From the NCBI GenBank assembly GCA_963828735.1, contig CAWHFW010000002.1, positions 544,001 through 608,000 on the forward strand: a stretch of DNA of 64,000 nt, in the 5' to 3' direction. Shown here piece by piece: positions 1 through 64,000 of this stretch. Every line of letters starts with the position of its first letter. Positions within the stretch are counted from its first letter, which is position 1. Source of the stretch: an uncultured Gemmatimonadales bacterium (GTDB taxonomy: Bacteria; Gemmatimonadota; Gemmatimonadetes; Gemmatimonadales; GWC2-71-9). Both the position numbers and the translations under genes were made by a program. The notes under the pieces are model-generated. The model was not told where the DNA came from. It saw nothing but the letters and a program-made list of their open reading frames with translations, and searched no databases.

Positions 1-1
1 C

Positions 2-1624
2 GGCCGCTGGTTGAGCCGCGTGCTGGAACTCTTCCGGGTGGATCGGGCCGCGCTCGTCCAGTTCTCGTCCCACACCAGTCAGCTCCGCGTCACCCATGTG
101 TCCGACGACGAGCCGGGCTCCCCGCTTGCCACCTCGTACGAGGTCGATGAACTGCGCGCGTGCGCCGAGGAGATCAGGCAGGGCCGGGTGGTGCGCCTGA
201 CCCGGCTGGCGGATCTCCCGGCGAAGGGACAGGCGGACCGGGTGACGCTGGCCGCGGCCGGCGTGCGATCGATGCTGGCGGCGCCGCTCTCCGTGGGAGG
301 CAACACCATCGGGTTCCTGGGGCTCATGATCCGGCGCGGGGAGCGGGCCTGGTCCGACGAAGAGGTGCATCGGCTCCAGCTGGTGAGCGGGGTGTTCGCC
401 AACGCCCTGGTCCGGCGGAACGGCGACCGGGCCCTCCGCAGCAGCGACGCACTGGGCGGCGCCGTGCTGGCGTCCCTCCCATCCCGGGTCGCGGTGCTGG
501 ACCGGATCGGCACCATCATCCGGGTGAACGACGCGTGGCTGGACGCGGCGCTGGTGATCGGAGCCGACAAGATCGCGATCGGTGCCAACTACCTCGACGT
601 GTGTCGCGCCGCGACCCAGCATGAGCCGGCGGCGTGCGAGGTCGTCCAGGGGATCGAGTCCGTCCTGGCCGGCAAGGAGCCCGCCGGCTTCCGGCACGAG
701 TATGCCTCCTCTTCCCCCGCGGGTGAGCACTGGTACGAGCTGGTGGTCGAACCGCTGCGCCGGCCGCAGGGGGGCGCCGTGGTGACCCTCACCGACTCCA
801 CGACGCGGAAGCGGGCGGAGGTGGAGGCGCAGATGCACCGCGCCGAGGCGGCCCACGCGTCCCGCGCGGCCACTTTGGGCGAGCTGGCGGCGGGCCTGGC
901 TCACGAGCTCAACCAGCCGCTGGCCGCGATCCTGACGAACGTGCAGGCGAGCAGGCGGCTGCTCACGAGTCAGCCCCCGCGGATCGAGGTGCTGCGTGAG
1001 ATCCTGGACGACATCGCGGCCGACGACGTGCGGGCCGCAGAGATCATCCGGCGGATGCGCGCGCTGCTCAAGAAGGGCCCGATGGACGTGCAGCCGCTCG
1101 ACCTGAACGAGCTCACCGGCGACGTGCTGCGACTGGTGGCGTCCGACGCGATCCTCCGCCGGGTCCGGGTCCACCCGCAGCTCGAGCCGGATCTCCCCGG
1201 CATCACCGGCGATCGGGTCCAGCTCCAGCAGGTCATCCTCAACCTCGTGGTGAATGGCCTCGAGGCCATGTCCGACACGCTGCCCGCGCGCCGGCATCTC
1301 GTCATCCGGACGGCCCAGCCGGAGGAATCCTGGGTCGAAATCACGGTGCGCGATCATGGTCCCGGCATCTCCGCCGAGGCCCTGAGCCGCATCTACGAGC
1401 CGTTTTTCTCAACCAAGCGGGACGGCCTCGGGATGGGGCTGTCCATCTGCCGGTCCATCGCCGAAGCCCATGGGGGCCGCTTGCAGGCATCCAATCACCC
1501 CGACGGGGGAGCCACGGTGGCATTCGGGCTTCCGGTCGCGGGGATGGGCCGCCGCACAGACTCCGCGGGTCGACAGGAGCGACGTTCCTATGCCAGATAT
1601 GACGCCGACAGTCTTCGTCGTTGA
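2..1624 (+). CDS. Sensor histidine kinase (GAF-PAS-HisKA-HATPase), FixL/NodV-like, 5'-truncated by the window
   Basis: H-box LAHELNQPL, N-box QVILNLVVNG, G1 DHGPG, F-box PFFSTK, G2 GLGMGL. The frame is open from position 2. Confidence 0.93.
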   Translation, partial: GRWLSRVLELFRVDRAALVQFSSHTSQLRVTHVSDDEPGSPLATSYEVDELRACAEEIRQGRVVRLTRLADLPAKGQADRVTLAAAGVRSMLAAPLSVGGNTIGFLGLMIRRGERAWSDEEVHRLQLVSGVFANALVRRNGDRALRSSDALGGAVLASLPSRVAVLDRIGTIIRVNDAWLDAALVIGADKIAIGANYLDVCRAATQHEPAACEVVQGIESVLAGKEPAGFRHEYASSSPAGEHWYELVVEPLRRPQGGAVVTLTDSTTRKRAEVEAQMHRAEAAHASRAATLGELAAGLAHELNQPLAAILTNVQASRRLLTSQPPRIEVLREILDDIAADDVRAAEIIRRMRALLKKGPMDVQPLDLNELTGDVLRLVASDAILRRVRVHPQLEPDLPGITGDRVQLQQVILNLVVNGLEAMSDTLPARRHLVIRTAQPEESWVEITVRDHGPGISAEALSRIYEPFFSTKRDGLGMGLSICRSIAEAHGGRLQASNHPDGGATVAFGLPVAGMGRRTDSAGRQERRSYARYDADSLRR

Positions 1625-2294
1625 CGACGACGCCTCGTTCTGCCGAGCCGTCGAGCGGTTACTGAACAGCTTCGGCCACCGGGTGGAGACATTCGCCTCC
1701 CCGACCGAGTTCGTGAACCGCCTGCGCCCCGAAGAGCCGGGCTGCGTGCTGCTCGACATGCGGATGCCCGAGCTCCCGGGGCTCGAGGTGCAGCGGCTGG
1801 TCACTGCATCAGGCTTCGCGATGCCGATCATCTTCGTGAGCGGCAGCGCCGACGTCGAAAGTTGCGTCTGGGCCATGCGTGGCGGGGCCGCGGACATTCT
1901 CCTCAAACCCTTCCAGGAGGAGGAGCTGCTCGGCGCCGTCGGACGGGCCCTGGCCAAGGACGTGGAGCGGCGCCGGGAAATCGGCGCGCTGCGTGAGCTG
2001 CGCGGCCGGCTGGCCTCGCTCACACCGCGGGAGCTCGAGGTCTTCCGGCTCGTGGCAAAGGGGATGCTCAACAAACAGATTGCCGTGGTCCTCGGCACCA
2101 AGGAAGGCACCGTGAAGATGCACCGGGGCCACGTGATGCGAAAACTCCAGCTCGGGTCCGTCGCGGAGCTGGTGAATCTGGCCGACCGTTTGAGCCTGGA
2201 CGACCCCTGCCCTGCGCTCCACGCACGGGCCGGCCGGTTCCGGATCGAGACCGGCGCGGGCCGGATGGCCGTCGGCGCGGGCGCCGGCGCCTGA
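1590..2294 (+). CDS. FixJ/NodW-family response regulator (REC + LuxR HTH)
   Basis: VFVVDDD...LLDMRMP...KP receiver and HTH LTPRELEV...NKQIA...TVKMHRG. ATG 1590 follows AGGAG and overlaps the kinase 3' end. Confidence 0.93.
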   Translation: MPDMTPTVFVVDDDASFCRAVERLLNSFGHRVETFASPTEFVNRLRPEEPGCVLLDMRMPELPGLEVQRLVTASGFAMPIIFVSGSADVESCVWAMRGGAADILLKPFQEEELLGAVGRALAKDVERRREIGALRELRGRLASLTPRELEVFRLVAKGMLNKQIAVVLGTKEGTVKMHRGHVMRKLQLGSVAELVNLADRLSLDDPCPALHARAGRFRIETGAGRMAVGAGAGA

Positions 2295-2317
2295 GCTCGC
2301 CCGACTCCGCCCGGCAC

Positions 2318-2334
2318 TCCACCAAGGTCCACTG
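2318..2334 (+). promoter_or_regulatory. Regulon box
   Basis: tccaccaaggtccactg, with TACGTT 21 bp downstream. Lies upstream of the receiver gene at 2418. Confidence 0.8.
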
Positions 2335-2417
2335 TCTCGCCGGGAGACGCGGTCCTACGTTGCGCCCAGTAGGTACGGCACGCCGTGCTATCGTCTTAGC
2401 TCTCACACAGCGAGCGT

Positions 2418-2855
2418 ATGGGCGCTCCCGGCCGGAAAACGCCGCAACCGCCTGGCGGTGGCGCATCAGGGTCGCCGGTCGTGGCGGTCATCGAGGATGA
2501 TCCCTCGTTCCGTCGAGCGCTGAGCCGATCCCTGAGCCTCCGCGGGTTCCGCACGGACGTGTTCGCCTCGGCCGAGGAGTTCCTGCGGCACCAGGGGGCT
2601 GAGCACGCCGACTGCATCGTGCTCGACATTCACCTGGGCGGGATGAGCGGCTTTGAACTGCAGGCCGAGCTCGCGAGTCGGCCGTCGGCGCCGCCGATCA
2701 TCTTCATCACCGCGTTCGACGATCCCGCCACGCGCCAGCGAGCCCACGAGGCCGGGGCCGCCGCCTACCTCCAGAAGCCCTTCGACGACAAGTCCTTGAT
2801 CGACGCCATCGACCGGGCGGCCCGCCTGCCACGCGGGGGTCGCGGCGGCTCCTAG
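2418..2855 (+). CDS. Single-domain response regulator (receiver only)
   Basis: VAVIEDD, IVLDIHL, FITA and QKPF, with no output domain. Confidence 0.9.
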   Translation: MGAPGRKTPQPPGGGASGSPVVAVIEDDPSFRRALSRSLSLRGFRTDVFASAEEFLRHQGAEHADCIVLDIHLGGMSGFELQAELASRPSAPPIIFITAFDDPATRQRAHEAGAAAYLQKPFDDKSLIDAIDRAARLPRGGRGGS

Positions 2856-2869
2856 CCGAAAGTTCAGTA
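2853..2869 (+). promoter_or_regulatory. Regulon box (variant)
   Basis: tagccgaaagttcagta, with TATGTT 22 bp downstream. Lies upstream of the barrel gene at 2926. Confidence 0.6.
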
Positions 2870-2925
2870 TCACCGGTCCGTCGGCGGTCGGTATGTTCGC
2901 CGCCCAACCGAGAGAGCCGGCTGCC

Positions 2926-4296
2926 ATGAGACGCGCCATTGTTGCCTGCTGTGCACTGCTCGTCGCTGGAACCCGGCTTGCCGCCGGACAGACCGGCGAC
3001 TTCGTCCTTCCCGCCGGGAGCGCCCTGCCCAACTACGATCGGGTGAGCATCGGCCAGCGCGAGGGGATCGAGGCCAACGCCTTCGTCGCGCGGACCGACG
3101 ATGCGGGCGCGAACTGGTACAATCCGGCGGGGCTCGCGCAGAGTGAGAAGAGCGCCGTCAACGCCAGCGCCAATGCGTACGAGTTCACCGGCTTCGCCCT
3201 CGAGGGCGCGGACTTCAAGCGGGGCGGAAAGCGGCTCAGCACGATCGGCTCGTACGTCGGAGGCGTCCTCGGCGACCCGATCATTCACTCGCGCAATTGG
3301 CGACTGGGATTTTCGGTCACCAAGCCGGTCTCCTGGACGCCGAGCCGAGTGGAGGGCCAAATCCCCCTCACCGGGGTTACTGGCGACGAGTCCTTTCTCT
3401 ACTCCTCGTACGTCTCGCTCAGCACGGTTATCCCGGCCCTCAACGTGGGCTATCGGCTCGGAGATCGGCTCCGGCTGGGCGTCGGTCTGGGATGGGCCCA
3501 TACATCGCTGTACCAGAACACGTCGCTCTCCGATCGACTCCTGACTCCCACCGCCGCGTCGACGGCCCTGCACAGCGTCGAGACGGACGGCAGCACGGAC
3601 GGCCTGCTCGTGAGCGCGGGCGTCCAGGCAGACGTGGGCTCGGGCATCAGCTTCGGCGCCCTGGTGACGGCGCCGGGCGTTCGGATCGGCGGCAGCAGTC
3701 GGGTCACCTATCAGGCTACCGCGTTCTCCGGGGCCGTGTCCCGCGACCTCGCGTTTCGCGACGACCAGACCGAGTTCGACTACCGGCTTCCGTTGGCGGC
3801 GACGCTCGGCGCGGCGATCCGGTTCGGCAAGGCCGAGGTCGAGTTCGATCTCAGGTATCACGGCACGCGCGATCGGTACGTGCTCTACTCCAGCGCCATC
3901 CCGGCGGCGCTCGTTACCACTGATGCGGCTGGGGTGCCGACCCAGAGCACGCTGGCCTTCGCGGACGTCACCGAGGAGACCAAGGCCGTCTACAACCTGG
4001 CGATCGGCGGCCACTATTCATTCTCGCCGGGTTTCCGGGTCCACGCCGGATTCTTCACCGACGACAGCCCGGTGGGCAGCCCGGAGACCTCGATCTTCCG
4101 CGAGCTGAATCTGGTGGGGTTCTCCGGGGGCACCTCGTTCGGGGCCGGACGCCTCACCGCCTCGGTGGGCATCTCCGGCTCCCACGGCACAAGCGATCAG
4201 CGCATGATCGGACCGTCCCTGGGCGGCGCGACCGGCAGTACCAAGGTGACGGTGACGACGTACAACCTGCTGTACGCCGTCTCGTACGCCTTCTGA
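2926..4296 (+). CDS. Outer-membrane beta-barrel, FadL/OmpP1-like
   Basis: Signal peptide MRRAIVACC..., AFVARTDDAGANWYNPAGL motif, alternating strands, C-terminal YAF. Confidence 0.75.
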   Translation: MRRAIVACCALLVAGTRLAAGQTGDFVLPAGSALPNYDRVSIGQREGIEANAFVARTDDAGANWYNPAGLAQSEKSAVNASANAYEFTGFALEGADFKRGGKRLSTIGSYVGGVLGDPIIHSRNWRLGFSVTKPVSWTPSRVEGQIPLTGVTGDESFLYSSYVSLSTVIPALNVGYRLGDRLRLGVGLGWAHTSLYQNTSLSDRLLTPTAASTALHSVETDGSTDGLLVSAGVQADVGSGISFGALVTAPGVRIGGSSRVTYQATAFSGAVSRDLAFRDDQTEFDYRLPLAATLGAAIRFGKAEVEFDLRYHGTRDRYVLYSSAIPAALVTTDAAGVPTQSTLAFADVTEETKAVYNLAIGGHYSFSPGFRVHAGFFTDDSPVGSPETSIFRELNLVGFSGGTSFGAGRLTASVGISGSHGTSDQRMIGPSLGGATGSTKVTVTTYNLLYAVSYAF

Positions 4297-4307
4297 GTCG
4301 TCGAACC

Positions 4308-4702
4308 TCAGCCCGTCAGGGGCTGGGCCCGAGGCGCCGGGTTCCCTTCCGCCCTCGCACCTGCCTGCTCGAGCTCGGCGAGCTCCTTGATGTCCTTCTC
4401 GAGGAAATAGTTCAGGAAGGTTCGGATCACCGCGATCACGGCGAGCTGCCCGATGTCGTTCCAGCTCGGCGAGATCGCCGTGCGCACAATGTCGGCGGCC
4501 AGCTCGAACTCGAGCGCAAGGACCAGCCACCGAGCGAAGTGGACCTAGACGAGCCGCTTCCGACCCAGCGTCTGGGCCGGCTGGGGCTTGAACATTTGCA
4601 CGAGGGCTTGCAGGGCACCGACCGCGATCAGGATCGCCGCGGCCGTTTCGACGCCAGCGCGATCCACCCGGCGATGGCCCGAAAGACCTCCTCCAGGGGC
4701 AA
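4308..4702 (-). pseudogene. DUF1622-family membrane protein, disrupted
   Basis: Manual translation gives LALEFELAADIVRTAISPSWNDIGQLAVIAVIRTFLNYFLEKDI. There is a 1-nt deletion near 4654 and an in-frame TAG at 4545-4547. Start is approximate. Confidence 0.8.
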
Positions 4703-4704
4703 CG

Positions 4705-4959
4705 TTACATCGAGTCCCGCCGCACGGCGCTGTCGGCGGGCGAGTGCAGCGAGTCCATCTGCATGCTCATCGAATCGCGCATGGCGGCGGTGTCGGAGAG
4801 GCCGCCGCCAGCATGGGCGCTCGCGCTGTCTTCACCGGCTCCCTTGCTGACGGTCGGAGTGTAGGAGGGAGTTACATCTTCCGGCTTGGGGTTGGAGCAG
4901 CTTCCCGTAAGGAAGAGCGCCCCGGCGGCTGCCGGTGCCGCCAGCACGTACCAGCGCAT
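4705..4959 (-). CDS. Small lipoprotein, low complexity and D(S/T)-rich
   Basis: MRWYVLAAPAAAGALFLTGSC lipoprotein-like signal, with GGAAGG upstream. Confidence 0.6.
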   Translation of the reverse strand: MRWYVLAAPAAAGALFLTGSCSNPKPEDVTPSYTPTVSKGAGEDSASAHAGGGLSDTAAMRDSMSMQMDSLHSPADSAVRRDSM

Positions 4960-4987
4960 ATAGCCTTCCACGTGCGGGGTTGGCGTT

Positions 4988-5584
4988 CTACTTGGTGAGC
5001 ACGTGCTGCTTCTGCATTTCCTGGACGTTCGCCGTGATGACCTCGTCCACCAGGCTGGCGACCGACGTCGGGTTCATCGTCTCGCTGCGACTGGCCCAGA
5101 TCAGCTTGGCGTCCGCCACCGAGTAGACGTTCGTATTGAAGTTCACGTACTGGTCTTCACGGACGTAGCCCGGGTCGTACGTTGAGCTCCAGCCGTAGGC
5201 CCAGCCACCCCACATGTTGCCGTAGGCCGCGGGCACCGCGTAGGCTTGGCCCGGCACGTAGGTCGCCGTGCGATCCACATTGACGAGGAACATCACCACG
5301 GCGCCGTCGAACCCCGCGTCACGGACCTTCGCCTTGGCCGCCTCGCGGTCCTTCAGCTCGTCGTCCGAGATGAGCGTGTACGAGGGCGTGGAGCCCTTGA
5401 TCCGCTTCGCCAGCCCGTCTTCGACCGTCCGGCGCATGGCGGCATCGCGGCACATGCACGCGGCCAGCACCTTCTTGAACTCGACGGAGCTGGCGGCCGG
5501 ATCTTTCCAGCTGTTCACGACCTGAGTAGTGGGCGCGCAGGCCGCCAGCAGGGCGGCCATCACGAAACCCGGGAACAACCGCAT
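4988..5584 (-). CDS. Lipoprotein, DUF4136-like
   Basis: AAGGAG RBS, LLAAC lipobox, Y/G/W-rich loop and KLIWAS motif. Confidence 0.75.
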   Translation of the reverse strand: MRLFPGFVMAALLAACAPTTQVVNSWKDPAASSVEFKKVLAACMCRDAAMRRTVEDGLAKRIKGSTPSYTLISDDELKDREAAKAKVRDAGFDGAVVMFLVNVDRTATYVPGQAYAVPAAYGNMWGGWAYGWSSTYDPGYVREDQYVNFNTNVYSVADAKLIWASRSETMNPTSVASLVDEVITANVQEMQKQHVLTK

Positions 5585-5636
5585 AGCCAGCTCCTTGAGG
5601 CGATCCTCTAGCATCGGCCGACCCGGCCCCATCGAC

Positions 5637-5653
5637 CAGTAGACCTTGGTCCA
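5637..5653 (-). promoter_or_regulatory. Regulon box
   Basis: Minus strand tggaccaaggtctactg, with GATGCT 21 bp downstream. Confidence 0.8.
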
Positions 5654-5798
5654 GCCGGGTCACCGGCGCGTTGCCCGGCCGCCAACAGCCACACCGCGCC
5701 CGGTTGCAGATAGAACCGCGACGCCTGGGCCGGACGCGTGAGCTGCGGCTGGGTGCCACTGGTGCGAAAGCGCCTCCCCGTGACCGCCCTTTCCGCTC

Positions 5799-6587
5799 TT
5801 AGAACCGAATCTCAAGGCCGAGCGCCGGCCCGGTCATGTAGACGTCGTCGACGAAGCCGTCGCTCTCGTAATCCACGTCGAGGTGGCGGTACGCGGCGAG
5901 CACGGCACAGCAGTGCCCGAGGTCATAGCCCCCGCCGCCCATGGCCTGCCAGGTAAACTTGGACCCGCCGCCACCGACGTCCCCCTTGGCCACGAGGTGC
6001 CACTTGGGGCCCGGGCTGTAGCGGAGCCGAGCGCCGACCGTTCCGTCCACCCAGGCCTTGCTGCCGGAGCGGCTCGGGTCCTGGTGTGTCACGCCGACGT
6101 CGACGCTCAGGTGCCAGTAGCGCACGCCCACCAGCCCATCCAGCCCGCCCCACGGCCGGACGAGGAGCGTATAGCCCACCTGCGGCTGGGCGATGACCTG
6201 GTCCAGTGACGTGGTGATACTGTCGGCGCTGCCTTCGGCCACAGGCACGTCATCGTTCAGGTTGAAAAACTGGAAGTCGAGTGCGCCGATCCACCGCGCG
6301 TACCGAGCCTCGAGCACGGCCGAGAAACCGATCTGGACCTCCTGGACGATGTCGCCGAAGCTCAGGTCCACCTCCGACACGCTCCCACCGACTCCGACCT
6401 GGCCCTTCTGACTTGCCGCCCAGAGGTAGGGGGTGAACGAGAACCGCCAGAACGCGGAATCGGCCGGCGCCACGGTGGAGGCGTCTGGAACGACCTGGCC
6501 GGACGCCGGGCCGGCAACGACAGCGCAGAGGACGGTCGCAAGCCCGCCTGCCCACCGCCACCATCTGGATGCTCGGGGCGTCGTCAT
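5799..6587 (-). CDS. Outer-membrane beta-barrel protein
   Basis: Signal peptide, WRFSFTPYLWA, amphipathic strands, C-terminal GLEIRF. Confidence 0.8.
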   Translation of the reverse strand: MTTPRASRWWRWAGGLATVLCAVVAGPASGQVVPDASTVAPADSAFWRFSFTPYLWAASQKGQVGVGGSVSEVDLSFGDIVQEVQIGFSAVLEARYARWIGALDFQFFNLNDDVPVAEGSADSITTSLDQVIAQPQVGYTLLVRPWGGLDGLVGVRYWHLSVDVGVTHQDPSRSGSKAWVDGTVGARLRYSPGPKWHLVAKGDVGGGGSKFTWQAMGGGGYDLGHCCAVLAAYRHLDVDYESDGFVDDVYMTGPALGLEIRF

Positions 6588-6606
6588 GGAGAAGCGGCAG
6601 GATGGC

Positions 6607-9360
6607 TCACGCGCCGCTCAGTGCCTCACGCCCGGCGGCATCGTGGATGCGCGCCAGGCGGTCGAACGCCGACCCGCTGTCCTGAAGGAACCGCTCGGCG
6701 GAGCCGGCGCCGAACAGGCAGATGAGCGCCGAGACGAGCCCGGTCCATCCCGTCTGATGGCTGGCGCCGATACCGGCGCCGTCGTCCCCGTGGAAGTACT
6801 CGTAGAACAGAATCAGATCCCGCCAGTGCGGATCCTCCTGGAACTTCGCCGTAGCGCCGTACACGGGGCGGCGGCCCTTCGCGTCGCGAAGGAAGATCCG
6901 CTCGAGCCGCGTTGCGAGGTCGCGGGCGGCCTCGAACAGCGTGAGGCGAGTACCGGACCCGGTGGGAAGCTCGACGGTGAACTCGTCGCCGTAGAAGCTG
7001 TAGAGCTGCAGCAGCGCCCGAATGAGCAGCAGGTTCACCGGCATCCAGATGGGGCCGCGCCAATTCGAGTTGCCTCCGAACAGTCCCGAGTCCGACTCGG
7101 CCGGAGTGTACGGGACCCGGTACTCCTCGCCGCCGGCGCGGAAGACGTAGGGGTGCTCGAGGTGATAGCGGCTCAGCGCCCGAATGCCGTAGTCCCCCAG
7201 GAACTCGTCCGGGTCGAGCATCCGGGCCACCACACGGCGGATCTTGCCTTCGTCGAGCACCGAGAGCATGCGGCGCGCGTGCACACCGGCGCGGTCGGGC
7301 GGGTTGATGTTCCGGAGCAGCGTGGGATGCCGCTGGTTGAAATCGCACGCGCGGTCGAAGAACATCGGGAGCCGGGTCAGGACCACCTCGGGATAGACGG
7401 TGATGGCGCAGAGGGGGAGCAGCCCGACCATGGAGCGCACCTTGAGCCGTTGGGCCGAGCCGTCGGGAAGCCGGAGGACGTCGTAGTAGAAGCCGTCGGC
7501 GTCGTCCCACATGGTCTGTCCGTCGCCGATCCGATCCATGGCCGACGCGATCCACACGAAGTGCTCGTAGAACTTGACCGCCAGCTCCTCGTAGGCTGGG
7601 TCGTGCAGCGCCAGCTCGAGCGCCATCTCGAGCATGTTCTGGGAGAAGAGCGCCATCCACGCGGTCCCGTCCGCCTGCTCGAGGTGGCCGCCGGTGGGGA
7701 GCGGCGCGCTCCGGTCGAACACCCCGATGTTGTCGAGCCCCAGAAACCCGCCCTCGAAGACGTTCCGGCCGTCGCGGTCCTTCCGGTTGACCCACCACGT
7801 GAAGTTGAGCAGGAGCTTGTGGAACGAGCGCTGGAGGCTCGGCAGGGCGCGCTCGCCGAAGCGGCTCCGTTGCAGGCGGTAGTTGAACAGCGTGGCCCAC
7901 GCATGCACCGGCGGGTTCACGTCGCTGAAGTTCCACTCGTACGCTGGGATCTGCCCGTTCGGATGGGCGTAGCGCGCCCCCAGCATGAGCTCGAGCTGCT
8001 GCATGGCGAAGTCGGGGTCCACCACGGCCAGCGTGATCGCGTGAAAGGCCAGGTCCCAGGCGGCGTACCAGGGGTACTCCCACTTGTCCGGCATGGAGAT
8101 CACGTCGCTGTTGTACATGTGGTACCAGTCGCGGTTCCGGACGTTGCCCTCCTTGCCGCCGGCCGGGTCCACGCCGTGCTCCTCGAGCCAGGGGCCGAGG
8201 TCATAGAGGTACGCCTGCCGGCTCCACAGCATGCCGGCGAATCCCTGCCGCATGACGGCCGCCGCGTCCCCGGTGACCGTCTCCGGGGTGAGCGCGGCGT
8301 AGAACTCGTCGGCCTCGCGCACGCGGGCCGCGAAGGTCTCGTCGAAGGCCTCGAATGCGTCCTCCCGCGACGAGGGGGGCGTCTCGGTCAGGAGGAGCCG
8401 GACCACCTGCGTCTCGCCCGGACCGACCATGAGGGCGTAATGCGCCGCCGACTTGGTCCCCTTCCCCGACGGATCGACCGCTCCGGTGTCGCCCTTCACG
8501 ATGTAGTCGTTGATCCCGTCCTTGACGAAGGGACTCGTGTTGGGACGGCTGGAGAGCCGCGTGAGGTTGGTCTCATTCGCGGTGAACAGAAGCTCGCCCG
8601 CGTTCTCGCAGACGAGGTAGCGGGTGCCGACGTCGGGATGCTGGGCGACGATCGTCTTGGTGCCACGCCGGGTGGGCCCCCGCTCGAGGGACGGCTTCGG
8701 CGCTTCCGGCGAGTGCCACCAGGTGTTTCGGAACCAGAGGTGCGGCAGCACCCGCAGCTCCGCAGCCTCCGGCCCGCGGTTCACGACGCTGATCCGGACC
8801 AGGATCTCCTCAGGCGTGGCCTTGGCGTACTCGACGAACACGTCGAAGTACCGGTCGGCGTCGAACATGCCCGTATCGATCAGCTCGTACTCGGGCTCCG
8901 AGCGGCTGCGGGTCGCGCTGACGTGGACCAGTTCGGCGTATGGGAAGGCGGCCTGGGGGTACTTGTACAGCAGCTTGAGGTACGAGCTCGTGGGCGTCGC
9001 ATCGAGGTAGAAGTAGTACTCTTTCACGTCCTCGCCGTGGTTCCCCTCCGCGTTGGTGAGGCCGAAGAGCCGTTCCTTGATAATCCCGTCCCGGCCGTTC
9101 CACACGGCGACCGCGAAGCAGAGCCGCATCTGGTCGTCACAGAAGCCGGCGATGCCGTCCTCGCCCCAGCGATAGACGCGGGAGCGGGCCTGGTCGTGGG
9201 GAAAGCTGTTCCAGGCGTCGCCGTTCGCGCTGTAGTCCTCGCGAACGGTGCCCCATTGACGCTCGCTGAGGTAGGGCCCCCATGTCCGCCACGGGACGCC
9301 GTCCTCGCGGGCCTGACGCAGGCGCTCCTGCTCATGAGCGACGGGACTCTGATCCACCAC
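6607..9360 (-). CDS. MGH1-like / GH63-type glycoside hydrolase (glucosidase)
   Basis: WGPYLSERQWGTVREDYS, SMPDKWEYPWYAAWDLAFH, NSNWRGPIW and EYFHGD.GAG.GASHQTGWT motifs. Confidence 0.88.
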   Translation of the reverse strand: MVDQSPVAHEQERLRQAREDGVPWRTWGPYLSERQWGTVREDYSANGDAWNSFPHDQARSRVYRWGEDGIAGFCDDQMRLCFAVAVWNGRDGIIKERLFGLTNAEGNHGEDVKEYYFYLDATPTSSYLKLLYKYPQAAFPYAELVHVSATRSRSEPEYELIDTGMFDADRYFDVFVEYAKATPEEILVRISVVNRGPEAAELRVLPHLWFRNTWWHSPEAPKPSLERGPTRRGTKTIVAQHPDVGTRYLVCENAGELLFTANETNLTRLSSRPNTSPFVKDGINDYIVKGDTGAVDPSGKGTKSAAHYALMVGPGETQVVRLLLTETPPSSREDAFEAFDETFAARVREADEFYAALTPETVTGDAAAVMRQGFAGMLWSRQAYLYDLGPWLEEHGVDPAGGKEGNVRNRDWYHMYNSDVISMPDKWEYPWYAAWDLAFHAITLAVVDPDFAMQQLELMLGARYAHPNGQIPAYEWNFSDVNPPVHAWATLFNYRLQRSRFGERALPSLQRSFHKLLLNFTWWVNRKDRDGRNVFEGGFLGLDNIGVFDRSAPLPTGGHLEQADGTAWMALFSQNMLEMALELALHDPAYEELAVKFYEHFVWIASAMDRIGDGQTMWDDADGFYYDVLRLPDGSAQRLKVRSMVGLLPLCAITVYPEVVLTRLPMFFDRACDFNQRHPTLLRNINPPDRAGVHARRMLSVLDEGKIRRVVARMLDPDEFLGDYGIRALSRYHLEHPYVFRAGGEEYRVPYTPAESDSGLFGGNSNWRGPIWMPVNLLLIRALLQLYSFYGDEFTVELPTGSGTRLTLFEAARDLATRLERIFLRDAKGRRPVYGATAKFQEDPHWRDLILFYEYFHGDDGAGIGASHQTGWTGLVSALICLFGAGSAERFLQDSGSAFDRLARIHDAAGREALSGA

Positions 9361-9454
9361 GACGTTCCTCCGTCATGCTCCCGCGCACGGAGTCGCCGGG
9401 GCAAGGTCTCCGCTCCGCTGCCGCTCGCGACCGCCGACAGATAGTGCCGGCGTC

Positions 9455-9472
9455 ATGTCCGATATCGGACAT
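9455..9472. promoter_or_regulatory. Perfect 18-bp palindrome, candidate operator
   Basis: atgtccgatatcggacat equals its own reverse complement and lies about 95 bp upstream of the glycosidase start. Confidence 0.45.
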
Positions 9473-9500
9473 CGGGACCTCCGGACAGCAGCAATCCTGG

Positions 9501-10172
9501 CTAGAAGGCGAAGATGATGCCGCCGCTGGCCGTGCCCTGCGTGACCCACGCGGTCCCCTCCACGACGAAGCATCCGTAGAAGTCGCACCAAGTGCCGTAG
9601 TCACCCGAGGGAACCGGAGTAATCCACAGCCGCAAGTCACCGCGCAAGCCGATCCGTCCCGAGTTGAACATGTATTTGGCTCCGGTACCGACCGACCACG
9701 AGAACCGGGTCTCGCTCCCGATCCCTTCCGTTTTGGGGTCGAAGATCCCGATGCCCAGCGAGCCGTTGATGAACGGCCTGAACTGTCGGTCGTAGTTGAA
9801 CTCGTACAGGCCGCCGATCTGGAGGTAATTCACTGCGAAGCCGCCCAGGGTGCTCTTGGCGGCGGTGGTTGCAGGTTTGAATTCGATGTTCGCGTCCTGC
9901 CGGAGGTAGGTGAGCTCCACCGAGCTACCATGCCCCGCCAGAAAGCTCAAGATCGCGCCATAGCCGAACGCGTCCGAGATCTCCAGCTGTCCGGCCCCGA
10001 GCAGGGTGCCGGGGTCCGTGTCGAACGAGCCGCCCCATTGATAGCCGCCGAAGGGGGTGATTTCGAACCGGTTCTCGTGCACGACCTGGAGCTGGGCCTC
10101 GACGGACGGAGCATAGACCGCGCAGGCCAGCCCCACCGCGACAAGCGGGCGCGTAATCGAGATACGTAACAC
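9501..10172 (-). CDS. Outer-membrane beta-barrel, OmpA-like transmembrane type
   Basis: GTG start with GGAGG, signal peptide, FEITPFGGYQWGG, C-terminal IIFAF. Confidence 0.8.
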   Translation of the reverse strand: MLRISITRPLVAVGLACAVYAPSVEAQLQVVHENRFEITPFGGYQWGGSFDTDPGTLLGAGQLEISDAFGYGAILSFLAGHGSSVELTYLRQDANIEFKPATTAAKSTLGGFAVNYLQIGGLYEFNYDRQFRPFINGSLGIGIFDPKTEGIGSETRFSWSVGTGAKYMFNSGRIGLRGDLRLWITPVPSGDYGTWCDFYGCFVVEGTAWVTQGTASGGIIFAF

Positions 10173-10257
10173 AGGTTCCTCCACCGTTGAGTGTGGGTGG
10201 CCCCGCGGCCTGGTCAGCCGCGCGCGCCTCACCATCGTTCGCCGCGACCCGGACGGC

Positions 10258-10274
10258 CATTGGACCTTGGTGCA
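10258..10274 (-). promoter_or_regulatory. Regulon box
   Basis: Minus strand tgcaccaaggtccaatg, with GATGGT 21 bp downstream. Confidence 0.85.
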
Positions 10275-10286
10275 GGACGGCCGCTG

Positions 10287-10697
10287 CTACGGTGCGGGAG
10301 TTAACGTGATGTCCGCCCGGCCGCGGGCCGCGGCGAGAATCAGCTCGAGGGTCCAGGGGCCGGGCGTGCCTGCGGCGGTCTCGGTCTCCAGATTGAGCTC
10401 GAGGAGAGTGGAGTCCACCAGCACGCCGGCCGCGTCGTGGATGATGAGGATGCCGTAGCCGTGGTGGATGAAGCTATTGTGCGAGAGCGCCGCCTTGGGC
10501 GCTGGATTCGTCCAGACCCAGGTGAGCTGGTCATTGACGTTGCGCAGGTCCTGGGCGGTGAACTCGAACTTTTCCGGCGTGTTGACGACCTGGGGATCGT
10601 TATCCGGGCTCAGGGTCCGCACCACCGAGTCCAGGCAAGCCGAGCTCATCACCACGGCTCCGATCAGTGCCCACATCCAGCGTCGATGGGAGCTCAT
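10287..10697 (-). CDS. Hypothetical lipoprotein
   Basis: MSSAC lipobox and an ATGA overlap with the upstream gene. Confidence 0.7.
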   Translation of the reverse strand: MSSHRRWMWALIGAVVMSSACLDSVVRTLSPDNDPQVVNTPEKFEFTAQDLRNVNDQLTWVWTNPAPKAALSHNSFIHHGYGILIIHDAAGVLVDSTLLELNLETETAAGTPGPWTLELILAAARGRADITLTPAP

Positions 10698-12088
10698 TCC
10701 TGCTCCTGCCTCGGAATCGCGAGGGAGAAAAAGACCCGGGCCTCCGACATGTTCTGGTCCACGTCCGGGTTGAAGGTGTACCGGCTGAAACGCCACAACC
10801 GGTTGTAGGTGACGCCGAAGCCGTACTTGCCGCGGATGTACCCCCGGAGCTCGGTACCGACATTCCAGAGGTAGTGATTGCCGGCGAATCCGCTCACGAC
10901 GGGAAGCCACACGAACCCACCGTTTACACGCAAACTGCCCTTTCCGATCCAGGTAGCCGTCCCGCGTAGCGCGCCGCCGAACGCCAGGCCGTAGTCATAG
11001 TCCCGGCCCTCGGCGGTGACGAAATAGTCCGATCGAATCGCGGCGATGGGGTTGGCCCGCGCCATCGCCTCGCCAAACAGACGCCAGCTGTCCGACGGCT
11101 TCTTGAGTGTGATCAGCCCGCCCTGAAAGCCCTGCGCGCCGAAATCCACGGCGGGATTGCTGAGGTACTCGTAGGTCATCAAGAGGCCGAGCCGGGTCCC
11201 GGACTCGTCCGAGCCGAGCGGCCGAGCGGCGAGGTTGCCGCGCACCATCAGCTCCTGCAGCGCCTTGTGGTTGGCCGACCGGCTCGCGACCGTGCCGTAG
11301 ACCTGGAAAACGGAAAACGGCTTGTTGCTCAGATCCGCGATCGGATCCCCGTAGTTCACCCCGAAACGGACGAACGCCTGGTCGCGGGCGTTGGGATCGT
11401 CGAGCGCCGACGATGTCGAGAATCGCCGGTAGCCGACGTCCATGGTCGACTGAATCCAGCTCGGCCGCCATTCCGACGGGGTCTCGGAGATCTGACTCAC
11501 CTCGCCCCGGACGAGACGGTTGAAACCCCGGACCGGATTGATCAGGCCGGCCCCCACTTCGCGGACCACGCGGTTGCCGCCGGTGGCCCTGTTGTCCAGC
11601 ACCAGGGACGAGAACCGGAACAGCATCTCGCCCAGCGTGATGCCGCCGAGCGTGGTGTTGGCCAGGTCGTTGGGCGCGGGCGCCCACACTTCCCCGAACA
11701 GCTCCCACATCAGGCTCCCGCCGAACGCCCATGGCGCCGAGTGCCAGAAGTCGTAGCCGTTGGCGCGCCCCGCGTTGTAGTACAGGCTCCCGTGGTAGGG
11801 GTGCGCGAACTGATTGTTGTTGAACTTGTTGTTGTCCCACTGCCAGCTGAACTTCAGGTTGTCGGACCAGGTGCGGAAACTGATGTTCGACCACTCGCCA
11901 TGCGTGACCCACTTGGTAAAGCCCCAGGGGACGAATTGAACCACCATCAGCTCCGCCGCGCCGGCCCAGAACCTGGTGGGGGGATTGCAGTCCGGGCACG
12001 GCAGCGGCTCGTCCTGGGCGCGCGCCGGCTCAGGGGGGAACGCGACCACGACGACGGCGAGGATGACGGCGGCCGCCCGGGCCTTCAC
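10694..12088 (-). CDS. DUF3943-domain outer-membrane protein
   Basis: WDNNKFNNNQFAHPYHGSLYYNAGRANG...GSLMWE motif. GTG start after GGGAG, signal peptide ending ARAQ. Confidence 0.8.
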   Translation of the reverse strand: MKARAAAVILAVVVVAFPPEPARAQDEPLPCPDCNPPTRFWAGAAELMVVQFVPWGFTKWVTHGEWSNISFRTWSDNLKFSWQWDNNKFNNNQFAHPYHGSLYYNAGRANGYDFWHSAPWAFGGSLMWELFGEVWAPAPNDLANTTLGGITLGEMLFRFSSLVLDNRATGGNRVVREVGAGLINPVRGFNRLVRGEVSQISETPSEWRPSWIQSTMDVGYRRFSTSSALDDPNARDQAFVRFGVNYGDPIADLSNKPFSVFQVYGTVASRSANHKALQELMVRGNLAARPLGSDESGTRLGLLMTYEYLSNPAVDFGAQGFQGGLITLKKPSDSWRLFGEAMARANPIAAIRSDYFVTAEGRDYDYGLAFGGALRGTATWIGKGSLRVNGGFVWLPVVSGFAGNHYLWNVGTELRGYIRGKYGFGVTYNRLWRFSRYTFNPDVDQNMSEARVFFSLAIPRQEQE

Positions 12089-12363
12089 CGAAGCTCCCGA
12101 CAGCCGACTTGAGCAGCCCGGCCCCCGTCGAGATGGAACAGGAGAAGACTCGGGTGGAGCGACTGCCTGCATCCGACCAGCGCACGTTCCGCCGCACGTC
12201 CCCACAAGGACACGGACGGACTCATGGTCTGCGTCAGGATCCGAACCGTCTGCCAGTGCGCGAACGGAACGGCGATGAGCGCTCCCGCCAGGAGCAGGCG
12301 CAGTCCCATCAGCGCCGCCCCAAGCCCGCGGTTCAGCAACGACTCCAATCGGCCAGAGTGCAT
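12085..12363 (-). CDS. Small hydrophobic protein, possibly leaderless
   Basis: 92 aa with a hydrophobic segment. Its stop overlaps the next GTG (GTGA), and its ATG lies just after the predicted -10. Confidence 0.45.
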   Translation of the reverse strand: MHSGRLESLLNRGLGAALMGLRLLLAGALIAVPFAHWQTVRILTQTMSPSVSLWGRAAERALVGCRQSLHPSLLLFHLDGGRAAQVGCRELR

Positions 12364-12396
12364 GGGCTACCTTAGCGGGTCGGCTCGCACGGCCGA

Positions 12397-12413
12397 CATT
12401 GGACTTTGGTAGA
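12397..12413 (-). promoter_or_regulatory. Regulon box
   Basis: Minus strand tctaccaaagtccaatg, with TAAGGT 22 bp downstream. Confidence 0.85.
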
Positions 12414-12419
12414 GGGGGG

Positions 12420-13355
12420 TCAGGGCCCGGCCATTGCCATCGTTTCTGCGAAGACGCTCGCCCAGTCGTTCTTGATGCTGACCACGGTCCACCCGTGGGA
12501 CCTGGCCCGCTCGAGGGCCTGCTCGGCCCCGGCGACATAGGCGAACTCGCGCGCCTCGTCGTCGTGGAGCACGAGGAGGCGGAGCGCCGGGCGGGAGGAG
12601 CCGCCGGCGTAGTCGAGCATCGGCATGTCGCCGTTCGAGTTGCCGACGGCGATCAGGGGCCGACGGCCAATCCGGCTCCAGATGCGGACCGGCTTGGCCG
12701 GACCGTCGTCGAACACATCCGGATGGGCCCGGTAGACGACGTCCCCGCCCTGGTCGTTCTCCCGGTATCGCAGCGCGCTGGAGGTGCCGATCACGCGCTC
12801 GGGCGGAACGCCGTAGATGTCCTCGGTGACCGTGCGCATGAAGTCGCGGTCGCCGCCGGAGGCGATGTAGCAGGTGAACCCGTTCGCCTCGAGGTAACGG
12901 AGCAGCTCGACCATCGGCTGATAGCCGCAGTCGTGGAGCGGGCGGCCGAGGGTCGGGTGCTGCGCGTCGTGAAGGAAGGCGGTGGCCGCCGCCTCGTACT
13001 CCTCGACCGGCACGCCTCGAAACGCCTGGAGGATCCCGGTCATCAACACTTTCACGTCGCTGTCGTCGCCCTGGTAGTGCTTGGTGATGACCTCGCCCAG
13101 CCACTCGTAGTTCCTGTGGTAGGCGGCCCTCCACGGGTCCCGCTCGCGAAGCGAGGCGTCCTGCTCGGCCATCGCCGCCAGGCGATGGAGAATGAAGACC
13201 AGCTCCACCGGCATCGGCTTCTCGCACCAGAGCGTGCCATCGTTGTCGAATACAGCGACGCGCTCGGCTGGCGGGACGCTCACCGACGTGACGAAGCGCA
13301 GGATCGCATCGCGCGTCGGGGTGTCGTTCCAGGACGCCAGTGGCTTGTCCGTCAT
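12420..13355 (-). CDS. HAD-family hydrolase / nonspecific acid phosphatase-like
   Basis: FDNDGTLW motif I, IASGG and GNSNGD motif IV. Confidence 0.88.
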   Translation of the reverse strand: MTDKPLASWNDTPTRDAILRFVTSVSVPPAERVAVFDNDGTLWCEKPMPVELVFILHRLAAMAEQDASLRERDPWRAAYHRNYEWLGEVITKHYQGDDSDVKVLMTGILQAFRGVPVEEYEAAATAFLHDAQHPTLGRPLHDCGYQPMVELLRYLEANGFTCYIASGGDRDFMRTVTEDIYGVPPERVIGTSSALRYRENDQGGDVVYRAHPDVFDDGPAKPVRIWSRIGRRPLIAVGNSNGDMPMLDYAGGSSRPALRLLVLHDDEAREFAYVAGAEQALERARSHGWTVVSIKNDWASVFAETMAMAGP

Positions 13356-13703
13356 TTCCAGATCCTCACTTCGACACGTCTGACTTCGGCGGGAACCCTT
13401 CGAACGGCTTTCCGGCCGCCGTGTGGGTCACGTTGGCCCTGTCTCCCGCTCGCGCCGGGGCACCCGTCGGTTCCCTGGCTTCAGTGCTGGAAGGGATAGG
13501 TGAGGCGGCCAACATGCGGGGGGGCAATGGGGAGGGGCAATTATACCAAAGGTCAGGTGCTCAAACGCGGCATAGGCATATTGCCACGCCGCGCCGGCCT
13601 GGACTGCGGCTACTGACGGGTCCTGGAAAAAAGTGGCCCCATGCGAAGGGCTCTCGCTCGGGTTGGCCGGGCCGGCGGGTGTCTCAGATCGAAGCGGGCT
13701 TGC

Positions 13704-14777
13704 CTATCGAGCGGCTTCGGACCCCATCTCGCTCTTCTCGAGAGGCTGGCCGGAGGCGGACGAGTCCTGAGCCGCCGGTTGCTCCGGTCTATGGTGGTGA
13801 TGCATGTGGCCGCCGGTGACCACCTGGACATCGTACCGGTACTCCGAGTCGGCGCGCTCCGCGCGCGGCCATGATGCTCCGGACGCGGGGATCACGATCC
13901 CTCCGAGAGCGCCCATGCCACCGCCCTCGAGCACCTTCCCCGTTGGATTGTCGTACTCAGCCGTGAGACGGTAGAGGTGGTCGGGCACCAGTGGGACGCC
14001 GAACGGCAGGAAGTACCGACGCGGCATGCTCACGACCTCACCTTTGGCGTCGACGTTGGGGCGTACCTCCCAGAGCACCGTTCTGGTAGAGACGTCCTCC
14101 AGGCGCAGTCCCGTGCCGTACTGGTGCAGGTGGGTGCCCGCGGCCAGCAGCCGCGCCGCCACCGCCGGCCGCCCTTCCCAGGACTTGGTCGAGCGGCCGG
14201 GCGGCAAGTCGTAGGCGTGGATGCCGGCAGGCGGCATCACGTCCAGGTACACCGGCTGGATCGCGAGCGACCGGAGCCAGGCCGGGCCCATCGTGAGATG
14301 CACCCGCACGCGGACGCCCTGGTAGCCCTTTGGCGTCGGATTGTGCATCATCGCCACCACCAGCAGACTGTCGCCCCGATGCACGCGGTACCCCATGAAC
14401 CAGGGAAGCGAATAGGGCTGGGTCTCGGGCCCGGCCGCGCCGAGCCGGAGCATGATGTGGCTGAAGAGCTCGCGGTGCTCCGGGGTCATGAGATTCAGGT
14501 GATGAAGCATTCCGCGCGGGACGGGCTCGCCGCGCCCATCAACGAGATCGAACGAGAGGCCTCGCAGCCAACCGTCGACCGGCAGCGCGACCGCGAGCGG
14601 GGCGGGCTGTTTGAGCGATTCGTGCGTGCTGTTCGCAGGGAGGGCGAACGGGCCGAGCTCGACCGTGTACTGATTGCCGCGAGCAACCGTCGCGCCGACG
14701 AGGACACCCACGATGCAGACCACCAGCACCGGCAATAGCCAGCGTCGGCGCGGGGATGCAGGACGGTCAGGAGACAT
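13704..14777 (-). CDS. Exported PHM/DbH-like copper monooxygenase-fold protein
   Basis: N-terminal TM/signal segment, HH...H...HxH...M ligand pattern and a His-rich tail. Confidence 0.55.
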   Translation of the reverse strand: MSPDRPASPRRRWLLPVLVVCIVGVLVGATVARGNQYTVELGPFALPANSTHESLKQPAPLAVALPVDGWLRGLSFDLVDGRGEPVPRGMLHHLNLMTPEHRELFSHIMLRLGAAGPETQPYSLPWFMGYRVHRGDSLLVVAMMHNPTPKGYQGVRVRVHLTMGPAWLRSLAIQPVYLDVMPPAGIHAYDLPPGRSTKSWEGRPAVAARLLAAGTHLHQYGTGLRLEDVSTRTVLWEVRPNVDAKGEVVSMPRRYFLPFGVPLVPDHLYRLTAEYDNPTGKVLEGGGMGALGGIVIPASGASWPRAERADSEYRYDVQVVTGGHMHHHHRPEQPAAQDSSASGQPLEKSEMGSEAAR

Positions 14778-15071
14778 CAATCGTTCCCTCGGAAACAGGA
14801 TGGACAGGCGTGGCGGCGGAGCCGTGTCATGCGTCGGGACGACCGCCTTGGCCGGGGGCCGGTGTCGCCACGTAGGAACTCCCGCGGAGTGCTTGTGTCC
14901 TCGGATTGGCGGGCGAAATATGGTGGGGAGGCGGGCAAAGTGGCTACTACACGAAAGCCAGCCCTGCCAGGCAGGGGGCTCGAGATCATGAAACTAGTAG
15001 CCGCGCCGGGCGACGTGCCCGGCGCGGCTCAGGATGTGGAGTCCTGTCACCCGTGCTCTTCCCCGACCGTA

Positions 15072-15340
15072 CTACTTCACGCCCCCGCCATAAGCCTTGG
15101 CCATCTGCTTCCCGCTCTGGCGCGCTTTCTCCAGCGCATAGTCGATGCTGAAGCTGGCCGGCTTCTGCCGGGGCGGAAACTCCTGGAAGGTCGTGAGGAA
15201 CTCCCCGACGATGGCCTGGGCCGGCACCAGCAGGAAGGCCCGATCCGTCATCCACTTGTCGTAGAACACGCTCCCGTCCTCGTCGCCCCGTTCGAAGGGA
15301 TCGCTGCGCAGGTTGTATATCTTCGGAGCGCGGAGGGGCC
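15072..15340 (-). pseudogene. C-terminal remnant of an arylsulfatase
   Basis: PLRAPKIYNLRSDPFERGD...FQEFPPRQKPASFS is a typical arylsulfatase C-terminus. No catalytic N-terminal part lies upstream. Confidence 0.7.
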
Positions 15341-15396
15341 TTCGACCTCGCGCGCCCGCCCTCGATATCGACTTCAGGTCACCGAAGGCACTGCCT

Positions 15397-16161
15397 TCAG
15401 TCATCCAGGCCCTTGGCGTCGACGTACCCCTTGTAAAGATCGAGTCGCTTGCTCGCGACGAAATCCCGTTTCCCAGCCAGGTCCTTGTCGGCGCCCGCCG
15501 CCTTCTTCTGTGCCACCAGGGTCTGCCGCTCGAGCTCGCGAATCACCGGGGACGTCCGCTCCGCGGCCGCGGGATCGGTCTGGCGGAGGCTCGCCCGCTC
15601 CGACCGCTTCTGCACCAGCATGCGTTCCAGCACGAGCGCCTGCTGCCGTGCGATCGCGGCCTCGCGCGCCTTCCCGGCCGCTGCGATCTCGGCGGCGTTC
15701 ACGTCCTTGAGCTGGACGGCCAACTCCTTCCGCCGCTCGAGCACCTTCTGCTGCGATTCCAGGGCCTTCTTGTCCGCCTTCCGCTTCTCCTTGTCGGCTT
15801 CCTTCTTCTTGACCTCGAGCTCGGCGATCTGCCGCTGCCGCGCCTGGATGAGCTCCTGGGTGCGAGCCTGGCGCGCCGTGGCATTGGTAAGCTCGCTGTC
15901 GGCACTGGCCAACTGCTGGTCGGAGGCCCGTACCGCCTGATCCACTTCGGCCTGGGACCGGCCGGGCAGCGCGATCGCGCCGCCGCGGACCCAGGGATCG
16001 GTCGAAGCCAGCGATCCTACGCTGGCGCCCGTATTCGGCGCGTAGCCCTGGGCGGTTTTCGCGGCGGTATCGGCGCCCGTTTCCTGCGCGGCCAGCGGCA
16101 TCCCGCCGAGCAGCACCGCGGCGGCCAACAGCATCGCGGACCTGGCAACGTTTCGTCTCAT
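15397..16161 (-). CDS. Exported coiled-coil protein
   Basis: AGGAGG RBS, signal peptide ending LAAQ, long A/K/E/Q helical region. Confidence 0.75.
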   Translation of the reverse strand: MRRNVARSAMLLAAAVLLGGMPLAAQETGADTAAKTAQGYAPNTGASVGSLASTDPWVRGGAIALPGRSQAEVDQAVRASDQQLASADSELTNATARQARTQELIQARQRQIAELEVKKKEADKEKRKADKKALESQQKVLERRKELAVQLKDVNAAEIAAAGKAREAAIARQQALVLERMLVQKRSERASLRQTDPAAAERTSPVIRELERQTLVAQKKAAGADKDLAGKRDFVASKRLDLYKGYVDAKGLDD

Positions 16162-16483
16162 ATCGGCCTCCTAGAGCGGCCGGTTCGCGGGCCGGCGTCG
16201 GTGGGGTTCGGCTTCGTTCGAACGGCCACGCGCGGGCCGCTTCTCCTGGTTCCAGCATTCCCTCAGTCTAACTCGGACCTCTGCGCGGGCCGCCGGGGAC
16301 AGCGCGCGGAGAAATGTCGGCTCTTGTCGTCCGCCGGCACCGTGAGCACCAGTGGCTCGGCACGTTGGGCCGTTAGGGAGCCCTCCGCGGCGGAGTGCTC
16401 ACGGATGGGCGGCCTGACCCCGGCGGCGGCGATGCTCGGCGGTCCCTTTGCGGATCAGTATTTGACGTCACGGGTGAGCTTGG

Positions 16484-16500
16484 AAGTGGACCTTGGTAGG
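16484..16500 (-). promoter_or_regulatory. Regulon box
   Basis: Minus strand cctaccaaggtccactt, with AATACT 21 bp downstream. Confidence 0.75.
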
Positions 16501-16657
16501 GGGCCCGGCGAAATCCCGTCTACCGGACCTGGCGAACGGTGGATCGAGTCCCTGGCAGCCCTCCCGGACCAGGGACCCACTGGACCCTAGCCCTTGGTCG
16601 AGTGTCGCGCCGGGCGGGACCGTGCATCTTGGAGCACCCGCTTCCTTCGAGGGCTCC

Positions 16658-17233
16658 ATGCTCCGCATCGGCCGCGTTCTGCTCGTCGTCGCCTTCGCCC
16701 TGACCACCCCTGCCGTCGCCCAGGGTCCGGGCTCCAAGTTCGGCGCCATCATCGGCGGCGCGAGCCTGAGCGACCTGGCCGGAGGTTTCGGCGGGACCAC
16801 CTCCGACCGCTGGGGCGGGACGGCCGGGATCCTGTTGGGAGTCAACGCCGGCAGGACCGCGCTGACGCTCGAGGGGAACTGGGTCCAGAAAGGCGGGGGA
16901 GATACCCGTCTCGACTACATCGAGATTCCGCTGACGATCGGCGCGATCGCGGTGACGGGAGGAGGGGCCGGGCGCGCGCGGCTCTACAGCGGGGTCAGCG
17001 TGGGGTTCAAGGTGAGTTGCAGCTCGGACGACCTTGCCTGCGACGCCGCGAAAGGCACGGAGTGGGGCTGGCCAATCGGGCTCCAGCTCGCCAAGGTCTC
17101 GGAATCCGGCTCGTTCGTCGGCCTCGACGTCAAGTACACGGTCGCGCTGTCCGACGCATTCGAGTTCAATGGCGTCTACAACCGGCCGTGGGCCTTCAGG
17201 TTGATGTTCGGAAAGCCGCTCGGCACCCACTAG
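16658..17233 (+). CDS. Outer-membrane beta-barrel (porin-family / OMP beta-barrel type)
   Basis: Signal peptide ending AVAQ and the EGNWVQKGG...LDYIEIPL motif. Confidence 0.75.
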   Translation: MLRIGRVLLVVAFALTTPAVAQGPGSKFGAIIGGASLSDLAGGFGGTTSDRWGGTAGILLGVNAGRTALTLEGNWVQKGGGDTRLDYIEIPLTIGAIAVTGGGAGRARLYSGVSVGFKVSCSSDDLACDAAKGTEWGWPIGLQLAKVSESGSFVGLDVKYTVALSDAFEFNGVYNRPWAFRLMFGKPLGTH

Positions 17234-17564
17234 TCCGCCGGCCCGGGGCGAGGGCGTGCTACCGGCTCGCCTCCGGGCTCCGGCACTGGGGGGCCCGCGC
17301 TTCGGCATGGAGCACACTTCCCCCCTTCGCCATCGCGGATCCGACTGACTCGCCCACCGCGTCCTTCTCCCTCCGGCCCGTGCCTGAGGTAGGAAACGGC
17401 AATCACCGCCTGGGGCCAAGCGAACCTCGACGCCCGGGATTGCTCGCGCGCAGACATACCGGCCTCGCAGTCGGCAAACCAACTGCCCATCGCGGTCGTG
17501 ATGTTTTCGAGTGGAGACGTAGAACGGGTTCCCCCACAAGGTGGGACCCGGAATGGCCGGCGGC

Positions 17565-17581
17565 CATTGGACTTTGGTTCA
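17565..17581 (-). promoter_or_regulatory. Regulon box with no recognisable downstream gene
   Basis: Minus strand tgaaccaaagtccaatg, with CACCTT 21 bp downstream. Confidence 0.75.
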
Positions 17582-17666
17582 CCGCTGCGGGGGTGGATGG
17601 GGCTAGCAGCTCGGCCGAAGATCGTCGCTCGGCCGATGGTGCTCGGTCATCAGAGGTATTCGATCA

Positions 17667-17858
17667 TCAGTAGTAGGGTCGCCCGTACACCCCTACCCCG
17701 ACCACTGGCGTGCCACCCCATCCATAGGGATAGGGCCCGGCCCCGACCGAGACGCTCCACCCGACGCCGACCGTGGCGCTCGCGCAGGCCGAGGCCCAGA
17801 GGAGGGCGAGCAGCATGAGGAGCAGACCGGCGACGGCAACTGCCCGGGACGGCTTCAT
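17667..17858 (-). CDS. Small Gly/Tyr/Pro-rich lipoprotein
   Basis: ASAC lipobox and an ATGA overlap with the upstream gene. Confidence 0.65.
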   Translation of the reverse strand: MKPSRAVAVAGLLLMLLALLWASACASATVGVGWSVSVGAGPYPYGWGGTPVVGVGVYGRPYY

Positions 17859-19261
17859 GGTTTGGGCTCCCACTCCTGAATGGCGACCGCGGCGCCTGTT
17901 GGATCCTGAATGAGGGCAACGCGGCCATCGCGGATTTTCGGCGTCGGAGCGATCAGCACGTGGCCGCCCAAAGCCTGCACGCGGCCGACCGTCGCGTTGA
18001 CGTCCGTCACCCGCACGTAGGGAAGCCAGTTCGGTTTCACGTCGGTGGCGCGCAGCCTGGTCACTCCGGCACGCGGCCGTCCACCTGCCTCGAGTACATA
18101 GTAGGCCCGGTCCGCACCCGAATCCGGCTTGACCTCGTAGCTCGCCAGGTGGTTATAGAATTTGACGGCCGCTTCCGGGTCCGGGGTCCACAGCTCGTTC
18201 CAGAGCCACCCATCTACGGCCGGCGTGGTGTCGGGGGGATCGCCTTGCGGCGCCCGCATGACGACGAACGGCGCGTTCTGGGCGTCCGCGACCAGCGCCA
18301 CCTCGCCGCGCGGGCCCAGGCTCTTCGGACCCCAATGGACCTTCCCTCCGCCCGCCTTGATCACACCCACCGCAGAATCGACGTTGGGCACCGAGAGCGA
18401 CCCGAGCCACTGCGCGGGGACTCGCTCCGCCTTGCCGTCGCGAGTGTCGAGAATTCCGCCGATCGGCCGGCCCGCCTGCGTCACCACCATGTAGTTCCCC
18501 GAGTCGCTCTGCCGGAACTCCCAGCCGAACAGGCCCCCGTAGAACCGCTGCGCGGCAGCCGGATCGCCGGTGAGAAGGTCGTGCCACACGAACTTCCCCG
18601 GCAGCTCGGCGCCGGTCGGCGCCTCGGTGATGGCAGGTTCCTTGGCCGCACTGCAGCCGTGCCCGAGGAGAGCCAGCAGGATCAGCGCCGCGAATCGTTC
18701 CGTGACGTGTCTCCCCAGCGCCCGCAGCCGGAATCCCAGCACGACGATCAGCAGGCCGAACAGGAACGTGTACGCGCCGATCAGACGGGCCGCTGCCGTG
18801 GCGCCCCATCCTGGATTCGCGATCGCGGCCGCCCCGAAGAGCACCGAGAGCACGCCGGACAGCCCAAGAAGCCATTCGCCTTCGATCTCCCGGCGAAGCC
18901 GGATGGCGAGGGCCAGCTGCATGATGCCGATCACGATCGCCCAGGCGGCGATGAACAGGAGAATCACCAACGCGGTCACGCCCGGTCGTGCGATGCTGAA
19001 ACCGCCGGCCGCGATGCCGACGAGGCCGATCAGGACCATCGGCCACACCGGTCGCCCCTCATCACGAACCCGCACCGCGGTGATGAGCGCGACGATGCCG
19101 TCCACCAGCGCGTAGAGACCCCAGAGCGTGGCCAGCGCGAGGACCGTGACGCCGGGCCAGGCAAACGCCACAATCCCCAGGACCACCGCCAGGATTCCCC
19201 GCAGGACGAGGAGTCGCCACTGATGTCTCAGATCGACCAGGAATCCACGGACCGGCATCAT
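17855..19261 (-). CDS. HdeD (DUF308) membrane domain fused to a VOC/glyoxalase two-domain protein
   Basis: N-terminal LRGILAVVLG...WAIVIG...EIEGEW, C-terminal PGKFVWHDLLT, WLWNEL and QDPTGA. Confidence 0.8.
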   Translation of the reverse strand: MMPVRGFLVDLRHQWRLLVLRGILAVVLGIVAFAWPGVTVLALATLWGLYALVDGIVALITAVRVRDEGRPVWPMVLIGLVGIAAGGFSIARPGVTALVILLFIAAWAIVIGIMQLALAIRLRREIEGEWLLGLSGVLSVLFGAAAIANPGWGATAAARLIGAYTFLFGLLIVVLGFRLRALGRHVTERFAALILLALLGHGCSAAKEPAITEAPTGAELPGKFVWHDLLTGDPAAAQRFYGGLFGWEFRQSDSGNYMVVTQAGRPIGGILDTRDGKAERVPAQWLGSLSVPNVDSAVGVIKAGGGKVHWGPKSLGPRGEVALVADAQNAPFVVMRAPQGDPPDTTPAVDGWLWNELWTPDPEAAVKFYNHLASYEVKPDSGADRAYYVLEAGGRPRAGVTRLRATDVKPNWLPYVRVTDVNATVGRVQALGGHVLIAPTPKIRDGRVALIQDPTGAAVAIQEWEPKP

Positions 19262-19313
19262 TTCCCCAGCTGAAGTCGCATTTCTACAGCTATGACGTGG
19301 CGGGATGCGAGGC

Positions 19314-19330
19314 CACTGGACCTTCGTGCA
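19314..19330 (-). promoter_or_regulatory. Regulon box
   Basis: Minus strand tgcacgaaggtccagtg. TAGCTG 21 bp downstream is an imperfect -10. Confidence 0.8.
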
Positions 19331-19429
19331 GCGCACCCTTCGCTCAGAGCACCCCGACGCCCTGCGCGTCCAGATCTGAACGCTCGGCATCGGCCCGACG
19401 CAGCTCCCGGTCCCAGAGAGGGCTCGCAC

Positions 19430-19446
19430 TGTACCAAAGTTCAGTC
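19430..19446 (+). promoter_or_regulatory. Regulon box
   Basis: tgtaccaaagttcagtc, with AAGATT 21 bp downstream. Divergent partner of the box at 19314. Confidence 0.75.
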
Positions 19447-19479
19447 GTCTGGCCGAAGAGGGGGAACAAGATTGGTCCC

Positions 19480-20649
19480 GTGAGCTCGTCCCCCGAAAAC
19501 ACGTTCGACGCTGGCCCGTACTCCCGGGTGCCGCATGTCCTTCGATGGGCTGGGCGCGGGCCGCACTGGCTGCGGAATCGTGCCTTCGCGCTGGCGGCGG
19601 TCGCGTGGGTGCCGCTCGCGGTGTTCAGCGCCGCGCAGGGCCTCGCTCTGAGCGACCAGCGGCGAGAGTCGCAGCTGCTCGATATCTCCGCGTACGTGCG
19701 CTACCTGGTGGCGATTCCCACCTTCGTGCTGGCGGAGGCCATCTGCCTGCCACAGCTGGGCAAGATCGTGCGTCAGTTCCTCGACGCCGGCCTGGTGACG
19801 GGTGATGAGCGAGGGGGATACGAGACGATCCTGGACTCGACGCGAACACTCCTCACCTCCCCCGAGGTCGAGCTGGCGCTTCTGGCGATCGCCTACATCT
19901 CGACCCTGGCCACGAGCGAATCGCTCTACCCGGAAGCCGTTTCCACTTGGGTGTCACCGATCCGGGAGGGCAGCCGCACTTTGTCGCTCGCCGGCTGGTG
20001 GCTCATGCTGGTGAGCCAGCCCCTGTATCAGGTTCTGATCGCGATCTGGCTCTGGCGAGTCGTGGTCTGGGCGCGGCTACTCTGGAAGCTGTCGCGCCTG
20101 AACCTCCAGCTGCTCCCCTCCCATCCGGACCGCGCCGGCGGACTGGCCTTCGTGGGGACCTCTCTCCGGGGCTTCACGCCGGTCGCCTTCGGCCTCGGCG
20201 CGGCCGTCGCTGCCGGCGCGGCCGAGGCGATCTTCGTCGATGGCCGGCCGGTGCAGGAGTTCAAGCTGGTGGTCGGGGCACTGGTCGTCGGCATGGTGGT
20301 GCTGTTCGCGGGGCCGCTCTTCATCTTTGCTCCGCCTCTGCGCCGGGCGCGCATTCGCGGGATCTTCGCCTACGGGGAGTTGGCCAGCGCGGTGGGTCGG
20401 CGATTCGAGGACCGGTGGCTCGGTCGGCACGGCGAGGTGAGTGACGACGCTCTGTCGGTGCAGGATTTCTCCGCGACCACCGACCTCTACCAGGTGGTCG
20501 CGAACGTCTCGGCGATGCGGGTGACGCCGGTCAACCTGTGGATTCTCATCCCGCTCGTGGTCGCGACCCTGCTCCCGTTCGTGCCGATCGTGCTCGCGAT
20601 CCTGCCATTGAGGGAGCTACTCGCGTTGATCGCGAAGCTTGCGATGTAG
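19480..20649 (+). CDS. Multi-pass membrane protein of unknown function
   Basis: About 8 hydrophobic segments, PSHPDRAGGL and DFSATTDL motifs. Start is uncertain. Confidence 0.75.
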   Translation: MSSSPENTFDAGPYSRVPHVLRWAGRGPHWLRNRAFALAAVAWVPLAVFSAAQGLALSDQRRESQLLDISAYVRYLVAIPTFVLAEAICLPQLGKIVRQFLDAGLVTGDERGGYETILDSTRTLLTSPEVELALLAIAYISTLATSESLYPEAVSTWVSPIREGSRTLSLAGWWLMLVSQPLYQVLIAIWLWRVVVWARLLWKLSRLNLQLLPSHPDRAGGLAFVGTSLRGFTPVAFGLGAAVAAGAAEAIFVDGRPVQEFKLVVGALVVGMVVLFAGPLFIFAPPLRRARIRGIFAYGELASAVGRRFEDRWLGRHGEVSDDALSVQDFSATTDLYQVVANVSAMRVTPVNLWILIPLVVATLLPFVPIVLAILPLRELLALIAKLAM

Positions 20650-20678
20650 CGCGCCCGCCCTATCGAGGAGCCTCAACG

Positions 20679-21362
20679 ATGGTCCTGGAATCCTTCCACG
20701 CGCTGTCGCGGCTGACGCAGTCGCCCGCCACCCCGCCGAGTGGCCAGCTCCTCGGCCCCAGCGAGTTGTTCACCCTGTTCTTCATCACGCTCGGCCCCAT
20801 CAAGCTGCTGACCCCGTTCGTCAGGCTCACCCGCGGCCTGGATGATGCCGCCCGACGACGGCTCGCGGTGCGGGCCACCGCGATCGCGACGGCCGCGGTG
20901 TTCGCCGGCGGTTTCCTAGGCGTGAGGGTGCTGTCCCAGTGGCACGTCTCGACGGAGGTCGTGCTGCTGGCAGGCGGGTTGGTGTTGCTGCTGGTGGCGC
21001 TCGCCCTGGTGCTTGAACAGTTCGAACCGCCACACCCCGAAGCCCCCGGAACAATGCCAGTCCCACCGTCGCCGTTTCTGATTGCCTTCCCGGGAATCGT
21101 GACGCCCTACGGCATCGCCGTGGTGATCGTCCTCCTGGCGGGCAGCCCGGACGCCCGGCGCACGATGCTGATCTGTGGAGTGCTCGTGGGCATGCTGGTC
21201 CTCGACCTCGTGACCATGCTGTTCGCCCACCCGATCGTCCGGTCCGCCACCTGGCTGCTTCAGATCTTCGGGGCAGTGCTGGGCGTGTTGCAGGTTGCGC
21301 TGGCCCTTCAGATCATGCTGACAGCGCTCCGACATCTCGGCGTCCTTCACATGCCCGAGTGA
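20679..21362 (+). CDS. MarC-family membrane protein
   Basis: LFFITLGPIK, AFPGIVTPYGIA, about 6 TM segments, GAGGAG RBS. Confidence 0.8.
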   Translation: MVLESFHALSRLTQSPATPPSGQLLGPSELFTLFFITLGPIKLLTPFVRLTRGLDDAARRRLAVRATAIATAAVFAGGFLGVRVLSQWHVSTEVVLLAGGLVLLLVALALVLEQFEPPHPEAPGTMPVPPSPFLIAFPGIVTPYGIAVVIVLLAGSPDARRTMLICGVLVGMLVLDLVTMLFAHPIVRSATWLLQIFGAVLGVLQVALALQIMLTALRHLGVLHMPE

Positions 21363-21391
21363 CGCGCCAGCGCCCACCGACGCTGCCCACC

Positions 21392-21408
21392 TGCACCAAG
21401 GTCCAATG
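21392..21408 (+). promoter_or_regulatory. Regulon box
   Basis: tgcaccaaggtccaatg, with CACCTT 22 bp downstream. Confidence 0.85.
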
Positions 21409-21554
21409 GAGAGCGCGGTGGCCATTGCGGCACCTTAGCCGGAGTGATCCAACGCGGTTTGCGTTCCCGCTCCCTTCCGCCGGCGGCGAGGCCGGTCCCT
21501 GCCCCGACCGCCGACAGGAAGAGGCAACGTCAAGGCTTGAGGCTTCCTTCCCCT

Positions 21555-22031
21555 ATGCGCCTGCGGACGGTTTCACGTGCCTTTGCGGCAGCCCTGGCGG
21601 CCGTGCTTATCCTGCTGCCCCGGCCTCTCCTGGCCGCCGGGCACGGCGCCTTCGAGGACAAGCTCGCCGACATCCTGGTGTGGGTGGTGCTGATTGTCGC
21701 CCCGGTGGTCGGCATCATCGTCTTCCTGGCGGTGCACATCATCCCCGAGAAGGTTGCCGAGAACCGGGAGCATCCGCAGCTCGATGCGATCAAGGTCCTC
21801 TGCCTGCTGTCCCTGGTGTTCGGCGGCATCCTGTGGCCCTTGGCGTGGATCTGGGCCTACACGAAGCCGGTCATGCACAAGATGGCCTACGGCGTTGACC
21901 GCGTCGCGCTCAAGGGGCACGGCGAGGCCGGCGGCACACCGATAACGCCCGCCGACGAGGCCGAGATCGAGCGGCTGCGCCGCCGCCTCCTCGAACTGGA
22001 AACCGGGACCGCCAGCGGTCAGGTTGGGTGA
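21555..22031 (+). CDS. DUF3302 (YibI/YiaW-like) membrane protein
   Basis: HIIPEKVAENREHPQLDAI...LWPLAWIWAY motif. Confidence 0.85.
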   Translation: MRLRTVSRAFAAALAAVLILLPRPLLAAGHGAFEDKLADILVWVVLIVAPVVGIIVFLAVHIIPEKVAENREHPQLDAIKVLCLLSLVFGGILWPLAWIWAYTKPVMHKMAYGVDRVALKGHGEAGGTPITPADEAEIERLRRRLLELETGTASGQVG

Positions 22032-22038
22032 GGGCGGC

Positions 22039-23166
22039 ATGGAAATCCTTCTCCTTGCGATCTACTCGATCTTCGTCTGGCTGATCTTCTTCAAGCTGAA
22101 GCTCCTGCCGTGGACCTTCGTGTGGCAGGTCGTCGTCGTCACGATCCCCATCATCGGCCTGACGGTACTGATCCTGCTTCTGAACGTCGTCGCGCCCAGC
22201 TCGCACGACGTCAGGGTGATCAACTACGTCGTGCAGATCGTGCCCCAGGTGAGCGGTCAGGTCGTGGAAGTGCCGGTACAGAACAATCAGTTCGTGAAGC
22301 GCGGGGAGGTGCTGTTGCGCCTCGACTCCGTGCCCTACGTGCTGAAGGTGCAGCAGCTCGAGGCCGAGCTCGCGAACACGGAAGGCCAGATCGGTCAAGC
22401 CCGGGAAGAGCTGGCCGCCGCCCAGGGAAGTACCGCGTCCCTGCGCGCCCAGCTCGCGCTGTCGGAGAAGCGCGTGCAGCAGCATCAGGAGCTGGTGCAG
22501 GCGGGCGCGGGAAACCGCTTCGACCTCGAAGCGGAACAGGCCGATGTCGAGGACACCAAGGCGAAGATCGCCGCGGCCACCGCCGACGAGGCGAAGGTAC
22601 GGAAGCGGCTGGGTGCCCACGCGGGCGGGTCCCAGGCCGAGATCGCGTCGACGCTGGCCCAGCTGGCGCAGGCCCGCTGGGATCTGAGTCGAACGACGGT
22701 CCTCGCCCCCGCGGACGGCTGGGCCATCAACGTGCAGGTCCGACCGGGCACCATGGCCGTGATGGTGCCGGTCAGGCCGGTAATGACGTTCGTGGAGAAG
22801 GAGCAGCAGGTGTACATGCTGTACACCCAGAACGAGCTGAGCAAGATCAAGCCGCACGATGAAGCCGAGATCTCGTTGAACACGATCCCGGGAAAGATCA
22901 TCAAGTGTCGCGTTCTGGGAGTAATCTGGGCGCAGGGTCAGGGGCAGCTCACCGCCAGCGGGGAGCTGCCGAACACCACGCAGGACCTCCCACCGGGCCG
23001 GTTCGCCGTCCAAGTGGAGTCCGAGGATTCCACCGTATTCCTGGCGGCCGGGGCGCGCGGACAAGGCGCTATTTACACCCAGCACGGTCGCCTCATCCAC
23101 CTCGTGCGCAAGGTGATCGTCCGGATAAGCGCGAAGCTGGACTACCTCATCCTCAAGCTGCACTAG
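22039..23166 (+). CDS. HlyD-family membrane fusion protein (YibH/YiaV-like)
   Basis: Two N-terminal TM segments, IVPQVSGQV...V.RGEVL lipoyl half, coiled coil, APADG. Confidence 0.9.
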   Translation: MEILLLAIYSIFVWLIFFKLKLLPWTFVWQVVVVTIPIIGLTVLILLLNVVAPSSHDVRVINYVVQIVPQVSGQVVEVPVQNNQFVKRGEVLLRLDSVPYVLKVQQLEAELANTEGQIGQAREELAAAQGSTASLRAQLALSEKRVQQHQELVQAGAGNRFDLEAEQADVEDTKAKIAAATADEAKVRKRLGAHAGGSQAEIASTLAQLAQARWDLSRTTVLAPADGWAINVQVRPGTMAVMVPVRPVMTFVEKEQQVYMLYTQNELSKIKPHDEAEISLNTIPGKIIKCRVLGVIWAQGQGQLTASGELPNTTQDLPPGRFAVQVESEDSTVFLAAGARGQGAIYTQHGRLIHLVRKVIVRISAKLDYLILKLH

Positions 23167-23167
23167 C

Positions 23168-24640
23168 ATGGAAGCCGCGCGCCGCCGGGTCGGAATCCGG
23201 CCCGCCTTCCTCCTCCTCCTCACCACCGCTGGCGCCCTGGCCGGGTGCAGAGTGAAGGAGCCGCCGTCCAGCGACCAAGTCGCGGCCGAAATGCTGCCGG
23301 CGATGAAGCTGCCGCCGGAGTGGGTGGCGACACCGGTGGACACGACACCGGTGGCGGAGGGATGGCTGACCACCCTCGGCGATTCGGCGCTGCTCGCCCT
23401 GGTGTCCGAGGCCCTGGTGCAGAACACCGATCTCCGCCTGGCGGCGGCACGGGTGGAAGCGGCCACCGGACAGATCAAGTTGGCGAGCTCGGCGCTCTAC
23501 CCTCACGTGGACATCGTCGGACACGGCGGCATCGGACTCGGCGGGGACGCCTCGGGCATTAACGGGATCCTCGTGCGGGCGGACTGGGAGGCCGACCTGT
23601 GGGGCCGTGTGCGCTACGGCCGTGCCGCGGCCCGCGCCGGGCAGGGCGCGGCGAGCGCCGATCTGGTGTATGCCAGGCAATCGCTCGCCGCGCTGGTGGC
23701 AAAGAGCTGGTACCTCGCTGCCGAGCTCCGCATGCAGGCCCGCCTGACGGCCTCGATGGCGAACGCGAGCGCAGAGCTTCTCCAGCTGACCGGGGTGGAG
23801 CGGAACGTCGGCACGGCCAACGATGAGGACGTGGCCCTCGCCAGCGCGGACGTGGGGACCTACCGCGACCGCGAGCTGCAGCTCAAGCAGAGCCAAGGGG
23901 AAGCGGTGCGGGCGCTCGAGGTCCTCGTGGGGCGGTACCCCGCCGCAACCCTCGCGGTCCCGGACAGCCTTCCGCCGGCGGTGCCCGACATCCCGGCGGG
24001 ACTTCCCGCCAGCCTCATCGCGCGGCGGCCGGACTTGGTGGCAGCGAGCGAGCGGGTATCGAGCGCGTTCTACGCCACGCGGCAAGCGGTCGCGGCCAAA
24101 TTGCCGGCCATCAAGCTCACCGGATCGTTCGGGGCGATCAGCAGCGAAGTGCTCCAGCTGCAGCCGGACTTCAGCAACCCGGTCGGCTCGCTCGGCGCGT
24201 CGCTGCTAGCGCCGATCTTCCACGCCGGCGAGCTGCAGGCGCAGGTGGACATCCGCACCGCCGAGCAGCGGCAGGCGGCGGCGACGTACGGGTCGGCTGT
24301 CCTCGCTGCGTTCCGGGACGTCGAGAACGCGCTTGCAGCCGAGCAGCTGCTCCGCGAGCGGCAGACGGTGCTGACCGAGGTCGTTGCGGAGCAGACTCGC
24401 GCGGTTGCGGTGACGCAGACGCGCTACCAGGTCGGCAAGTCGGACGTCCTCAGCGTGCTACAGCAGCGCATGCGGCTCTACGGCGCCGAAGCGACCCTGC
24501 TCGGGGTCCGCACCGAGCGGATCGTGCAGCGCATCAACCTTCACCTGGCGCTGGGCGGCGGCTTCGTTCCCCCCATCGACTCGACCGCCACCGACTCGAC
24601 TGCCGCCGACTCGGCATCGACGGCTCCCCCAGGCCACTAG
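23168..24640 (+). CDS. NodT/OprM-type outer-membrane efflux lipoprotein
   Basis: LAGC lipobox, WEADLWGRVR, RRPDL and LHLALGGG motifs. Confidence 0.9.
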   Translation: MEAARRRVGIRPAFLLLLTTAGALAGCRVKEPPSSDQVAAEMLPAMKLPPEWVATPVDTTPVAEGWLTTLGDSALLALVSEALVQNTDLRLAAARVEAATGQIKLASSALYPHVDIVGHGGIGLGGDASGINGILVRADWEADLWGRVRYGRAAARAGQGAASADLVYARQSLAALVAKSWYLAAELRMQARLTASMANASAELLQLTGVERNVGTANDEDVALASADVGTYRDRELQLKQSQGEAVRALEVLVGRYPAATLAVPDSLPPAVPDIPAGLPASLIARRPDLVAASERVSSAFYATRQAVAAKLPAIKLTGSFGAISSEVLQLQPDFSNPVGSLGASLLAPIFHAGELQAQVDIRTAEQRQAAATYGSAVLAAFRDVENALAAEQLLRERQTVLTEVVAEQTRAVAVTQTRYQVGKSDVLSVLQQRMRLYGAEATLLGVRTERIVQRINLHLALGGGFVPPIDSTATDSTAADSASTAPPGH

Positions 24641-24678
24641 GCCCCCGGCGAGGCACTCGGGCGCGATCAGGTGGCCAT

Positions 24679-26409
24679 ATGCGACGCTTGCTCCAGGAGA
24701 TGGTTCACGGCCCGCCCGGCGCGCCGCGCGACGACGACGTTCGCGCGGGCTCGCGTCTCATGCGCGCCGCGCCCGGCCTGGCGCAACTGCTCCACTATCG
24801 GAGGGAGTGGCTGGGCCACGACCTCGCCGCGGGAGCCTCCGTCGCGGCCGTGGCCCTGCCGACCGCGATCGCGTACGCCGAGATCATCGGCCTCCGGCCG
24901 GTGGTGGGCCTGTACGCCGCGATCCCGCCGCTCGTGGCCTACGCGATCTTCGGCACGTCGCGCCTCCTGATCGCGAATCCTGACGCCGCGGTCTGTGCCA
25001 TGGTCGCGGCCACGCTGGCTCCCCTCGCCGCGGCCAACCCCGACACGCTCGCTCCACTGGCAGCGGCACTCGCGCTGCTCACGGGGCTCATCTGCATCGG
25101 CGCCGGCTTCCTCAACCTCGGCTTCGTGGCCGATTTCCTGGCCCAGCCGATCCTCGTCGGCTTCCTCAACGGCGTGGCGCTCCAGATTTTTGTCGGTCAG
25201 CTCGGCAAGGTCTTCGGGTTTGCCATGGAGTCGCACGGGATCATCCCGAACCTGCTCGAGGTCGTCCGCAAGCTGCCCCTGACGCATCTGCCCACGCTGA
25301 TCGTCGGGGCGGTCGCCCTTGCCGTGATGGTCGCCACCCGGCGGTTCCTGCCCCGCTGGCCGGCCCCGCTGCTCGCGGTGCTGGTCGGGATGGGGCTGGT
25401 TCACGGCCTCGGGCTCGAGACCGCCGGGGTCGCGGTCGTAGGCGAGGTCCCGCCCGGATTGCCGTGGCCGCACCTGCCGATAGTGGACCCGCACCTGCTG
25501 AAGGCGCTGTTCGGCGCCGCGGTCGGGCTGGCGCTCTTGAGCTTTACCAAGTCGCTGGTGGTCGCGACGAGCTTTGTGGCAAAGCCGGGCGACGAGGTAG
25601 ACGCGGACCGCGAGCTCTACGCCCTGGGCGCGTGCCAGATCGCGGCGGGCCTCGCCGGCGGGTTCGCCGTCAGCGGCGCGGATTCCCGTACCGCGATGAA
25701 TCAGACCATGGGCGGAAAGTCCCAGCTCTCCGGACTGGTGGCGGCGGTCCTGATGACGCTGGTGCTGCTCTTCCTCACGGGTCCACTGCGATATCTGCCG
25801 ATGGCGGCGCTGGGAGCCGTGCTCATCATCGCCGCGTTCGGCCTCTTCGACATCCACGCGCTGAATGAGCTCCGACGGGTGAGCCGAGGGGAATTCGCGC
25901 TGGCGATGGTCACGACCCTCGGTGTCGTGACGCTTGGTGTCCTGGACGGCATCCTGCTCGCGGTGGGGCTCGCGCTGCTGTTGCTCGTGGCGCGTGCGTC
26001 GCGCCCGCCGGACGCGGAGCTGGGGCGCATGGCCGGGCTCGCCGGCTATCACGACGTCGCCGGGCACGAGGACGCCGAGCGGGTGCCCGGACTCGTGCTG
26101 TACCGATTCGGCGCCGCGCTGATGTTCTTCAACTCACCGTACTTCAAGCGCCGGCTCCTGGCCCTGGTCGCCGGATATCCCGACGTCAAATGGGTCGTCC
26201 TCGACGGCGGCCCGATCAATCTCATCGATACCACCGGCGCCGCGACGCTGCGCGCGGTCGCGGAGGACCTGGCCGGGCGGGGCATCACGCTGGCGCTCGC
26301 GAACGTCTCGTCGTCCGCGGGCGGGATCCTCGACCGCGCCGGGATGACCATCGTCACGCACAAGTCGCTGGAATCCGCGGTCAGCGCCTTTCGGAGCGGG
26401 GCCGCCTGA
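24679..26409 (+). CDS. SulP-family anion transporter with STAS domain
   Basis: DLAAGASVAAVALP.AIAYA, GLYAAI, and STAS LMFFNS...IDTTG. Confidence 0.92.
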   Translation: MRRLLQEMVHGPPGAPRDDDVRAGSRLMRAAPGLAQLLHYRREWLGHDLAAGASVAAVALPTAIAYAEIIGLRPVVGLYAAIPPLVAYAIFGTSRLLIANPDAAVCAMVAATLAPLAAANPDTLAPLAAALALLTGLICIGAGFLNLGFVADFLAQPILVGFLNGVALQIFVGQLGKVFGFAMESHGIIPNLLEVVRKLPLTHLPTLIVGAVALAVMVATRRFLPRWPAPLLAVLVGMGLVHGLGLETAGVAVVGEVPPGLPWPHLPIVDPHLLKALFGAAVGLALLSFTKSLVVATSFVAKPGDEVDADRELYALGACQIAAGLAGGFAVSGADSRTAMNQTMGGKSQLSGLVAAVLMTLVLLFLTGPLRYLPMAALGAVLIIAAFGLFDIHALNELRRVSRGEFALAMVTTLGVVTLGVLDGILLAVGLALLLLVARASRPPDAELGRMAGLAGYHDVAGHEDAERVPGLVLYRFGAALMFFNSPYFKRRLLALVAGYPDVKWVVLDGGPINLIDTTGAATLRAVAEDLAGRGITLALANVSSSAGGILDRAGMTIVTHKSLESAVSAFRSGAA

Positions 26410-26446
26410 CCGCAGTCTCGCCGTCGTGGTGAGGAGGGAGCGTACC

Positions 26447-27370
26447 ATGAAGACCCGGAAACCGCGCGGTGAGAAAGCGCGACACCAGCTCGACCATGGC
26501 CCCGTGCTGGTGCCGCCCGGGAAAAAACTTCGCCTCAAGGACCGCGACCCGGCCTACGCCGCCGGCTTCGATACCAAAGCGGAGGCGAAAGAGGCCCTGC
26601 TCGAGGACGTCTCGGGACTGGCGCAGGCCCAGGAGCTCTTGTGGGCCAGCAAGGCGTACGCCGTCATCATCATTTTCCAGGCGCTCGATGCGGCCGGGAA
26701 AGACGGCACCATCAAGCACGTCATGTCTGGGGTAAACCCCCAGGGCGTGGACGTGCTCAGCTTCAAGGCGCCCTCCGACGAGGAACGACTGCACCACTTC
26801 CTCTGGCGGCCCATGCGCGCGACGCCGGCCCGCGGGCGCATCGCCATCTTCAATCGCTCCTACTACGAGGAAGTCCTCGTGGTCCGCGTCCATCCGGAGA
26901 TGATCGAAAAGCAATGGGTCCCGCACGACCGGCTCGAGAACGGGTTGGAGGGTCTGTGGAAGGCGCGCTACGAGGACATCAACGCCTTCGAGCGGACCGC
27001 GGTACGCAACAACGTGTGCATCATCAAGTTCTTTCTGCACGTCTCCAAGAGCGAGCAGCGAGAGCGCTTCCTCGAGCGGCTCAACGACCCCGGCAAGAAC
27101 TGGAAGTTCTCCGCCGCGGACCTCCGTGAGCGAGGCCACTGGGACGAGTACCAGAAGGCCTACGAGGACATGCTCAGCGCCACGAGCACGAAGTGGGCGC
27201 CCTGGTACGTGATCCCCGCCGACAAGAAGTGGTTCACCCGTGCCTGCGTGGCGGACATCATCACCAGCCGGATCGAGGAGCTGAGCCTGGCATTCCCCAA
27301 GGTCAGCAAGCGCGACCGGGCGGAGTTGGAGGAAGCACGGGCGGAGTTGGAGAAGGAGGATGGAGACTGA
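26447..27370 (+). CDS. ppk2: Polyphosphate kinase 2 family protein
   Basis: QALDAAGKDGTIK Walker A, FNRSYYEEVL, KNWKFS and APWYVIPADKKW. Confidence 0.92.
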   Translation: MKTRKPRGEKARHQLDHGPVLVPPGKKLRLKDRDPAYAAGFDTKAEAKEALLEDVSGLAQAQELLWASKAYAVIIIFQALDAAGKDGTIKHVMSGVNPQGVDVLSFKAPSDEERLHHFLWRPMRATPARGRIAIFNRSYYEEVLVVRVHPEMIEKQWVPHDRLENGLEGLWKARYEDINAFERTAVRNNVCIIKFFLHVSKSEQRERFLERLNDPGKNWKFSAADLRERGHWDEYQKAYEDMLSATSTKWAPWYVIPADKKWFTRACVADIITSRIEELSLAFPKVSKRDRAELEEARAELEKEDGD

Positions 27371-27850
27371 GCCACATCGGCCATACCGCTCGCGACCTGT
27401 GGCGCGAGACGGGCGGCACCGTCGAGCGTCGCGGGCGGGTCCATTCGCCGTGAGCGGAACGCGACCCCTGAGCCAGCCGCCGGAGAAGGCGACCACGGCG
27501 AAGGACAGCTGATCGGGCGCGCGCCCGGCGGGCCATCCTGGCGCCAAAGTTGGCATTTCGGACCTAATTCCGCCTTGGCGGACGACTTGGTTCCCCACTG
27601 ATCGCGGCCCCAAACCATGAAGACCCCGAAAAGGGGCCGTATTGAGGGCGAGGCGCCGGATAAAGTGTCTCAATCGTCCGAGTTGCGCCCGATGGAACTC
27701 GCTGCAACCTAAACGATCGTCCTCGACACATGGCTCGAGCTCGGCCCGAACCGTAGTCGTGATCGAGTGTTGTCGGTGAGTGAAGCGACCTTCACTAGGT
27801 CCCCGTGCCCGCCGGGCCGGACGACCCTCCGAGTGCACAGCTTCTCAGCC

Positions 27851-27867
27851 TGTACCAAAGTCCAGCA
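27851..27867 (+). promoter_or_regulatory. Regulon box
   Basis: tgtaccaaagtccagca. TTATCT/TATCTC 20-21 bp downstream is an imperfect -10. Heads the decarboxylase operon. Confidence 0.8.
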
Positions 27868-27969
27868 TCGCGGTGAGGGAGAGAGGGTTATCTCCTGTCC
27901 GAGGCTGCGGAACCGTTCGCAGCTCAGCGGCTTCTCTCAGCACGACGTGCCCCAACCCTGGCAAGCCAG

Positions 27970-29253
27970 ATGAACCTCATCCCTGCGCAGTATCTCACGA
28001 TGGGCGCACCCCGGGTGGCCCTGGTACCGCCGTCGTCATCGCGCGTCGGAACCGCTCGGCCCTGGCTCATCGTCCTGCTACTCGCCGCCGTCGCCGCGTG
28101 GCCCGTCCGTCCTGTCTCGGCACAGATCATCAAGTGGAGCAGCTCGGACAGCGTGGAGGGAAAGCCCCACTTCGAGGCCTACATCGGTGCCTCGGTCCGC
28201 TTGAATGCGTCACTGGACGACTACGGCCTCCAGGGCAGCTACACGTTCAACCCGGTCAACATCGACACCACGTCCGCTCCCGAGCGCGACGACAACCTGT
28301 TCTCCATCGATCTGAGGCAGACGCGGCTCAAGTTCGGTGGCACGGTGCGCTACGAAAAGTTCGGCGCCGTCGAGGGCTACGTGGAGAGCGATTTCGTCGG
28401 CCCCAGCGGCGCCACGACGCTCCGCCTGCGCAAGGCCTGGGTGAATTTCAAGGGTTGGCGGCTCGGGCAGGAAACGACGACGTTCGGCGTCCAGCAAGGA
28501 TCGGCACCCACCACGGCCGATTTCGACGGTCCGCCGACGACCGTGACGGTTCGGAGCGGCATGTTCCGCTACGCGAAGAAGTTCGAGTCGGGATTTCAGA
28601 TCGTGGCCTCCGCCGAGTCGCCCAAGGTGGACGTCGCCTACCAGGAGTTCGTCGCGCCGGACACCCGGACGACGGATCAGCGGCTTCCCGATCTCGCCGC
28701 CAACGTGTCGAAGGCGGGCGACTGGGGCTACTTCTCGCTGTCCGGGGTGGTGCGGGACATCCGTTTCCGTACGTCGGTCGGCGGAGTGAGCGAGGCGCAG
28801 TCGGCGGTGGGATACGGCGCCAACCTGATGGGCGGTTTTCGCCTCTTCAAGTCCGAGGAGAAGGCCGACGTCCTGTACTACCAGATCATCGCCGGCCAGG
28901 GAATCGGCCGATACCTGGTCTCGCTCTCAGGGCAGAACGCGGATGCCGTGCCCGACCCCGCCACGGGCGACCTGAACGCCGTCCCGGCATACGGCGGCTA
29001 CGCGGCGTACGAGCGCCGCTGGACCCCCCAGTTCTTCAGCACGCTCATCGGCGGCGGCACCATCCTCAAGAATGAGGTCGGGACGACGGTGCAAGATCAG
29101 GCGAAGGACTTCCTGGTCATGTTCAACAGCTTTTACCAGCCCGTCCCGACAATGAAGATCGGGTTCGAGGTCGATTGGGGCCGGAAGGAGACTTTCTCGG
29201 GTATCGAGGCGGAGGCGCTCCGCTACTACCTCATCACCCACTACGACTTCTAG
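27970..29253 (+). CDS. DcaP-like trimeric porin
   Basis: RQTRLKF, YVESDF, LRLRKAW..GWRLGQ and PDLAA motifs, C-terminal YDF. Start is uncertain. Confidence 0.75.
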   Translation: MNLIPAQYLTMGAPRVALVPPSSSRVGTARPWLIVLLLAAVAAWPVRPVSAQIIKWSSSDSVEGKPHFEAYIGASVRLNASLDDYGLQGSYTFNPVNIDTTSAPERDDNLFSIDLRQTRLKFGGTVRYEKFGAVEGYVESDFVGPSGATTLRLRKAWVNFKGWRLGQETTTFGVQQGSAPTTADFDGPPTTVTVRSGMFRYAKKFESGFQIVASAESPKVDVAYQEFVAPDTRTTDQRLPDLAANVSKAGDWGYFSLSGVVRDIRFRTSVGGVSEAQSAVGYGANLMGGFRLFKSEEKADVLYYQIIAGQGIGRYLVSLSGQNADAVPDPATGDLNAVPAYGGYAAYERRWTPQFFSTLIGGGTILKNEVGTTVQDQAKDFLVMFNSFYQPVPTMKIGFEVDWGRKETFSGIEAEALRYYLITHYDF

Positions 29254-29264
29254 GGGAGCGCAAC

Positions 29265-30953
29265 ATGTTGATGTGGATAGCCGAGATGCTGCGGAAGTAC
29301 CCTGAGATTGCGATCTACCTGTCTCTCGCCCTCGGGTTCTTCGTCGGAAGTTTCAAGTTCGGCAAGTTTAGCCTGGGCAGCGTGACCGGCGTCCTCCTGA
29401 TGGGCGTGCTGATCGGGCAACTGGAGATCACGATCTCGCCCAACGTGAAATCGGTGTTCTTCCTGATGTTCCTCTTCGCGGTCGGGTACGGCGTCGGCCC
29501 GCAGTTCTTCCGGGGCCTCAAGAGCGACGGTCTTCCCCAGGTCTTTTTCGCGGTGCTGGTCTGCGTGTGCGTCCTCCTCTCCACGTTCGTGGCCGCCAAG
29601 ATCGCGGGCTACAACATCGGCCAGGCTGCGGGGCTTCTCTCCGGCGCGGCCACGATATCGGCCGTGCTCGGCGTCGCCACCGACACGATCAACAATCTCG
29701 GCCTCCCTCCGGACCAGGTGAAGAAGTTGACCGATGCCATGCCGGTGGCATACGCGGTGACCTACCTGTTCGGCACCGCCGGCTCTGCCTGGTTCCTGGC
29801 CTCGATCGGACCGAGGCTCCTGGGAGTGGACCTGGTCAAGGAGTGCAAGGACTACGAGGAGAAGATGGGCGGGGCCGGCGCCGAGGCAGGCGGGCTGTCT
29901 ACCTATCCGATGCTTGCGTTGCGGGCCTATCAGATTCCCACCGGCTCGAAGTTCATCGGTCGGAAGCTCGAGCAGGTGGAGACCGACCTGCGGAAGGGCG
30001 AGCGGCATGTCTGGGCCCAGCGGCTCCGCCGCGGTGGGGCCGTGATGGACGTCGAGCCGAGCCTGGTGGTGGCGGCCGGTGACGTGCTCGCCTTCTCCGG
30101 GCTGCGCGAGGCGCTCCTGGCGAACGTGGCCCACCTGGGCAGCGAGGTGGACGACCGCGAGCTGCTCGACTTCCCGGCGGAGTCGGTGGACGTCGTGGTC
30201 ACCCGGAAGGAGCTCGCGGGGATGACGCTCGGGGAGCTGGCGCAGCGTCATGGCCGGGGTCTGTTCCTGAGCCGGGTGCACCGGGGCGGGCAGGAGATGC
30301 CGCTCAGCGCGGGCCTCAAGATCGATCGCGGCGACGTGCTCCAGATCCTCGGACCGAAAAGCGACATGGCACGCGTGATCGACCTGCTCGGCTACGCCGA
30401 CCGGCCCACCGAGAAGACCGACGTCGTCTTCATGGGCCTGGGCATCGTGTTGGGCGCGCTCGTCGGTGCGCTCAGCTTCAAGGTGGGGGGCGTGCCCCTG
30501 AGCCTCAGCACCAGCGGCGGGGCGCTCATCGCCGGGCTGGTGTGTGGCTACCTGCGCTCGGTGAACCGCGCCTTCGGGCGCATTCCGGAGCCGGCGCTCT
30601 GGGCCTTCAACAACATGGGACTCACGATCTTCATCGCGGTGGTGGGGATCAGCACCGGCCCGGGCTTCGTCAAGGGAATCCAGGAGGCCGGCATCAGTCT
30701 CTTCCTCTGGGGCATCTTCGTGACGCTGATGCCGTTCATCATCAGCATCTACGCGGGCAAGTACATCTTCAAGTTCCACCCGGGCATCCTGCTCGGCGCC
30801 TGTGCCGGCGCCCGTACCACGACCGCGGCGCTGGGCGCGGTCCAGGAAGAGGCGAAGAGCAAGGTCCCCGCGCTCGGCTATACCATCACCTATGCTGTGG
30901 GCAACACGCTCCTGATCGTCTGGGGCGTCGTCATCGTGCTCATGATGAAGTGA
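29265..30953 (+). CDS. aspT: Aspartate:alanine antiporter family (AspT/YidE), copy 1
   Basis: FLFAVGYGVGPQF, AVTYLFG, two TrkA-C domains, GARTTTAAL and LGYTITYAVGN. Confidence 0.9.
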   Translation: MLMWIAEMLRKYPEIAIYLSLALGFFVGSFKFGKFSLGSVTGVLLMGVLIGQLEITISPNVKSVFFLMFLFAVGYGVGPQFFRGLKSDGLPQVFFAVLVCVCVLLSTFVAAKIAGYNIGQAAGLLSGAATISAVLGVATDTINNLGLPPDQVKKLTDAMPVAYAVTYLFGTAGSAWFLASIGPRLLGVDLVKECKDYEEKMGGAGAEAGGLSTYPMLALRAYQIPTGSKFIGRKLEQVETDLRKGERHVWAQRLRRGGAVMDVEPSLVVAAGDVLAFSGLREALLANVAHLGSEVDDRELLDFPAESVDVVVTRKELAGMTLGELAQRHGRGLFLSRVHRGGQEMPLSAGLKIDRGDVLQILGPKSDMARVIDLLGYADRPTEKTDVVFMGLGIVLGALVGALSFKVGGVPLSLSTSGGALIAGLVCGYLRSVNRAFGRIPEPALWAFNNMGLTIFIAVVGISTGPGFVKGIQEAGISLFLWGIFVTLMPFIISIYAGKYIFKFHPGILLGACAGARTTTAALGAVQEEAKSKVPALGYTITYAVGNTLLIVWGVVIVLMMK

Positions 30954-30967
30954 CCCCTGGAGGAGCA

Positions 30968-33811
30968 ATGACTGTCGCAACTGAAACGTCCAGGAAGACT
31001 TCGGCACGCGCCGAAGCTCCTCGACCCGCCCTCGATCTCGCGGATTTCTTCACCGGGGCCGAGGCACGAGAGGACCGCTGGCAGCGGCTCAACGCCGTCG
31101 CCAAGCGTTTGAGCAGGAAGGGCGCCGGGTCGCCGGCCGAGGCGGCGCGCATCCTGGGCGATCTCGAGCCGCTCGAGGCGTTCTGGGCCTATCCGGGGCG
31201 GCGATCGATCGCGGCGCTGCGAGATCTGCTCGCGCGGGAAGACTACGTGGGCTTCGCCCGCCTCACCGACCGCATCGGCAAGGCCATCCTGCGCGGCACC
31301 TACCGGACCAGCGCGGCGGTCTGGGAGCTGGGCGAGGAGGTGGAGGAACCGGAGGTGTCGATCATCGCGCCCTATCTCGAGGAGGAGCAGCAGCGCCCCT
31401 ACTTCGAGCTGCTTGTGGTGCGCGATGGGGTCCGGGAAGACACCGAGCGCCGCGTTCGGGAGGATATGCGCCGCGCTCGCCGCCCGGAGGATCCCTTCAT
31501 CTACGAGCCGGTCTTGGTCTCGACGTTCGAGGACGCCGTGATCGCCGTGTTGTTCAATCCCAACATCCAGGCCGTGGTCATCTACGATGGCTTCCAGTTC
31601 CGGTCCGCCTCCAACGTACCGGCGCTCGGCACGTTTCTCCAGGATCGGCTCGGCGCGGACGGGAAGGAGCTCCCGGAGGAGGACCACGCGACCGCGCTCG
31701 CTGCCGCGGTCGCCCGCATCCGTCCCGAGCTGGACGTGTACATGCTGACGGACCAGGCAGTCGAGTCGCTGGCGGGAGACCTCGTCACCCGGAACATCCG
31801 GCGGATCTTCTACGACGTCGAGGAGTTCCTGGAGCTTCACCTGGCTATCCTCGATGGCGTCAACGACCGGTACGAGACGCCCTACTTCGACAACCTCAAG
31901 AAATACAGCCGGCGCCCCATCGGCACGTTTCACGCCCTCCCGATCGCTCGGGGAAAGTCGGTGTTTCGGTCCAACTGGATCCGGGACATGGGGCATTTCT
32001 ACGGCGTCAACATTTTCCTTGCCGAGTCCTCGGCCACCACGGGCGGCCTCGACAGCCTGCTCGAGCCGACCGGGAACATCAAGAAGGCCCAGGAAAAGGC
32101 TGCGCGGTGCTGGGGGGCAAAGAAGGCGTTCTTCGGCACCAACGGCACCTCGACCTCGAACAAGATCGTGGTGCAGGGCCTGCTCCGGCCCGGCGACATC
32201 GTCCTGATCGACCGCAACTGCCACAAGTCGCACCACTACGGGCTCGTGCTCGCGGGCGGCCAGCCGTACTACCTCGAGGCCTTCCCGTTGCACGAGTTCT
32301 CCATGTACGGGGGCGTGCCGCTTCGCACGATCAAGAAGGCCCTCCTCGATCTCAAGGCCGAAGGCAAGCTCGACCGGGTGCGGATGCTGGACCTGACGAA
32401 CTGCACGTTCGACGGGCACGTCTACAACGTGAAGCGCGTGATGGAGGAGTGTCTGGCCATCAAGCCGGACCTCATCTTCCTGTGGGACGAGGCCTGGTTC
32501 AGCTTCGCGCGGTTCTCCCCGTACCATCGGCGCCGGACCGGGATGGCGGCCGCCGCGGAGCTACGCGCGCGGTACGCCTCGCCGGCCTATCGGGCCGAAT
32601 ACGAGGCGTTCAGAAAGCAGGTCGGTGAGCTCGACGGGAGTGACGCCAAGCTGCTCGACCGCCGCCTGCTCCCCGATCCCGACAAGGTGCGCATCCGGGT
32701 CTACGCCACGCATTCGGTCCACAAGTCGCTCTCCTCGTTCCGACAGGGGTCCCTCATCCTGGTTAACGACGACGACTTCGACTCGGTGGAGGAGGCGTTC
32801 ACGGAGGCGTTCCTGACCCACACGTCCACCTCGCCCAACCTGCAGATCATCGCCTCGCTCGACCTGGCCCGCCGGCAGGCGGAGCTGGAGGGGCACGACC
32901 TCGTCACCCGGCACACCGGGCTGGCGCTCCGCCTCCGGCGCGAGGTGAACAACCACCCGCTGATCAGCAAGTATTTCCGGATCCTGACGCCCGCGGAGAT
33001 GATCCCCCCCGCCGAGCTCAGGGAGAGCGGCCTGGCGAACTACGGTCCTCCGCACTCCACCTGGAGAGAGGTCATCACCGCGTGGGACGAAGACGAGTTC
33101 ACGCTCGACCCCACCCGCCTTACGCTGATGTGCGGGACCGCCGGGTTCGACGGGACCTCGTTCAAGGGCCGGCTCGCCGAGCACTACGACATTCAGATCA
33201 ACAAGACCTCGCGCAACACGGTCCTCCTGATGACCAACATCAACAACTCCAGGAGCGACATCTCGTACGTCATCAAGGTCCTGGCGGACATGGCGCGCGA
33301 TCTCGACGCGAAGGTCGGCGCGGGTCCTGATGCCGAGACCTTCAAGGAACAGGTGAAGTCGCTGGTACAGGACGTGCCAGACCTGCCCAACTTCAGCGCC
33401 TTCCACGACGCGTTTCGCGCCGATCCCGACAGCGGGACGCTGGAGGGCGATATGCGCGAGGCGTTCTACCTCGCCTACGACGCCGGGAACTGCGAGTACC
33501 TCAAGCTCCACAGCAAGGACATCGACGACCGGCTCAAGAACGGCCCGCCGATGGTCTCGGCCAACTTCGTGATCCCGTATCCGCCGGGCTTCCCGATCCT
33601 GGTCCCCGGCCAGGTGGTCGCCGCCGACACGATCACCTACATGCGGAAGCTGGACGTCAAGGAAATTCACGGCTACAAGGCGGCGACGGGCATCAAGATG
33701 CTGAAGCCCGACCTGCTGGGCGGGCGCGCGAAGAAGGTCGGCGATGGCGCGAAGGCCGGCGCACGGGAGCCGGCGGCTGCACGCGCGGGGTCGAGCCGTA
33801 CACGTAAGTGA
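30968..33811 (+). CDS. Orn/Lys/Arg decarboxylase family, PLP fold I, long form (about 947 aa)
   Basis: TNGTSTSNKIV, DRNCHKSHH, WDEAW, THSVHKSL (PLP lysine) and PYPPGFP. GGAGGA RBS. Confidence 0.9.
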   Translation: MTVATETSRKTSARAEAPRPALDLADFFTGAEAREDRWQRLNAVAKRLSRKGAGSPAEAARILGDLEPLEAFWAYPGRRSIAALRDLLAREDYVGFARLTDRIGKAILRGTYRTSAAVWELGEEVEEPEVSIIAPYLEEEQQRPYFELLVVRDGVREDTERRVREDMRRARRPEDPFIYEPVLVSTFEDAVIAVLFNPNIQAVVIYDGFQFRSASNVPALGTFLQDRLGADGKELPEEDHATALAAAVARIRPELDVYMLTDQAVESLAGDLVTRNIRRIFYDVEEFLELHLAILDGVNDRYETPYFDNLKKYSRRPIGTFHALPIARGKSVFRSNWIRDMGHFYGVNIFLAESSATTGGLDSLLEPTGNIKKAQEKAARCWGAKKAFFGTNGTSTSNKIVVQGLLRPGDIVLIDRNCHKSHHYGLVLAGGQPYYLEAFPLHEFSMYGGVPLRTIKKALLDLKAEGKLDRVRMLDLTNCTFDGHVYNVKRVMEECLAIKPDLIFLWDEAWFSFARFSPYHRRRTGMAAAAELRARYASPAYRAEYEAFRKQVGELDGSDAKLLDRRLLPDPDKVRIRVYATHSVHKSLSSFRQGSLILVNDDDFDSVEEAFTEAFLTHTSTSPNLQIIASLDLARRQAELEGHDLVTRHTGLALRLRREVNNHPLISKYFRILTPAEMIPPAELRESGLANYGPPHSTWREVITAWDEDEFTLDPTRLTLMCGTAGFDGTSFKGRLAEHYDIQINKTSRNTVLLMTNINNSRSDISYVIKVLADMARDLDAKVGAGPDAETFKEQVKSLVQDVPDLPNFSAFHDAFRADPDSGTLEGDMREAFYLAYDAGNCEYLKLHSKDIDDRLKNGPPMVSANFVIPYPPGFPILVPGQVVAADTITYMRKLDVKEIHGYKAATGIKMLKPDLLGGRAKKVGDGAKAGAREPAAARAGSSRTRK

Positions 33812-33854
33812 CGCGTAAGTACCGCGCCGGAGCAGCGCCAGTGGAGATCGGCCG

Positions 33855-34997
33855 ATGAGCGAGTTCCAGATGCATGACGTCGACGAGCTGCCACTGACGG
33901 CCAACCAGGCCATCGGCGTGTTCGACTCCGGCAGTGGGGGAATGGTCACCGCGGCTTTCGTCGCCAGGATGCTGCCCGACACGGGAGCCGCGGCAAGCGT
34001 CGTGTTCTTCGGGGACACCGAGCATCTGCCGTACGGCAAGCGCACGCAACAGAACGTCGCCGAGCTGTCCGACGACATCATCGAGCGGCTGGCGCCGACC
34101 TGCCCCGTGATCGGCATTGCGTGCAACACGGCCAGCGCCGCCTGGTCGAACCTGGGCAAGGCCGGGAAGGGCGGGACCGGCCCGCAGGTGTTCAGCGTGG
34201 TCAAGGTCGCGGCGGAGCTGGGATACGAGCGGGCACGGACAGTGGTGGATCCGAGGCTCAAAGGGCGGGTCAAGGTGATCGGCGTGCTCGGGACCGAGCT
34301 CACCGCCTCGATCCAGTCGCACGCCGAGCAGATCGTCGAGCTCCATCGCGCCGCTCTCAGCCGGGCCATCGGCCACGAGCTGCCGCTGATTCCGTACGAG
34401 TTCGGCAGCCGGGGCCTGCTCCCTACCCTTCCGGCCTCGGTGATCGACTACCGGCGCACGCCGCACGTCGGCGTGCTGCGGGAGGACGAGGAGGCCCCGG
34501 GCGGCACGACCCGCGCCATGATCGTCAACTGGACCCCGCCCGAGGATCTGCCACATGCCGTCCGCATCATCGCGCGGGACGCGCAGAAACTGGTGGCGGC
34601 CGTGGACGTGGCTCACATCCTCGACCAGGACGGCCTGGTCAAGCCGGAATGGCGCAACCGGCTGGAGGAGTACCTTCACCAGGCCTCATCCGAGCTGGTG
34701 AAGCGCAAGGTCACCGCGCTGATCCTCGGCTGCACCCACTTCGAGTACTTCGAGCGCGACTTCGCGCGGCTGCTGCCGGTGCTGGCCGCGCGCAACGGCA
34801 TCGTGAGCCCCTCCGGTGCACTCGCCTGCCGGTTGCTGGACGCCTATCAGGATCACCTGGCCTCCCATCCCGTCCAGCCGGTCCGGCGGCGGGACGCCTC
34901 GTACTTCATGTTCTCCGGCGACCGGCCGCCCGACGAGGTATTCAAGTCGCTCGGACTCGACGAGGTCACGTTGGTGAAGGCACCCGCGGTCGTCTAA
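33855..34997 (+). CDS. Glutamate/aspartate racemase (MurI-like) with large insertions
   Basis: IGVFDSGSGG, GDTEHLPYG, IACNTAS and LILGCTHF, so both catalytic Cys motifs are present. Confidence 0.8.
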   Translation: MSEFQMHDVDELPLTANQAIGVFDSGSGGMVTAAFVARMLPDTGAAASVVFFGDTEHLPYGKRTQQNVAELSDDIIERLAPTCPVIGIACNTASAAWSNLGKAGKGGTGPQVFSVVKVAAELGYERARTVVDPRLKGRVKVIGVLGTELTASIQSHAEQIVELHRAALSRAIGHELPLIPYEFGSRGLLPTLPASVIDYRRTPHVGVLREDEEAPGGTTRAMIVNWTPPEDLPHAVRIIARDAQKLVAAVDVAHILDQDGLVKPEWRNRLEEYLHQASSELVKRKVTALILGCTHFEYFERDFARLLPVLAARNGIVSPSGALACRLLDAYQDHLASHPVQPVRRRDASYFMFSGDRPPDEVFKSLGLDEVTLVKAPAVV

Positions 34998-35012
34998 GGA
35001 GCGATCTTCGCC

Positions 35013-36698
35013 GTGATCGTTGAAGCCCTCCGGTCTCATCCCGAGATCGCCCTGTTCCTCTGCCTCGCCATCGGCTACGTGATCGGCAAGGTAAAGGTCG
35101 CCGGCCACGCGCTGGGGTTGGTGACCGGGTCGCTGTTTGCGGGACTCTTCATCGGACAGCTCAAGATCGACATTTCGCCGGCCGTGAAGACGGTGGCTTT
35201 CCTGCTCTTCCTGTTCGGCAACGGCTACTCGGCCGGACCCCAGTTCATGCGCGCCCTGAAGCAGGACGGCGTGCGCCCGCTGATCCTCACTCTCGTCGTG
35301 ACCGTCACCGGGCTGGCGGCAGTGTACGTCATGTCGCGGCTGCTGCACCTGGAGACCGGCTTCACGGCCGGGCTGCTTTCCGGCGCCCTCACCCAGTCGG
35401 CGGCGATGGGCACGGCCACCGAGGCCATCAACGCCCTCGCGATCCCGGCCGCGGAGAAGGTCCGGCTCGCCAACCAGGTGCCGGTGGCCGACGCGGTCTG
35501 CTACCTGTTCGGCTTCTGGGGCGAGGTGCTCTTCGTGGTGGTTGCAGGGCCCAAGCTGCTCGGCATCAACCTGGAGAAGGAGGCGAAGGCGCTGGAGGCG
35601 AAGCTCGGTGTCCGCGACGAGGCCGCCGGTGCCTCCGCTCACAGGGGCCACCTGGCGCGAGCCTACCGGGTGGAATCCGGCGAGGCGGTCGGGCGCACGA
35701 TTGCGCAGCTGGAAGCCTGGGCCGGGGAACAGACCGCGCGACGGATCTTCGCGCTGCGGCTGCGGCGGGGTGACACGATCCAATCGGCCGCGCTGGATAC
35801 CGTGCTGAACCGTAACGACGTCGTCGTGCTCGTTGGTCCCGCCGAGCCGCTCGTGGCGTTCGGTCCCCGGATCGGAATCGAGGTCGACGACGCGGCTCTC
35901 CTGGATTTCCCGGTCGAGGCGCTCGACGTCGTGCTGTCGAGTCGGGAGCTGGACGGAATGACCGTGCAGGAGGCGGCGGAACGCTGGACCGAATCCAGGG
36001 CCGTCTTCCTCCGGCGGCTCACGCGGGAAGGGCTGGAACTGCCCCTGCTCCCCGGGACCCGACTGAATCGCGGCGACGTGGCGACGCTCATCGGCCCGGA
36101 GGATGCGGTCGAGGCGCTGACAGCACAGATCGGCGACCCCGACCGGAAGACGACGACCACCGACTTCTTCACCGTCGGGCTCGGAATCGCGGTGGGGTGT
36201 CTGATCGGTCTGCCGGCGATCATGATCGGCTCCGTGAACTTGGCCCTGTCGACGTCCGTGGGCACGCTGATCGCGGGGCTGTTCTTCGGCTGGCTCCGCC
36301 CCACCCGGCCGCGGCTCTTCGGCCCGGTTCCCGAGGCCGCGCAGAAGTTCATGATCAACTTCGGGCTCGCCACCTTCGTGGCCGTGACCGGTCTGCACGC
36401 CGGGCCGGTGTTCCTGAGCGCGCTGCGGGAGGTCGGACTGGTCCTGTTCGTCGCCGGCGTGGTGTGCACGCTGATCCCACCGACCGTCGGCCTGTTGTTC
36501 GGCCGCTATGTGCTGCGCATGAACCCGGTCCTCCTGCTGGGCGCCGTGGCCGGCGCGCAGACGATGACCGCGGCGATGGTCGCGGTCCAGGAGGCCGCGA
36601 AGAGCCGGGTCCCGCTGCTGGGCTTCACCGTTCCCTATGCAGTCGCGAACATCATCCTGACACTTTGGGGATCGGTGATCGTGCTGCTGGTGAGCTGA
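35013..36698 (+). CDS. aspT: Aspartate:alanine antiporter family (AspT/YidE), copy 2
   Basis: LFGNGYSAGPQF, GALTQSA, TrkA-C domains and LGFTVPYAVAN. Confidence 0.88.
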   Translation: MIVEALRSHPEIALFLCLAIGYVIGKVKVAGHALGLVTGSLFAGLFIGQLKIDISPAVKTVAFLLFLFGNGYSAGPQFMRALKQDGVRPLILTLVVTVTGLAAVYVMSRLLHLETGFTAGLLSGALTQSAAMGTATEAINALAIPAAEKVRLANQVPVADAVCYLFGFWGEVLFVVVAGPKLLGINLEKEAKALEAKLGVRDEAAGASAHRGHLARAYRVESGEAVGRTIAQLEAWAGEQTARRIFALRLRRGDTIQSAALDTVLNRNDVVVLVGPAEPLVAFGPRIGIEVDDAALLDFPVEALDVVLSSRELDGMTVQEAAERWTESRAVFLRRLTREGLELPLLPGTRLNRGDVATLIGPEDAVEALTAQIGDPDRKTTTTDFFTVGLGIAVGCLIGLPAIMIGSVNLALSTSVGTLIAGLFFGWLRPTRPRLFGPVPEAAQKFMINFGLATFVAVTGLHAGPVFLSALREVGLVLFVAGVVCTLIPPTVGLLFGRYVLRMNPVLLLGAVAGAQTMTAAMVAVQEAAKSRVPLLGFTVPYAVANIILTLWGSVIVLLVS

Positions 36699-36743
36699 GG
36701 CTCACCTGACCGCAGAACTACGCCAAACGAGGAGCTACCATCC

Positions 36744-38534
36744 ATGCCACATCCATCCAAAGGGGGGACGGCCGTCCTCGAGCGCGAGAAGCGCGCGACG
36801 CCCCCCGCCCAGGTGGCGCCCACTACGACGACGCCGCGCTCCTCGTCCCGCGGGAGCGAAACCACCCCCGAGCTGCTGGCCGCGCTTCAGAAGTACTCGA
36901 AGCTCAGTCCGTTCGAGATCAAGGACAAGCTGATCTTGCTCGCCAAGGAAAGCTCCAGGAAGTCCGCCGTGACCCTGCTGAATGCCGGTCGCGGCAATCC
37001 CAACTGGGTCGCAACCACGCCGCGCGAGGGCTTCTTCCTCCTGGGTCAGTTCGCCATCGGCGAGAGCAAGCGGGTCATGGATCTGCCCGACATCGGGGGA
37101 ATGCCCGACAAGCATGGCGTCGCGCACCGGCTCGAGGCGTTCCTGGCAGCCCACGCGGATGCGCCCGGTGCGGCGTTCCTCGGCGAGGCCGTCCGGTTCG
37201 CGATAGAAAAGTTCGCCTTCGACCCCGACGCGTTCGTGCACGAGCTCGTCGACTCGATCATCGGTGACAACTATCCCGTGCCGGACCGTATCCTGGTGCA
37301 CAACGAGCGGGTCGCCCAGGCGTACCTCGATTGGGCCATGTGCGGCGGGCGGCCGCCCAAGGGGACCTTCGACCTCTATGCGGTGGAGGGCGGCACCGCC
37401 GCCATGTGCTACATCTTCAAGTCGCTGATGCAGAACATGATCCTGCACAAGGGCGACACCATCGCGCTTGGCGCCCCGATCTTCACGCCGTATCTGGAGA
37501 TGCCGCACCTCAACGACTACGATCTGCACATTGTCCAGGTGAACGCCACCCAGGAGAATCGCCTCCAGTTCCCCGACTCGGAGCTCAAGAAGCTGGAGGA
37601 TCCCAAGATCAAGATGTTTTTCCTGGTGAATCCGGGGAACCCGTCGTCGGTCGCGGTGAGCGACGACGTGTTGAAGAAGCTCGTCACCCTGGTCAAGACC
37701 AAGCGACCGGACCTGCTCATCCTGACCGATGACGTCTACGGCACGTTCGTGCCCGGGTTCCGGTCGCTCATGGCGGACATCCCGCACAACACCATCGGGG
37801 TCTACTCGTACTCGAAGTACTTCGGCTGCACCGGCTGGCGCCTGGGGCTCATCGCACTCCACCAGGACAATCTCATCGACGAGATGATCGCCAAACTGCC
37901 ACCGAAGCAGCGGGACGTCCTCAGAAAGCGCTATTCTCCCATAACGCTCGATCCCGACAACCTCAAGTTCATCGACCGCGTGGTCGCGGACAGCCGCGAC
38001 GTGGCGCTCAACCACACCGCGGGGCTGTCGCTCCCTCAGCAGGTCCAGATGACGCTCTTCGGGCTGTTTCAGCTCATGGACGACGATCTGAGCTACCAGA
38101 AGGCCAGCGTCAAGATCGTGCGTGACCGCGCCGACGCCGCGATCAAGGGACTCGGCATCGATCTCACGCCAGGTCCGCTGTTCAGCGGCTACTATGGTAT
38201 CATCGACCTCGAATTCTGGCTCAGGAAGTATGTCGGCGAGGAGGTGCTGGACTTCATCAAGGAGAATTATCACCCGCTCGACGTCGTCTACCGGTTGGCC
38301 ACCGACCACTCGATCGTCCTGCTGAACGGCAGCGGTTTTGCCGCTCCGGACTGGTCGGTTCGGATCTCGTTCGCTAACCTGCAGGACGACGTGTATGATG
38401 ACATCGGCCGGGCCATCCGGGCCGTCGCCCGCTCGTACGTGGAGGCCTATCACTTCGCCCATCCGAACGGAGCGGGCAAGGAGAAGGGGTCGACGGGAGC
38501 TGCGGGCAAAGGAGAGCGGGCGTCTCACCGGTGA
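36744..38534 (+). CDS. aspD: L-aspartate 4-decarboxylase / aspartate transaminase
   Basis: LSPFEIKD, LNAGRGNPNW, EGGTAAM, TDDVY, SYSKYFGCTGWRLG and ALNHTAGLS. Confidence 0.92.
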   Translation: MPHPSKGGTAVLEREKRATPPAQVAPTTTTPRSSSRGSETTPELLAALQKYSKLSPFEIKDKLILLAKESSRKSAVTLLNAGRGNPNWVATTPREGFFLLGQFAIGESKRVMDLPDIGGMPDKHGVAHRLEAFLAAHADAPGAAFLGEAVRFAIEKFAFDPDAFVHELVDSIIGDNYPVPDRILVHNERVAQAYLDWAMCGGRPPKGTFDLYAVEGGTAAMCYIFKSLMQNMILHKGDTIALGAPIFTPYLEMPHLNDYDLHIVQVNATQENRLQFPDSELKKLEDPKIKMFFLVNPGNPSSVAVSDDVLKKLVTLVKTKRPDLLILTDDVYGTFVPGFRSLMADIPHNTIGVYSYSKYFGCTGWRLGLIALHQDNLIDEMIAKLPPKQRDVLRKRYSPITLDPDNLKFIDRVVADSRDVALNHTAGLSLPQQVQMTLFGLFQLMDDDLSYQKASVKIVRDRADAAIKGLGIDLTPGPLFSGYYGIIDLEFWLRKYVGEEVLDFIKENYHPLDVVYRLATDHSIVLLNGSGFAAPDWSVRISFANLQDDVYDDIGRAIRAVARSYVEAYHFAHPNGAGKEKGSTGAAGKGERASHR

Positions 38535-38604
38535 ATGCGGTGAGCCGGCGCGTCATCGGCGCGGTCCGTCCAACACACGCGGGTGGCACTACTGTGGAGG
38601 CGAG

Positions 38605-39123
38605 ATGTGGAGAGGAAACGCTCTGATCGTACTGGCAGGGGCCCTGGCGTGTTCGGGGCGCCCTGACGCGCGGCCGGCGTCCGAAGCCGGCGCGCCGCCG
38701 GCGTCCGAAACCGGTGCGCAGCCGGCATCCGGATCCGAGGCGCAGCCGGCTGCCGGGACCAGTACCGGCAGCCTGGAAGGAAGCTGGCGAGTCGTCAGTG
38801 TTTCGGTGAGCGGAAAGCCGTCCGCGATCGACGCGTCGGGGCGGACATGGACATTCCAGGACACTACGCTGGCCACCGCCCAGAATGGCAAGATCGACCA
38901 GCGGGGAACGGTAAGCATTGACAGCACTTCCTCGCCCCCCCGCCTCGATTTCCACCTCCAGAGGGGTTCCGGGACGGGCACCCTGGTGCGCCGCCAGATC
39001 TACCGACTTGCCGACGATACCCTGACCGTGGCGTACGCGCTCGAAAACTCGAGGCAGTCCTATCCGCGCTCGCTGGACGTCACCGATGGGGTGGTGAAGC
39101 TCAAGCTGGTCAAGGGCAAGTAG
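38605..39123 (+). CDS. TIGR03067-like lipoprotein
   Basis: ALAC lipobox, LEGSWRVVS...IDSTSSPPRLD...IYRLADDTLTVAY. Confidence 0.7.
   Translation: MWRGNALIVLAGALACSGRPDARPASEAGAPPASETGAQPASGSEAQPAAGTSTGSLEGSWRVVSVSVSGKPSAIDASGRTWTFQDTTLATAQNGKIDQRGTVSIDSTSSPPRLDFHLQRGSGTGTLVRRQIYRLADDTLTVAYALENSRQSYPRSLDVTDGVVKLKLVKGK
38674..38745 (+). repeat. 3 x 24-bp imperfect coding tandem repeat (PASEAGAP-like linker)
   Basis: ccggcgtccgaagccggcgcgccg / ccggcgtccgaaaccggtgcgcag / ccggcatccggatccgaggcgcag. Confidence 0.7.
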
Positions 39124-39146
39124 CAAGTCGAGGAGTACCGCCAACG

Positions 39147-39590
39147 ATGCGGAGAGGAATCACTCTGGTCGCGCTGGGCGTGGCCCTGTCGGGCCCGGCC
39201 AGCGCCCGGCGCAGGCATCCGGGGGTGACGCCGCAAGGCCGCAGGAAACCTGGCGCATCGTCGGGACGTGGGTGGAGGGAAAGCCGTCCGCGCTCGATGC
39301 GACGGGACAGACCTGGACCTTCCAGGGACAGCACGATCGCCACCGCCGACAACCGGAAGATCGATCTGCGGGGAACCGTGAGCATCGACAGCACCTCGTC
39401 ACCGGCGCGCCTGGACTTCTTCCTCCACCGGGATTCCACGGCCGGCACCCTGGTCCGGCGCCAGATCTACCAGCTGGCCGAGGACACCCTGACCGTGGCG
39501 TACGCGCTCCAGAGTTCGTCGAAGGCGTACCCGCGATCCCTCGACGTGACGAAAGAGGTGGTGAAGCTCAAGTTGGTGAAGAACCGCTAG
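39147..39590 (+). CDS. Tandem TIGR03067-like paralog carrying two compensating frameshifts
   Basis: The C-terminal half closely matches 38605..39123. The homologous segment WRIVGTWVEGKPSALDATGQTWTFQ lies in another frame between about 39209 and 39326. Confidence 0.65.
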   Translation: MRRGITLVALGVALSGPASARRRHPGVTPQGRRKPGASSGRGWRESRPRSMRRDRPGPSRDSTIATADNRKIDLRGTVSIDSTSSPARLDFFLHRDSTAGTLVRRQIYQLAEDTLTVAYALQSSSKAYPRSLDVTKEVVKLKLVKNR

Positions 39591-39629
39591 CCGCCCCAGG
39601 CCGGGGCGGTTCGCGCTTCGAGACCACCG

Positions 39630-40292
39630 ATGCGGGCATACCGACTCCTGCCGTGGCTGATCGCCTACGCCGTGGCGATGGCTTACGTCGAAGCGGCCGT
39701 CGTGGCGTACCTGCGAGCCCTCTACTACCCACACGGCTTCGCCTTTCCGCTGGTCCTCATGCCCGCCGGGCTGGCCGCGATCGAGATCGGCCGGGAAGCG
39801 GCGACCCTGGTCATGCTGCTGGGAGTTGCCGTCATGGCAGGCGTCGAGCGCTGGGAGCGGTTCCTGGCCTTCTGCGTCGGCTTCGGCGTGTGGGATCTCT
39901 TCTACTACGTATGGCTGTGGCTCCTGCTCGGCTGGCCTCCCTCCCTGCTCACGTGGGACGTGCTGTTCCTCATTCCGGTGCCGTGGATCGGACCCGTCCT
40001 GGCGCCGGCGCTCATCAGCGTGCTCCTCGTCGCCGGAGGGATTCTCATCCTGCGAGAGGAGGCCCAGGGCAGGCCGACACGCCTCACCGCCCCGCTCTGG
40101 ACGCTGGCCCTTGCAGGCGTCCTGCTGATCCTGGGCTCCTTCATGCTGGACTTCGGCGTCGTCCTCCGGCAGATGGAGCCCCCGCCATTTCGCTGGGGAC
40201 TGTTCGGCACTGGTGCCGCGCTGGCCGTGGCTGCCCTGCTGCTCGCCTTCCGCCGGAGATCGCGAGGAGCACCCTCGAGGACCGTGCTCTAG
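39630..40292 (+). CDS. Hypothetical multi-pass membrane protein
   Basis: EAAVVAYLR, REAATLVML and WDVLFLIPVPW, with about 6 TM segments. Confidence 0.75.
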   Translation: MRAYRLLPWLIAYAVAMAYVEAAVVAYLRALYYPHGFAFPLVLMPAGLAAIEIGREAATLVMLLGVAVMAGVERWERFLAFCVGFGVWDLFYYVWLWLLLGWPPSLLTWDVLFLIPVPWIGPVLAPALISVLLVAGGILILREEAQGRPTRLTAPLWTLALAGVLLILGSFMLDFGVVLRQMEPPPFRWGLFGTGAALAVAALLLAFRRRSRGAPSRTVL

Positions 40293-40909
40293 GCCCGCGG
40301 GACGGTCGCTCGCACGCCAGCATCACCGGACGTCGCCATCTCTGTGAGGAGCTCCTTGCACCCCGCCCCCCACCGGGAGATGGACTTGATGGCCTGCGTG
40401 AAGGGCACGTTCAGCGGATGCACCCGTTCCGCCGGGAGAACGTAAACGGCCCCGGCGAGCGGCGTGGGTATCGAGGGGACGAAGACGGTGAACCGGCCGT
40501 CCTCGAACTCCTCGATGATGAATGCGGGGACGAGGGCATCCTCGATCTCGGCGAACGCCGGCTTCCACACGTTCTCCTGGCCCTGCCCCACCAGCTGCTG
40601 GGTCAGACTTCGAAGCAGCGCGTAGCCCGGAATGCGCTCGAAGAAGGATCGCTCGACTCGCTCCCGCGCCGCGCGGCCCGCTCGAGTCCGGAGGGCGGCG
40701 CCGACGAGAAAACACACCACCAGCACGAGCAGGAGCGCCAGGAGATCTTCGGCGGGCAACCAATCCGGCAGCATCGCCGCGAATGGCTTGACGAGCCCCA
40801 CGAGGGATTTCATCGCCTTCAGGACCAGCAGGATCGCGAGGTACAGTGGAGCGACGACCAGCAGACCTCCCACCAGGGAGGTAATCACAAAGTCACGGAA
40901 TCGTTTCAT
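40289..40909 (-). CDS. DUF502-family membrane protein
   Basis: GGLLVVAPL, RIPGY and VFVPSIPTPLAG. AGGAGG RBS. Confidence 0.85.
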   Translation of the reverse strand: MKRFRDFVITSLVGGLLVVAPLYLAILLVLKAMKSLVGLVKPFAAMLPDWLPAEDLLALLLVLVVCFLVGAALRTRAGRAARERVERSFFERIPGYALLRSLTQQLVGQGQENVWKPAFAEIEDALVPAFIIEEFEDGRFTVFVPSIPTPLAGAVYVLPAERVHPLNVPFTQAIKSISRWGAGCKELLTEMATSGDAGVRATVPRA

Positions 40910-40991
40910 AAGACCCTCCTGAGGCGTCCGAGTCACCGTCTGGTGCCCGCCGCGTCCGGCAACTTGAGCCTTCTGCAGCGCCCTGCCGCCC

Positions 40992-41008
40992 TGCACCAAG
41001 GTGCAATG
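40992..41008 (+). promoter_or_regulatory. Regulon box (perfect 6-2-6 palindrome)
   Basis: tgcacc-aa-ggtgca-atg, with CAGCGT 21 bp downstream. Confidence 0.85.
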
Positions 41009-41042
41009 TCCCCGTATGTCGGTTTCCGGCAGCGTTTATAGG

Positions 41043-42197
41043 ATGCCACCTTTCCGACCCACCTCGGGTCTGGCGGCGGTCTGCCTCCTGCCGCTGGTTG
41101 CGGCTGCCTGCCTCAAGGTGCCGCAACAGTCCGCGTCGTTGACCGCGATCGAAGCCACCGATGTCACCGCGAGCGAGCTCCAGCTGCGCGTCTTCGAGGC
41201 GGGGCGGCGTCTCTCGTCCATCATCGAGGATGCCGCGGATACCATCGCCGCCCGCAGCCCGGATTCCACCATCCGCCGCAACGCCCTTCGCTGGAAGGTG
41301 GCGGCGATCCCGCTGATCCAGGAAGCCTCGCTCCGTCCCGACCCGGTGGTGGCCTTGGCCGACGTCTGGACCTTCACCATGCAGCTATCCGACTACTTGG
41401 AGCGAGGCGACGGGCGGGACGCATTCGGCGACCAGCAGCCGATCGCGATCGCCGCGACCGACACGCTCGAGCGCCTGGCATCGGATCTCGCCGCCCACGT
41501 CGTCGGCACCACCGAGAGCAAGCCCCGAGAGGAGCGGCTCCGCGTCTGGGCGGGGGACCACCCGATTCACGGCCCCGACCTCGCGCGGGAGTCCATTCTC
41601 TCGAGCGACATGAAGGCGCTCTCCCTCGGCGAGACCAGCCTGACCGGCACCGTCGCCAGCCTCCAACGCAACCTCGTGGGCATCAACAACCGGCTCGGCT
41701 ACGTGAACGAGGGAATCTTCAAGCGGGTGGTGTGGCAGGGCGAGTTGGCGGCAGGCGACGTGTTGCCTCCGATCCTCGCCCGTGCCCGGGCGGCCGCCCT
41801 GCAGTATCTCACCGAACAGGAGCGCGGGCTCCTCGGAGCAGTAGACTCGCAGCGGACGGCCGTGTTCGCCGCCCTCGCGGTCGAGCGCGGGACCGTGCTC
41901 GACCGCGTAGCGATGGAGCGAGCGATCGTGCTCGATGCCATCAGGGTAGAGCGGACCGCCACGCTGGCCGGCTTGCGCGACGAACGCGTAGCCGTGCTCC
42001 TCGCCATCGAGGCTGAGCGCCGCGCGGCGCTGGCCAAGATGGACAGCGTCGCTCAGGCATCCATCGACCACGCCGGGGCAGTCGTCGGCCGGCTCCTGCT
42101 CTGGACCGTCCTCGCACTCGTCGGCCTCGCAACCTTCGTCGGGATCGGCGCCGTGTGGATCACCCGCTCATGGAGGCCCGCGGGCGCGCGGGGGTAG
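41043..42197 (+). CDS. Hypothetical helical lipoprotein with a C-terminal TM anchor
   Basis: VAAAC lipobox, ER..xL 11-residue periodic helical repeats, C-terminal TM. Confidence 0.7.
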   Translation: MPPFRPTSGLAAVCLLPLVAAACLKVPQQSASLTAIEATDVTASELQLRVFEAGRRLSSIIEDAADTIAARSPDSTIRRNALRWKVAAIPLIQEASLRPDPVVALADVWTFTMQLSDYLERGDGRDAFGDQQPIAIAATDTLERLASDLAAHVVGTTESKPREERLRVWAGDHPIHGPDLARESILSSDMKALSLGETSLTGTVASLQRNLVGINNRLGYVNEGIFKRVVWQGELAAGDVLPPILARARAAALQYLTEQERGLLGAVDSQRTAVFAALAVERGTVLDRVAMERAIVLDAIRVERTATLAGLRDERVAVLLAIEAERRAALAKMDSVAQASIDHAGAVVGRLLLWTVLALVGLATFVGIGAVWITRSWRPAGARG

Positions 42198-42310
42198 GGC
42201 GGCGGTCCCAACGACGAACGACGCCGGGCCGCCATGATATCGGTCGGCGACCGTCAGGAGGCCCTCGACAATGTCGATGCGGTTGGTCGGCGCCGCCGCC
42301 GCCATGGCCG

Positions 42311-42495
42311 TCACGATGATGGGCCCGAGGGATAGTTCAGCTTGAGCTGGCGCTGGATGTTTCCGATACGCTCGCTGGGACGGGAGTGATCGCCGGCGAA
42401 GAAGTTGGAGAGCCTGTCCTCCTCGCCGTACTTGTCCTTGAACTTCTGCCAGAGGCCCGGACCCTTGGTCACGTCGAAGCCGGCCTCGTAGATGC
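42311..42495 (-). pseudogene. Probable C-terminal remnant of an M48-like peptidase
   Basis: YEAGFDV...LWQKF...NFFAGDHSRPSERI resembles M48 C-termini. No HExxH region is present. Confidence 0.4.
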
Positions 42496-42608
42496 GAGGA
42501 GAGCAGAAACGACAAGTCATCGACGCCCCGGCCTTCCAACCGCGGCTGGAGGCCCTGGCGACCGCGCGTCACGTGTAGCCATATGAGTCCCTCGAACGCT
42601 TCACTGGC

Positions 42609-44974
42609 CTATTCCCGAAGCAGCAGTCCGATCGCCTCGCGCGCCGGATCGCGGTACGGCTCTCCACTCACGTCCACCGTGACCCGGCGGATCGTGCCGC
42701 CGGTAAAGGCCCATGGCCGATACCCAGGATAGTCCGTGGTAACGGCGTCGCCGCCGTCGCGGCCGACGTCGAGGCCCTCGCCTGCGAGCGAGAAGCGGCC
42801 GGGCTGCGTGCGGATGGCCCGCTCGCCGACGACACGGCCGTCGAACTGCAGGCGCAGGACGCCGGCCGCCGCACCCGAGCCCTCCTCGCCCGTCTTCTCG
42901 AAGGCGGCCACGAGCACGGCGTCCCCGAGCGGCACGTCCTCGCTCGATTCGATCAGCTGGTCCTCGATCCCCACGAAGTTGTACACGTACCGGAGCCGGC
43001 GGTCCTTCACGTACAACGCGTGCCCGCCGAACCGGCCACCCATGGCGAAGAGGACGCCCGCCGCCTCCGCCGAGACGATCTCGACATGGGCGGCGACCGT
43101 GTAGGACCGGCCGCGGATGCTCACCGCCGCAGCTTCGGGAACCCCGGAGATGTTAGGGTAGTAGACATACCGCTTGCGGGCTCCGACGAGCGCGGGTCGC
43201 GGCGCCTCGAGAATCTCGGCCATGTTGCGGTCGTCGAGCGGCAGCGCCCCGTAGCGTCCCGCGCAGACGAACCAGAGGTTCTTGAGCTCCTCGAGCTTGG
43301 CCGGGTGCTGGGCCGCCAGATCGAAGCGCTCGGTGCGATCGTCGTCGGTGTTGTAGAGCTCCCACGTGTCGCGCGAAAAGTTGCCCCAGCCGGCGAGCGG
43401 CGGATGGGTGGTCACCGCCTTCCACCCCCTGCTCCAGATGCCGCGCGTCCCGAGCATGGAGTAGAACTGCAGGTCGCGGTGGCCGACGGCATACGCGTCC
43501 TCGAAGGTGTAGGCCAGGCTGATGCCCTCGATCGGCTTCTGCGTGTATCCCCGGACCGTGTCGGGCATGCGGGTGCCCGCGCACTCGAGCAGGGTCGGCA
43601 TCAAGTCGATCGCGTGGCAATACTGGGCTCGAATGCCGCTCCGGTCGGCGATGCCCCGGGGCCAGTACACGACGCAGGGAGCCGCGATCCCTCCCTCGAA
43701 CGAGGCGTACCGCTTCCACATCTTGAACGGGGTGTTGAACCCCATCGCCCAACCGGTACAGAAGTGGTTGTACGTCTCCGGCCCGCCCAGCTTCTCCAGC
43801 ATATCGGTGCGGCCGCGCAAGCGGTCGGGCACGCCATTCATCACGTGGTTGCCGTTCACCACGCCGTCCGGACCCTCCCTCGCCACTGGCTCCATTCCCC
43901 GACACCACGGCGCACGACGGTATTCTCGAGCTCGCCGGCGTCCTCGAGAAAGTCGACCAGCCGCCCGATGTGGTGGTCGGCATGACTCAACATCCCTGCG
44001 TACACCTCGGCCATTCGCGCGAACAGCGCCTGCTCCTCGGGCGAGAGCGAATACCATGGCTTGACCCAGTCCGCCGGCGGGTAGGGTTCGCCGTTCGGAC
44101 CCGAGCGAGTCGCGGGCGTGCCGACCGGATTGAGGGCGGGCAGGCCGACGTCCGGGAGCAGGATGCCCATCGACTTCTGTCGATTGAGGATACCCCGACG
44201 CATCTCCTCGTAGCCCGCGTCGAAATGACCGCGATACCGATCGGACCACTCGCGGGGTACCTGATGCGGCGCGTGGCACGCGCCGGGACAGAAATAGAGA
44301 AAGAAGGGCCGGTGCGGGGCGATGACCTTCGAATCCCGGATGAACTGGAGCGCGGTGTCGGTCAGGTCTTCCGTCAGGTGGTAGCCGGCTTCGGGCCCGC
44401 GAGGTGGCCCGACCGGATGGTTGTCGTGCACCAGCTCCGGGAAATACTGGCTGGTCTCGCCGCCGAGAAACCCGTAGAACCGCTCGAACCCTCGCCCGAG
44501 CGGCCAGCTTCGTTTGCTGGACGCGAGGTTCACCTCGCCCTCGGGGCACAGGTGCCACTTGCCCACCGCGTAGGTATTCCAGCCGTGCGAAACGAGCACC
44601 TCGGCAAGGCTGGCGCACTCGGGGGGGATGTAGCCGCTGGAGGAGGGGAAGCCGCTGGTGGCTTCACCCAGGCCCGCCATGCCGACGGTGGTGTGGTTGC
44701 GGCCCGTCAGCAGGCAGGCACGGGTCGCCGACGACACGCCCGTCGTGTGCCAGTTGGTGTAGCGGAGCCCGTTCCGGGCGAGCCGGTCGATGGCCGGCGT
44801 TTCGACCGGGCCGCCGAAGCACCCGAGCGACCCGAAGCCCACGTCGTCCAGCACGATGAGGACGATGTTGGGCACTCCGTCACGCGCCCGGGGCTGCTCG
44901 TAGGGCCGCCAATCGGGGCGGGAGTCACGGATGTCGAGGGTCGCGTTGCCGCGGAAAGCACGGGTAACTGGCAC
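42609..44974 (-). pseudogene. Arylsulfatase paralog, frameshifted and with a degenerate active site
   Basis: The N-terminal ORF 43856..44974 and the C-terminal frame ending at 42609 are joined through two +1 shifts (about 43912 and 43874). The motif reads SSATR instead of CSPTR. Confidence 0.8.
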
Positions 44975-45125
44975 TGTGGACCCCCCTCAGAGGATCGCGC
45001 ATCCGGGTGGGGCGCAAGACCAGCACGGCGAAGTACGCGCACACCAAGCCGGGACGTCCGGGTGGCCCCCAGGAGGTGAACACCATTGGCTTCAGCGAAG
45101 GTGTCCCCGGAAGTCGAGGGGCGCA

Positions 45126-45142
45126 CAGTGGACCTTCGTGCA
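45126..45142 (-). promoter_or_regulatory. Regulon box
   Basis: Minus strand tgcacgaaggtccactg, with CACCTT 22 bp downstream. Confidence 0.85.
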
Positions 45143-45151
45143 CACGGCGAC

Positions 45152-47530
45152 CTACTGAATCGCCATCGCCAGTCGCATCCGCTCCTCGGGTGCGATCAGA
45201 TGATCGACATCCCGGGCCGCCTTGTTGACGTCGATCTCGACCCAGTTGACCTCGCCCGAGAACTTCCCGCCCGGCGTCTCATTGTCGTTCGTGACGGGTG
45301 AGCCCGACTCGTACCCGATGTCGAGCGTCTCGTCGGCGGAGAAGAGCGCCGGCTCGGTGCGCTCGATGCGGGCGGCGCCGACCGCTTTGCCGTCGACGAA
45401 GAGTGTGGCGGTCCCGCCCTTCGCCAGGCCGCCGCCTTCGTAGGCGAACTCCATCCGCACCTGGTGCGTGCCGGCCGGGATCGGCGTGGAGGCCTCGGCG
45501 TAGTACTGATTCAGGCCGAGGAAGTTGTAGCAGTGTTTCAGCCTCCCGCTCTTCGCGTAGAGCGACCATCCCCCGGTGATCCCGCCCAACGCCACGATGG
45601 TGCCCTCCGCACCGGATTCCGGTACCACAATCTCGGCGGTGATCGCGTAGGACTTGTTGTGGGTGTTGACGACCGAGCTCTCCGTGAGCCGCCCCATGCC
45701 GCCGAACAGGAGCTGGCGGTTCCCTTTGACCAGCTGCGGGCGGCCGGCGACATCGGGGTTCGCGCGCTCGATCATCCGGTCGTCGAGCGGCAGCACCTGG
45801 TACTTGGCTGCCTCGAGCAACCAGAGACGCTGGAGTTCGTGCAGGCGGTCGGGCTGCGCTTTCGCCAGGTCGTGTGCCTGGGTCCAGTCCTTGGTCGTGT
45901 CGTACAGCTCCCAGACGTCGTCGTGGAAAGCCATGGTTTTCACGTAGCCCGTCTGCCACGGAATCCGGTGGCGTGTCACGGCGGTCCAGCCCTTGTGATA
46001 GATGCCGCGATTGCCGAACATCTCGAAGTATTGCGTCTCGTGACGGTCGTGCGCCGTGGCATCGTTGAACGAGTAGGCCATGCTGACGCCCTCGAGGGGC
46101 TTCTGGGCGACGCCGTGCACGAACTGCGGCTCGGGCAGCCCGGCCACCTCGAGGATCGTCGGCGCGACGTCGATCACATGATGGAACTGGCTGCGGATCT
46201 CGTTCCTGGCCTTGATGCCTTTGGGCCAGTGGACGATCGTGCCGTTGCGTGTGCCGCCCCAGTGGGAGGCGACCTGCTTGGTCCACTGATAGGGCGTGCC
46301 CATCGCGTGCGCCCACCCTACCGCGTAATGATTGTAGGCCTCGGGACCTCCGAACTTGTCGAGCCGTGCCGCGAGGAACGCGGGTGTCTCGAGCTGCGGG
46401 AACCCGCCGAGGGTGATCATCTCGTTGAACGTGCCCTGCAGGGAGCCTTCGGCCGACGCGCCGTTGTCGCCGATGATCACGTAGATCAGGGTATCGTCGA
46501 GGACGCCCACGTCCTCGAGCGCGGTGATCACCCGTCCCACATGGTGGTCCGCGTGCTCCAGGAAGCCCGCGTAGATCTCCATCTGCCGCGCGAGCACCGT
46601 CTTCATCGTGGCGCTCACCGTGGTCCAGGCCGGGATTTCGGGATGGCGCGGGGTCAGGTCGCAGTCGGCGGGAATGACGCCCAGCCGCTTCTGGCGCGTG
46701 AAGGTCTCCTCGCGGAGCACGTCCCAGCCGGCGTCGAACTTGCCCTTGTACTTGTCGGACCACTCCTTCGGCACGTGGTGCGGCGCGTGCGTGGCGCCGG
46801 GCGCGAAGTAGACGAAGAACGGCTTGTCGGGCGCGAGGGACTTCTGCTGGCGGATCCACTTGATCGCCCTGTTGGCGAGGTCCTCGGTCAGGTGATAACC
46901 CTCAGCCGGAGTCTTCGCCGGCTCGACCGGAGACGTCCCCTCGAACAGCGCGGGATAGTACTGATTGGTCTCACCGCCGATGAATCCGTAGAAATACTCG
47001 AAACCGCCGCCGCCACTCGGCCACCGCTCGAAAGGGCCGATGGGGCTGGTCTCCCACACCGGGACCTCGTGACACTTGCCGAACTGTGCGGTCGAGTAGC
47101 CGTTGAGCTTGAGGATGTCGGCGATGGGGGCCGCGGTGTTGGGACGCATCGAGTTCTGGCCCGGCGCCGAGGTGGCCAGCTCGGTAATGGAGCCCATGCC
47201 GACGGAGTGGTGATTCCGACCGGTCAACAAGGCCTGGCGCGTCGGCGAGCATAGAGCGGTCGTGTGAAACCGGTTGTACTTGAGCCCGTTGCCGGCCAGC
47301 CTCTCGAACGTCGGCGTTTGGCAGGGGCCACCGAAAGTGCTCGACGCCCCGAACCCCACGTCATCGATGAGGACCACCAGCACGTTGGGTGCGCCCTTCG
47401 GTGGACGCAGAGGCCGGATCGGGTCGAAGCTGGCTTCCTTGTCCTTCGCATCGAACGTGATCACGCCGGAGGCCGGGCGGTCCGGGATCGGGAGAACATC
47501 GCGCGCGATGTTCCCGTTGCGGTCTGGCAT
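45152..47530 (-). CDS. Arylsulfatase (Cys-type, no signal peptide)
   Basis: PNVLVVLIDDVG, HTTALCSPTRQALLTGR, GKCH and GDNG. AAGGAG RBS. Confidence 0.92.
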   Translation of the reverse strand: MPDRNGNIARDVLPIPDRPASGVITFDAKDKEASFDPIRPLRPPKGAPNVLVVLIDDVGFGASSTFGGPCQTPTFERLAGNGLKYNRFHTTALCSPTRQALLTGRNHHSVGMGSITELATSAPGQNSMRPNTAAPIADILKLNGYSTAQFGKCHEVPVWETSPIGPFERWPSGGGGFEYFYGFIGGETNQYYPALFEGTSPVEPAKTPAEGYHLTEDLANRAIKWIRQQKSLAPDKPFFVYFAPGATHAPHHVPKEWSDKYKGKFDAGWDVLREETFTRQKRLGVIPADCDLTPRHPEIPAWTTVSATMKTVLARQMEIYAGFLEHADHHVGRVITALEDVGVLDDTLIYVIIGDNGASAEGSLQGTFNEMITLGGFPQLETPAFLAARLDKFGGPEAYNHYAVGWAHAMGTPYQWTKQVASHWGGTRNGTIVHWPKGIKARNEIRSQFHHVIDVAPTILEVAGLPEPQFVHGVAQKPLEGVSMAYSFNDATAHDRHETQYFEMFGNRGIYHKGWTAVTRHRIPWQTGYVKTMAFHDDVWELYDTTKDWTQAHDLAKAQPDRLHELQRLWLLEAAKYQVLPLDDRMIERANPDVAGRPQLVKGNRQLLFGGMGRLTESSVVNTHNKSYAITAEIVVPESGAEGTIVALGGITGGWSLYAKSGRLKHCYNFLGLNQYYAEASTPIPAGTHQVRMEFAYEGGGLAKGGTATLFVDGKAVGAARIERTEPALFSADETLDIGYESGSPVTNDNETPGGKFSGEVNWVEIDVNKAARDVDHLIAPEERMRLAMAIQ

Positions 47531-47686
47531 GGGTGACTCCTTCAGGGGGCCCGCTTTCAGTGCTCGGTGCCTCGGGCCGGTTGCCAAGCGATTCGGGGCG
47601 GCGGCGAAGCGGGCGAAGGCGAGGACGCGCAGCAACACGTCCGGAGCAGACTGCAACGAAGTTGGGCCTCATCCGCCGTGTCGAGC

Positions 47687-47703
47687 CAGTACACCTTGGT
47701 ACA
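47687..47703 (-). promoter_or_regulatory. Regulon box
   Basis: Minus strand tgtaccaaggtgtactg, with CAACTT 22 bp downstream. Confidence 0.8.
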
Positions 47704-47836
47704 CGCGCCGGCGCTCGGGAGCGCCCGTCGAAAACAGGTGCAGGCGCGAGGCGACGCTCCGCCTCCACGCCTGCACTTTCCGACATCACCCGCAGATTCC
47801 AGATTCGCGCCGAGACACGCCTACGCTGTCACCCGG

Positions 47837-48409
47837 TCACCGGTGTGCGAGACGCTGCGCGAACCCGCGGGCCTTGAACGCCAGCATGACCATGAGAATG
47901 CCGAAGGCGAAAGCGTACGCGCCGATCAGCCACAGCACCGTGAGGGCACCTGCGCCGGGCCGCGCCATGAGAAGAACGCCGAACGCGACCGAGGCCAATC
48001 CGCCAAGAATGAGCAGCCACTCCCCTTCGATCTCCTTGCGGAGGCGGATCGCGGCCGCGATCCCGAGCACACCCCGGGCGATGGCCCAGATGGCGATGTA
48101 GTAGAGGAGCGCGAGAGCCGTGAGCCCCGGGGCGGCCAGGGTCAGGATGCCGACGCCGACGCCCAGCAGTCCTCCGAGCAGCAACACCCACCACTGCTCC
48201 TGATCCTTGCGTCCGGCAAGCGCGGTCCACACATCGAGGACCCCGTCCGCCAGCGAGTACAGGCCAAAGAGCAGGACCAGGGAGGCGAGCGAGATGCCGG
48301 GGCGCAACCACGTCAGAAGGCCGAACGCGATGGCCGCGAGGCCACGCAGAAGCAGACGCCACCAACCCCGAGTGAGAATGGTCGCGAAGCGTTCCCCCAC
48401 GCCGTTCAT
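47837..48409 (-). CDS. hdeD: HdeD-family (DUF308) acid-resistance membrane protein
   Basis: WWRLLLRGLAAIAFG...WAIARG...RKEIEGEW motif. Confidence 0.88.
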   Translation of the reverse strand: MNGVGERFATILTRGWWRLLLRGLAAIAFGLLTWLRPGISLASLVLLFGLYSLADGVLDVWTALAGRKDQEQWWVLLLGGLLGVGVGILTLAAPGLTALALLYYIAIWAIARGVLGIAAAIRLRKEIEGEWLLILGGLASVAFGVLLMARPGAGALTVLWLIGAYAFAFGILMVMLAFKARGFAQRLAHR

Positions 48410-48512
48410 GATGGTCCCCCTTAGGCGCGCGGTGGCCGACCTGCGATCAGGCCGGCCACCGCGCACATCGTAGAGAAGAGAACGGTGGTTCTGAATCGCG
48501 TCATTGCTTCGC

Positions 48513-49076
48513 TCAGAACAGACCGCTTACCAAGCTGCTGACTTCCGGTCCTCCGACCTGCCCGAGGTACTTGGTGACCTCCGGAACGAACTTGGAAGCC
48601 GTCTCCGGCGGGATGCCCAGCTTGCCGAGGGCCGCGTTCAGACCCGCGACATCCGTGATGGAGCCCGTATCGACACCGGCGGCCTTGGCCGCGTCGAGGC
48701 TCGCGGTGCCTCCCCCTGGAAGCGATCCCGCGACCTTTTGATAATCGCTGGCGGGCAGCTTGTTCTGGGCGTAGGCCAGGACGGCCCCGGTTCCTGCGGT
48801 GGCCTGCGCGGGCGTCACGCCGAGGTCCGACGTCAGCGACGCCGGCAGCTCCCCGGCAGGCATGGCGGGCGCCGCCGCAGCTGCTGCGCTATCGGCCGAT
48901 GGTACCGCAGCCGTCGCCGCGGCAGCGCTATCGGCCGACGGGGCAGCCGGGGCCTCGCTCGTCACCGCACCGGCGCTATCGGCCGGCGCCGCCCCCGTCT
49001 CCGGAGTTGACTTGCTGCAGCCCGCGAGGGTCGCGGCCGCAAGCAAGGTGAACGTCAGCAGTGTATTCCGCAACAT
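48513..49076 (-). CDS. DUF2780-like lipoprotein
   Basis: LAGC lipobox, A/P/S linker, LGVTPAQA.AG.GA motif and KFVPEV. Confidence 0.7.
   Translation of the reverse strand: MLRNTLLTFTLLAAATLAGCSKSTPETGAAPADSAGAVTSEAPAAPSADSAAAATAAVPSADSAAAAAAPAMPAGELPASLTSDLGVTPAQATAGTGAVLAYAQNKLPASDYQKVAGSLPGGGTASLDAAKAAGVDTGSITDVAGLNAALGKLGIPPETASKFVPEVTKYLGQVGGPEVSSLVSGLF
48886..48985. repeat. 3 copies of gcgctatcggccg (coding ADSA repeats)
   Basis: Copies start at 48886, 48925 and 48973. Confidence 0.65.
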
Positions 49077-49119
49077 GAATGCTCCTCTCCAACTCGTGAA
49101 AACTTCTTCCGCGCCCGCA

Positions 49120-49136
49120 CAGTAGATCCTGGTGCA
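49120..49136 (-). promoter_or_regulatory. Regulon box (variant)
   Basis: Minus strand tgcaccaggatctactg, with no clear -10 at the usual spacing. Confidence 0.6.
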
Positions 49137-49247
49137 CGAGCCGGACACCTGGTGCGCCAAGCGCACCTTTCGCCGCCAACCGGTAGACCACCCTGGGCGC
49201 GACCACCCTGAACGCAAGGGAGCGCCGCCATCGAGCCTCCCAACGCG

Positions 49248-49760
49248 TCACTGCGACGTCGTGTCACCGACCATCGGCATGTTCGCTTGCAGGTTCGCGC
49301 TGATCACCGCGTCGAGCGCGTTCTCGATCTGGTAGAGGCGAGCCACCTTCACCGCTGGCAGGACCTTCTTGAACTTGCCGATGTACTTCTTCTGGAGATC
49401 GAGATGGCCCTGGCGAATCTTGAACCAGTTGGTCAGCAGGTCTTCCGCCTCCTTGTCCGTCATCTTGTCCGAGGTCTTGACGTAGTTCTCGATCAGCTCG
49501 ACCCGCTTATCGCCGATCTTGGCGACCTCGGCCTGGTACTCCCGGTAGACCGGCCAGAAGTTTTCGCTCTCCTGGGGCGTGAACTCCATGAGCTGCTGCA
49601 GGATGTCCCGGCGCTTGTTCTGCACGTCGGCCCGGGTCAGCTCAATCTCATCGTGCGCGTTTTTGACCTGGCCGGACTCCGTCTGGGCCCTGCAGGGGGC
49701 CGCGGCGGCAACCAGGCCCCAGGCCAGAACGGCCAGCCCGGCGGTTCGAGTGTATTCCAT
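49248..49760 (-). CDS. Exported helical protein of unknown function
   Basis: Signal peptide ending CRAQ, FWPVYREY and KFKKVLP..KVAR.YQIEN. Confidence 0.75.
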   Translation of the reverse strand: MEYTRTAGLAVLAWGLVAAAAPCRAQTESGQVKNAHDEIELTRADVQNKRRDILQQLMEFTPQESENFWPVYREYQAEVAKIGDKRVELIENYVKTSDKMTDKEAEDLLTNWFKIRQGHLDLQKKYIGKFKKVLPAVKVARLYQIENALDAVISANLQANMPMVGDTTSQ

Positions 49761-49812
49761 ACGGAGGCTCCTCAAGGGGAGCCCCAGAATAGGGCTGTGG
49801 CGGGCCCGGACC

Positions 49813-49829
49813 CATTGGACCTTCGTGCA
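49813..49829 (-). promoter_or_regulatory. Regulon box
   Basis: Minus strand tgcacgaaggtccaatg, with TATTCT 21 bp downstream. Confidence 0.85.
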
Positions 49830-49843
49830 GGGCCCCCCTTGGC

Positions 49844-50815
49844 TTACATCAGGACGCGCTCGGCGCAGAGGCCGATGGACCGTTCCAGGTGCTCCGCATT
49901 AAGGGTCCCGGCCAGCGCGATGAGCGTCACCCGGCACCCGGGGGGCTCCGCCGGCCCCCAGGGGCGGTGGCGGCGGACGCTCCAGCGCGAGCCGAGGTGC
50001 TGGAACAGGAATCGGTGGACCGGGTCCCTAGAGAGGGAGAGCACGCCCTTGGCCCGGAGCACGTTTCGGGGAAGCGCCGCTACCCACCGGCCGAAGGCCG
50101 CCTCCCGTATGGGACCGGGCCCGGCCCAGCTCCAGCGTTCGTACGCCGTCCCGTGGTGGGGAGGAAACTCGGGGCCCTGCGCGGCTTCCACCGTGCGCCG
50201 CTCGAGCCGAGCGTCGTCGGCCCGGTGGCTCCCCAACAGCACCAGCGCCGGAAGGCGAGCGTGCGAGGCCTCGACCACCTGGGCGCCGGGCGCCAGCGCA
50301 TGAAGCCACTGTACGACCGCCGTGCGCTCCCGCGGCGGCACCAGGTCGATCTTGTTCAGGACGAGGAGATCGGCCGATCGGAGCTGCTGCCGGATCCGGA
50401 TCCCCGCGTGCCGTTCCACCGCGGCCAGCCGGATCGTTTCGGCGTCGGCCACGACGATGGTGCCGTCCAGTCGGAAGCCGGGGAGGTGGCCGCACTGGGC
50501 GATCGTCCTCGGATCGGCGATCCCGCTGGCCTCGATGACGACGTGGACCGGGGGGTGGGGGCGGTCGCGGATGGCGCACAGGGTGCCGGCGAGCTCCGCG
50601 CCGAGCGTACAGCAGAAACAGCCATTGTCGAAGCGGAGGAGGTCGTGTTCGCCGCCCTGGACGTCATCGTCGTCGAAGCTGACGTGACCGAAGTCGTCCA
50701 CAGCGAGGACCAGCCGGCGGCTGGTGGCGGTGCGGACCAGATGCCGGAGCAGCGTGGTCTTCCCCGCCCCGAGGTAGCCCGCGACGACGGTGATGGGGAT
50801 GGGGGCCAGGCTCAC
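49844..50815 (-). CDS. CobW/COG0523-family metallochaperone GTPase
   Basis: GYLGAGKTT, GCFCC, EASG, NKID and the C-terminal RAKG motif. Confidence 0.88.
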   Translation of the reverse strand: MSLAPIPITVVAGYLGAGKTTLLRHLVRTATSRRLVLAVDDFGHVSFDDDDVQGGEHDLLRFDNGCFCCTLGAELAGTLCAIRDRPHPPVHVVIEASGIADPRTIAQCGHLPGFRLDGTIVVADAETIRLAAVERHAGIRIRQQLRSADLLVLNKIDLVPPRERTAVVQWLHALAPGAQVVEASHARLPALVLLGSHRADDARLERRTVEAAQGPEFPPHHGTAYERWSWAGPGPIREAAFGRWVAALPRNVLRAKGVLSLSRDPVHRFLFQHLGSRWSVRRHRPWGPAEPPGCRVTLIALAGTLNAEHLERSIGLCAERVLM

Positions 50816-51216
50816 CGGTCCATCTCCCCTACCGCCTCGATGGCGGCGAGGAGCGAGCGGTCCTCGAAGGGCTTGCGCAGGCAGATCACCGCCTCGGACC
50901 GAAGCCGGACCGCCGTCACCTTGGCGTCATCATGGGCGGTGATGAATACGGTCGGAGGCGCGTGGCCGCGGGTGCACAGCTTCGCGTAGAGGTCGATGCC
51001 GTTCATTCCGCCGAGGTACACGTCGAGCACGAGGCAATCCAGCTCATCCGGGGGATTCGTGCTCAGAAACTCCTCGGCGGAGGGATAGGTGCGAACCTCG
51101 AACCCTGTCGCCCGCAGCAGTCGGCCGAGCGCTCCGCGCACGCCCTGATCGTCGTCGACGACGACAATCCGGGTCGGCGCACGATCCGTGGGCGTACGCT
51201 GGAGACTCGCGGTCAT
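50812..51216 (-). CDS. Single-domain response regulator (receiver only)
   Basis: VVVDDD, LVLDVYL, FITA and RKPF. Confidence 0.9.
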   Translation of the reverse strand: MTASLQRTPTDRAPTRIVVVDDDQGVRGALGRLLRATGFEVRTYPSAEEFLSTNPPDELDCLVLDVYLGGMNGIDLYAKLCTRGHAPPTVFITAHDDAKVTAVRLRSEAVICLRKPFEDRSLLAAIEAVGEMDR

Positions 51217-51270
51217 GTGTTTTCTTGGAAGGATGTGACTTACAGAATCGGGTCGGGCTGGGCGGGACGG

Positions 51271-51287
51271 TATTGGCTCTTGGTATA
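51271..51287 (-). promoter_or_regulatory. Regulon box (variant)
   Basis: Minus strand tataccaagagccaata, with GATTCT 21 bp downstream. Confidence 0.6.
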
Positions 51288-51318
51288 ACTCGGCGGCCGC
51301 GTGGCGCGGCCGGCCGTT

Positions 51319-52047
51319 TTATCCCTGCCGGTCGGGACCGGGTTCGGGGCTCCCCTCAGCGCCGCCTCGCCACCCAAGGCGTTCGGCGAGGTGGACCAGC
51401 TGAGCGAGGGAGGCGGCCTCCATCTTTTGCATGACCCGGCCGCGGTGCACCTTGACGGTCTGCTCGGTGGTTCCCAGGCGGCCGGCGATCTGTTTGTTCA
51501 ACAACCCTTGGACGACCAGTGCGAAGACCTCCCGCTCGCGGGGCGTGAGCATCGACAGGCGCTCAGCCACCTGGCGGTGGTCTTCCAGCGCCTGGCGCCG
51601 CATCCGGTCCCGCTCCAGGGCCTGCTCCACGGCCCGGAGCAGGTCATCGTCGTCCACGGGCTTCGTCAGGAAGTCCACCGCGCCCGACTTCATCGCTTTC
51701 ACGCCGGTCGCCACGTCCCCATAGCCCGTGATGAAGATGATCGGGATCTTGCAGCCCGACATCCGCAGCATCGCGAACAGGTCGAGTCCATCGACCTCGG
51801 GGAGCCGCAGGTCGCTCACCAGCACCGCGGGCCCGTGCTCGTTGTGCTTGTCGAGGAATTCGCGCGACGACGCGAAGAGCTCCACCTGATACCCGGCGGT
51901 TCTGAGCAGCCGCCCCAACGCCTTGCGCACATTTGGATCGTCGTCCAGCACGAATACGAAGGGCTGGTCGGCAGCCTGCGGGTCCCCGCTCTCGGTCGAG
52001 CGGGCCCGCGCCTCGGACGGCGGTTCGGACGTGGGACGCGGCTTCAC
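51319..52047 (-). CDS. FixJ/NodW-family response regulator (REC + LuxR HTH)
   Basis: [23 protein letters not shown] and LTPREREV...NKQIA...TVKVHRG. Confidence 0.93.
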
Positions 52048-52553
52048 GACGGATCGGGAGATGAAGCGCTCCTGTCAATCACGGGTTCCATTCCACTCGG
52101 CGACCGCGGCCGCGGCTCGGCCGGACGGCTTGCGGGTGCTGCCCCGACCGAAGCGCCCGAGGAACCGGCACCTGTGTGCCCGGGGGCCGGATGACCCCGC
52201 GAAGAAGAGGTTGACGACGCTTGGAATTGCCAGCGGCGAGAACGGCCTCGAAGGTCCTTCCCCCGGCCACGACCGGAACCCGGAAACCCCTACCCTGCGG
52301 CAGTCATCGCGGGCACATCCGACCCCTCTCGAACGCCTTGGCCACACGCGACGCAAATCGACAACTCGCGTTCCGGCGTCGGCGGCGCGACCATCAGAGG
52401 CTGGATATCCCGAAGACGGCTCGGGCTTGCTATGTCGATGCATGCGGGCTTCCAGGAGGGCTGCCGGCGGGAAGTTGCCCCTCGGCCTCCGTCACGCCGC
52501 CATGGCGAATATTTACCCACCCCCGGCGGCGGTCAAGGGTACGGGCGCCACGG

Positions 52554-52570
52554 CCGACCAAAGTCCAGTA
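52554..52570 (+). promoter_or_regulatory. Regulon box
   Basis: ccgaccaaagtccagta, with TAAGCT 22 bp downstream. Heads tamB-tamA. Confidence 0.8.
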
Positions 52571-52612
52571 TCCTGGGGCACGTAGACGGCGATAAGCTGG
52601 ATCGTCTCGGCC

Positions 52613-55600
52613 GTGCCGCCTGGCGCCGCGCGGCCGTGTTTTCGTCTGCCGAACCGGCGTCGAAGGACCGTCACCCTGGCCCGCACCCTGCTTCGCGTGC
52701 TCCTCCGCCTGCTGACGATCGGGGCACTCGTCGTCCTCGGGTTCATCGTGGCCCTGTATCTCGGTGGGGCCACGTGGATCGTCAACCGTGTGCTCCAGCG
52801 AGTTGATCCCTTCCCCGATACGTCCCTGCAGACCGCCCGCGTATCCGGAAATCTCCTCACCGAGCTCACCCTTCATGACGTGCGCCTGATCCGCGCGGAT
52901 TCGCAGCCGGCCTGGCGGCTCGACAGCGTCCGGGCGGCCTACGACCCACGCCAGCTGTTCGGAAACGAGATCGTCATCCGGGAGGGGATGGTCTTCGGGC
53001 CGGACGTCGTGCTTCAGCAGCTCACCAACTCGAAGTGGGACTTGCCCCGCCCTCGACCCAAGCGCGCCGGCGCCGGCCCGTCCAAGGGGCCCCGTATCAC
53101 GATCGAACGCCTTGCGGTGTCCGGCGGCAGGGCGGCAGTGCGGTTCAGCGGCTCACGGGCGGGACGGGTGGCGCACCTCGACAGCGTCAACGCCCTGGCG
53201 GCCGACATCCGGATCGCGAACGGCGTTCGGATTTCGCGGGCAATGATCCGGCTTCGGGCGCGCAACGAGCAGGGCACCCCCGAGCGGGCAACAATCGTGG
53301 CGAAGGGGTCGGTAGAGCCGGACCTGATCACCATCGCGGATCTGTCCGTTCATTCGCCGGGCAGCACGATCTCCGCTCACGGAGCGATACCACTGCGGCG
53401 CGGGAAGGGGCAAACCCGTGGCCCGGGCCGACTCGAGGCGCATGTCGTAGCGCAACCGCTTCAATTTCGTGACCTGAGCCTGCTGGATGCGAGATTCGAA
53501 CGTGCCGGAAGCGTCGGCCTCACATTCGATCTCGGCGGTGAGCGCGATGGGTTCATGCTTCGGGCGAAGGCCGGGTTCTCGGACGGTGGTACCGCACACG
53601 CGGAGGGATACCTCACGGCGCGTGGCGTGACCCCCGTGGAATATCGCGGAAGCGCGATGCTCCGTTCCGTCGACCCCAGCCTGTTTACGCTGGGACCCAC
53701 CCGTTCGGAACGGGTGAATGGCGACCTCGAAGTCGACTTGCACGGATCGCGTGCCGACCTCATGAACGGACGAGCCGCGCTTCAGGTGTATGACTCCCGC
53801 TACGGCCCGATCCGAGCAACCCGCGCACAGGCGAAAGCGACCTTCACCGAGGGTCGCGCCCGGCTCGCCGCGGAGACCGAATGGAAGCCGTTCGCGATGG
53901 CGTTGAACGGGTGGTTGCGACCATTCGATACGGTGCCGACCTACGACCTGACGGCCCGGCTCGGCCGCCTGCCCGGAGACACATCGTCCGTGTGGCTCGA
54001 GCGCCTGCTTGGGAGCGGCACCGCCCGGGTCGCCGTCAACGTGAAGGGACGAGGCGCCGGTCCCCGGACGGCGGACCTCAGCGTGGTCGCCTCTCTCGAG
54101 CGCGGGACTGGACCGCGAGGGCTCCTCGACTCGGTCTCCCTGCAGGCTCGGCTCATGAGCGGCTCGGCTGAGGTGCGTGGACGACTGGGGGCCACGGGGG
54201 GCCTGGTTGCCTTTCGCGGGCAGGCAGTGCTTGGAGACGCCCTGCAATACCGGGTCGAGCGAGCGACCATCGACCACGTGCGTCTGTCTGCCCTGGCCGG
54301 CGACACGACGGCGAGCTCGCTCGACGCCACCTTCTCGCTCCGCGGCACGGGTACGAGCGCCGATTCCGCCGAGGCGCACGCCGAGGTTCAGGTCGCCCGG
54401 ATGTCATATGGCCGGCACGAGCTCGCCGGCGGCCGGCTCGACTTGGGCCTCAGGCAGGGCACCACGCGGGTTGTCGCCCGCGGCACCATGGACGGTGCCG
54501 CGGTGGACGTCGATGCGTCGGCGCGGCCGTTCGCGGCCGAGCCTGTGGTCATGGTCGACCACCTCCGTTTCCGTCATGTCGATCTGGCGCGAGTGGCGCC
54601 TGGAGCAGGCCTCTCGAGCGACCTGTCCGGGATGGCTCGTGTGCGGGTCCGGGGCCGACGTTCCGAGGCGCTGCACGTCGAAGGGGGCATGACGCTGGAG
54701 CCCTCGCGCCTCGGCGCGGACACGCTGGAGGAGGGCACGATCGAGGCCTCGCTCGACCGGGGCGATCTGACCGTCCGCACCCGGCTCCTCTGGCCCGCGG
54801 GGCGACTCACCCTGGCTGGGACCGCACGGCCGTTCGATTCCCTTCCCACGTACTCCGTTCGCGAGGGCGCCTTCCAAGGTCTCGACCTGGGCAAGCTCCT
54901 CCGGCGGCCCTCGCTGCGTACCGCTCTCTCGGGCTCGTTGCGCCTCGAGGGCAGGGGTCGCGAGGCGAAGAGCGCGAGGCTCGACGGCACCATCACCGTC
55001 GACTCGTCGATCGTCAACCGCACGGTCATTCGCGGAGGCCGGCTTCAGCTTGCCCTCACGGATGGACGGGCTCGGATCGTCGGTGGGCTACGCGGTGACG
55101 GCGACAGCATCACGATTGATGGCACCGCGGAGCCGTTTGCCACGCCACGCCGGGTACACCTCACGAGCCAGATCGCGATCGCCGACCTCGCCGCTCTGCT
55201 CGGGCGCGACACGATCGATGCGGGCGGTGCGGCACGAATCGTCGTAGAGGGGGAGCTGGGCCGTCCGGAGGCGACGCGACTTCGCGGCACCATACGGGGC
55301 AACGGCCACTTCGCCGGCATCTCCGTGGACTCGCTGCGGGCCGACGGCCGACTCGCGGCGGGACTGCTGGACCTCGATACCCTGGCGATCAGGTCCAACG
55401 TCGCACATCTGACCGGCGGTGGTCGGGTCGCGCTGTACGGGCCGGACGCCACCGCACGATCGGCCTTCCGCCTCGGCGGGAGCCTCCGGGATCTCGCGCC
55501 GCTCGGACCCGTCCTGGGGATCGAGGGACTCGCCGTCGATTCGGGTCGCGTCGACCTTCGCCTCGATGGCCCCAAGGCCCGCACCCATCTCGAAGCCGAC

Positions 55601-57757
55601 CTGCAGGCGACCCACCTCGCCCTTGGCCCTCGGCGAGCCCGGGCGGTGCACGCGTCGCTCGACGGGAGCCTCGCGGCCGATCGGTCGATCGCCGCGGGAA
55701 CCGGCAGCATCGTGATGGAGAATGTCACGGTGCCCGGCCGACGCATCGGGCGCTTGCGTGTCGACGGCTCGTATGGCGCTCAGCAGCTGGCCGTTCGCGG
55801 GCACGTGGAGCTGGACCGCTTGCGCACCCTGACGCTGGCGGCGCGCGCCTACCCGGCCACCGCGGAGCGGAGGGTGGAGCTCGATACGCTCGTGGTAAGG
55901 GGCGACAAGCAGACCTGGGCGCTCCGCCATCCGGTGCGCATGACCTACGGGCAGCGCATGGCGATTCAGGATTTCGCCCTGGTCTCCGGCGGACGCAGGA
56001 TCGGGATCGACGGCATCGTCGACCGCCGCGGTGAGCAGCGGATGACGGTGGCGATCGATTCGCTCCCCGTCGCCTGGCTGAGCGAGCTGCTCGGCAGCGG
56101 CACGACGGACGGAGAGATCAACGGCAGGCTGGATCTCACGGGCCCCGCCACGGCCCCGAAGTTGGCGGGCACGCTGGCGGTCGGCCTCACGTCGCGCGGC
56201 AAGAAGGTCGGCACGGCCCGCGCGGGCCTGGAGTGGATCGGCGCGCGAGGGCTGCGTCTCGACGTGGGCGTCTATCACCCCGATGGCGACAGTCTTCGCG
56301 TCACCGGCCGGGTTCCGCTCGCGCTCTCGCTTGCCTCCGACGATTCGAGCCGCGGCGTGGTGAGCCGGATTCCAGCCGGCGAGCTGACGATGGATGCCGT
56401 GGCCAATGGATTCCGGATCGACATGCTCCAGCCTCTGCTCGATCCGAAAACCGCCAAGTCGCTTCGTGGCCGGCTCACCGTGGACGCTCACGCCCGAGGA
56501 AGCCTGGAATCACCCGTCCTGTCCGGCAGCGTCGAGCTCACCGAGGCGAGGATCGAGATCCCTCGCCTTGGCGCGACCTACGACAACGGTCACATGCGGG
56601 CCACCCTCGAGGGTCGGAACGTTCGGCTGAACGAGGCGCGGTTCGAGGCCGGCGGGGGGCGCTTGGACGGCAAGGGCGTGATCAGTGTCCAGGAGGCCCA
56701 GCGCATCGGGCTCGACCTCGACGCCACCATGGAGGACTTCCGGCTCGCCGACGGCGACAACCTCGGCGCGACCACGTCGGGCAGGGTCCACCTCGGCGGC
56801 ACTCCCAAGGCGCCGTCGCTCGAGGGGGCCGTGAAGGTTCGGAACCTCGACTACTACCTCCAGGCAAAGAGTCTCGGCCAGTCGGCTGAGGCAGTCGAGC
56901 TCACGGCGGAAGACCTACGCATCCTTGAGGACCGATTCGGCGTCACGGCCGATCAGTCCGTCCGCGGGGCCCCATCGCCCTGGGCGATGAACCTCGACCT
57001 GACACTGTCCGGGAACGACTGGCTCCGGCGTCGGACCAGCCCGGTCGTTGCCGTCGAGCTGTCCGGCAACCTCCAGATCCGGAAGGCTGCGGGGGAGGAC
57101 ATGCAGATCTTCGGCGCGATTCAGCCGCTCGCGGGCCGGAGCTTCGTGGAGCTTCTCGGGCGCCGGTTCCAGGTCACGAGCGGCCAGGTCGGGTTGAACG
57201 GGCCAATGAAGAACGCCCGCCTCAACCTGCTCGCCGAATATCGTGCCGACTCGGGCAGCAGCAGCACGTCTCCCTCGGGAGTCGTGATTACGACGCAGCT
57301 CAAGGCGGATACCGGGCAGCTGGCGGTCACGCTGGACTCGCGTCCCAAGCTGAGTAACGCGGACATCCGCTCCTATCTAGCAACGGGACGCCCCGCGGGG
57401 ACGGATCCGACGCGTGCCAACGACGAAACGAATCCGCTGACCGCTGGGGCGTCGCTGGCGGTGGGCGCCGCGCTCGGCACGGTCGCCGGCGGAGCCGGGC
57501 GCGCGCTCGGATTCGACGTCGTGCAGATTCTCCAGGATCGGAACGGCGGGCAGACCCTCGTCGCCGGCAAGTACGTTTCGCCCCCCTTATACCTCGGATT
57601 TCGGGAACCGATCGTCGCGGCGGAGGATCCTTCCGAGCCGCAATCGTCGAGGGGGAGCATGGAGTGGGAAGTCGAATATGCCGCGCTCCGACGCGCACTG
57701 CTCAATCTCCAGGGTTCCGGCGAGGAATTCCGCGCCTTCCTGCGGCTCCGGCGGTGA
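52613..57757 (+). CDS. tamB: Translocation and assembly module TamB-like protein
   Basis: About 1700 aa, N-terminal TM, repetitive beta-taco sequence, C-terminal DUF490-like GKYVSP.LY. Start is uncertain. Confidence 0.82.
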   Translation: MPPGAARPCFRLPNRRRRTVTLARTLLRVLLRLLTIGALVVLGFIVALYLGGATWIVNRVLQRVDPFPDTSLQTARVSGNLLTELTLHDVRLIRADSQPAWRLDSVRAAYDPRQLFGNEIVIREGMVFGPDVVLQQLTNSKWDLPRPRPKRAGAGPSKGPRITIERLAVSGGRAAVRFSGSRAGRVAHLDSVNALAADIRIANGVRISRAMIRLRARNEQGTPERATIVAKGSVEPDLITIADLSVHSPGSTISAHGAIPLRRGKGQTRGPGRLEAHVVAQPLQFRDLSLLDARFERAGSVGLTFDLGGERDGFMLRAKAGFSDGGTAHAEGYLTARGVTPVEYRGSAMLRSVDPSLFTLGPTRSERVNGDLEVDLHGSRADLMNGRAALQVYDSRYGPIRATRAQAKATFTEGRARLAAETEWKPFAMALNGWLRPFDTVPTYDLTARLGRLPGDTSSVWLERLLGSGTARVAVNVKGRGAGPRTADLSVVASLERGTGPRGLLDSVSLQARLMSGSAEVRGRLGATGGLVAFRGQAVLGDALQYRVERATIDHVRLSALAGDTTASSLDATFSLRGTGTSADSAEAHAEVQVARMSYGRHELAGGRLDLGLRQGTTRVVARGTMDGAAVDVDASARPFAAEPVVMVDHLRFRHVDLARVAPGAGLSSDLSGMARVRVRGRRSEALHVEGGMTLEPSRLGADTLEEGTIEASLDRGDLTVRTRLLWPAGRLTLAGTARPFDSLPTYSVREGAFQGLDLGKLLRRPSLRTALSGSLRLEGRGREAKSARLDGTITVDSSIVNRTVIRGGRLQLALTDGRARIVGGLRGDGDSITIDGTAEPFATPRRVHLTSQIAIADLAALLGRDTIDAGGAARIVVEGELGRPEATRLRGTIRGNGHFAGISVDSLRADGRLAAGLLDLDTLAIRSNVAHLTGGGRVALYGPDATARSAFRLGGSLRDLAPLGPVLGIEGLAVDSGRVDLRLDGPKARTHLEADLQATHLALGPRRARAVHASLDGSLAADRSIAAGTGSIVMENVTVPGRRIGRLRVDGSYGAQQLAVRGHVELDRLRTLTLAARAYPATAERRVELDTLVVRGDKQTWALRHPVRMTYGQRMAIQDFALVSGGRRIGIDGIVDRRGEQRMTVAIDSLPVAWLSELLGSGTTDGEINGRLDLTGPATAPKLAGTLAVGLTSRGKKVGTARAGLEWIGARGLRLDVGVYHPDGDSLRVTGRVPLALSLASDDSSRGVVSRIPAGELTMDAVANGFRIDMLQPLLDPKTAKSLRGRLTVDAHARGSLESPVLSGSVELTEARIEIPRLGATYDNGHMRATLEGRNVRLNEARFEAGGGRLDGKGVISVQEAQRIGLDLDATMEDFRLADGDNLGATTSGRVHLGGTPKAPSLEGAVKVRNLDYYLQAKSLGQSAEAVELTAEDLRILEDRFGVTADQSVRGAPSPWAMNLDLTLSGNDWLRRRTSPVVAVELSGNLQIRKAAGEDMQIFGAIQPLAGRSFVELLGRRFQVTSGQVGLNGPMKNARLNLLAEYRADSGSSSTSPSGVVITTQLKADTGQLAVTLDSRPKLSNADIRSYLATGRPAGTDPTRANDETNPLTAGASLAVGAALGTVAGGAGRALGFDVVQILQDRNGGQTLVAGKYVSPPLYLGFREPIVAAEDPSEPQSSRGSMEWEVEYAALRRALLNLQGSGEEFRAFLRLRR

Positions 57758-59916
57758 CCCGCGGGCGCGCGTTGGCGCTGGCCCTCCTGATGCTCAGTGC
57801 CACGCTGCGGGTGGCAGCGGCACAGGATTCTCTCCTCGCCATTCGTCCGGATGCTCAGGTCGAGTCCGTCGACTTCCGCTTCGCAGGCACCCGGAGCTTC
57901 TCCTCCGTCGAGCTCGGTGAGCAGCTTGCGGTCAAGGGCCGCGGCTCGCTCTATGACGTCCGGCGTCTGCTCGGCAAACTCCCACTGATCCCCACGCCGG
58001 GCACGTTCACCTTCGATCCCGTCGAGCTCCAGAAGGACGTGGTCCGGCTCCGCCGGTTCTACCAGCGGGCCGGCTTCTTCGAGCCGCAACTGGACTACGA
58101 GGTCCGGACCAACGACGCGGGCACGCTGGTGAAGGTGGTCTTCCTCATCGACGAGGGAGCGGCGACTCCGCTCCGAAGCGTGCGGGTCGTGAGCTCGGAC
58201 GGAGATTCGGCCCTTTCCCTGCCCGACTCGCTTCGGGAGAGCTGGGCGGAGTTCGAGCGCGAGCTCACTGCCGGCCGCGGCCGGCGCCTCGGGGAGACCG
58301 ATCTCGTCGCCGTCGAAAATCGAACGCTCGAATGGCTCCGCCAGCGCGGTTATCCCTTCGCCACCGTGCGTTCAACGCGGACGGTGGATTCGCTCGCGAA
58401 AGCGGTCGACGTGGTCCTGACGGCGGATCCGGGCCCCCGGAGCCGGATCGGACGAATTGCCGTCGAGGGCAACGCGTCGGTAAGCGATCGGGTGGTGACG
58501 CGGGTGCTGCCCTTTCAGACCGGCGACTGGTATTCCTCGGACGAGCTCGCAATCGCCCGGAAGCGGCTCCAGACCGTGGATTTGCTGTCAGACGCCGTAG
58601 TGGACGTCGACTCGCAACCGGCCCCCGACTCGACCCTCGCCGTTCGCATCCGGGTACACGAGACCCGTCCCAGCCTGACCCTCGCCGAGGTGGGCTACAT
58701 CTCCGAGGGTGCCGGCCTCACGGGCCGGGTGCAGTGGACGCATCCCAACTTCACCGGCGGCGCGCGCAGCCTGACAGCCTCGCTCGAGGGGCAGACGGGC
58801 GCCGGGGCGATCGGGACCGAGGCCGAGCAGCTCCTCCGCGGCTCGCTCAGCCTCACGCAGCCCTTTGTGTTCGATCCCCGATTCTCCCTGATCTTCGGCC
58901 CCTGGGCGGAGTACCGGAACGACCTGAAGGATCGTTCCGGCGCAATCGGCCTCACAGCGACCCTGGTGCGCCGATTTCTTCCCCTCTCCTCCATCGCGCT
59001 GCAGTACCAGTTCAGCGCCCGTCATATCGACGAGTACCACTTTGGCGACGTCTCGGCCGGCGACGTCAGCTTGGGCGAGCTGCTGTCGCTTCAATTCCCC
59101 CACCTGATCGACTCGCTCGGACGTGACCAGAACAAGAGCACGATCACGCTGTCCGGCACGTTCAGCAACGTGGACGATCTGGGCGATCCCCGCCGGGGCT
59201 GGGTGGTCCGGCCGGCGGCCGAGATCACGGTGCCCGCAGTGCTCAGCACGGTCGAGTTTGGTCGGCTCGACCTCTCCGTGACCCGCTTTCAGCCAATCGC
59301 GCGGAACGTCGTGCTGATGGCGCGCTTCTCGGCCGGGCGGCTCTTCCCGTACGGCAAGAGCGCGCCCGCCCCCGGCGAGGATCCGACCTTCGATTTCATT
59401 CGCCTGAGAGACGAGTCGATGACGGCGGGGGGGACGAACGACGTCCGGGGATGGGGCGACCGGATGCTGGGCCCCAAGGTGCCCGACGTGGAAGGACACA
59501 TCGAGGGCTCGGACACCGTGTTCGTCGCCGACCACTACGCACCCGTGGGGGCGCTGGCTAGGCTCAGCGGCTCGGTCGAGCTACGGTTTCCGGCTCCAGG
59601 TCTGACGCCGGCCTGGCGAACCAGCGTGTTCGTCGATGGTGGGAGAGTATGGACGCCCGACGAGCGGTTCTCGCAGGCACGCCTCCTCCCGGAGAACACC
59701 GAATTCCGTTTCTCGATCGGTGCGGGGATCAGCTACCAGACGCCCATTGGTGCGCTGGGGCTCAGCGTGGGATACAAGCTGAACCCGTCCGCGGTGGACG
59801 TGCGCGACCCAGGCAAGGTGCTGGACGCGCTGATCGCCGGCTTGCCGGTGACGAGCGTCGAGTCCGAGTCGATCCGGCGCTATCACCTGCACCTGTCGTT
59901 CGGCGTGGCGCTGTAG
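57754..59916 (+). CDS. tamA: TamA/BamA-family Omp85 protein with POTRA domains
   Basis: POTRA motifs YQRAGFF and RGYPFA, AGGTNDVRGW and VELRF. GTGA overlap with tamB. Confidence 0.82.
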   Translation: MTRGRALALALLMLSATLRVAAAQDSLLAIRPDAQVESVDFRFAGTRSFSSVELGEQLAVKGRGSLYDVRRLLGKLPLIPTPGTFTFDPVELQKDVVRLRRFYQRAGFFEPQLDYEVRTNDAGTLVKVVFLIDEGAATPLRSVRVVSSDGDSALSLPDSLRESWAEFERELTAGRGRRLGETDLVAVENRTLEWLRQRGYPFATVRSTRTVDSLAKAVDVVLTADPGPRSRIGRIAVEGNASVSDRVVTRVLPFQTGDWYSSDELAIARKRLQTVDLLSDAVVDVDSQPAPDSTLAVRIRVHETRPSLTLAEVGYISEGAGLTGRVQWTHPNFTGGARSLTASLEGQTGAGAIGTEAEQLLRGSLSLTQPFVFDPRFSLIFGPWAEYRNDLKDRSGAIGLTATLVRRFLPLSSIALQYQFSARHIDEYHFGDVSAGDVSLGELLSLQFPHLIDSLGRDQNKSTITLSGTFSNVDDLGDPRRGWVVRPAAEITVPAVLSTVEFGRLDLSVTRFQPIARNVVLMARFSAGRLFPYGKSAPAPGEDPTFDFIRLRDESMTAGGTNDVRGWGDRMLGPKVPDVEGHIEGSDTVFVADHYAPVGALARLSGSVELRFPAPGLTPAWRTSVFVDGGRVWTPDERFSQARLLPENTEFRFSIGAGISYQTPIGALGLSVGYKLNPSAVDVRDPGKVLDALIAGLPVTSVESESIRRYHLHLSFGVAL

Positions 59917-59919
59917 GCG

Positions 59920-60708
59920 TCAGTTGACGGTGTAGCCGCGGCCCTGGAGGCAGGTCGCCATCGCCTTGCTGAACTTGTCCATCGTAGCGGAAGCCTGAGC
60001 GGTTGCCTGCTGCTGCCCCTGCTGTTCGGCCTGCGCGTCGGCCTGCTTCTTGGACTTTCGTCCGCGAGCGCCCCCGGCAACGGCGCCGACGGCGGCCCCT
60101 GTGCCGGCGTCACCCACAATGGCGCCCACGACGGCGCCGCCGGCTGCCCCCCTTGCAGCGCCGGAAACGGCTGCTCCAGAGGTGGCGGAATCCGATTGTG
60201 CCTTCGCGGCCTTGCCCGCGGAATCGGCGTTCACGCTCACCTTCGTGGGATCGATCCCGGTCTGCTCCTTCGCCCATTGGTAGCAGGCTCCTTCGTCCTG
60301 CACCTGCTGGGCCTGGGACTGCCCCTTCGCCGCGTACACGGTGAGGCCGACCTGCGCAGCCAGCTTGGGATCGACCACCTCGGCTGCCGGCGCGGGCGCC
60401 GGCGCGGCGGCAACTGCGGGCGCCGCGGCCGGAGCAGACGGCTCGGCGGCGGGCTTCGGGGCAGCCTTCTTGGGCTCCTGCTTCCCAGTGGCGGGCGGTG
60501 CCGCGGACGGCTGGGCGGCCACCGATTCAGCCGGCTGCACCGACACCGTCGGCCCGGCGGGCGCCGATGTCGCCGCCGCGGTCTCCGGCGTTGATGTCTT
60601 GGTCGCGGCGGTCTCATCGGCCCTGTTCGCCCTGCCCTTGCAGGCGGATGCGGCCGCCAGGCCGGCCACCACGGCCAGGGTCAGAACGGAACGTCCGGAG
60701 ATTTGCAT
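59920..60708 (-). CDS. Glycine-zipper (YMGG-like) lipoprotein
   Basis: ASAC lipobox, YAAKGQS..Q..D...CY.WA..QTG, GAxxGA zipper and CLQGRGY. Confidence 0.8.
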   Translation of the reverse strand: MQISGRSVLTLAVVAGLAAASACKGRANRADETAATKTSTPETAAATSAPAGPTVSVQPAESVAAQPSAAPPATGKQEPKKAAPKPAAEPSAPAAAPAVAAAPAPAPAAEVVDPKLAAQVGLTVYAAKGQSQAQQVQDEGACYQWAKEQTGIDPTKVSVNADSAGKAAKAQSDSATSGAAVSGAARGAAGGAVVGAIVGDAGTGAAVGAVAGGARGRKSKKQADAQAEQQGQQQATAQASATMDKFSKAMATCLQGRGYTVN

Positions 60709-60805
60709 GATGCCAACCTCATCTCTGCACAGATTCGACTGGGTGGACCACCCGGGCGCACCGGCCCGGGGCCCTTGTAGGGTAGGCCACGTCGCGCGCA
60801 TCCGA

Positions 60806-60822
60806 CACTGCACTTCCGTCCA
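60806..60822 (-). promoter_or_regulatory. Regulon box (variant)
   Basis: Minus strand tggacggaagtgcagtg, with TACCCT 21 bp downstream. Confidence 0.7.
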
Positions 60823-60829
60823 GTGCTCC

Positions 60830-60846
60830 TCCACCAAGGTCCAATG
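60830..60846 (+). promoter_or_regulatory. Regulon box
   Basis: tccaccaaggtccaatg, with TAGCGT 21 bp downstream. Confidence 0.85.
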
Positions 60847-60944
60847 TGCGGACCGGCTACCGTGACTTAGCGTCCACCATCACCGGACCTCCGGGCCGAC
60901 CAACCGCCCCGGTCCTTCGCCGATCCGCCATCAAGGTGGGCCCC

Positions 60945-62231
60945 GTGACCTGCAGGGCGTTCCGCTCCTTCCTGCGGTATCAGTTGTGCCCCGCCATCGC
61001 GGCCGCGGCCTTGCTCTTGTCGGCCTCCCGTGCGCGAGCCCAGCAGCCGTCGGCCGACAGCACACGGTTAGCCGCCGACAGCACCCAGGCATCCGCCGAC
61101 AGCACGGAGGCGTCCGTTCCGCAACGGGACGTCATGGACATTCTGGCGCAGATTCTCCACGGCAAGCCGGAAAAGCCCACCGTCGGCGCCCCTCCGGGGT
61201 TGGTGCTCACGCTGCTTCCCGCGTTCTCGGTCAACCCATCGACCGGACTGCTCGTCGGTGTCGCGGTCAATGCCCTCAAGCGCCTTGGTCCACCCGAAAC
61301 CACCAATTCGTCCACCGCCTCGCTGTCGGTCAACTACACGACCAAGCAGCAGTTCAACGTCCTGGCCCGGTCCAACGTCTTCGGCAGCGGCAACAGCTTC
61401 CTGTTGCAGGGCGACTGGCGCTACCTGGACACCTCGCAGCCGACCTACGGCCTCGGACCCGCCCTGCCCGACGACCAGAAGGATGACCTGCAGTACAAGC
61501 TGATCCGGATCTACCAGACGGCGTACCGGCCGGTAACCGGTCAGCTCATGATGGGCTTCGGCTATCACCTCAACGACTACTTCAACATCGTGGACTCGAA
61601 GGCGGAGCAGGGCCTCCCATCGCCGCTGCTCGACTACAACGGCGGTCAGAAGGTGACCACGATGATCTCGTCTGGTCTCTCTGCCGGCCTCGTGTTCGAC
61701 AACCGCGACAATCCGATCTACGGGACTCAAGGCATCTTCATGTCCGCGAGCTTGCGGATGTTTCCCACCTGGCTGGGCAGCGACAACACCTGGCAAAGCT
61801 TCCAGGCGGAGCTCCGGACCTATGGCCGGCTCGATCGTGCGGGGCGGCACGTTTTCGCCACCTGGACCACGACATGGTTCACCTTCGGCTCACCGCCTTA
61901 TCTGGAGCTGCCCGCGATCGGCTGGGATACCTACGCGCGCAGCGGACGGGGCTATCCGCAGGGTCGCATCCGGGGTAACAATCAGATCTATTTGGAGGGG
62001 GAGTATCGTGTGACGTTGTCTGCGGACGGATTCTGGGGAGCGGCAGCCTTCCTGAATCTGCTCTCCACCAGCGATCCGACTACGGGAGCCTTCCAGCGCG
62101 TCGATGCAGGCGGGGGAGTGGGCCTGCGGATCAAGCTCAACAAGCACTCGTCAACGAACATCACGCTCGACTACGGGTTCGGGGCGCACGGCTCGAACGG
62201 CCTGTTCATGGGAACCGGCGAGGCCTTTTAG
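60945..62231 (+). CDS. Omp85/surface-antigen-type barrel lacking POTRA domains
   Basis: Signal peptide ending ARAQ, FDNRDN, GRGYPQGRIRG, EGEYR and C-terminal GEAF. Confidence 0.8.
   Translation: MTCRAFRSFLRYQLCPAIAAAALLLSASRARAQQPSADSTRLAADSTQASADSTEASVPQRDVMDILAQILHGKPEKPTVGAPPGLVLTLLPAFSVNPSTGLLVGVAVNALKRLGPPETTNSSTASLSVNYTTKQQFNVLARSNVFGSGNSFLLQGDWRYLDTSQPTYGLGPALPDDQKDDLQYKLIRIYQTAYRPVTGQLMMGFGYHLNDYFNIVDSKAEQGLPSPLLDYNGGQKVTTMISSGLSAGLVFDNRDNPIYGTQGIFMSASLRMFPTWLGSDNTWQSFQAELRTYGRLDRAGRHVFATWTTTWFTFGSPPYLELPAIGWDTYARSGRGYPQGRIRGNNQIYLEGEYRVTLSADGFWGAAAFLNLLSTSDPTTGAFQRVDAGGGVGLRIKLNKHSSTNITLDYGFGAHGSNGLFMGTGEAF
61053..61105 (+). repeat. 3 x gccgacagcac at a 21-bp period (ADST repeats)
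   Basis: Copies start at 61053, 61074 and 61095. Confidence 0.7.
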
Positions 62232-64000
62232 CCTGACGCGGTCATGACCGGCTCCCCCTGCAGGGCCAGGTGGAAGGTCGCGCCTCCCTCCTGGTTGTTG
62301 TTCGCCCAGAGCCGACCCCCGTGGGCGTTGACGATCGATCGACAAATGGCGAGGCCGAGGCCAAGCCCGTGCGGCTTCGAGGTCACGAACGGGTCGAAGA
62401 CCCGCTCCATCTTCTCTTCCGGAATGCCGGTCCCCTGATCCGCGACGGACAGCTCCACCAGACCCTCCTCGTTCGTGGCGGTCAGGATCGTTACCCGGCG
62501 CTCGCCCCGAGCCTTCGTGCTCACCGCATCGCACGCGTTCAGGAGCAGGTTCAACAACACCTGCTGCAGCTGCACGCGGTCTGCGAAGACCAGCGGGAGG
62601 GAGGGCGCGAGCGACGTATCCACCACGACCTTGCGCTGGATCAGGTCGCTGTGCACCAGCTCCAGCACCTCGGTGACCACGTCGTTGATGGCGAGGGCCC
62701 GCGGCTGGACGTCGCCCTTCCGAAGAAACGAGTGCAGGCGGTCGATCACGTCTCCCGCGCGGCGGTCGTCATGGGCGATGTCCTCGAGAATCTCGCGGAG
62801 CTCCGTCAGGTCCGGTGTGCCAGTGCGCAACAGTCGCTGCGCCGCCCGGGCATTGGCGAGGATCGCGGTGAGCGGCTGGTTGAGCTCGTGCGCCAAGGCA
62901 CCGGAGAGCTCGCCGAGCACGGCGACGCGGCTCAAGTGCGCCACCTGGCGGCGCTGGTCCTGGGCCTCCGCCTCGGCGTGTTTCCGCTCGGTGACGTCCC
63001 GGATGAAGACGATGAAGCACGGCTCGCCGCCCATCTCCACCGTGTCCGCGGCGATGACCGTCTGTCGCACCTCTCCCGACTTGGTCCGCAGCTCGAGGTC
63101 GTACTCACGCACGCGGCTTTCGGTGCCAAGCAGCCGCTCCAGCCCCTCATGATCTCCGACGGTGATGTACATGCCCAGCGCGACCGGCGTGCGGCCGACG
63201 GCCTCCTCGCGCGTGTGGCCGAACACGGCCTCCCAGGTGTCGTTGACCTCCAGGATCCTCCCATCGCCACGGCACGTGATCAGAATCGCGTCCGGGCTGG
63301 ACCGAAAGGCCTTGGAGAAGCGCTCCTCGGAGCTGCGGAGCGCCTGTTCGGCGTGCATCCGCTCGCTCACGTCCGCCGCGAACCCCACCATGCGCGAGAT
63401 GTTGCCCGCCTCATCCCTGAAGAACCGCCCGCGGTCCTCCACCCAGATGAGCCGCCCGTCCTTGCGGTACATGCGGTAGGTGAGGTGGAAGGTGTCCTCA
63501 GTAGCGATCACGCGCTCGATCTCCGCCTCAAACGCCGGTCGGTCGGCCGGGTGGATGCAGTCGACAAAGCCGCTGAGCCCGCCGCCCATCTCCGCCTCGG
63601 AGAAGCCCAGAATCCGGAGGAGATCACCGCCATAGGTCACGTCGTTGGTGCGGGGATCCCAATCGTACAGAAGCTGGTTGCTGGAGAGGATCGCGGCCTC
63701 ATAGCGGTTCTTCCACTCGCGGAGCGCGGCGTAGGCATGCCTGCGCTCCGTGACGTCCGCGTTCACGCCGAGCAGGCGAACGGGCCGGCCGAGGTTGTCG
63801 AAGATCGCCTTTCCCTTGGCCAGCACCCAGCGGGTCTCCCCGTTGGGGCGCAGGATCCGGAATTCGGTTTCGTAGGGCACGCCCTCCTCCACCGCCTGCC
63901 GCACCGCCTTGGACACGGCCGGTCGGTCCTCCGGGCTCAGCAGCTCGAGAAACGCGTCAAGCGTGAGATCGTGCGGAAGCGTGCCGAGTCCGAAGATCTC
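62228..64000 (-). CDS. Multi-PAS sensor histidine kinase (FixL/NodV-like), 5'-truncated by the window
   Basis: At least 3 PAS/PAC domains, LAHELNQPL, QVLLNLLLNA, DQGTG and GLGLGL. The frame is open to 64000. Confidence 0.93.
   Translation of the reverse strand, partial: EIFGLGTLPHDLTLDAFLELLSPEDRPAVSKAVRQAVEEGVPYETEFRILRPNGETRWVLAKGKAIFDNLGRPVRLLGVNADVTERRHAYAALREWKNRYEAAILSSNQLLYDWDPRTNDVTYGGDLLRILGFSEAEMGGGLSGFVDCIHPADRPAFEAEIERVIATEDTFHLTYRMYRKDGRLIWVEDRGRFFRDEAGNISRMVGFAADVSERMHAEQALRSSEERFSKAFRSSPDAILITCRGDGRILEVNDTWEAVFGHTREEAVGRTPVALGMYITVGDHEGLERLLGTESRVREYDLELRTKSGEVRQTVIAADTVEMGGEPCFIVFIRDVTERKHAEAEAQDQRRQVAHLSRVAVLGELSGALAHELNQPLTAILANARAAQRLLRTGTPDLTELREILEDIAHDDRRAGDVIDRLHSFLRKGDVQPRALAINDVVTEVLELVHSDLIQRKVVVDTSLAPSLPLVFADRVQLQQVLLNLLLNACDAVSTKARGERRVTILTATNEEGLVELSVADQGTGIPEEKMERVFDPFVTSKPHGLGLGLAICRSIVNAHGGRLWANNNQEGGATFHLALQGEPVMTASG

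Follow-up and report, generated by a model that had tools for sequence, protein, structure and literature searches.

A repeated 17-letter motif in a Gemmatimonadales island as a putative activator site for a StyR/TodT-like response regulator

A 17-letter motif is repeated across the window analysed here, a stretch of 64,000 nucleotides from an uncultured Gemmatimonadales bacterium, and the repetition is genuine. The evidence supports its reading as an operator, and the elements are very probably class II activator sites for a phosphorylated StyR/TodT-like regulator, embedded in sigma70-type promoters. In this model, a dimer of the phosphorylated regulator would occupy an N4-spaced palindrome whose centre lies some 43.5-44.5 bp before the start site. 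The NTG tail and the arm nearer the promoter would overlap the -35 region, with a weak -10 box (nAnnnT) next, and the bound regulator would recruit RNA polymerase. About 22 island promoters and about a dozen elsewhere in the genome would be switched on together; their targets would be outer-membrane barrels and assembly proteins, lipoproteins, amino-acid decarboxylase/antiporter genes, sulfatases, PPK2 and small membrane stress proteins. The likeliest regulator would be J1, fed by the kinase HK1 and perhaps helped by J2, and it would also turn on the stand-alone receiver gene directly behind itself, probably as feedback (Table 1). We infer binding, activation, the identity of the paralogue, the feedback and the signal from sequence. 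The content of the downstream genes suggests that they are co-induced, and points to acid or envelope stress as the signal at slightly less than an even chance.

Table 1. Putative operators and regulatory genes of the island; loci counts refer to related loci with a site before homologues
Feature	Position	Strand	Details
Site before REC1 (stand-alone receiver gene)	2318..2334	+	-10 TACGTT 2356-2361, predicted +1 2368; kept before REC1 homologues in 25 related loci
Site before outer-membrane barrel gene 2926-4296	2853..2869	+	-10 TATGTT 2892-2897
Site before lipoprotein gene 4988-5614	5637..5653	-	6 loci
Site before barrel / GH63-MGH1 / barrel run 5799-10172	10258..10274	-	5 loci
Site before small ORF, DUF3943 gene and lipoprotein gene 10287-12363	12397..12413	-	4 loci
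Extra site absent from the earlier list, before HAD hydrolase gene 12420-13355	13539..13555	-	Spacer reversed; relatives-only model; -10 CATGTT
Site before hypothetical gene 15397-16258 and downstream run	16484..16500	-	4 loci
Weak candidate before barrel gene 16658-17233	16588..16604	+	Spacer reversed; -10 one base nearer than usual; under model threshold
Strong site, no called gene downstream	17565..17581	-	-10 CACCTT
Site before DUF308 (HdeD-like)-VOC fusion gene 17855-19261	19314..19330	-	
Site before membrane protein and MarC genes 19480-21362	19430..19446	+	
Site before DUF3302 / HlyD / OEP / SulP / PPK2 run 21555-27370	21392..21408	+	Predicted +1 21443
Site before DcaP porin / AspT / Orn-Lys-Arg decarboxylase-like / racemase-like / second Asp-Ala exchanger / aspartate 4-decarboxylase run 27970-38534	27851..27867	+	
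Site before lipoprotein gene 41043-42197	40992..41008	+	Predicted +1 41042, leaderless
Site before split sulfatase gene 42609-44974	45126..45142	-	
Site before sulfatase gene 45152-47530	47687..47703	-	2 loci
Site before DUF2780 protein and DUF308 (HdeD-like) genes 47837-49076	49120..49136	-	No clear -10
Site before secreted hypothetical gene 49248-49760	49813..49829	-	-10 TATTCT, predicted +1 49779; 6 loci
Site before REC2 (stand-alone receiver gene) and CobW gene	51271..51287	-	
Site before TamB-TamA run 52613-59916	52554..52570	+	6 loci
Site before glycine-zipper lipoprotein gene	60806..60822	-	
Site before Omp85-family gene 60936-62231	60830..60846	+	
HK1 sensor kinase	1..1624	+	Hydrophobic N-terminus, GAF, PAS, HisKA, HATPase (Pfam); starts 340 bp left of window
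J1, StyR/FixJ-type response regulator	1599..2294	+	REC + GerE; recognition helix K-E-G-T-V-K-M-H-R-G
REC1 stand-alone receiver	2481..2855	+	
REC2 stand-alone receiver	50812..51216	-	
J2, second StyR/FixJ-type response regulator	51319..52047	-	48% identical to J1
HK2 sensor kinase	62228..64000	-	MASE1, three PAS, HisKA, HATPase (Pfam); extends 1053 bp past window

The twenty 17-mers listed by an earlier sequence-only reading are all present at the positions and on the strands it gave, and all are intergenic by our own gene calls. The next called gene is co-oriented with the site in 19 cases, site 17565 being without a downstream called gene. The consensus written for them, TG(C/T/G)AC(C/G)-AA-(G/A)GT(C/G/T)CA, had to be abandoned, as it is exact in only six of the twenty, while plain TGnAC-N4-GTnCA is exact in ten. 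The motif is not a chance pattern, because Markov-3 simulations give 0.4 matches (maximum 3) scoring at least 14 per 64 kb; the window holds 21, a circular count since the matrix was trained on the sites themselves. Leave-one-out scores of the sites range from 11.6 to 27.2 bits. When all 127,962 positions of the window are scored with an independent matrix, derived solely from 19 sites that de novo discovery gave in loci outside Gemmatimonadota, 16 of the 20 sites rank among the best 30 and 19 among the best 60; the weakest, 49120, is at rank 480. A model made from relatives only recovers 19 of the 20, adds 13539(-), and finds three more directly left of the window.

Genome-wide, 33 matches reach at least 18 bits, and 18 of them lie inside the window, which makes up 1.3% of the genome. 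Of the remaining 15, 13 fall between genes, although only 15% of the genome is intergenic, and each of these 13 points the same way as the gene that follows it. The sites are also kept upstream of orthologous genes in relatives. Nothing was found in favour of a dispersed repeat, a mobile-element end or a chance pattern devoid of regulatory role, and such readings are scarcely credible against this intergenic, oriented and conserved placement, the more so as the sequence flanking the sites carries almost no information and an Rfam search of the window gave no match.

Individual sites add detail to this picture. The start of the lipoprotein gene 4988-5614 probably lies further in, given a predicted +1 at 5603, and the operator at 40992 may also serve a divergent DUF502 gene. 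Site 17565 is a candidate orphan promoter, or may drive a small RNA or ORF toward 17240; the stretch 17230-17600 has no blastn match in related loci and no Rfam match. In the run 27970-38534, TIGR03802 and TIGR03801 both score above cut-off. Among 14 RNA runs, only 5-10% of the words of 45000-53000 are present. Four of the runs were compared with the window, all as contigs. One contig of run X1, which differs at a single position over 689 bases, has its end at 49781, 2 bases away from the +1 predicted at 49779, and one of run X4 has its end at 49768. Contigs do not reveal start sites, runs X2 and X6 resemble mixtures of relatives or DNA, and these ends are not counted as evidence.

The symmetry proposed earlier, 6-2-6, is not borne out. 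The palindrome is 5-4-5, TGnAC-N4-GTnCA, with a four-base centre and, in other phyla, 7-bp arms. NarL/NarP 7-2-7 sites consist of inverted half-sites with a 2-bp spacer, whereas the window motif is symmetric around four bases. A sigma70-type -10 box, scored as A..T at motif position 39/40 and lying 21-22 bp downstream of the motif, accompanies 17 of the 20 window sites, compared with a background of 5.9%; the A..T is absent at 19314, 27851 and 49120. The same signal is found at 11 of the 13 intergenic sites elsewhere in the genome, and in related loci it accompanies 35 of 48 and 83 of 111 sites. The orientation of the motif and its NTG tail are explained by overlap with the -35 region and by this downstream -10 box. 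Start sites predicted from the -10 boxes of the 17 sites put the palindrome centre at -43.5/-44.5, overlapping -35, in agreement with activation by StyR from about -40 (excerpts of PMC2442086).

Two other readings of this geometry were weighed. The same binder could act as a repressor by covering the -35 of otherwise active promoters, as EL222 does from a site put between -35 and -10, and the conserved site upstream of HK1 has neither the usual tail nor the usual spacing to -10. Here, however, the box lies upstream of and overlapping -35 rather than between the hexamers, both of which are poor, as in activator-dependent promoters, and StyR activates from a similar position; repression is accordingly judged improbable. 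The whole element could also serve as a promoter that an alternative (ECF) sigma factor recognises through a long -35 element, no activator being involved, since it is directional, has one arm stronger than the other and carries a -10 at fixed distance. This is rated still less probable, because Gibbs sampling in other phyla shows a symmetric 18-bp palindrome, the -10 is of the sigma70 type nAnnnT, and, across phyla, the site comes directly after the gene of a response regulator and changes with the helix of that protein.

Activation by a local two-component regulator, the favoured model, is consistent with the genes of the island. Pfam analysis of J1, J2, HK1 and HK2 shows receiver domains joined to GerE/LuxR HTH domains and encoded beside histidine kinases, which supports the NarL/FixJ/LuxR-type class suggested earlier for the binder. 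The two local FixJ-like proteins named at that time remain the best candidates. J1 as sole binder is somewhat favoured, joint action of J1 and J2 has an appreciable but smaller chance, and J2 by itself is doubtful. REC1 is a candidate feedback inhibitor, and the operator-plus-REC arrangement is conserved in related loci. Another dimeric activator might instead occupy the class II position, for example one of two CRP/FNR-family proteins or another GerE-domain protein: CRP/FNR proteins bind near -41.5, and the genome has 2 HTH_Crp_2 and 16 GerE matches. Neither CRP-type gene is anywhere near the island, EL222/StyR-type boxes match the half-site, and in the genus the motif goes with the presence and the helix type of the local FixJ-like regulator and changes with it; this leaves the explanation with little probability.

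The association with the regulator was followed in 102 other genomes of the genus. All 12 with a K-E-G helix regulator carry 3-13 strict sites, while 14 of the 15 with only E-I/E-V regulators carry none; among the 64 with no FixJ-like match, two have at least three strict sites, and one of these holds a split K-E-G gene. Genome G177 (84% complete) has five sites and only a J2-type gene was found in it; G242 has three sites and no regulator was found. In R-E-G genomes, where the arm is GTACA, the strict IUPAC pattern gives too low a count (0-4 sites in 8 genomes), and in five distant genomes it is nearly uninformative (1-5 matches versus 0-4 in controls). In a phylum-wide sample of 150 other genomes, only three have at least three strict matches.

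Beyond the phylum, Gibbs sampling downstream of the regulator gene in 36 non-Gemmatimonadota loci yielded ATcgGACCAAGGTCcaATag, an independent rediscovery of the motif. For I/V-type loci the sampled region was that past the stop codon, as an earlier run including coding sequence had locked onto it. The window matrix gives 34 matches of at least 18 bits in 16 of 80 regulator loci, compared with one for the reversed matrix. The acid-stress reading is not general, because the target genes of the window are seldom found within 10 kb of the regulator outside Gemmatimonadota (sulfatase in 5 of 36 loci; AspT, HdeD and MarC in none of the 36). A plasmid search returned 423 records, all less than 60% identical, with no named regulator among the 60 matches listed.

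In relatives, the bases of the arms change with the helix residue that comes next after E, at the position of DosR Lys179, which contacts bases together with Lys182 and Asn183 (excerpts of PMC4082495 and PMC5861037). This covariation rests on only about three changes in a quick tree that took in only 72 regulators with a site scoring at least 10.8, one per locus. Near-copies from Bradyrhizobium and close Alphaproteobacteria make up 14 of the 27 I/V sites, and a site above threshold follows the regulator in only 25 of 72 K/Q/R rows and in 27 of 48 I/V rows. A broader proposal is tentative and on balance unlikely: that kinase, StyR-like regulator, own operator and stand-alone receiver form a widespread, undescribed family of self-regulating cassettes with a one-residue code, in which Ile/Val would specify A at -6, Lys/Gln/Arg would specify G-G-A-C arms, and Gly would relax -5. 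The Gly variant, here confined to one Gemmatimonadales clade, would govern an island of about 70 kb, together with scattered promoters, as one acid/envelope-stress programme subject to feedback through receivers, and the boxes would be natural counterparts of that of EL222.

The motif had not been recognised as a described one. Searches of the main text of open-access papers for its letters, the gene set and a matching regulator found no description, but the half-sites do resemble the published site of EL222. This LOV-HTH protein of Erythrobacter litoralis is the closest PDB HTH to J1 (E 7.8e-13), and its helix S-E-K-T-V-K-M-H-R-G has Lys where J1 has Gly. Its 12-bp consensus is given as RGNCYWWRGNCY (excerpts of PMC10521638 and PMC5001607); the right half-site fits 13 of the 20 window sites and the whole, with at most two mismatches, fits 18, whereas only one is a full match and 16 depart at position 3. 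EL222 activates sigma70 promoters when its site overlaps -35 (excerpts of PMC5001607), but it is a one-component light sensor with LOV fused to the HTH and no receiver domain, unlike J1 and J2.

Like J1 and J2, the Pseudomonas regulators StyR, TodT (TodS/TodT) and TmoT combine REC with a NarL/FixJ-type HTH, and StyR (StyS/StyR, STY2 box of PstyA) is the best PDB match of J2 (E 9.5e-52). The StyR-type consensus ATAAAC-N4-GTTTAT (excerpts of PMC5874301) is likewise an N4-spaced palindrome with an AC-N4-GT core. The island departs from StyR/TodT proper in its arms (TGnAC rather than TAAAC) and helix (E-G or E-Q rather than E-V), and in having about 30 envelope/stress promoters instead of one operon with aromatic-catabolism targets. 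Its GAF-PAS and MASE1-PAS kinases are also unlike StyS/TodS.

The DosR/DevR system of Mycobacterium has a NarL-type HTH with an E-K-T-V-K helix and governs a large stress regulon, and its box presumably resembles the window motif. DosR is nevertheless a distant sequence match (E 3e-12), and the island shows neither heme GAF sensors nor hypoxia genes like those for universal stress proteins. FixL/FixJ with FixT, in rhizobia and Caulobacter, also joins a kinase and FixJ-like regulator to a single-domain receiver, and FixT is a feedback inhibitor of FixL (excerpts of PMC7078487). Neither regulator belongs to FixJ proper (J1 154 and J2 204 bits against the NCBIfam cut-off of 255) nor either kinase to FixL proper (HK1/HK2 193 and 332 against 850 bits), there is no fixK, and reported FixJ sites are unlike the window motif (excerpts of PMC4999443).

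The island thus seems to hold a familiar kind of switch in an unusually large and undescribed version, class II activation by a two-component regulator being a textbook mechanism. If confirmed, it would be one of few concrete regulons in an uncultured, soil-type Gemmatimonadales lineage, and would place many barrels, lipoproteins and DUF proteins that lack annotation under a single switch, which offers a clue to what they do. The placement of a site behind the regulator gene across phyla pairs many regulators with their operators. It also offers a testable recognition code for the HTH that StyR and TodT have in common with EL222, a protein used in optogenetics, and perhaps new orthogonal parts of the EL222 kind.

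The repeated 17-bp motif is a real feature of this genome. All 20 copies listed by the sequence-only reading are present with position and strand correct, each lies between genes (hexamer-based gene calls), and 19 of the 20 face a co-oriented gene; the consensus written for them is a poor description, fitting only 6 of the 20 sites exactly. Columns T1, A4, C5, A7, A8, G10, T11, A14 and T16 are invariant or nearly so, and the sequence flanking the 17-mer carries almost zero information. Across the 4.78-Mb genome, whose closest regulator relatives lie in Gemmatimonadales MAGs and in which the window occupies C2:544001-608000, a matrix trained on the window gives 33 matches at ≥18 bits, 18 of them inside the window. 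Outside the window, 13 of 15 matches are intergenic, against 15% of the genome, and each of these 13 is co-oriented. At a looser 14-bit threshold, 29 of 56 outside matches are intergenic, the remainder being mostly noise. At ≥18 bits the window matrix also reveals a second cluster, at C5:2.52-2.56 Mb.

Two further models draw on other loci. A cross-phylum matrix was made, so as to avoid circularity, from the best 19 of 36 sites discovered de novo in loci outside Gemmatimonadota. When it scores the 127,962 window positions, its top 30 include 16 of the 20 sites and its top 60 include 19. A relatives' model of 144 sites from related loci regains 19 of the 20, missing 49120 and adding 13539(-), and finds further sites to the left, at distances of 390, 466 and 1025 bp from the window; its 51 genome-wide matches compare with 19 for a reversed control, so weak matches are unreliable.

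On sequence grounds, the motif makes up the upstream half of a promoter: 17 of the 20 window sites have an nAnnnT hexamer beginning at position 39 or 40 of the motif, compared with 5.9% background in intergenic DNA. These offsets derive from the window itself, so the real tests are sites outside it: the hexamer recurs there at 11 of 13 intergenic sites of the genome, and at 35 of 48 cross-phylum sites and 83 of 111 genus-level sites, two sets of loci with some genomes in common. The centre of TGnAC-N4-GTnCA falls at predicted -43.5 or -44.5, and the NTG tail overlaps the -35 region, an arrangement that explains the strand bias of the original sites. The element takes a symmetric 18-bp form, ATnGGAC-N4-GTCCnAT, in other phyla, which identifies T16 as an operator position retained on the promoter side. 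At two places the predicted start falls on an ATG codon, which suggests leaderless mRNAs. The site before the sensor kinase gene HK1 possibly reflects autoregulation through a different geometry.

The window encodes two REC-GerE regulators, J1 and J2, each followed by a site and then a stand-alone receiver gene (REC1, REC2), and two kinases, HK1 (GAF-PAS) and HK2 (MASE1-3xPAS). Around relatives of J2 (80 GTDB loci), the window matrix gives 34 matches at ≥18 bits, spread over 16 loci; the reversed matrix gives 1 and permuted columns give 1.25. A FixJ-like match occurs in 38 of 102 other genomes of the genus, which are kin and often incomplete, so that counts are given without a p-value. All 12 genomes with a J1-type K-E-G recognition helix have 3-13 strict sites; the 8 with an R-E-G helix have 0-4 under a strict pattern that excludes the R-E-G arm variant; and 14 of 15 with only E-I/E-V regulators have none. 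Among the 64 without a FixJ-like match, 50 have zero sites, 12 have one, and two have 3 and 5, the last of these containing a split K-E-G gene. J1 is the common denominator. J2 stays a candidate binder because one genome (G177) has 5 sites with a J2-type gene as the only regulator found.

Regulator helix and operator arm vary together. When the region behind each regulator gene was searched with arm positions masked, sites above threshold were found for 20 of 21 Gly, 27 of 48 Ile/Val and 25 of 72 Lys/Gln/Arg rows (named for the residue after the helix Glu). With duplicate rows removed, T occupies position +6 in 26 of the 27 Ile/Val sites; the same position holds C in 18 of 20 sites for Gly and in 15 of 23 for Lys/Gln/Arg. 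Both types are found within the genus. Just 3 changes of the helix label suffice on a quick 72-row tree, so the covariation counts as a few events instead of 70. The rule also fits two published proteins: StyR (helix E-V-T-V-K), with the site ATAAAC-N4-GTTTAT (PMC5874301), and EL222 (E-K-T-V-K-M-H-R-G), which binds RGNCYWWRGNCY (PMC10521638) and is the best PDB match of J1's HTH. In alignment, the code residue corresponds to Lys179 of DosR, which contacts a base (PMC4082495, PMC5861037). Position 3 is where window sites chiefly depart from the EL222 consensus (16 of 20), as would be consistent with J1's Gly having lost that base contact.

A sister cassette in the same genus pairs an E-I helix regulator with TATAC-N4-GTATA/GTACA sites, partly tandem pairs 23 bp apart, and a different downstream gene set. 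In Bradyrhizobium loci, a conserved CAAAC-CTAA-GTATG lies over the regulator stop codon and is followed by an equally spaced -10, which makes it a candidate operator of an E-I type regulator that could be tested in cultured rhizobia.

Coordinates of features in and around the window
Feature	Location	Observation
J1, response regulator	1599-2294 (+)	
REC1, receiver	2481-2855 (+)	
J2, response regulator	51319-52047 (-)	
REC2, receiver	50812-51216 (-)	
Predicted starts at ATG	41042-41045; 12362-12363	
ORF, 92 aa	12085-12363 (-)	Absent from the gene-model calls
Short ORF	15072-15269 (-)	By eye like an arylsulfatase C-terminal end, perhaps a gene remnant; no Pfam match
About 290 nt without called gene	17240-17531 (-)	Downstream of strong 17565 promoter, converging on barrel gene 16658-17233; no conservation in related loci, no Rfam match; may be an orphan promoter or encode a small RNA or ORF
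Orn/Lys/Arg decarboxylase-like protein, 947 aa	30968-33811 (+)	Between AspT and racemase-like gene; longer than reference enzymes, under every NCBIfam cut-off
Two similar tandem short ORFs	38806-39590 (+)	Common C-terminal segment; second apparently frameshifted; no Pfam match
Second sulfatase gene	42609-44974 (-)	Two frames, broken near 43800-43895; halves together align with intact sulfatase (~40% identity); frameshift or assembly error
Site before HK1	L141:13610 (+), 390 bp left of window	Conserved; ends AAGT instead of ANTG; lacks usual -10 spacing, likewise in L113-L115, L119
Second cluster	L143-L144 (G000 C5:2523119-2556726)	At least 5 strong promoter-type sites, preceding genes for barrel, carbonic anhydrase, AI-2E and TAXI-like proteins
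Sister cassette	L081, L085, L086, L088, L090, L092-L094, L102	
Bradyrhizobium site	L016-L050	

Same-strand runs headed by a site hold 44 of the 50 called genes, with 13539 and the weak 16588 included, gaps of at most 450 bp and runs taken as putative operons. Targets in the window comprise envelope proteins (beta-barrels, DcaP porin, TamB-TamA, an Omp85 protein, lipoproteins), two HdeD-like DUF308 proteins, MarC, a DUF3302-HlyD-OEP-SulP-PPK2 run, amino acid functions (two Asp-Ala exchangers, aspartate 4-decarboxylase, the Orn/Lys/Arg decarboxylase-like protein), sulfatases, a HAD hydrolase and CobW. Outside the window, sites precede an OmpA-FGE-CobW-aquaporin run and genes for DUF202, an AI-2E transporter, bestrophin-like and transglycosylase-associated proteins, DUF3604, DUF937 and probably carbonic anhydrase. 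For many of the targets, relatives also have a site in front of the homologue: 25 loci do so for REC1, 6 for each of TamB, the 49248 gene and the 4988 lipoprotein, and 5 for the 9501 barrel. From the decarboxylase/antiporter pairs and the HdeD-like and MarC proteins, acid or envelope stress is tentatively proposed as the signal, at a little under an even chance; near the regulator outside Gemmatimonadota, however, only sulfatase, FGE, HAD, PPK2 and GH63 recur, each in 3-5 of 36 loci.

Most likely, a signal would activate HK1 (or HK2); dimers of phosphorylated J1 would then occupy the site at about -43.5 and bring sigma70 RNA polymerase to weak promoters. StyR activates from about -40 (PMC2442086), and EL222 when its box overlaps -35 (PMC5001607). 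The regulator would also turn on the receiver gene downstream of itself, and the induced receiver may damp the kinase, by analogy with FixT in Caulobacter (PMC7078487).

The window element would work like a StyR/TodT-type activator site. As identities of the system, StyR/TodT proper and EL222 were rejected, as was FixJ proper: J1 and J2 fall under its cut-off, and reported FixJ sites differ (PMC4999443). Searches of the open literature turned up neither the motif as a natural operator nor the gene set as a regulon, and the available portions of PMC10454721 and PMC4653623 hold nothing relevant. The window contributes the regulon size, the variant with Gly in the helix, the contrast inside the genus and the link to EL222.
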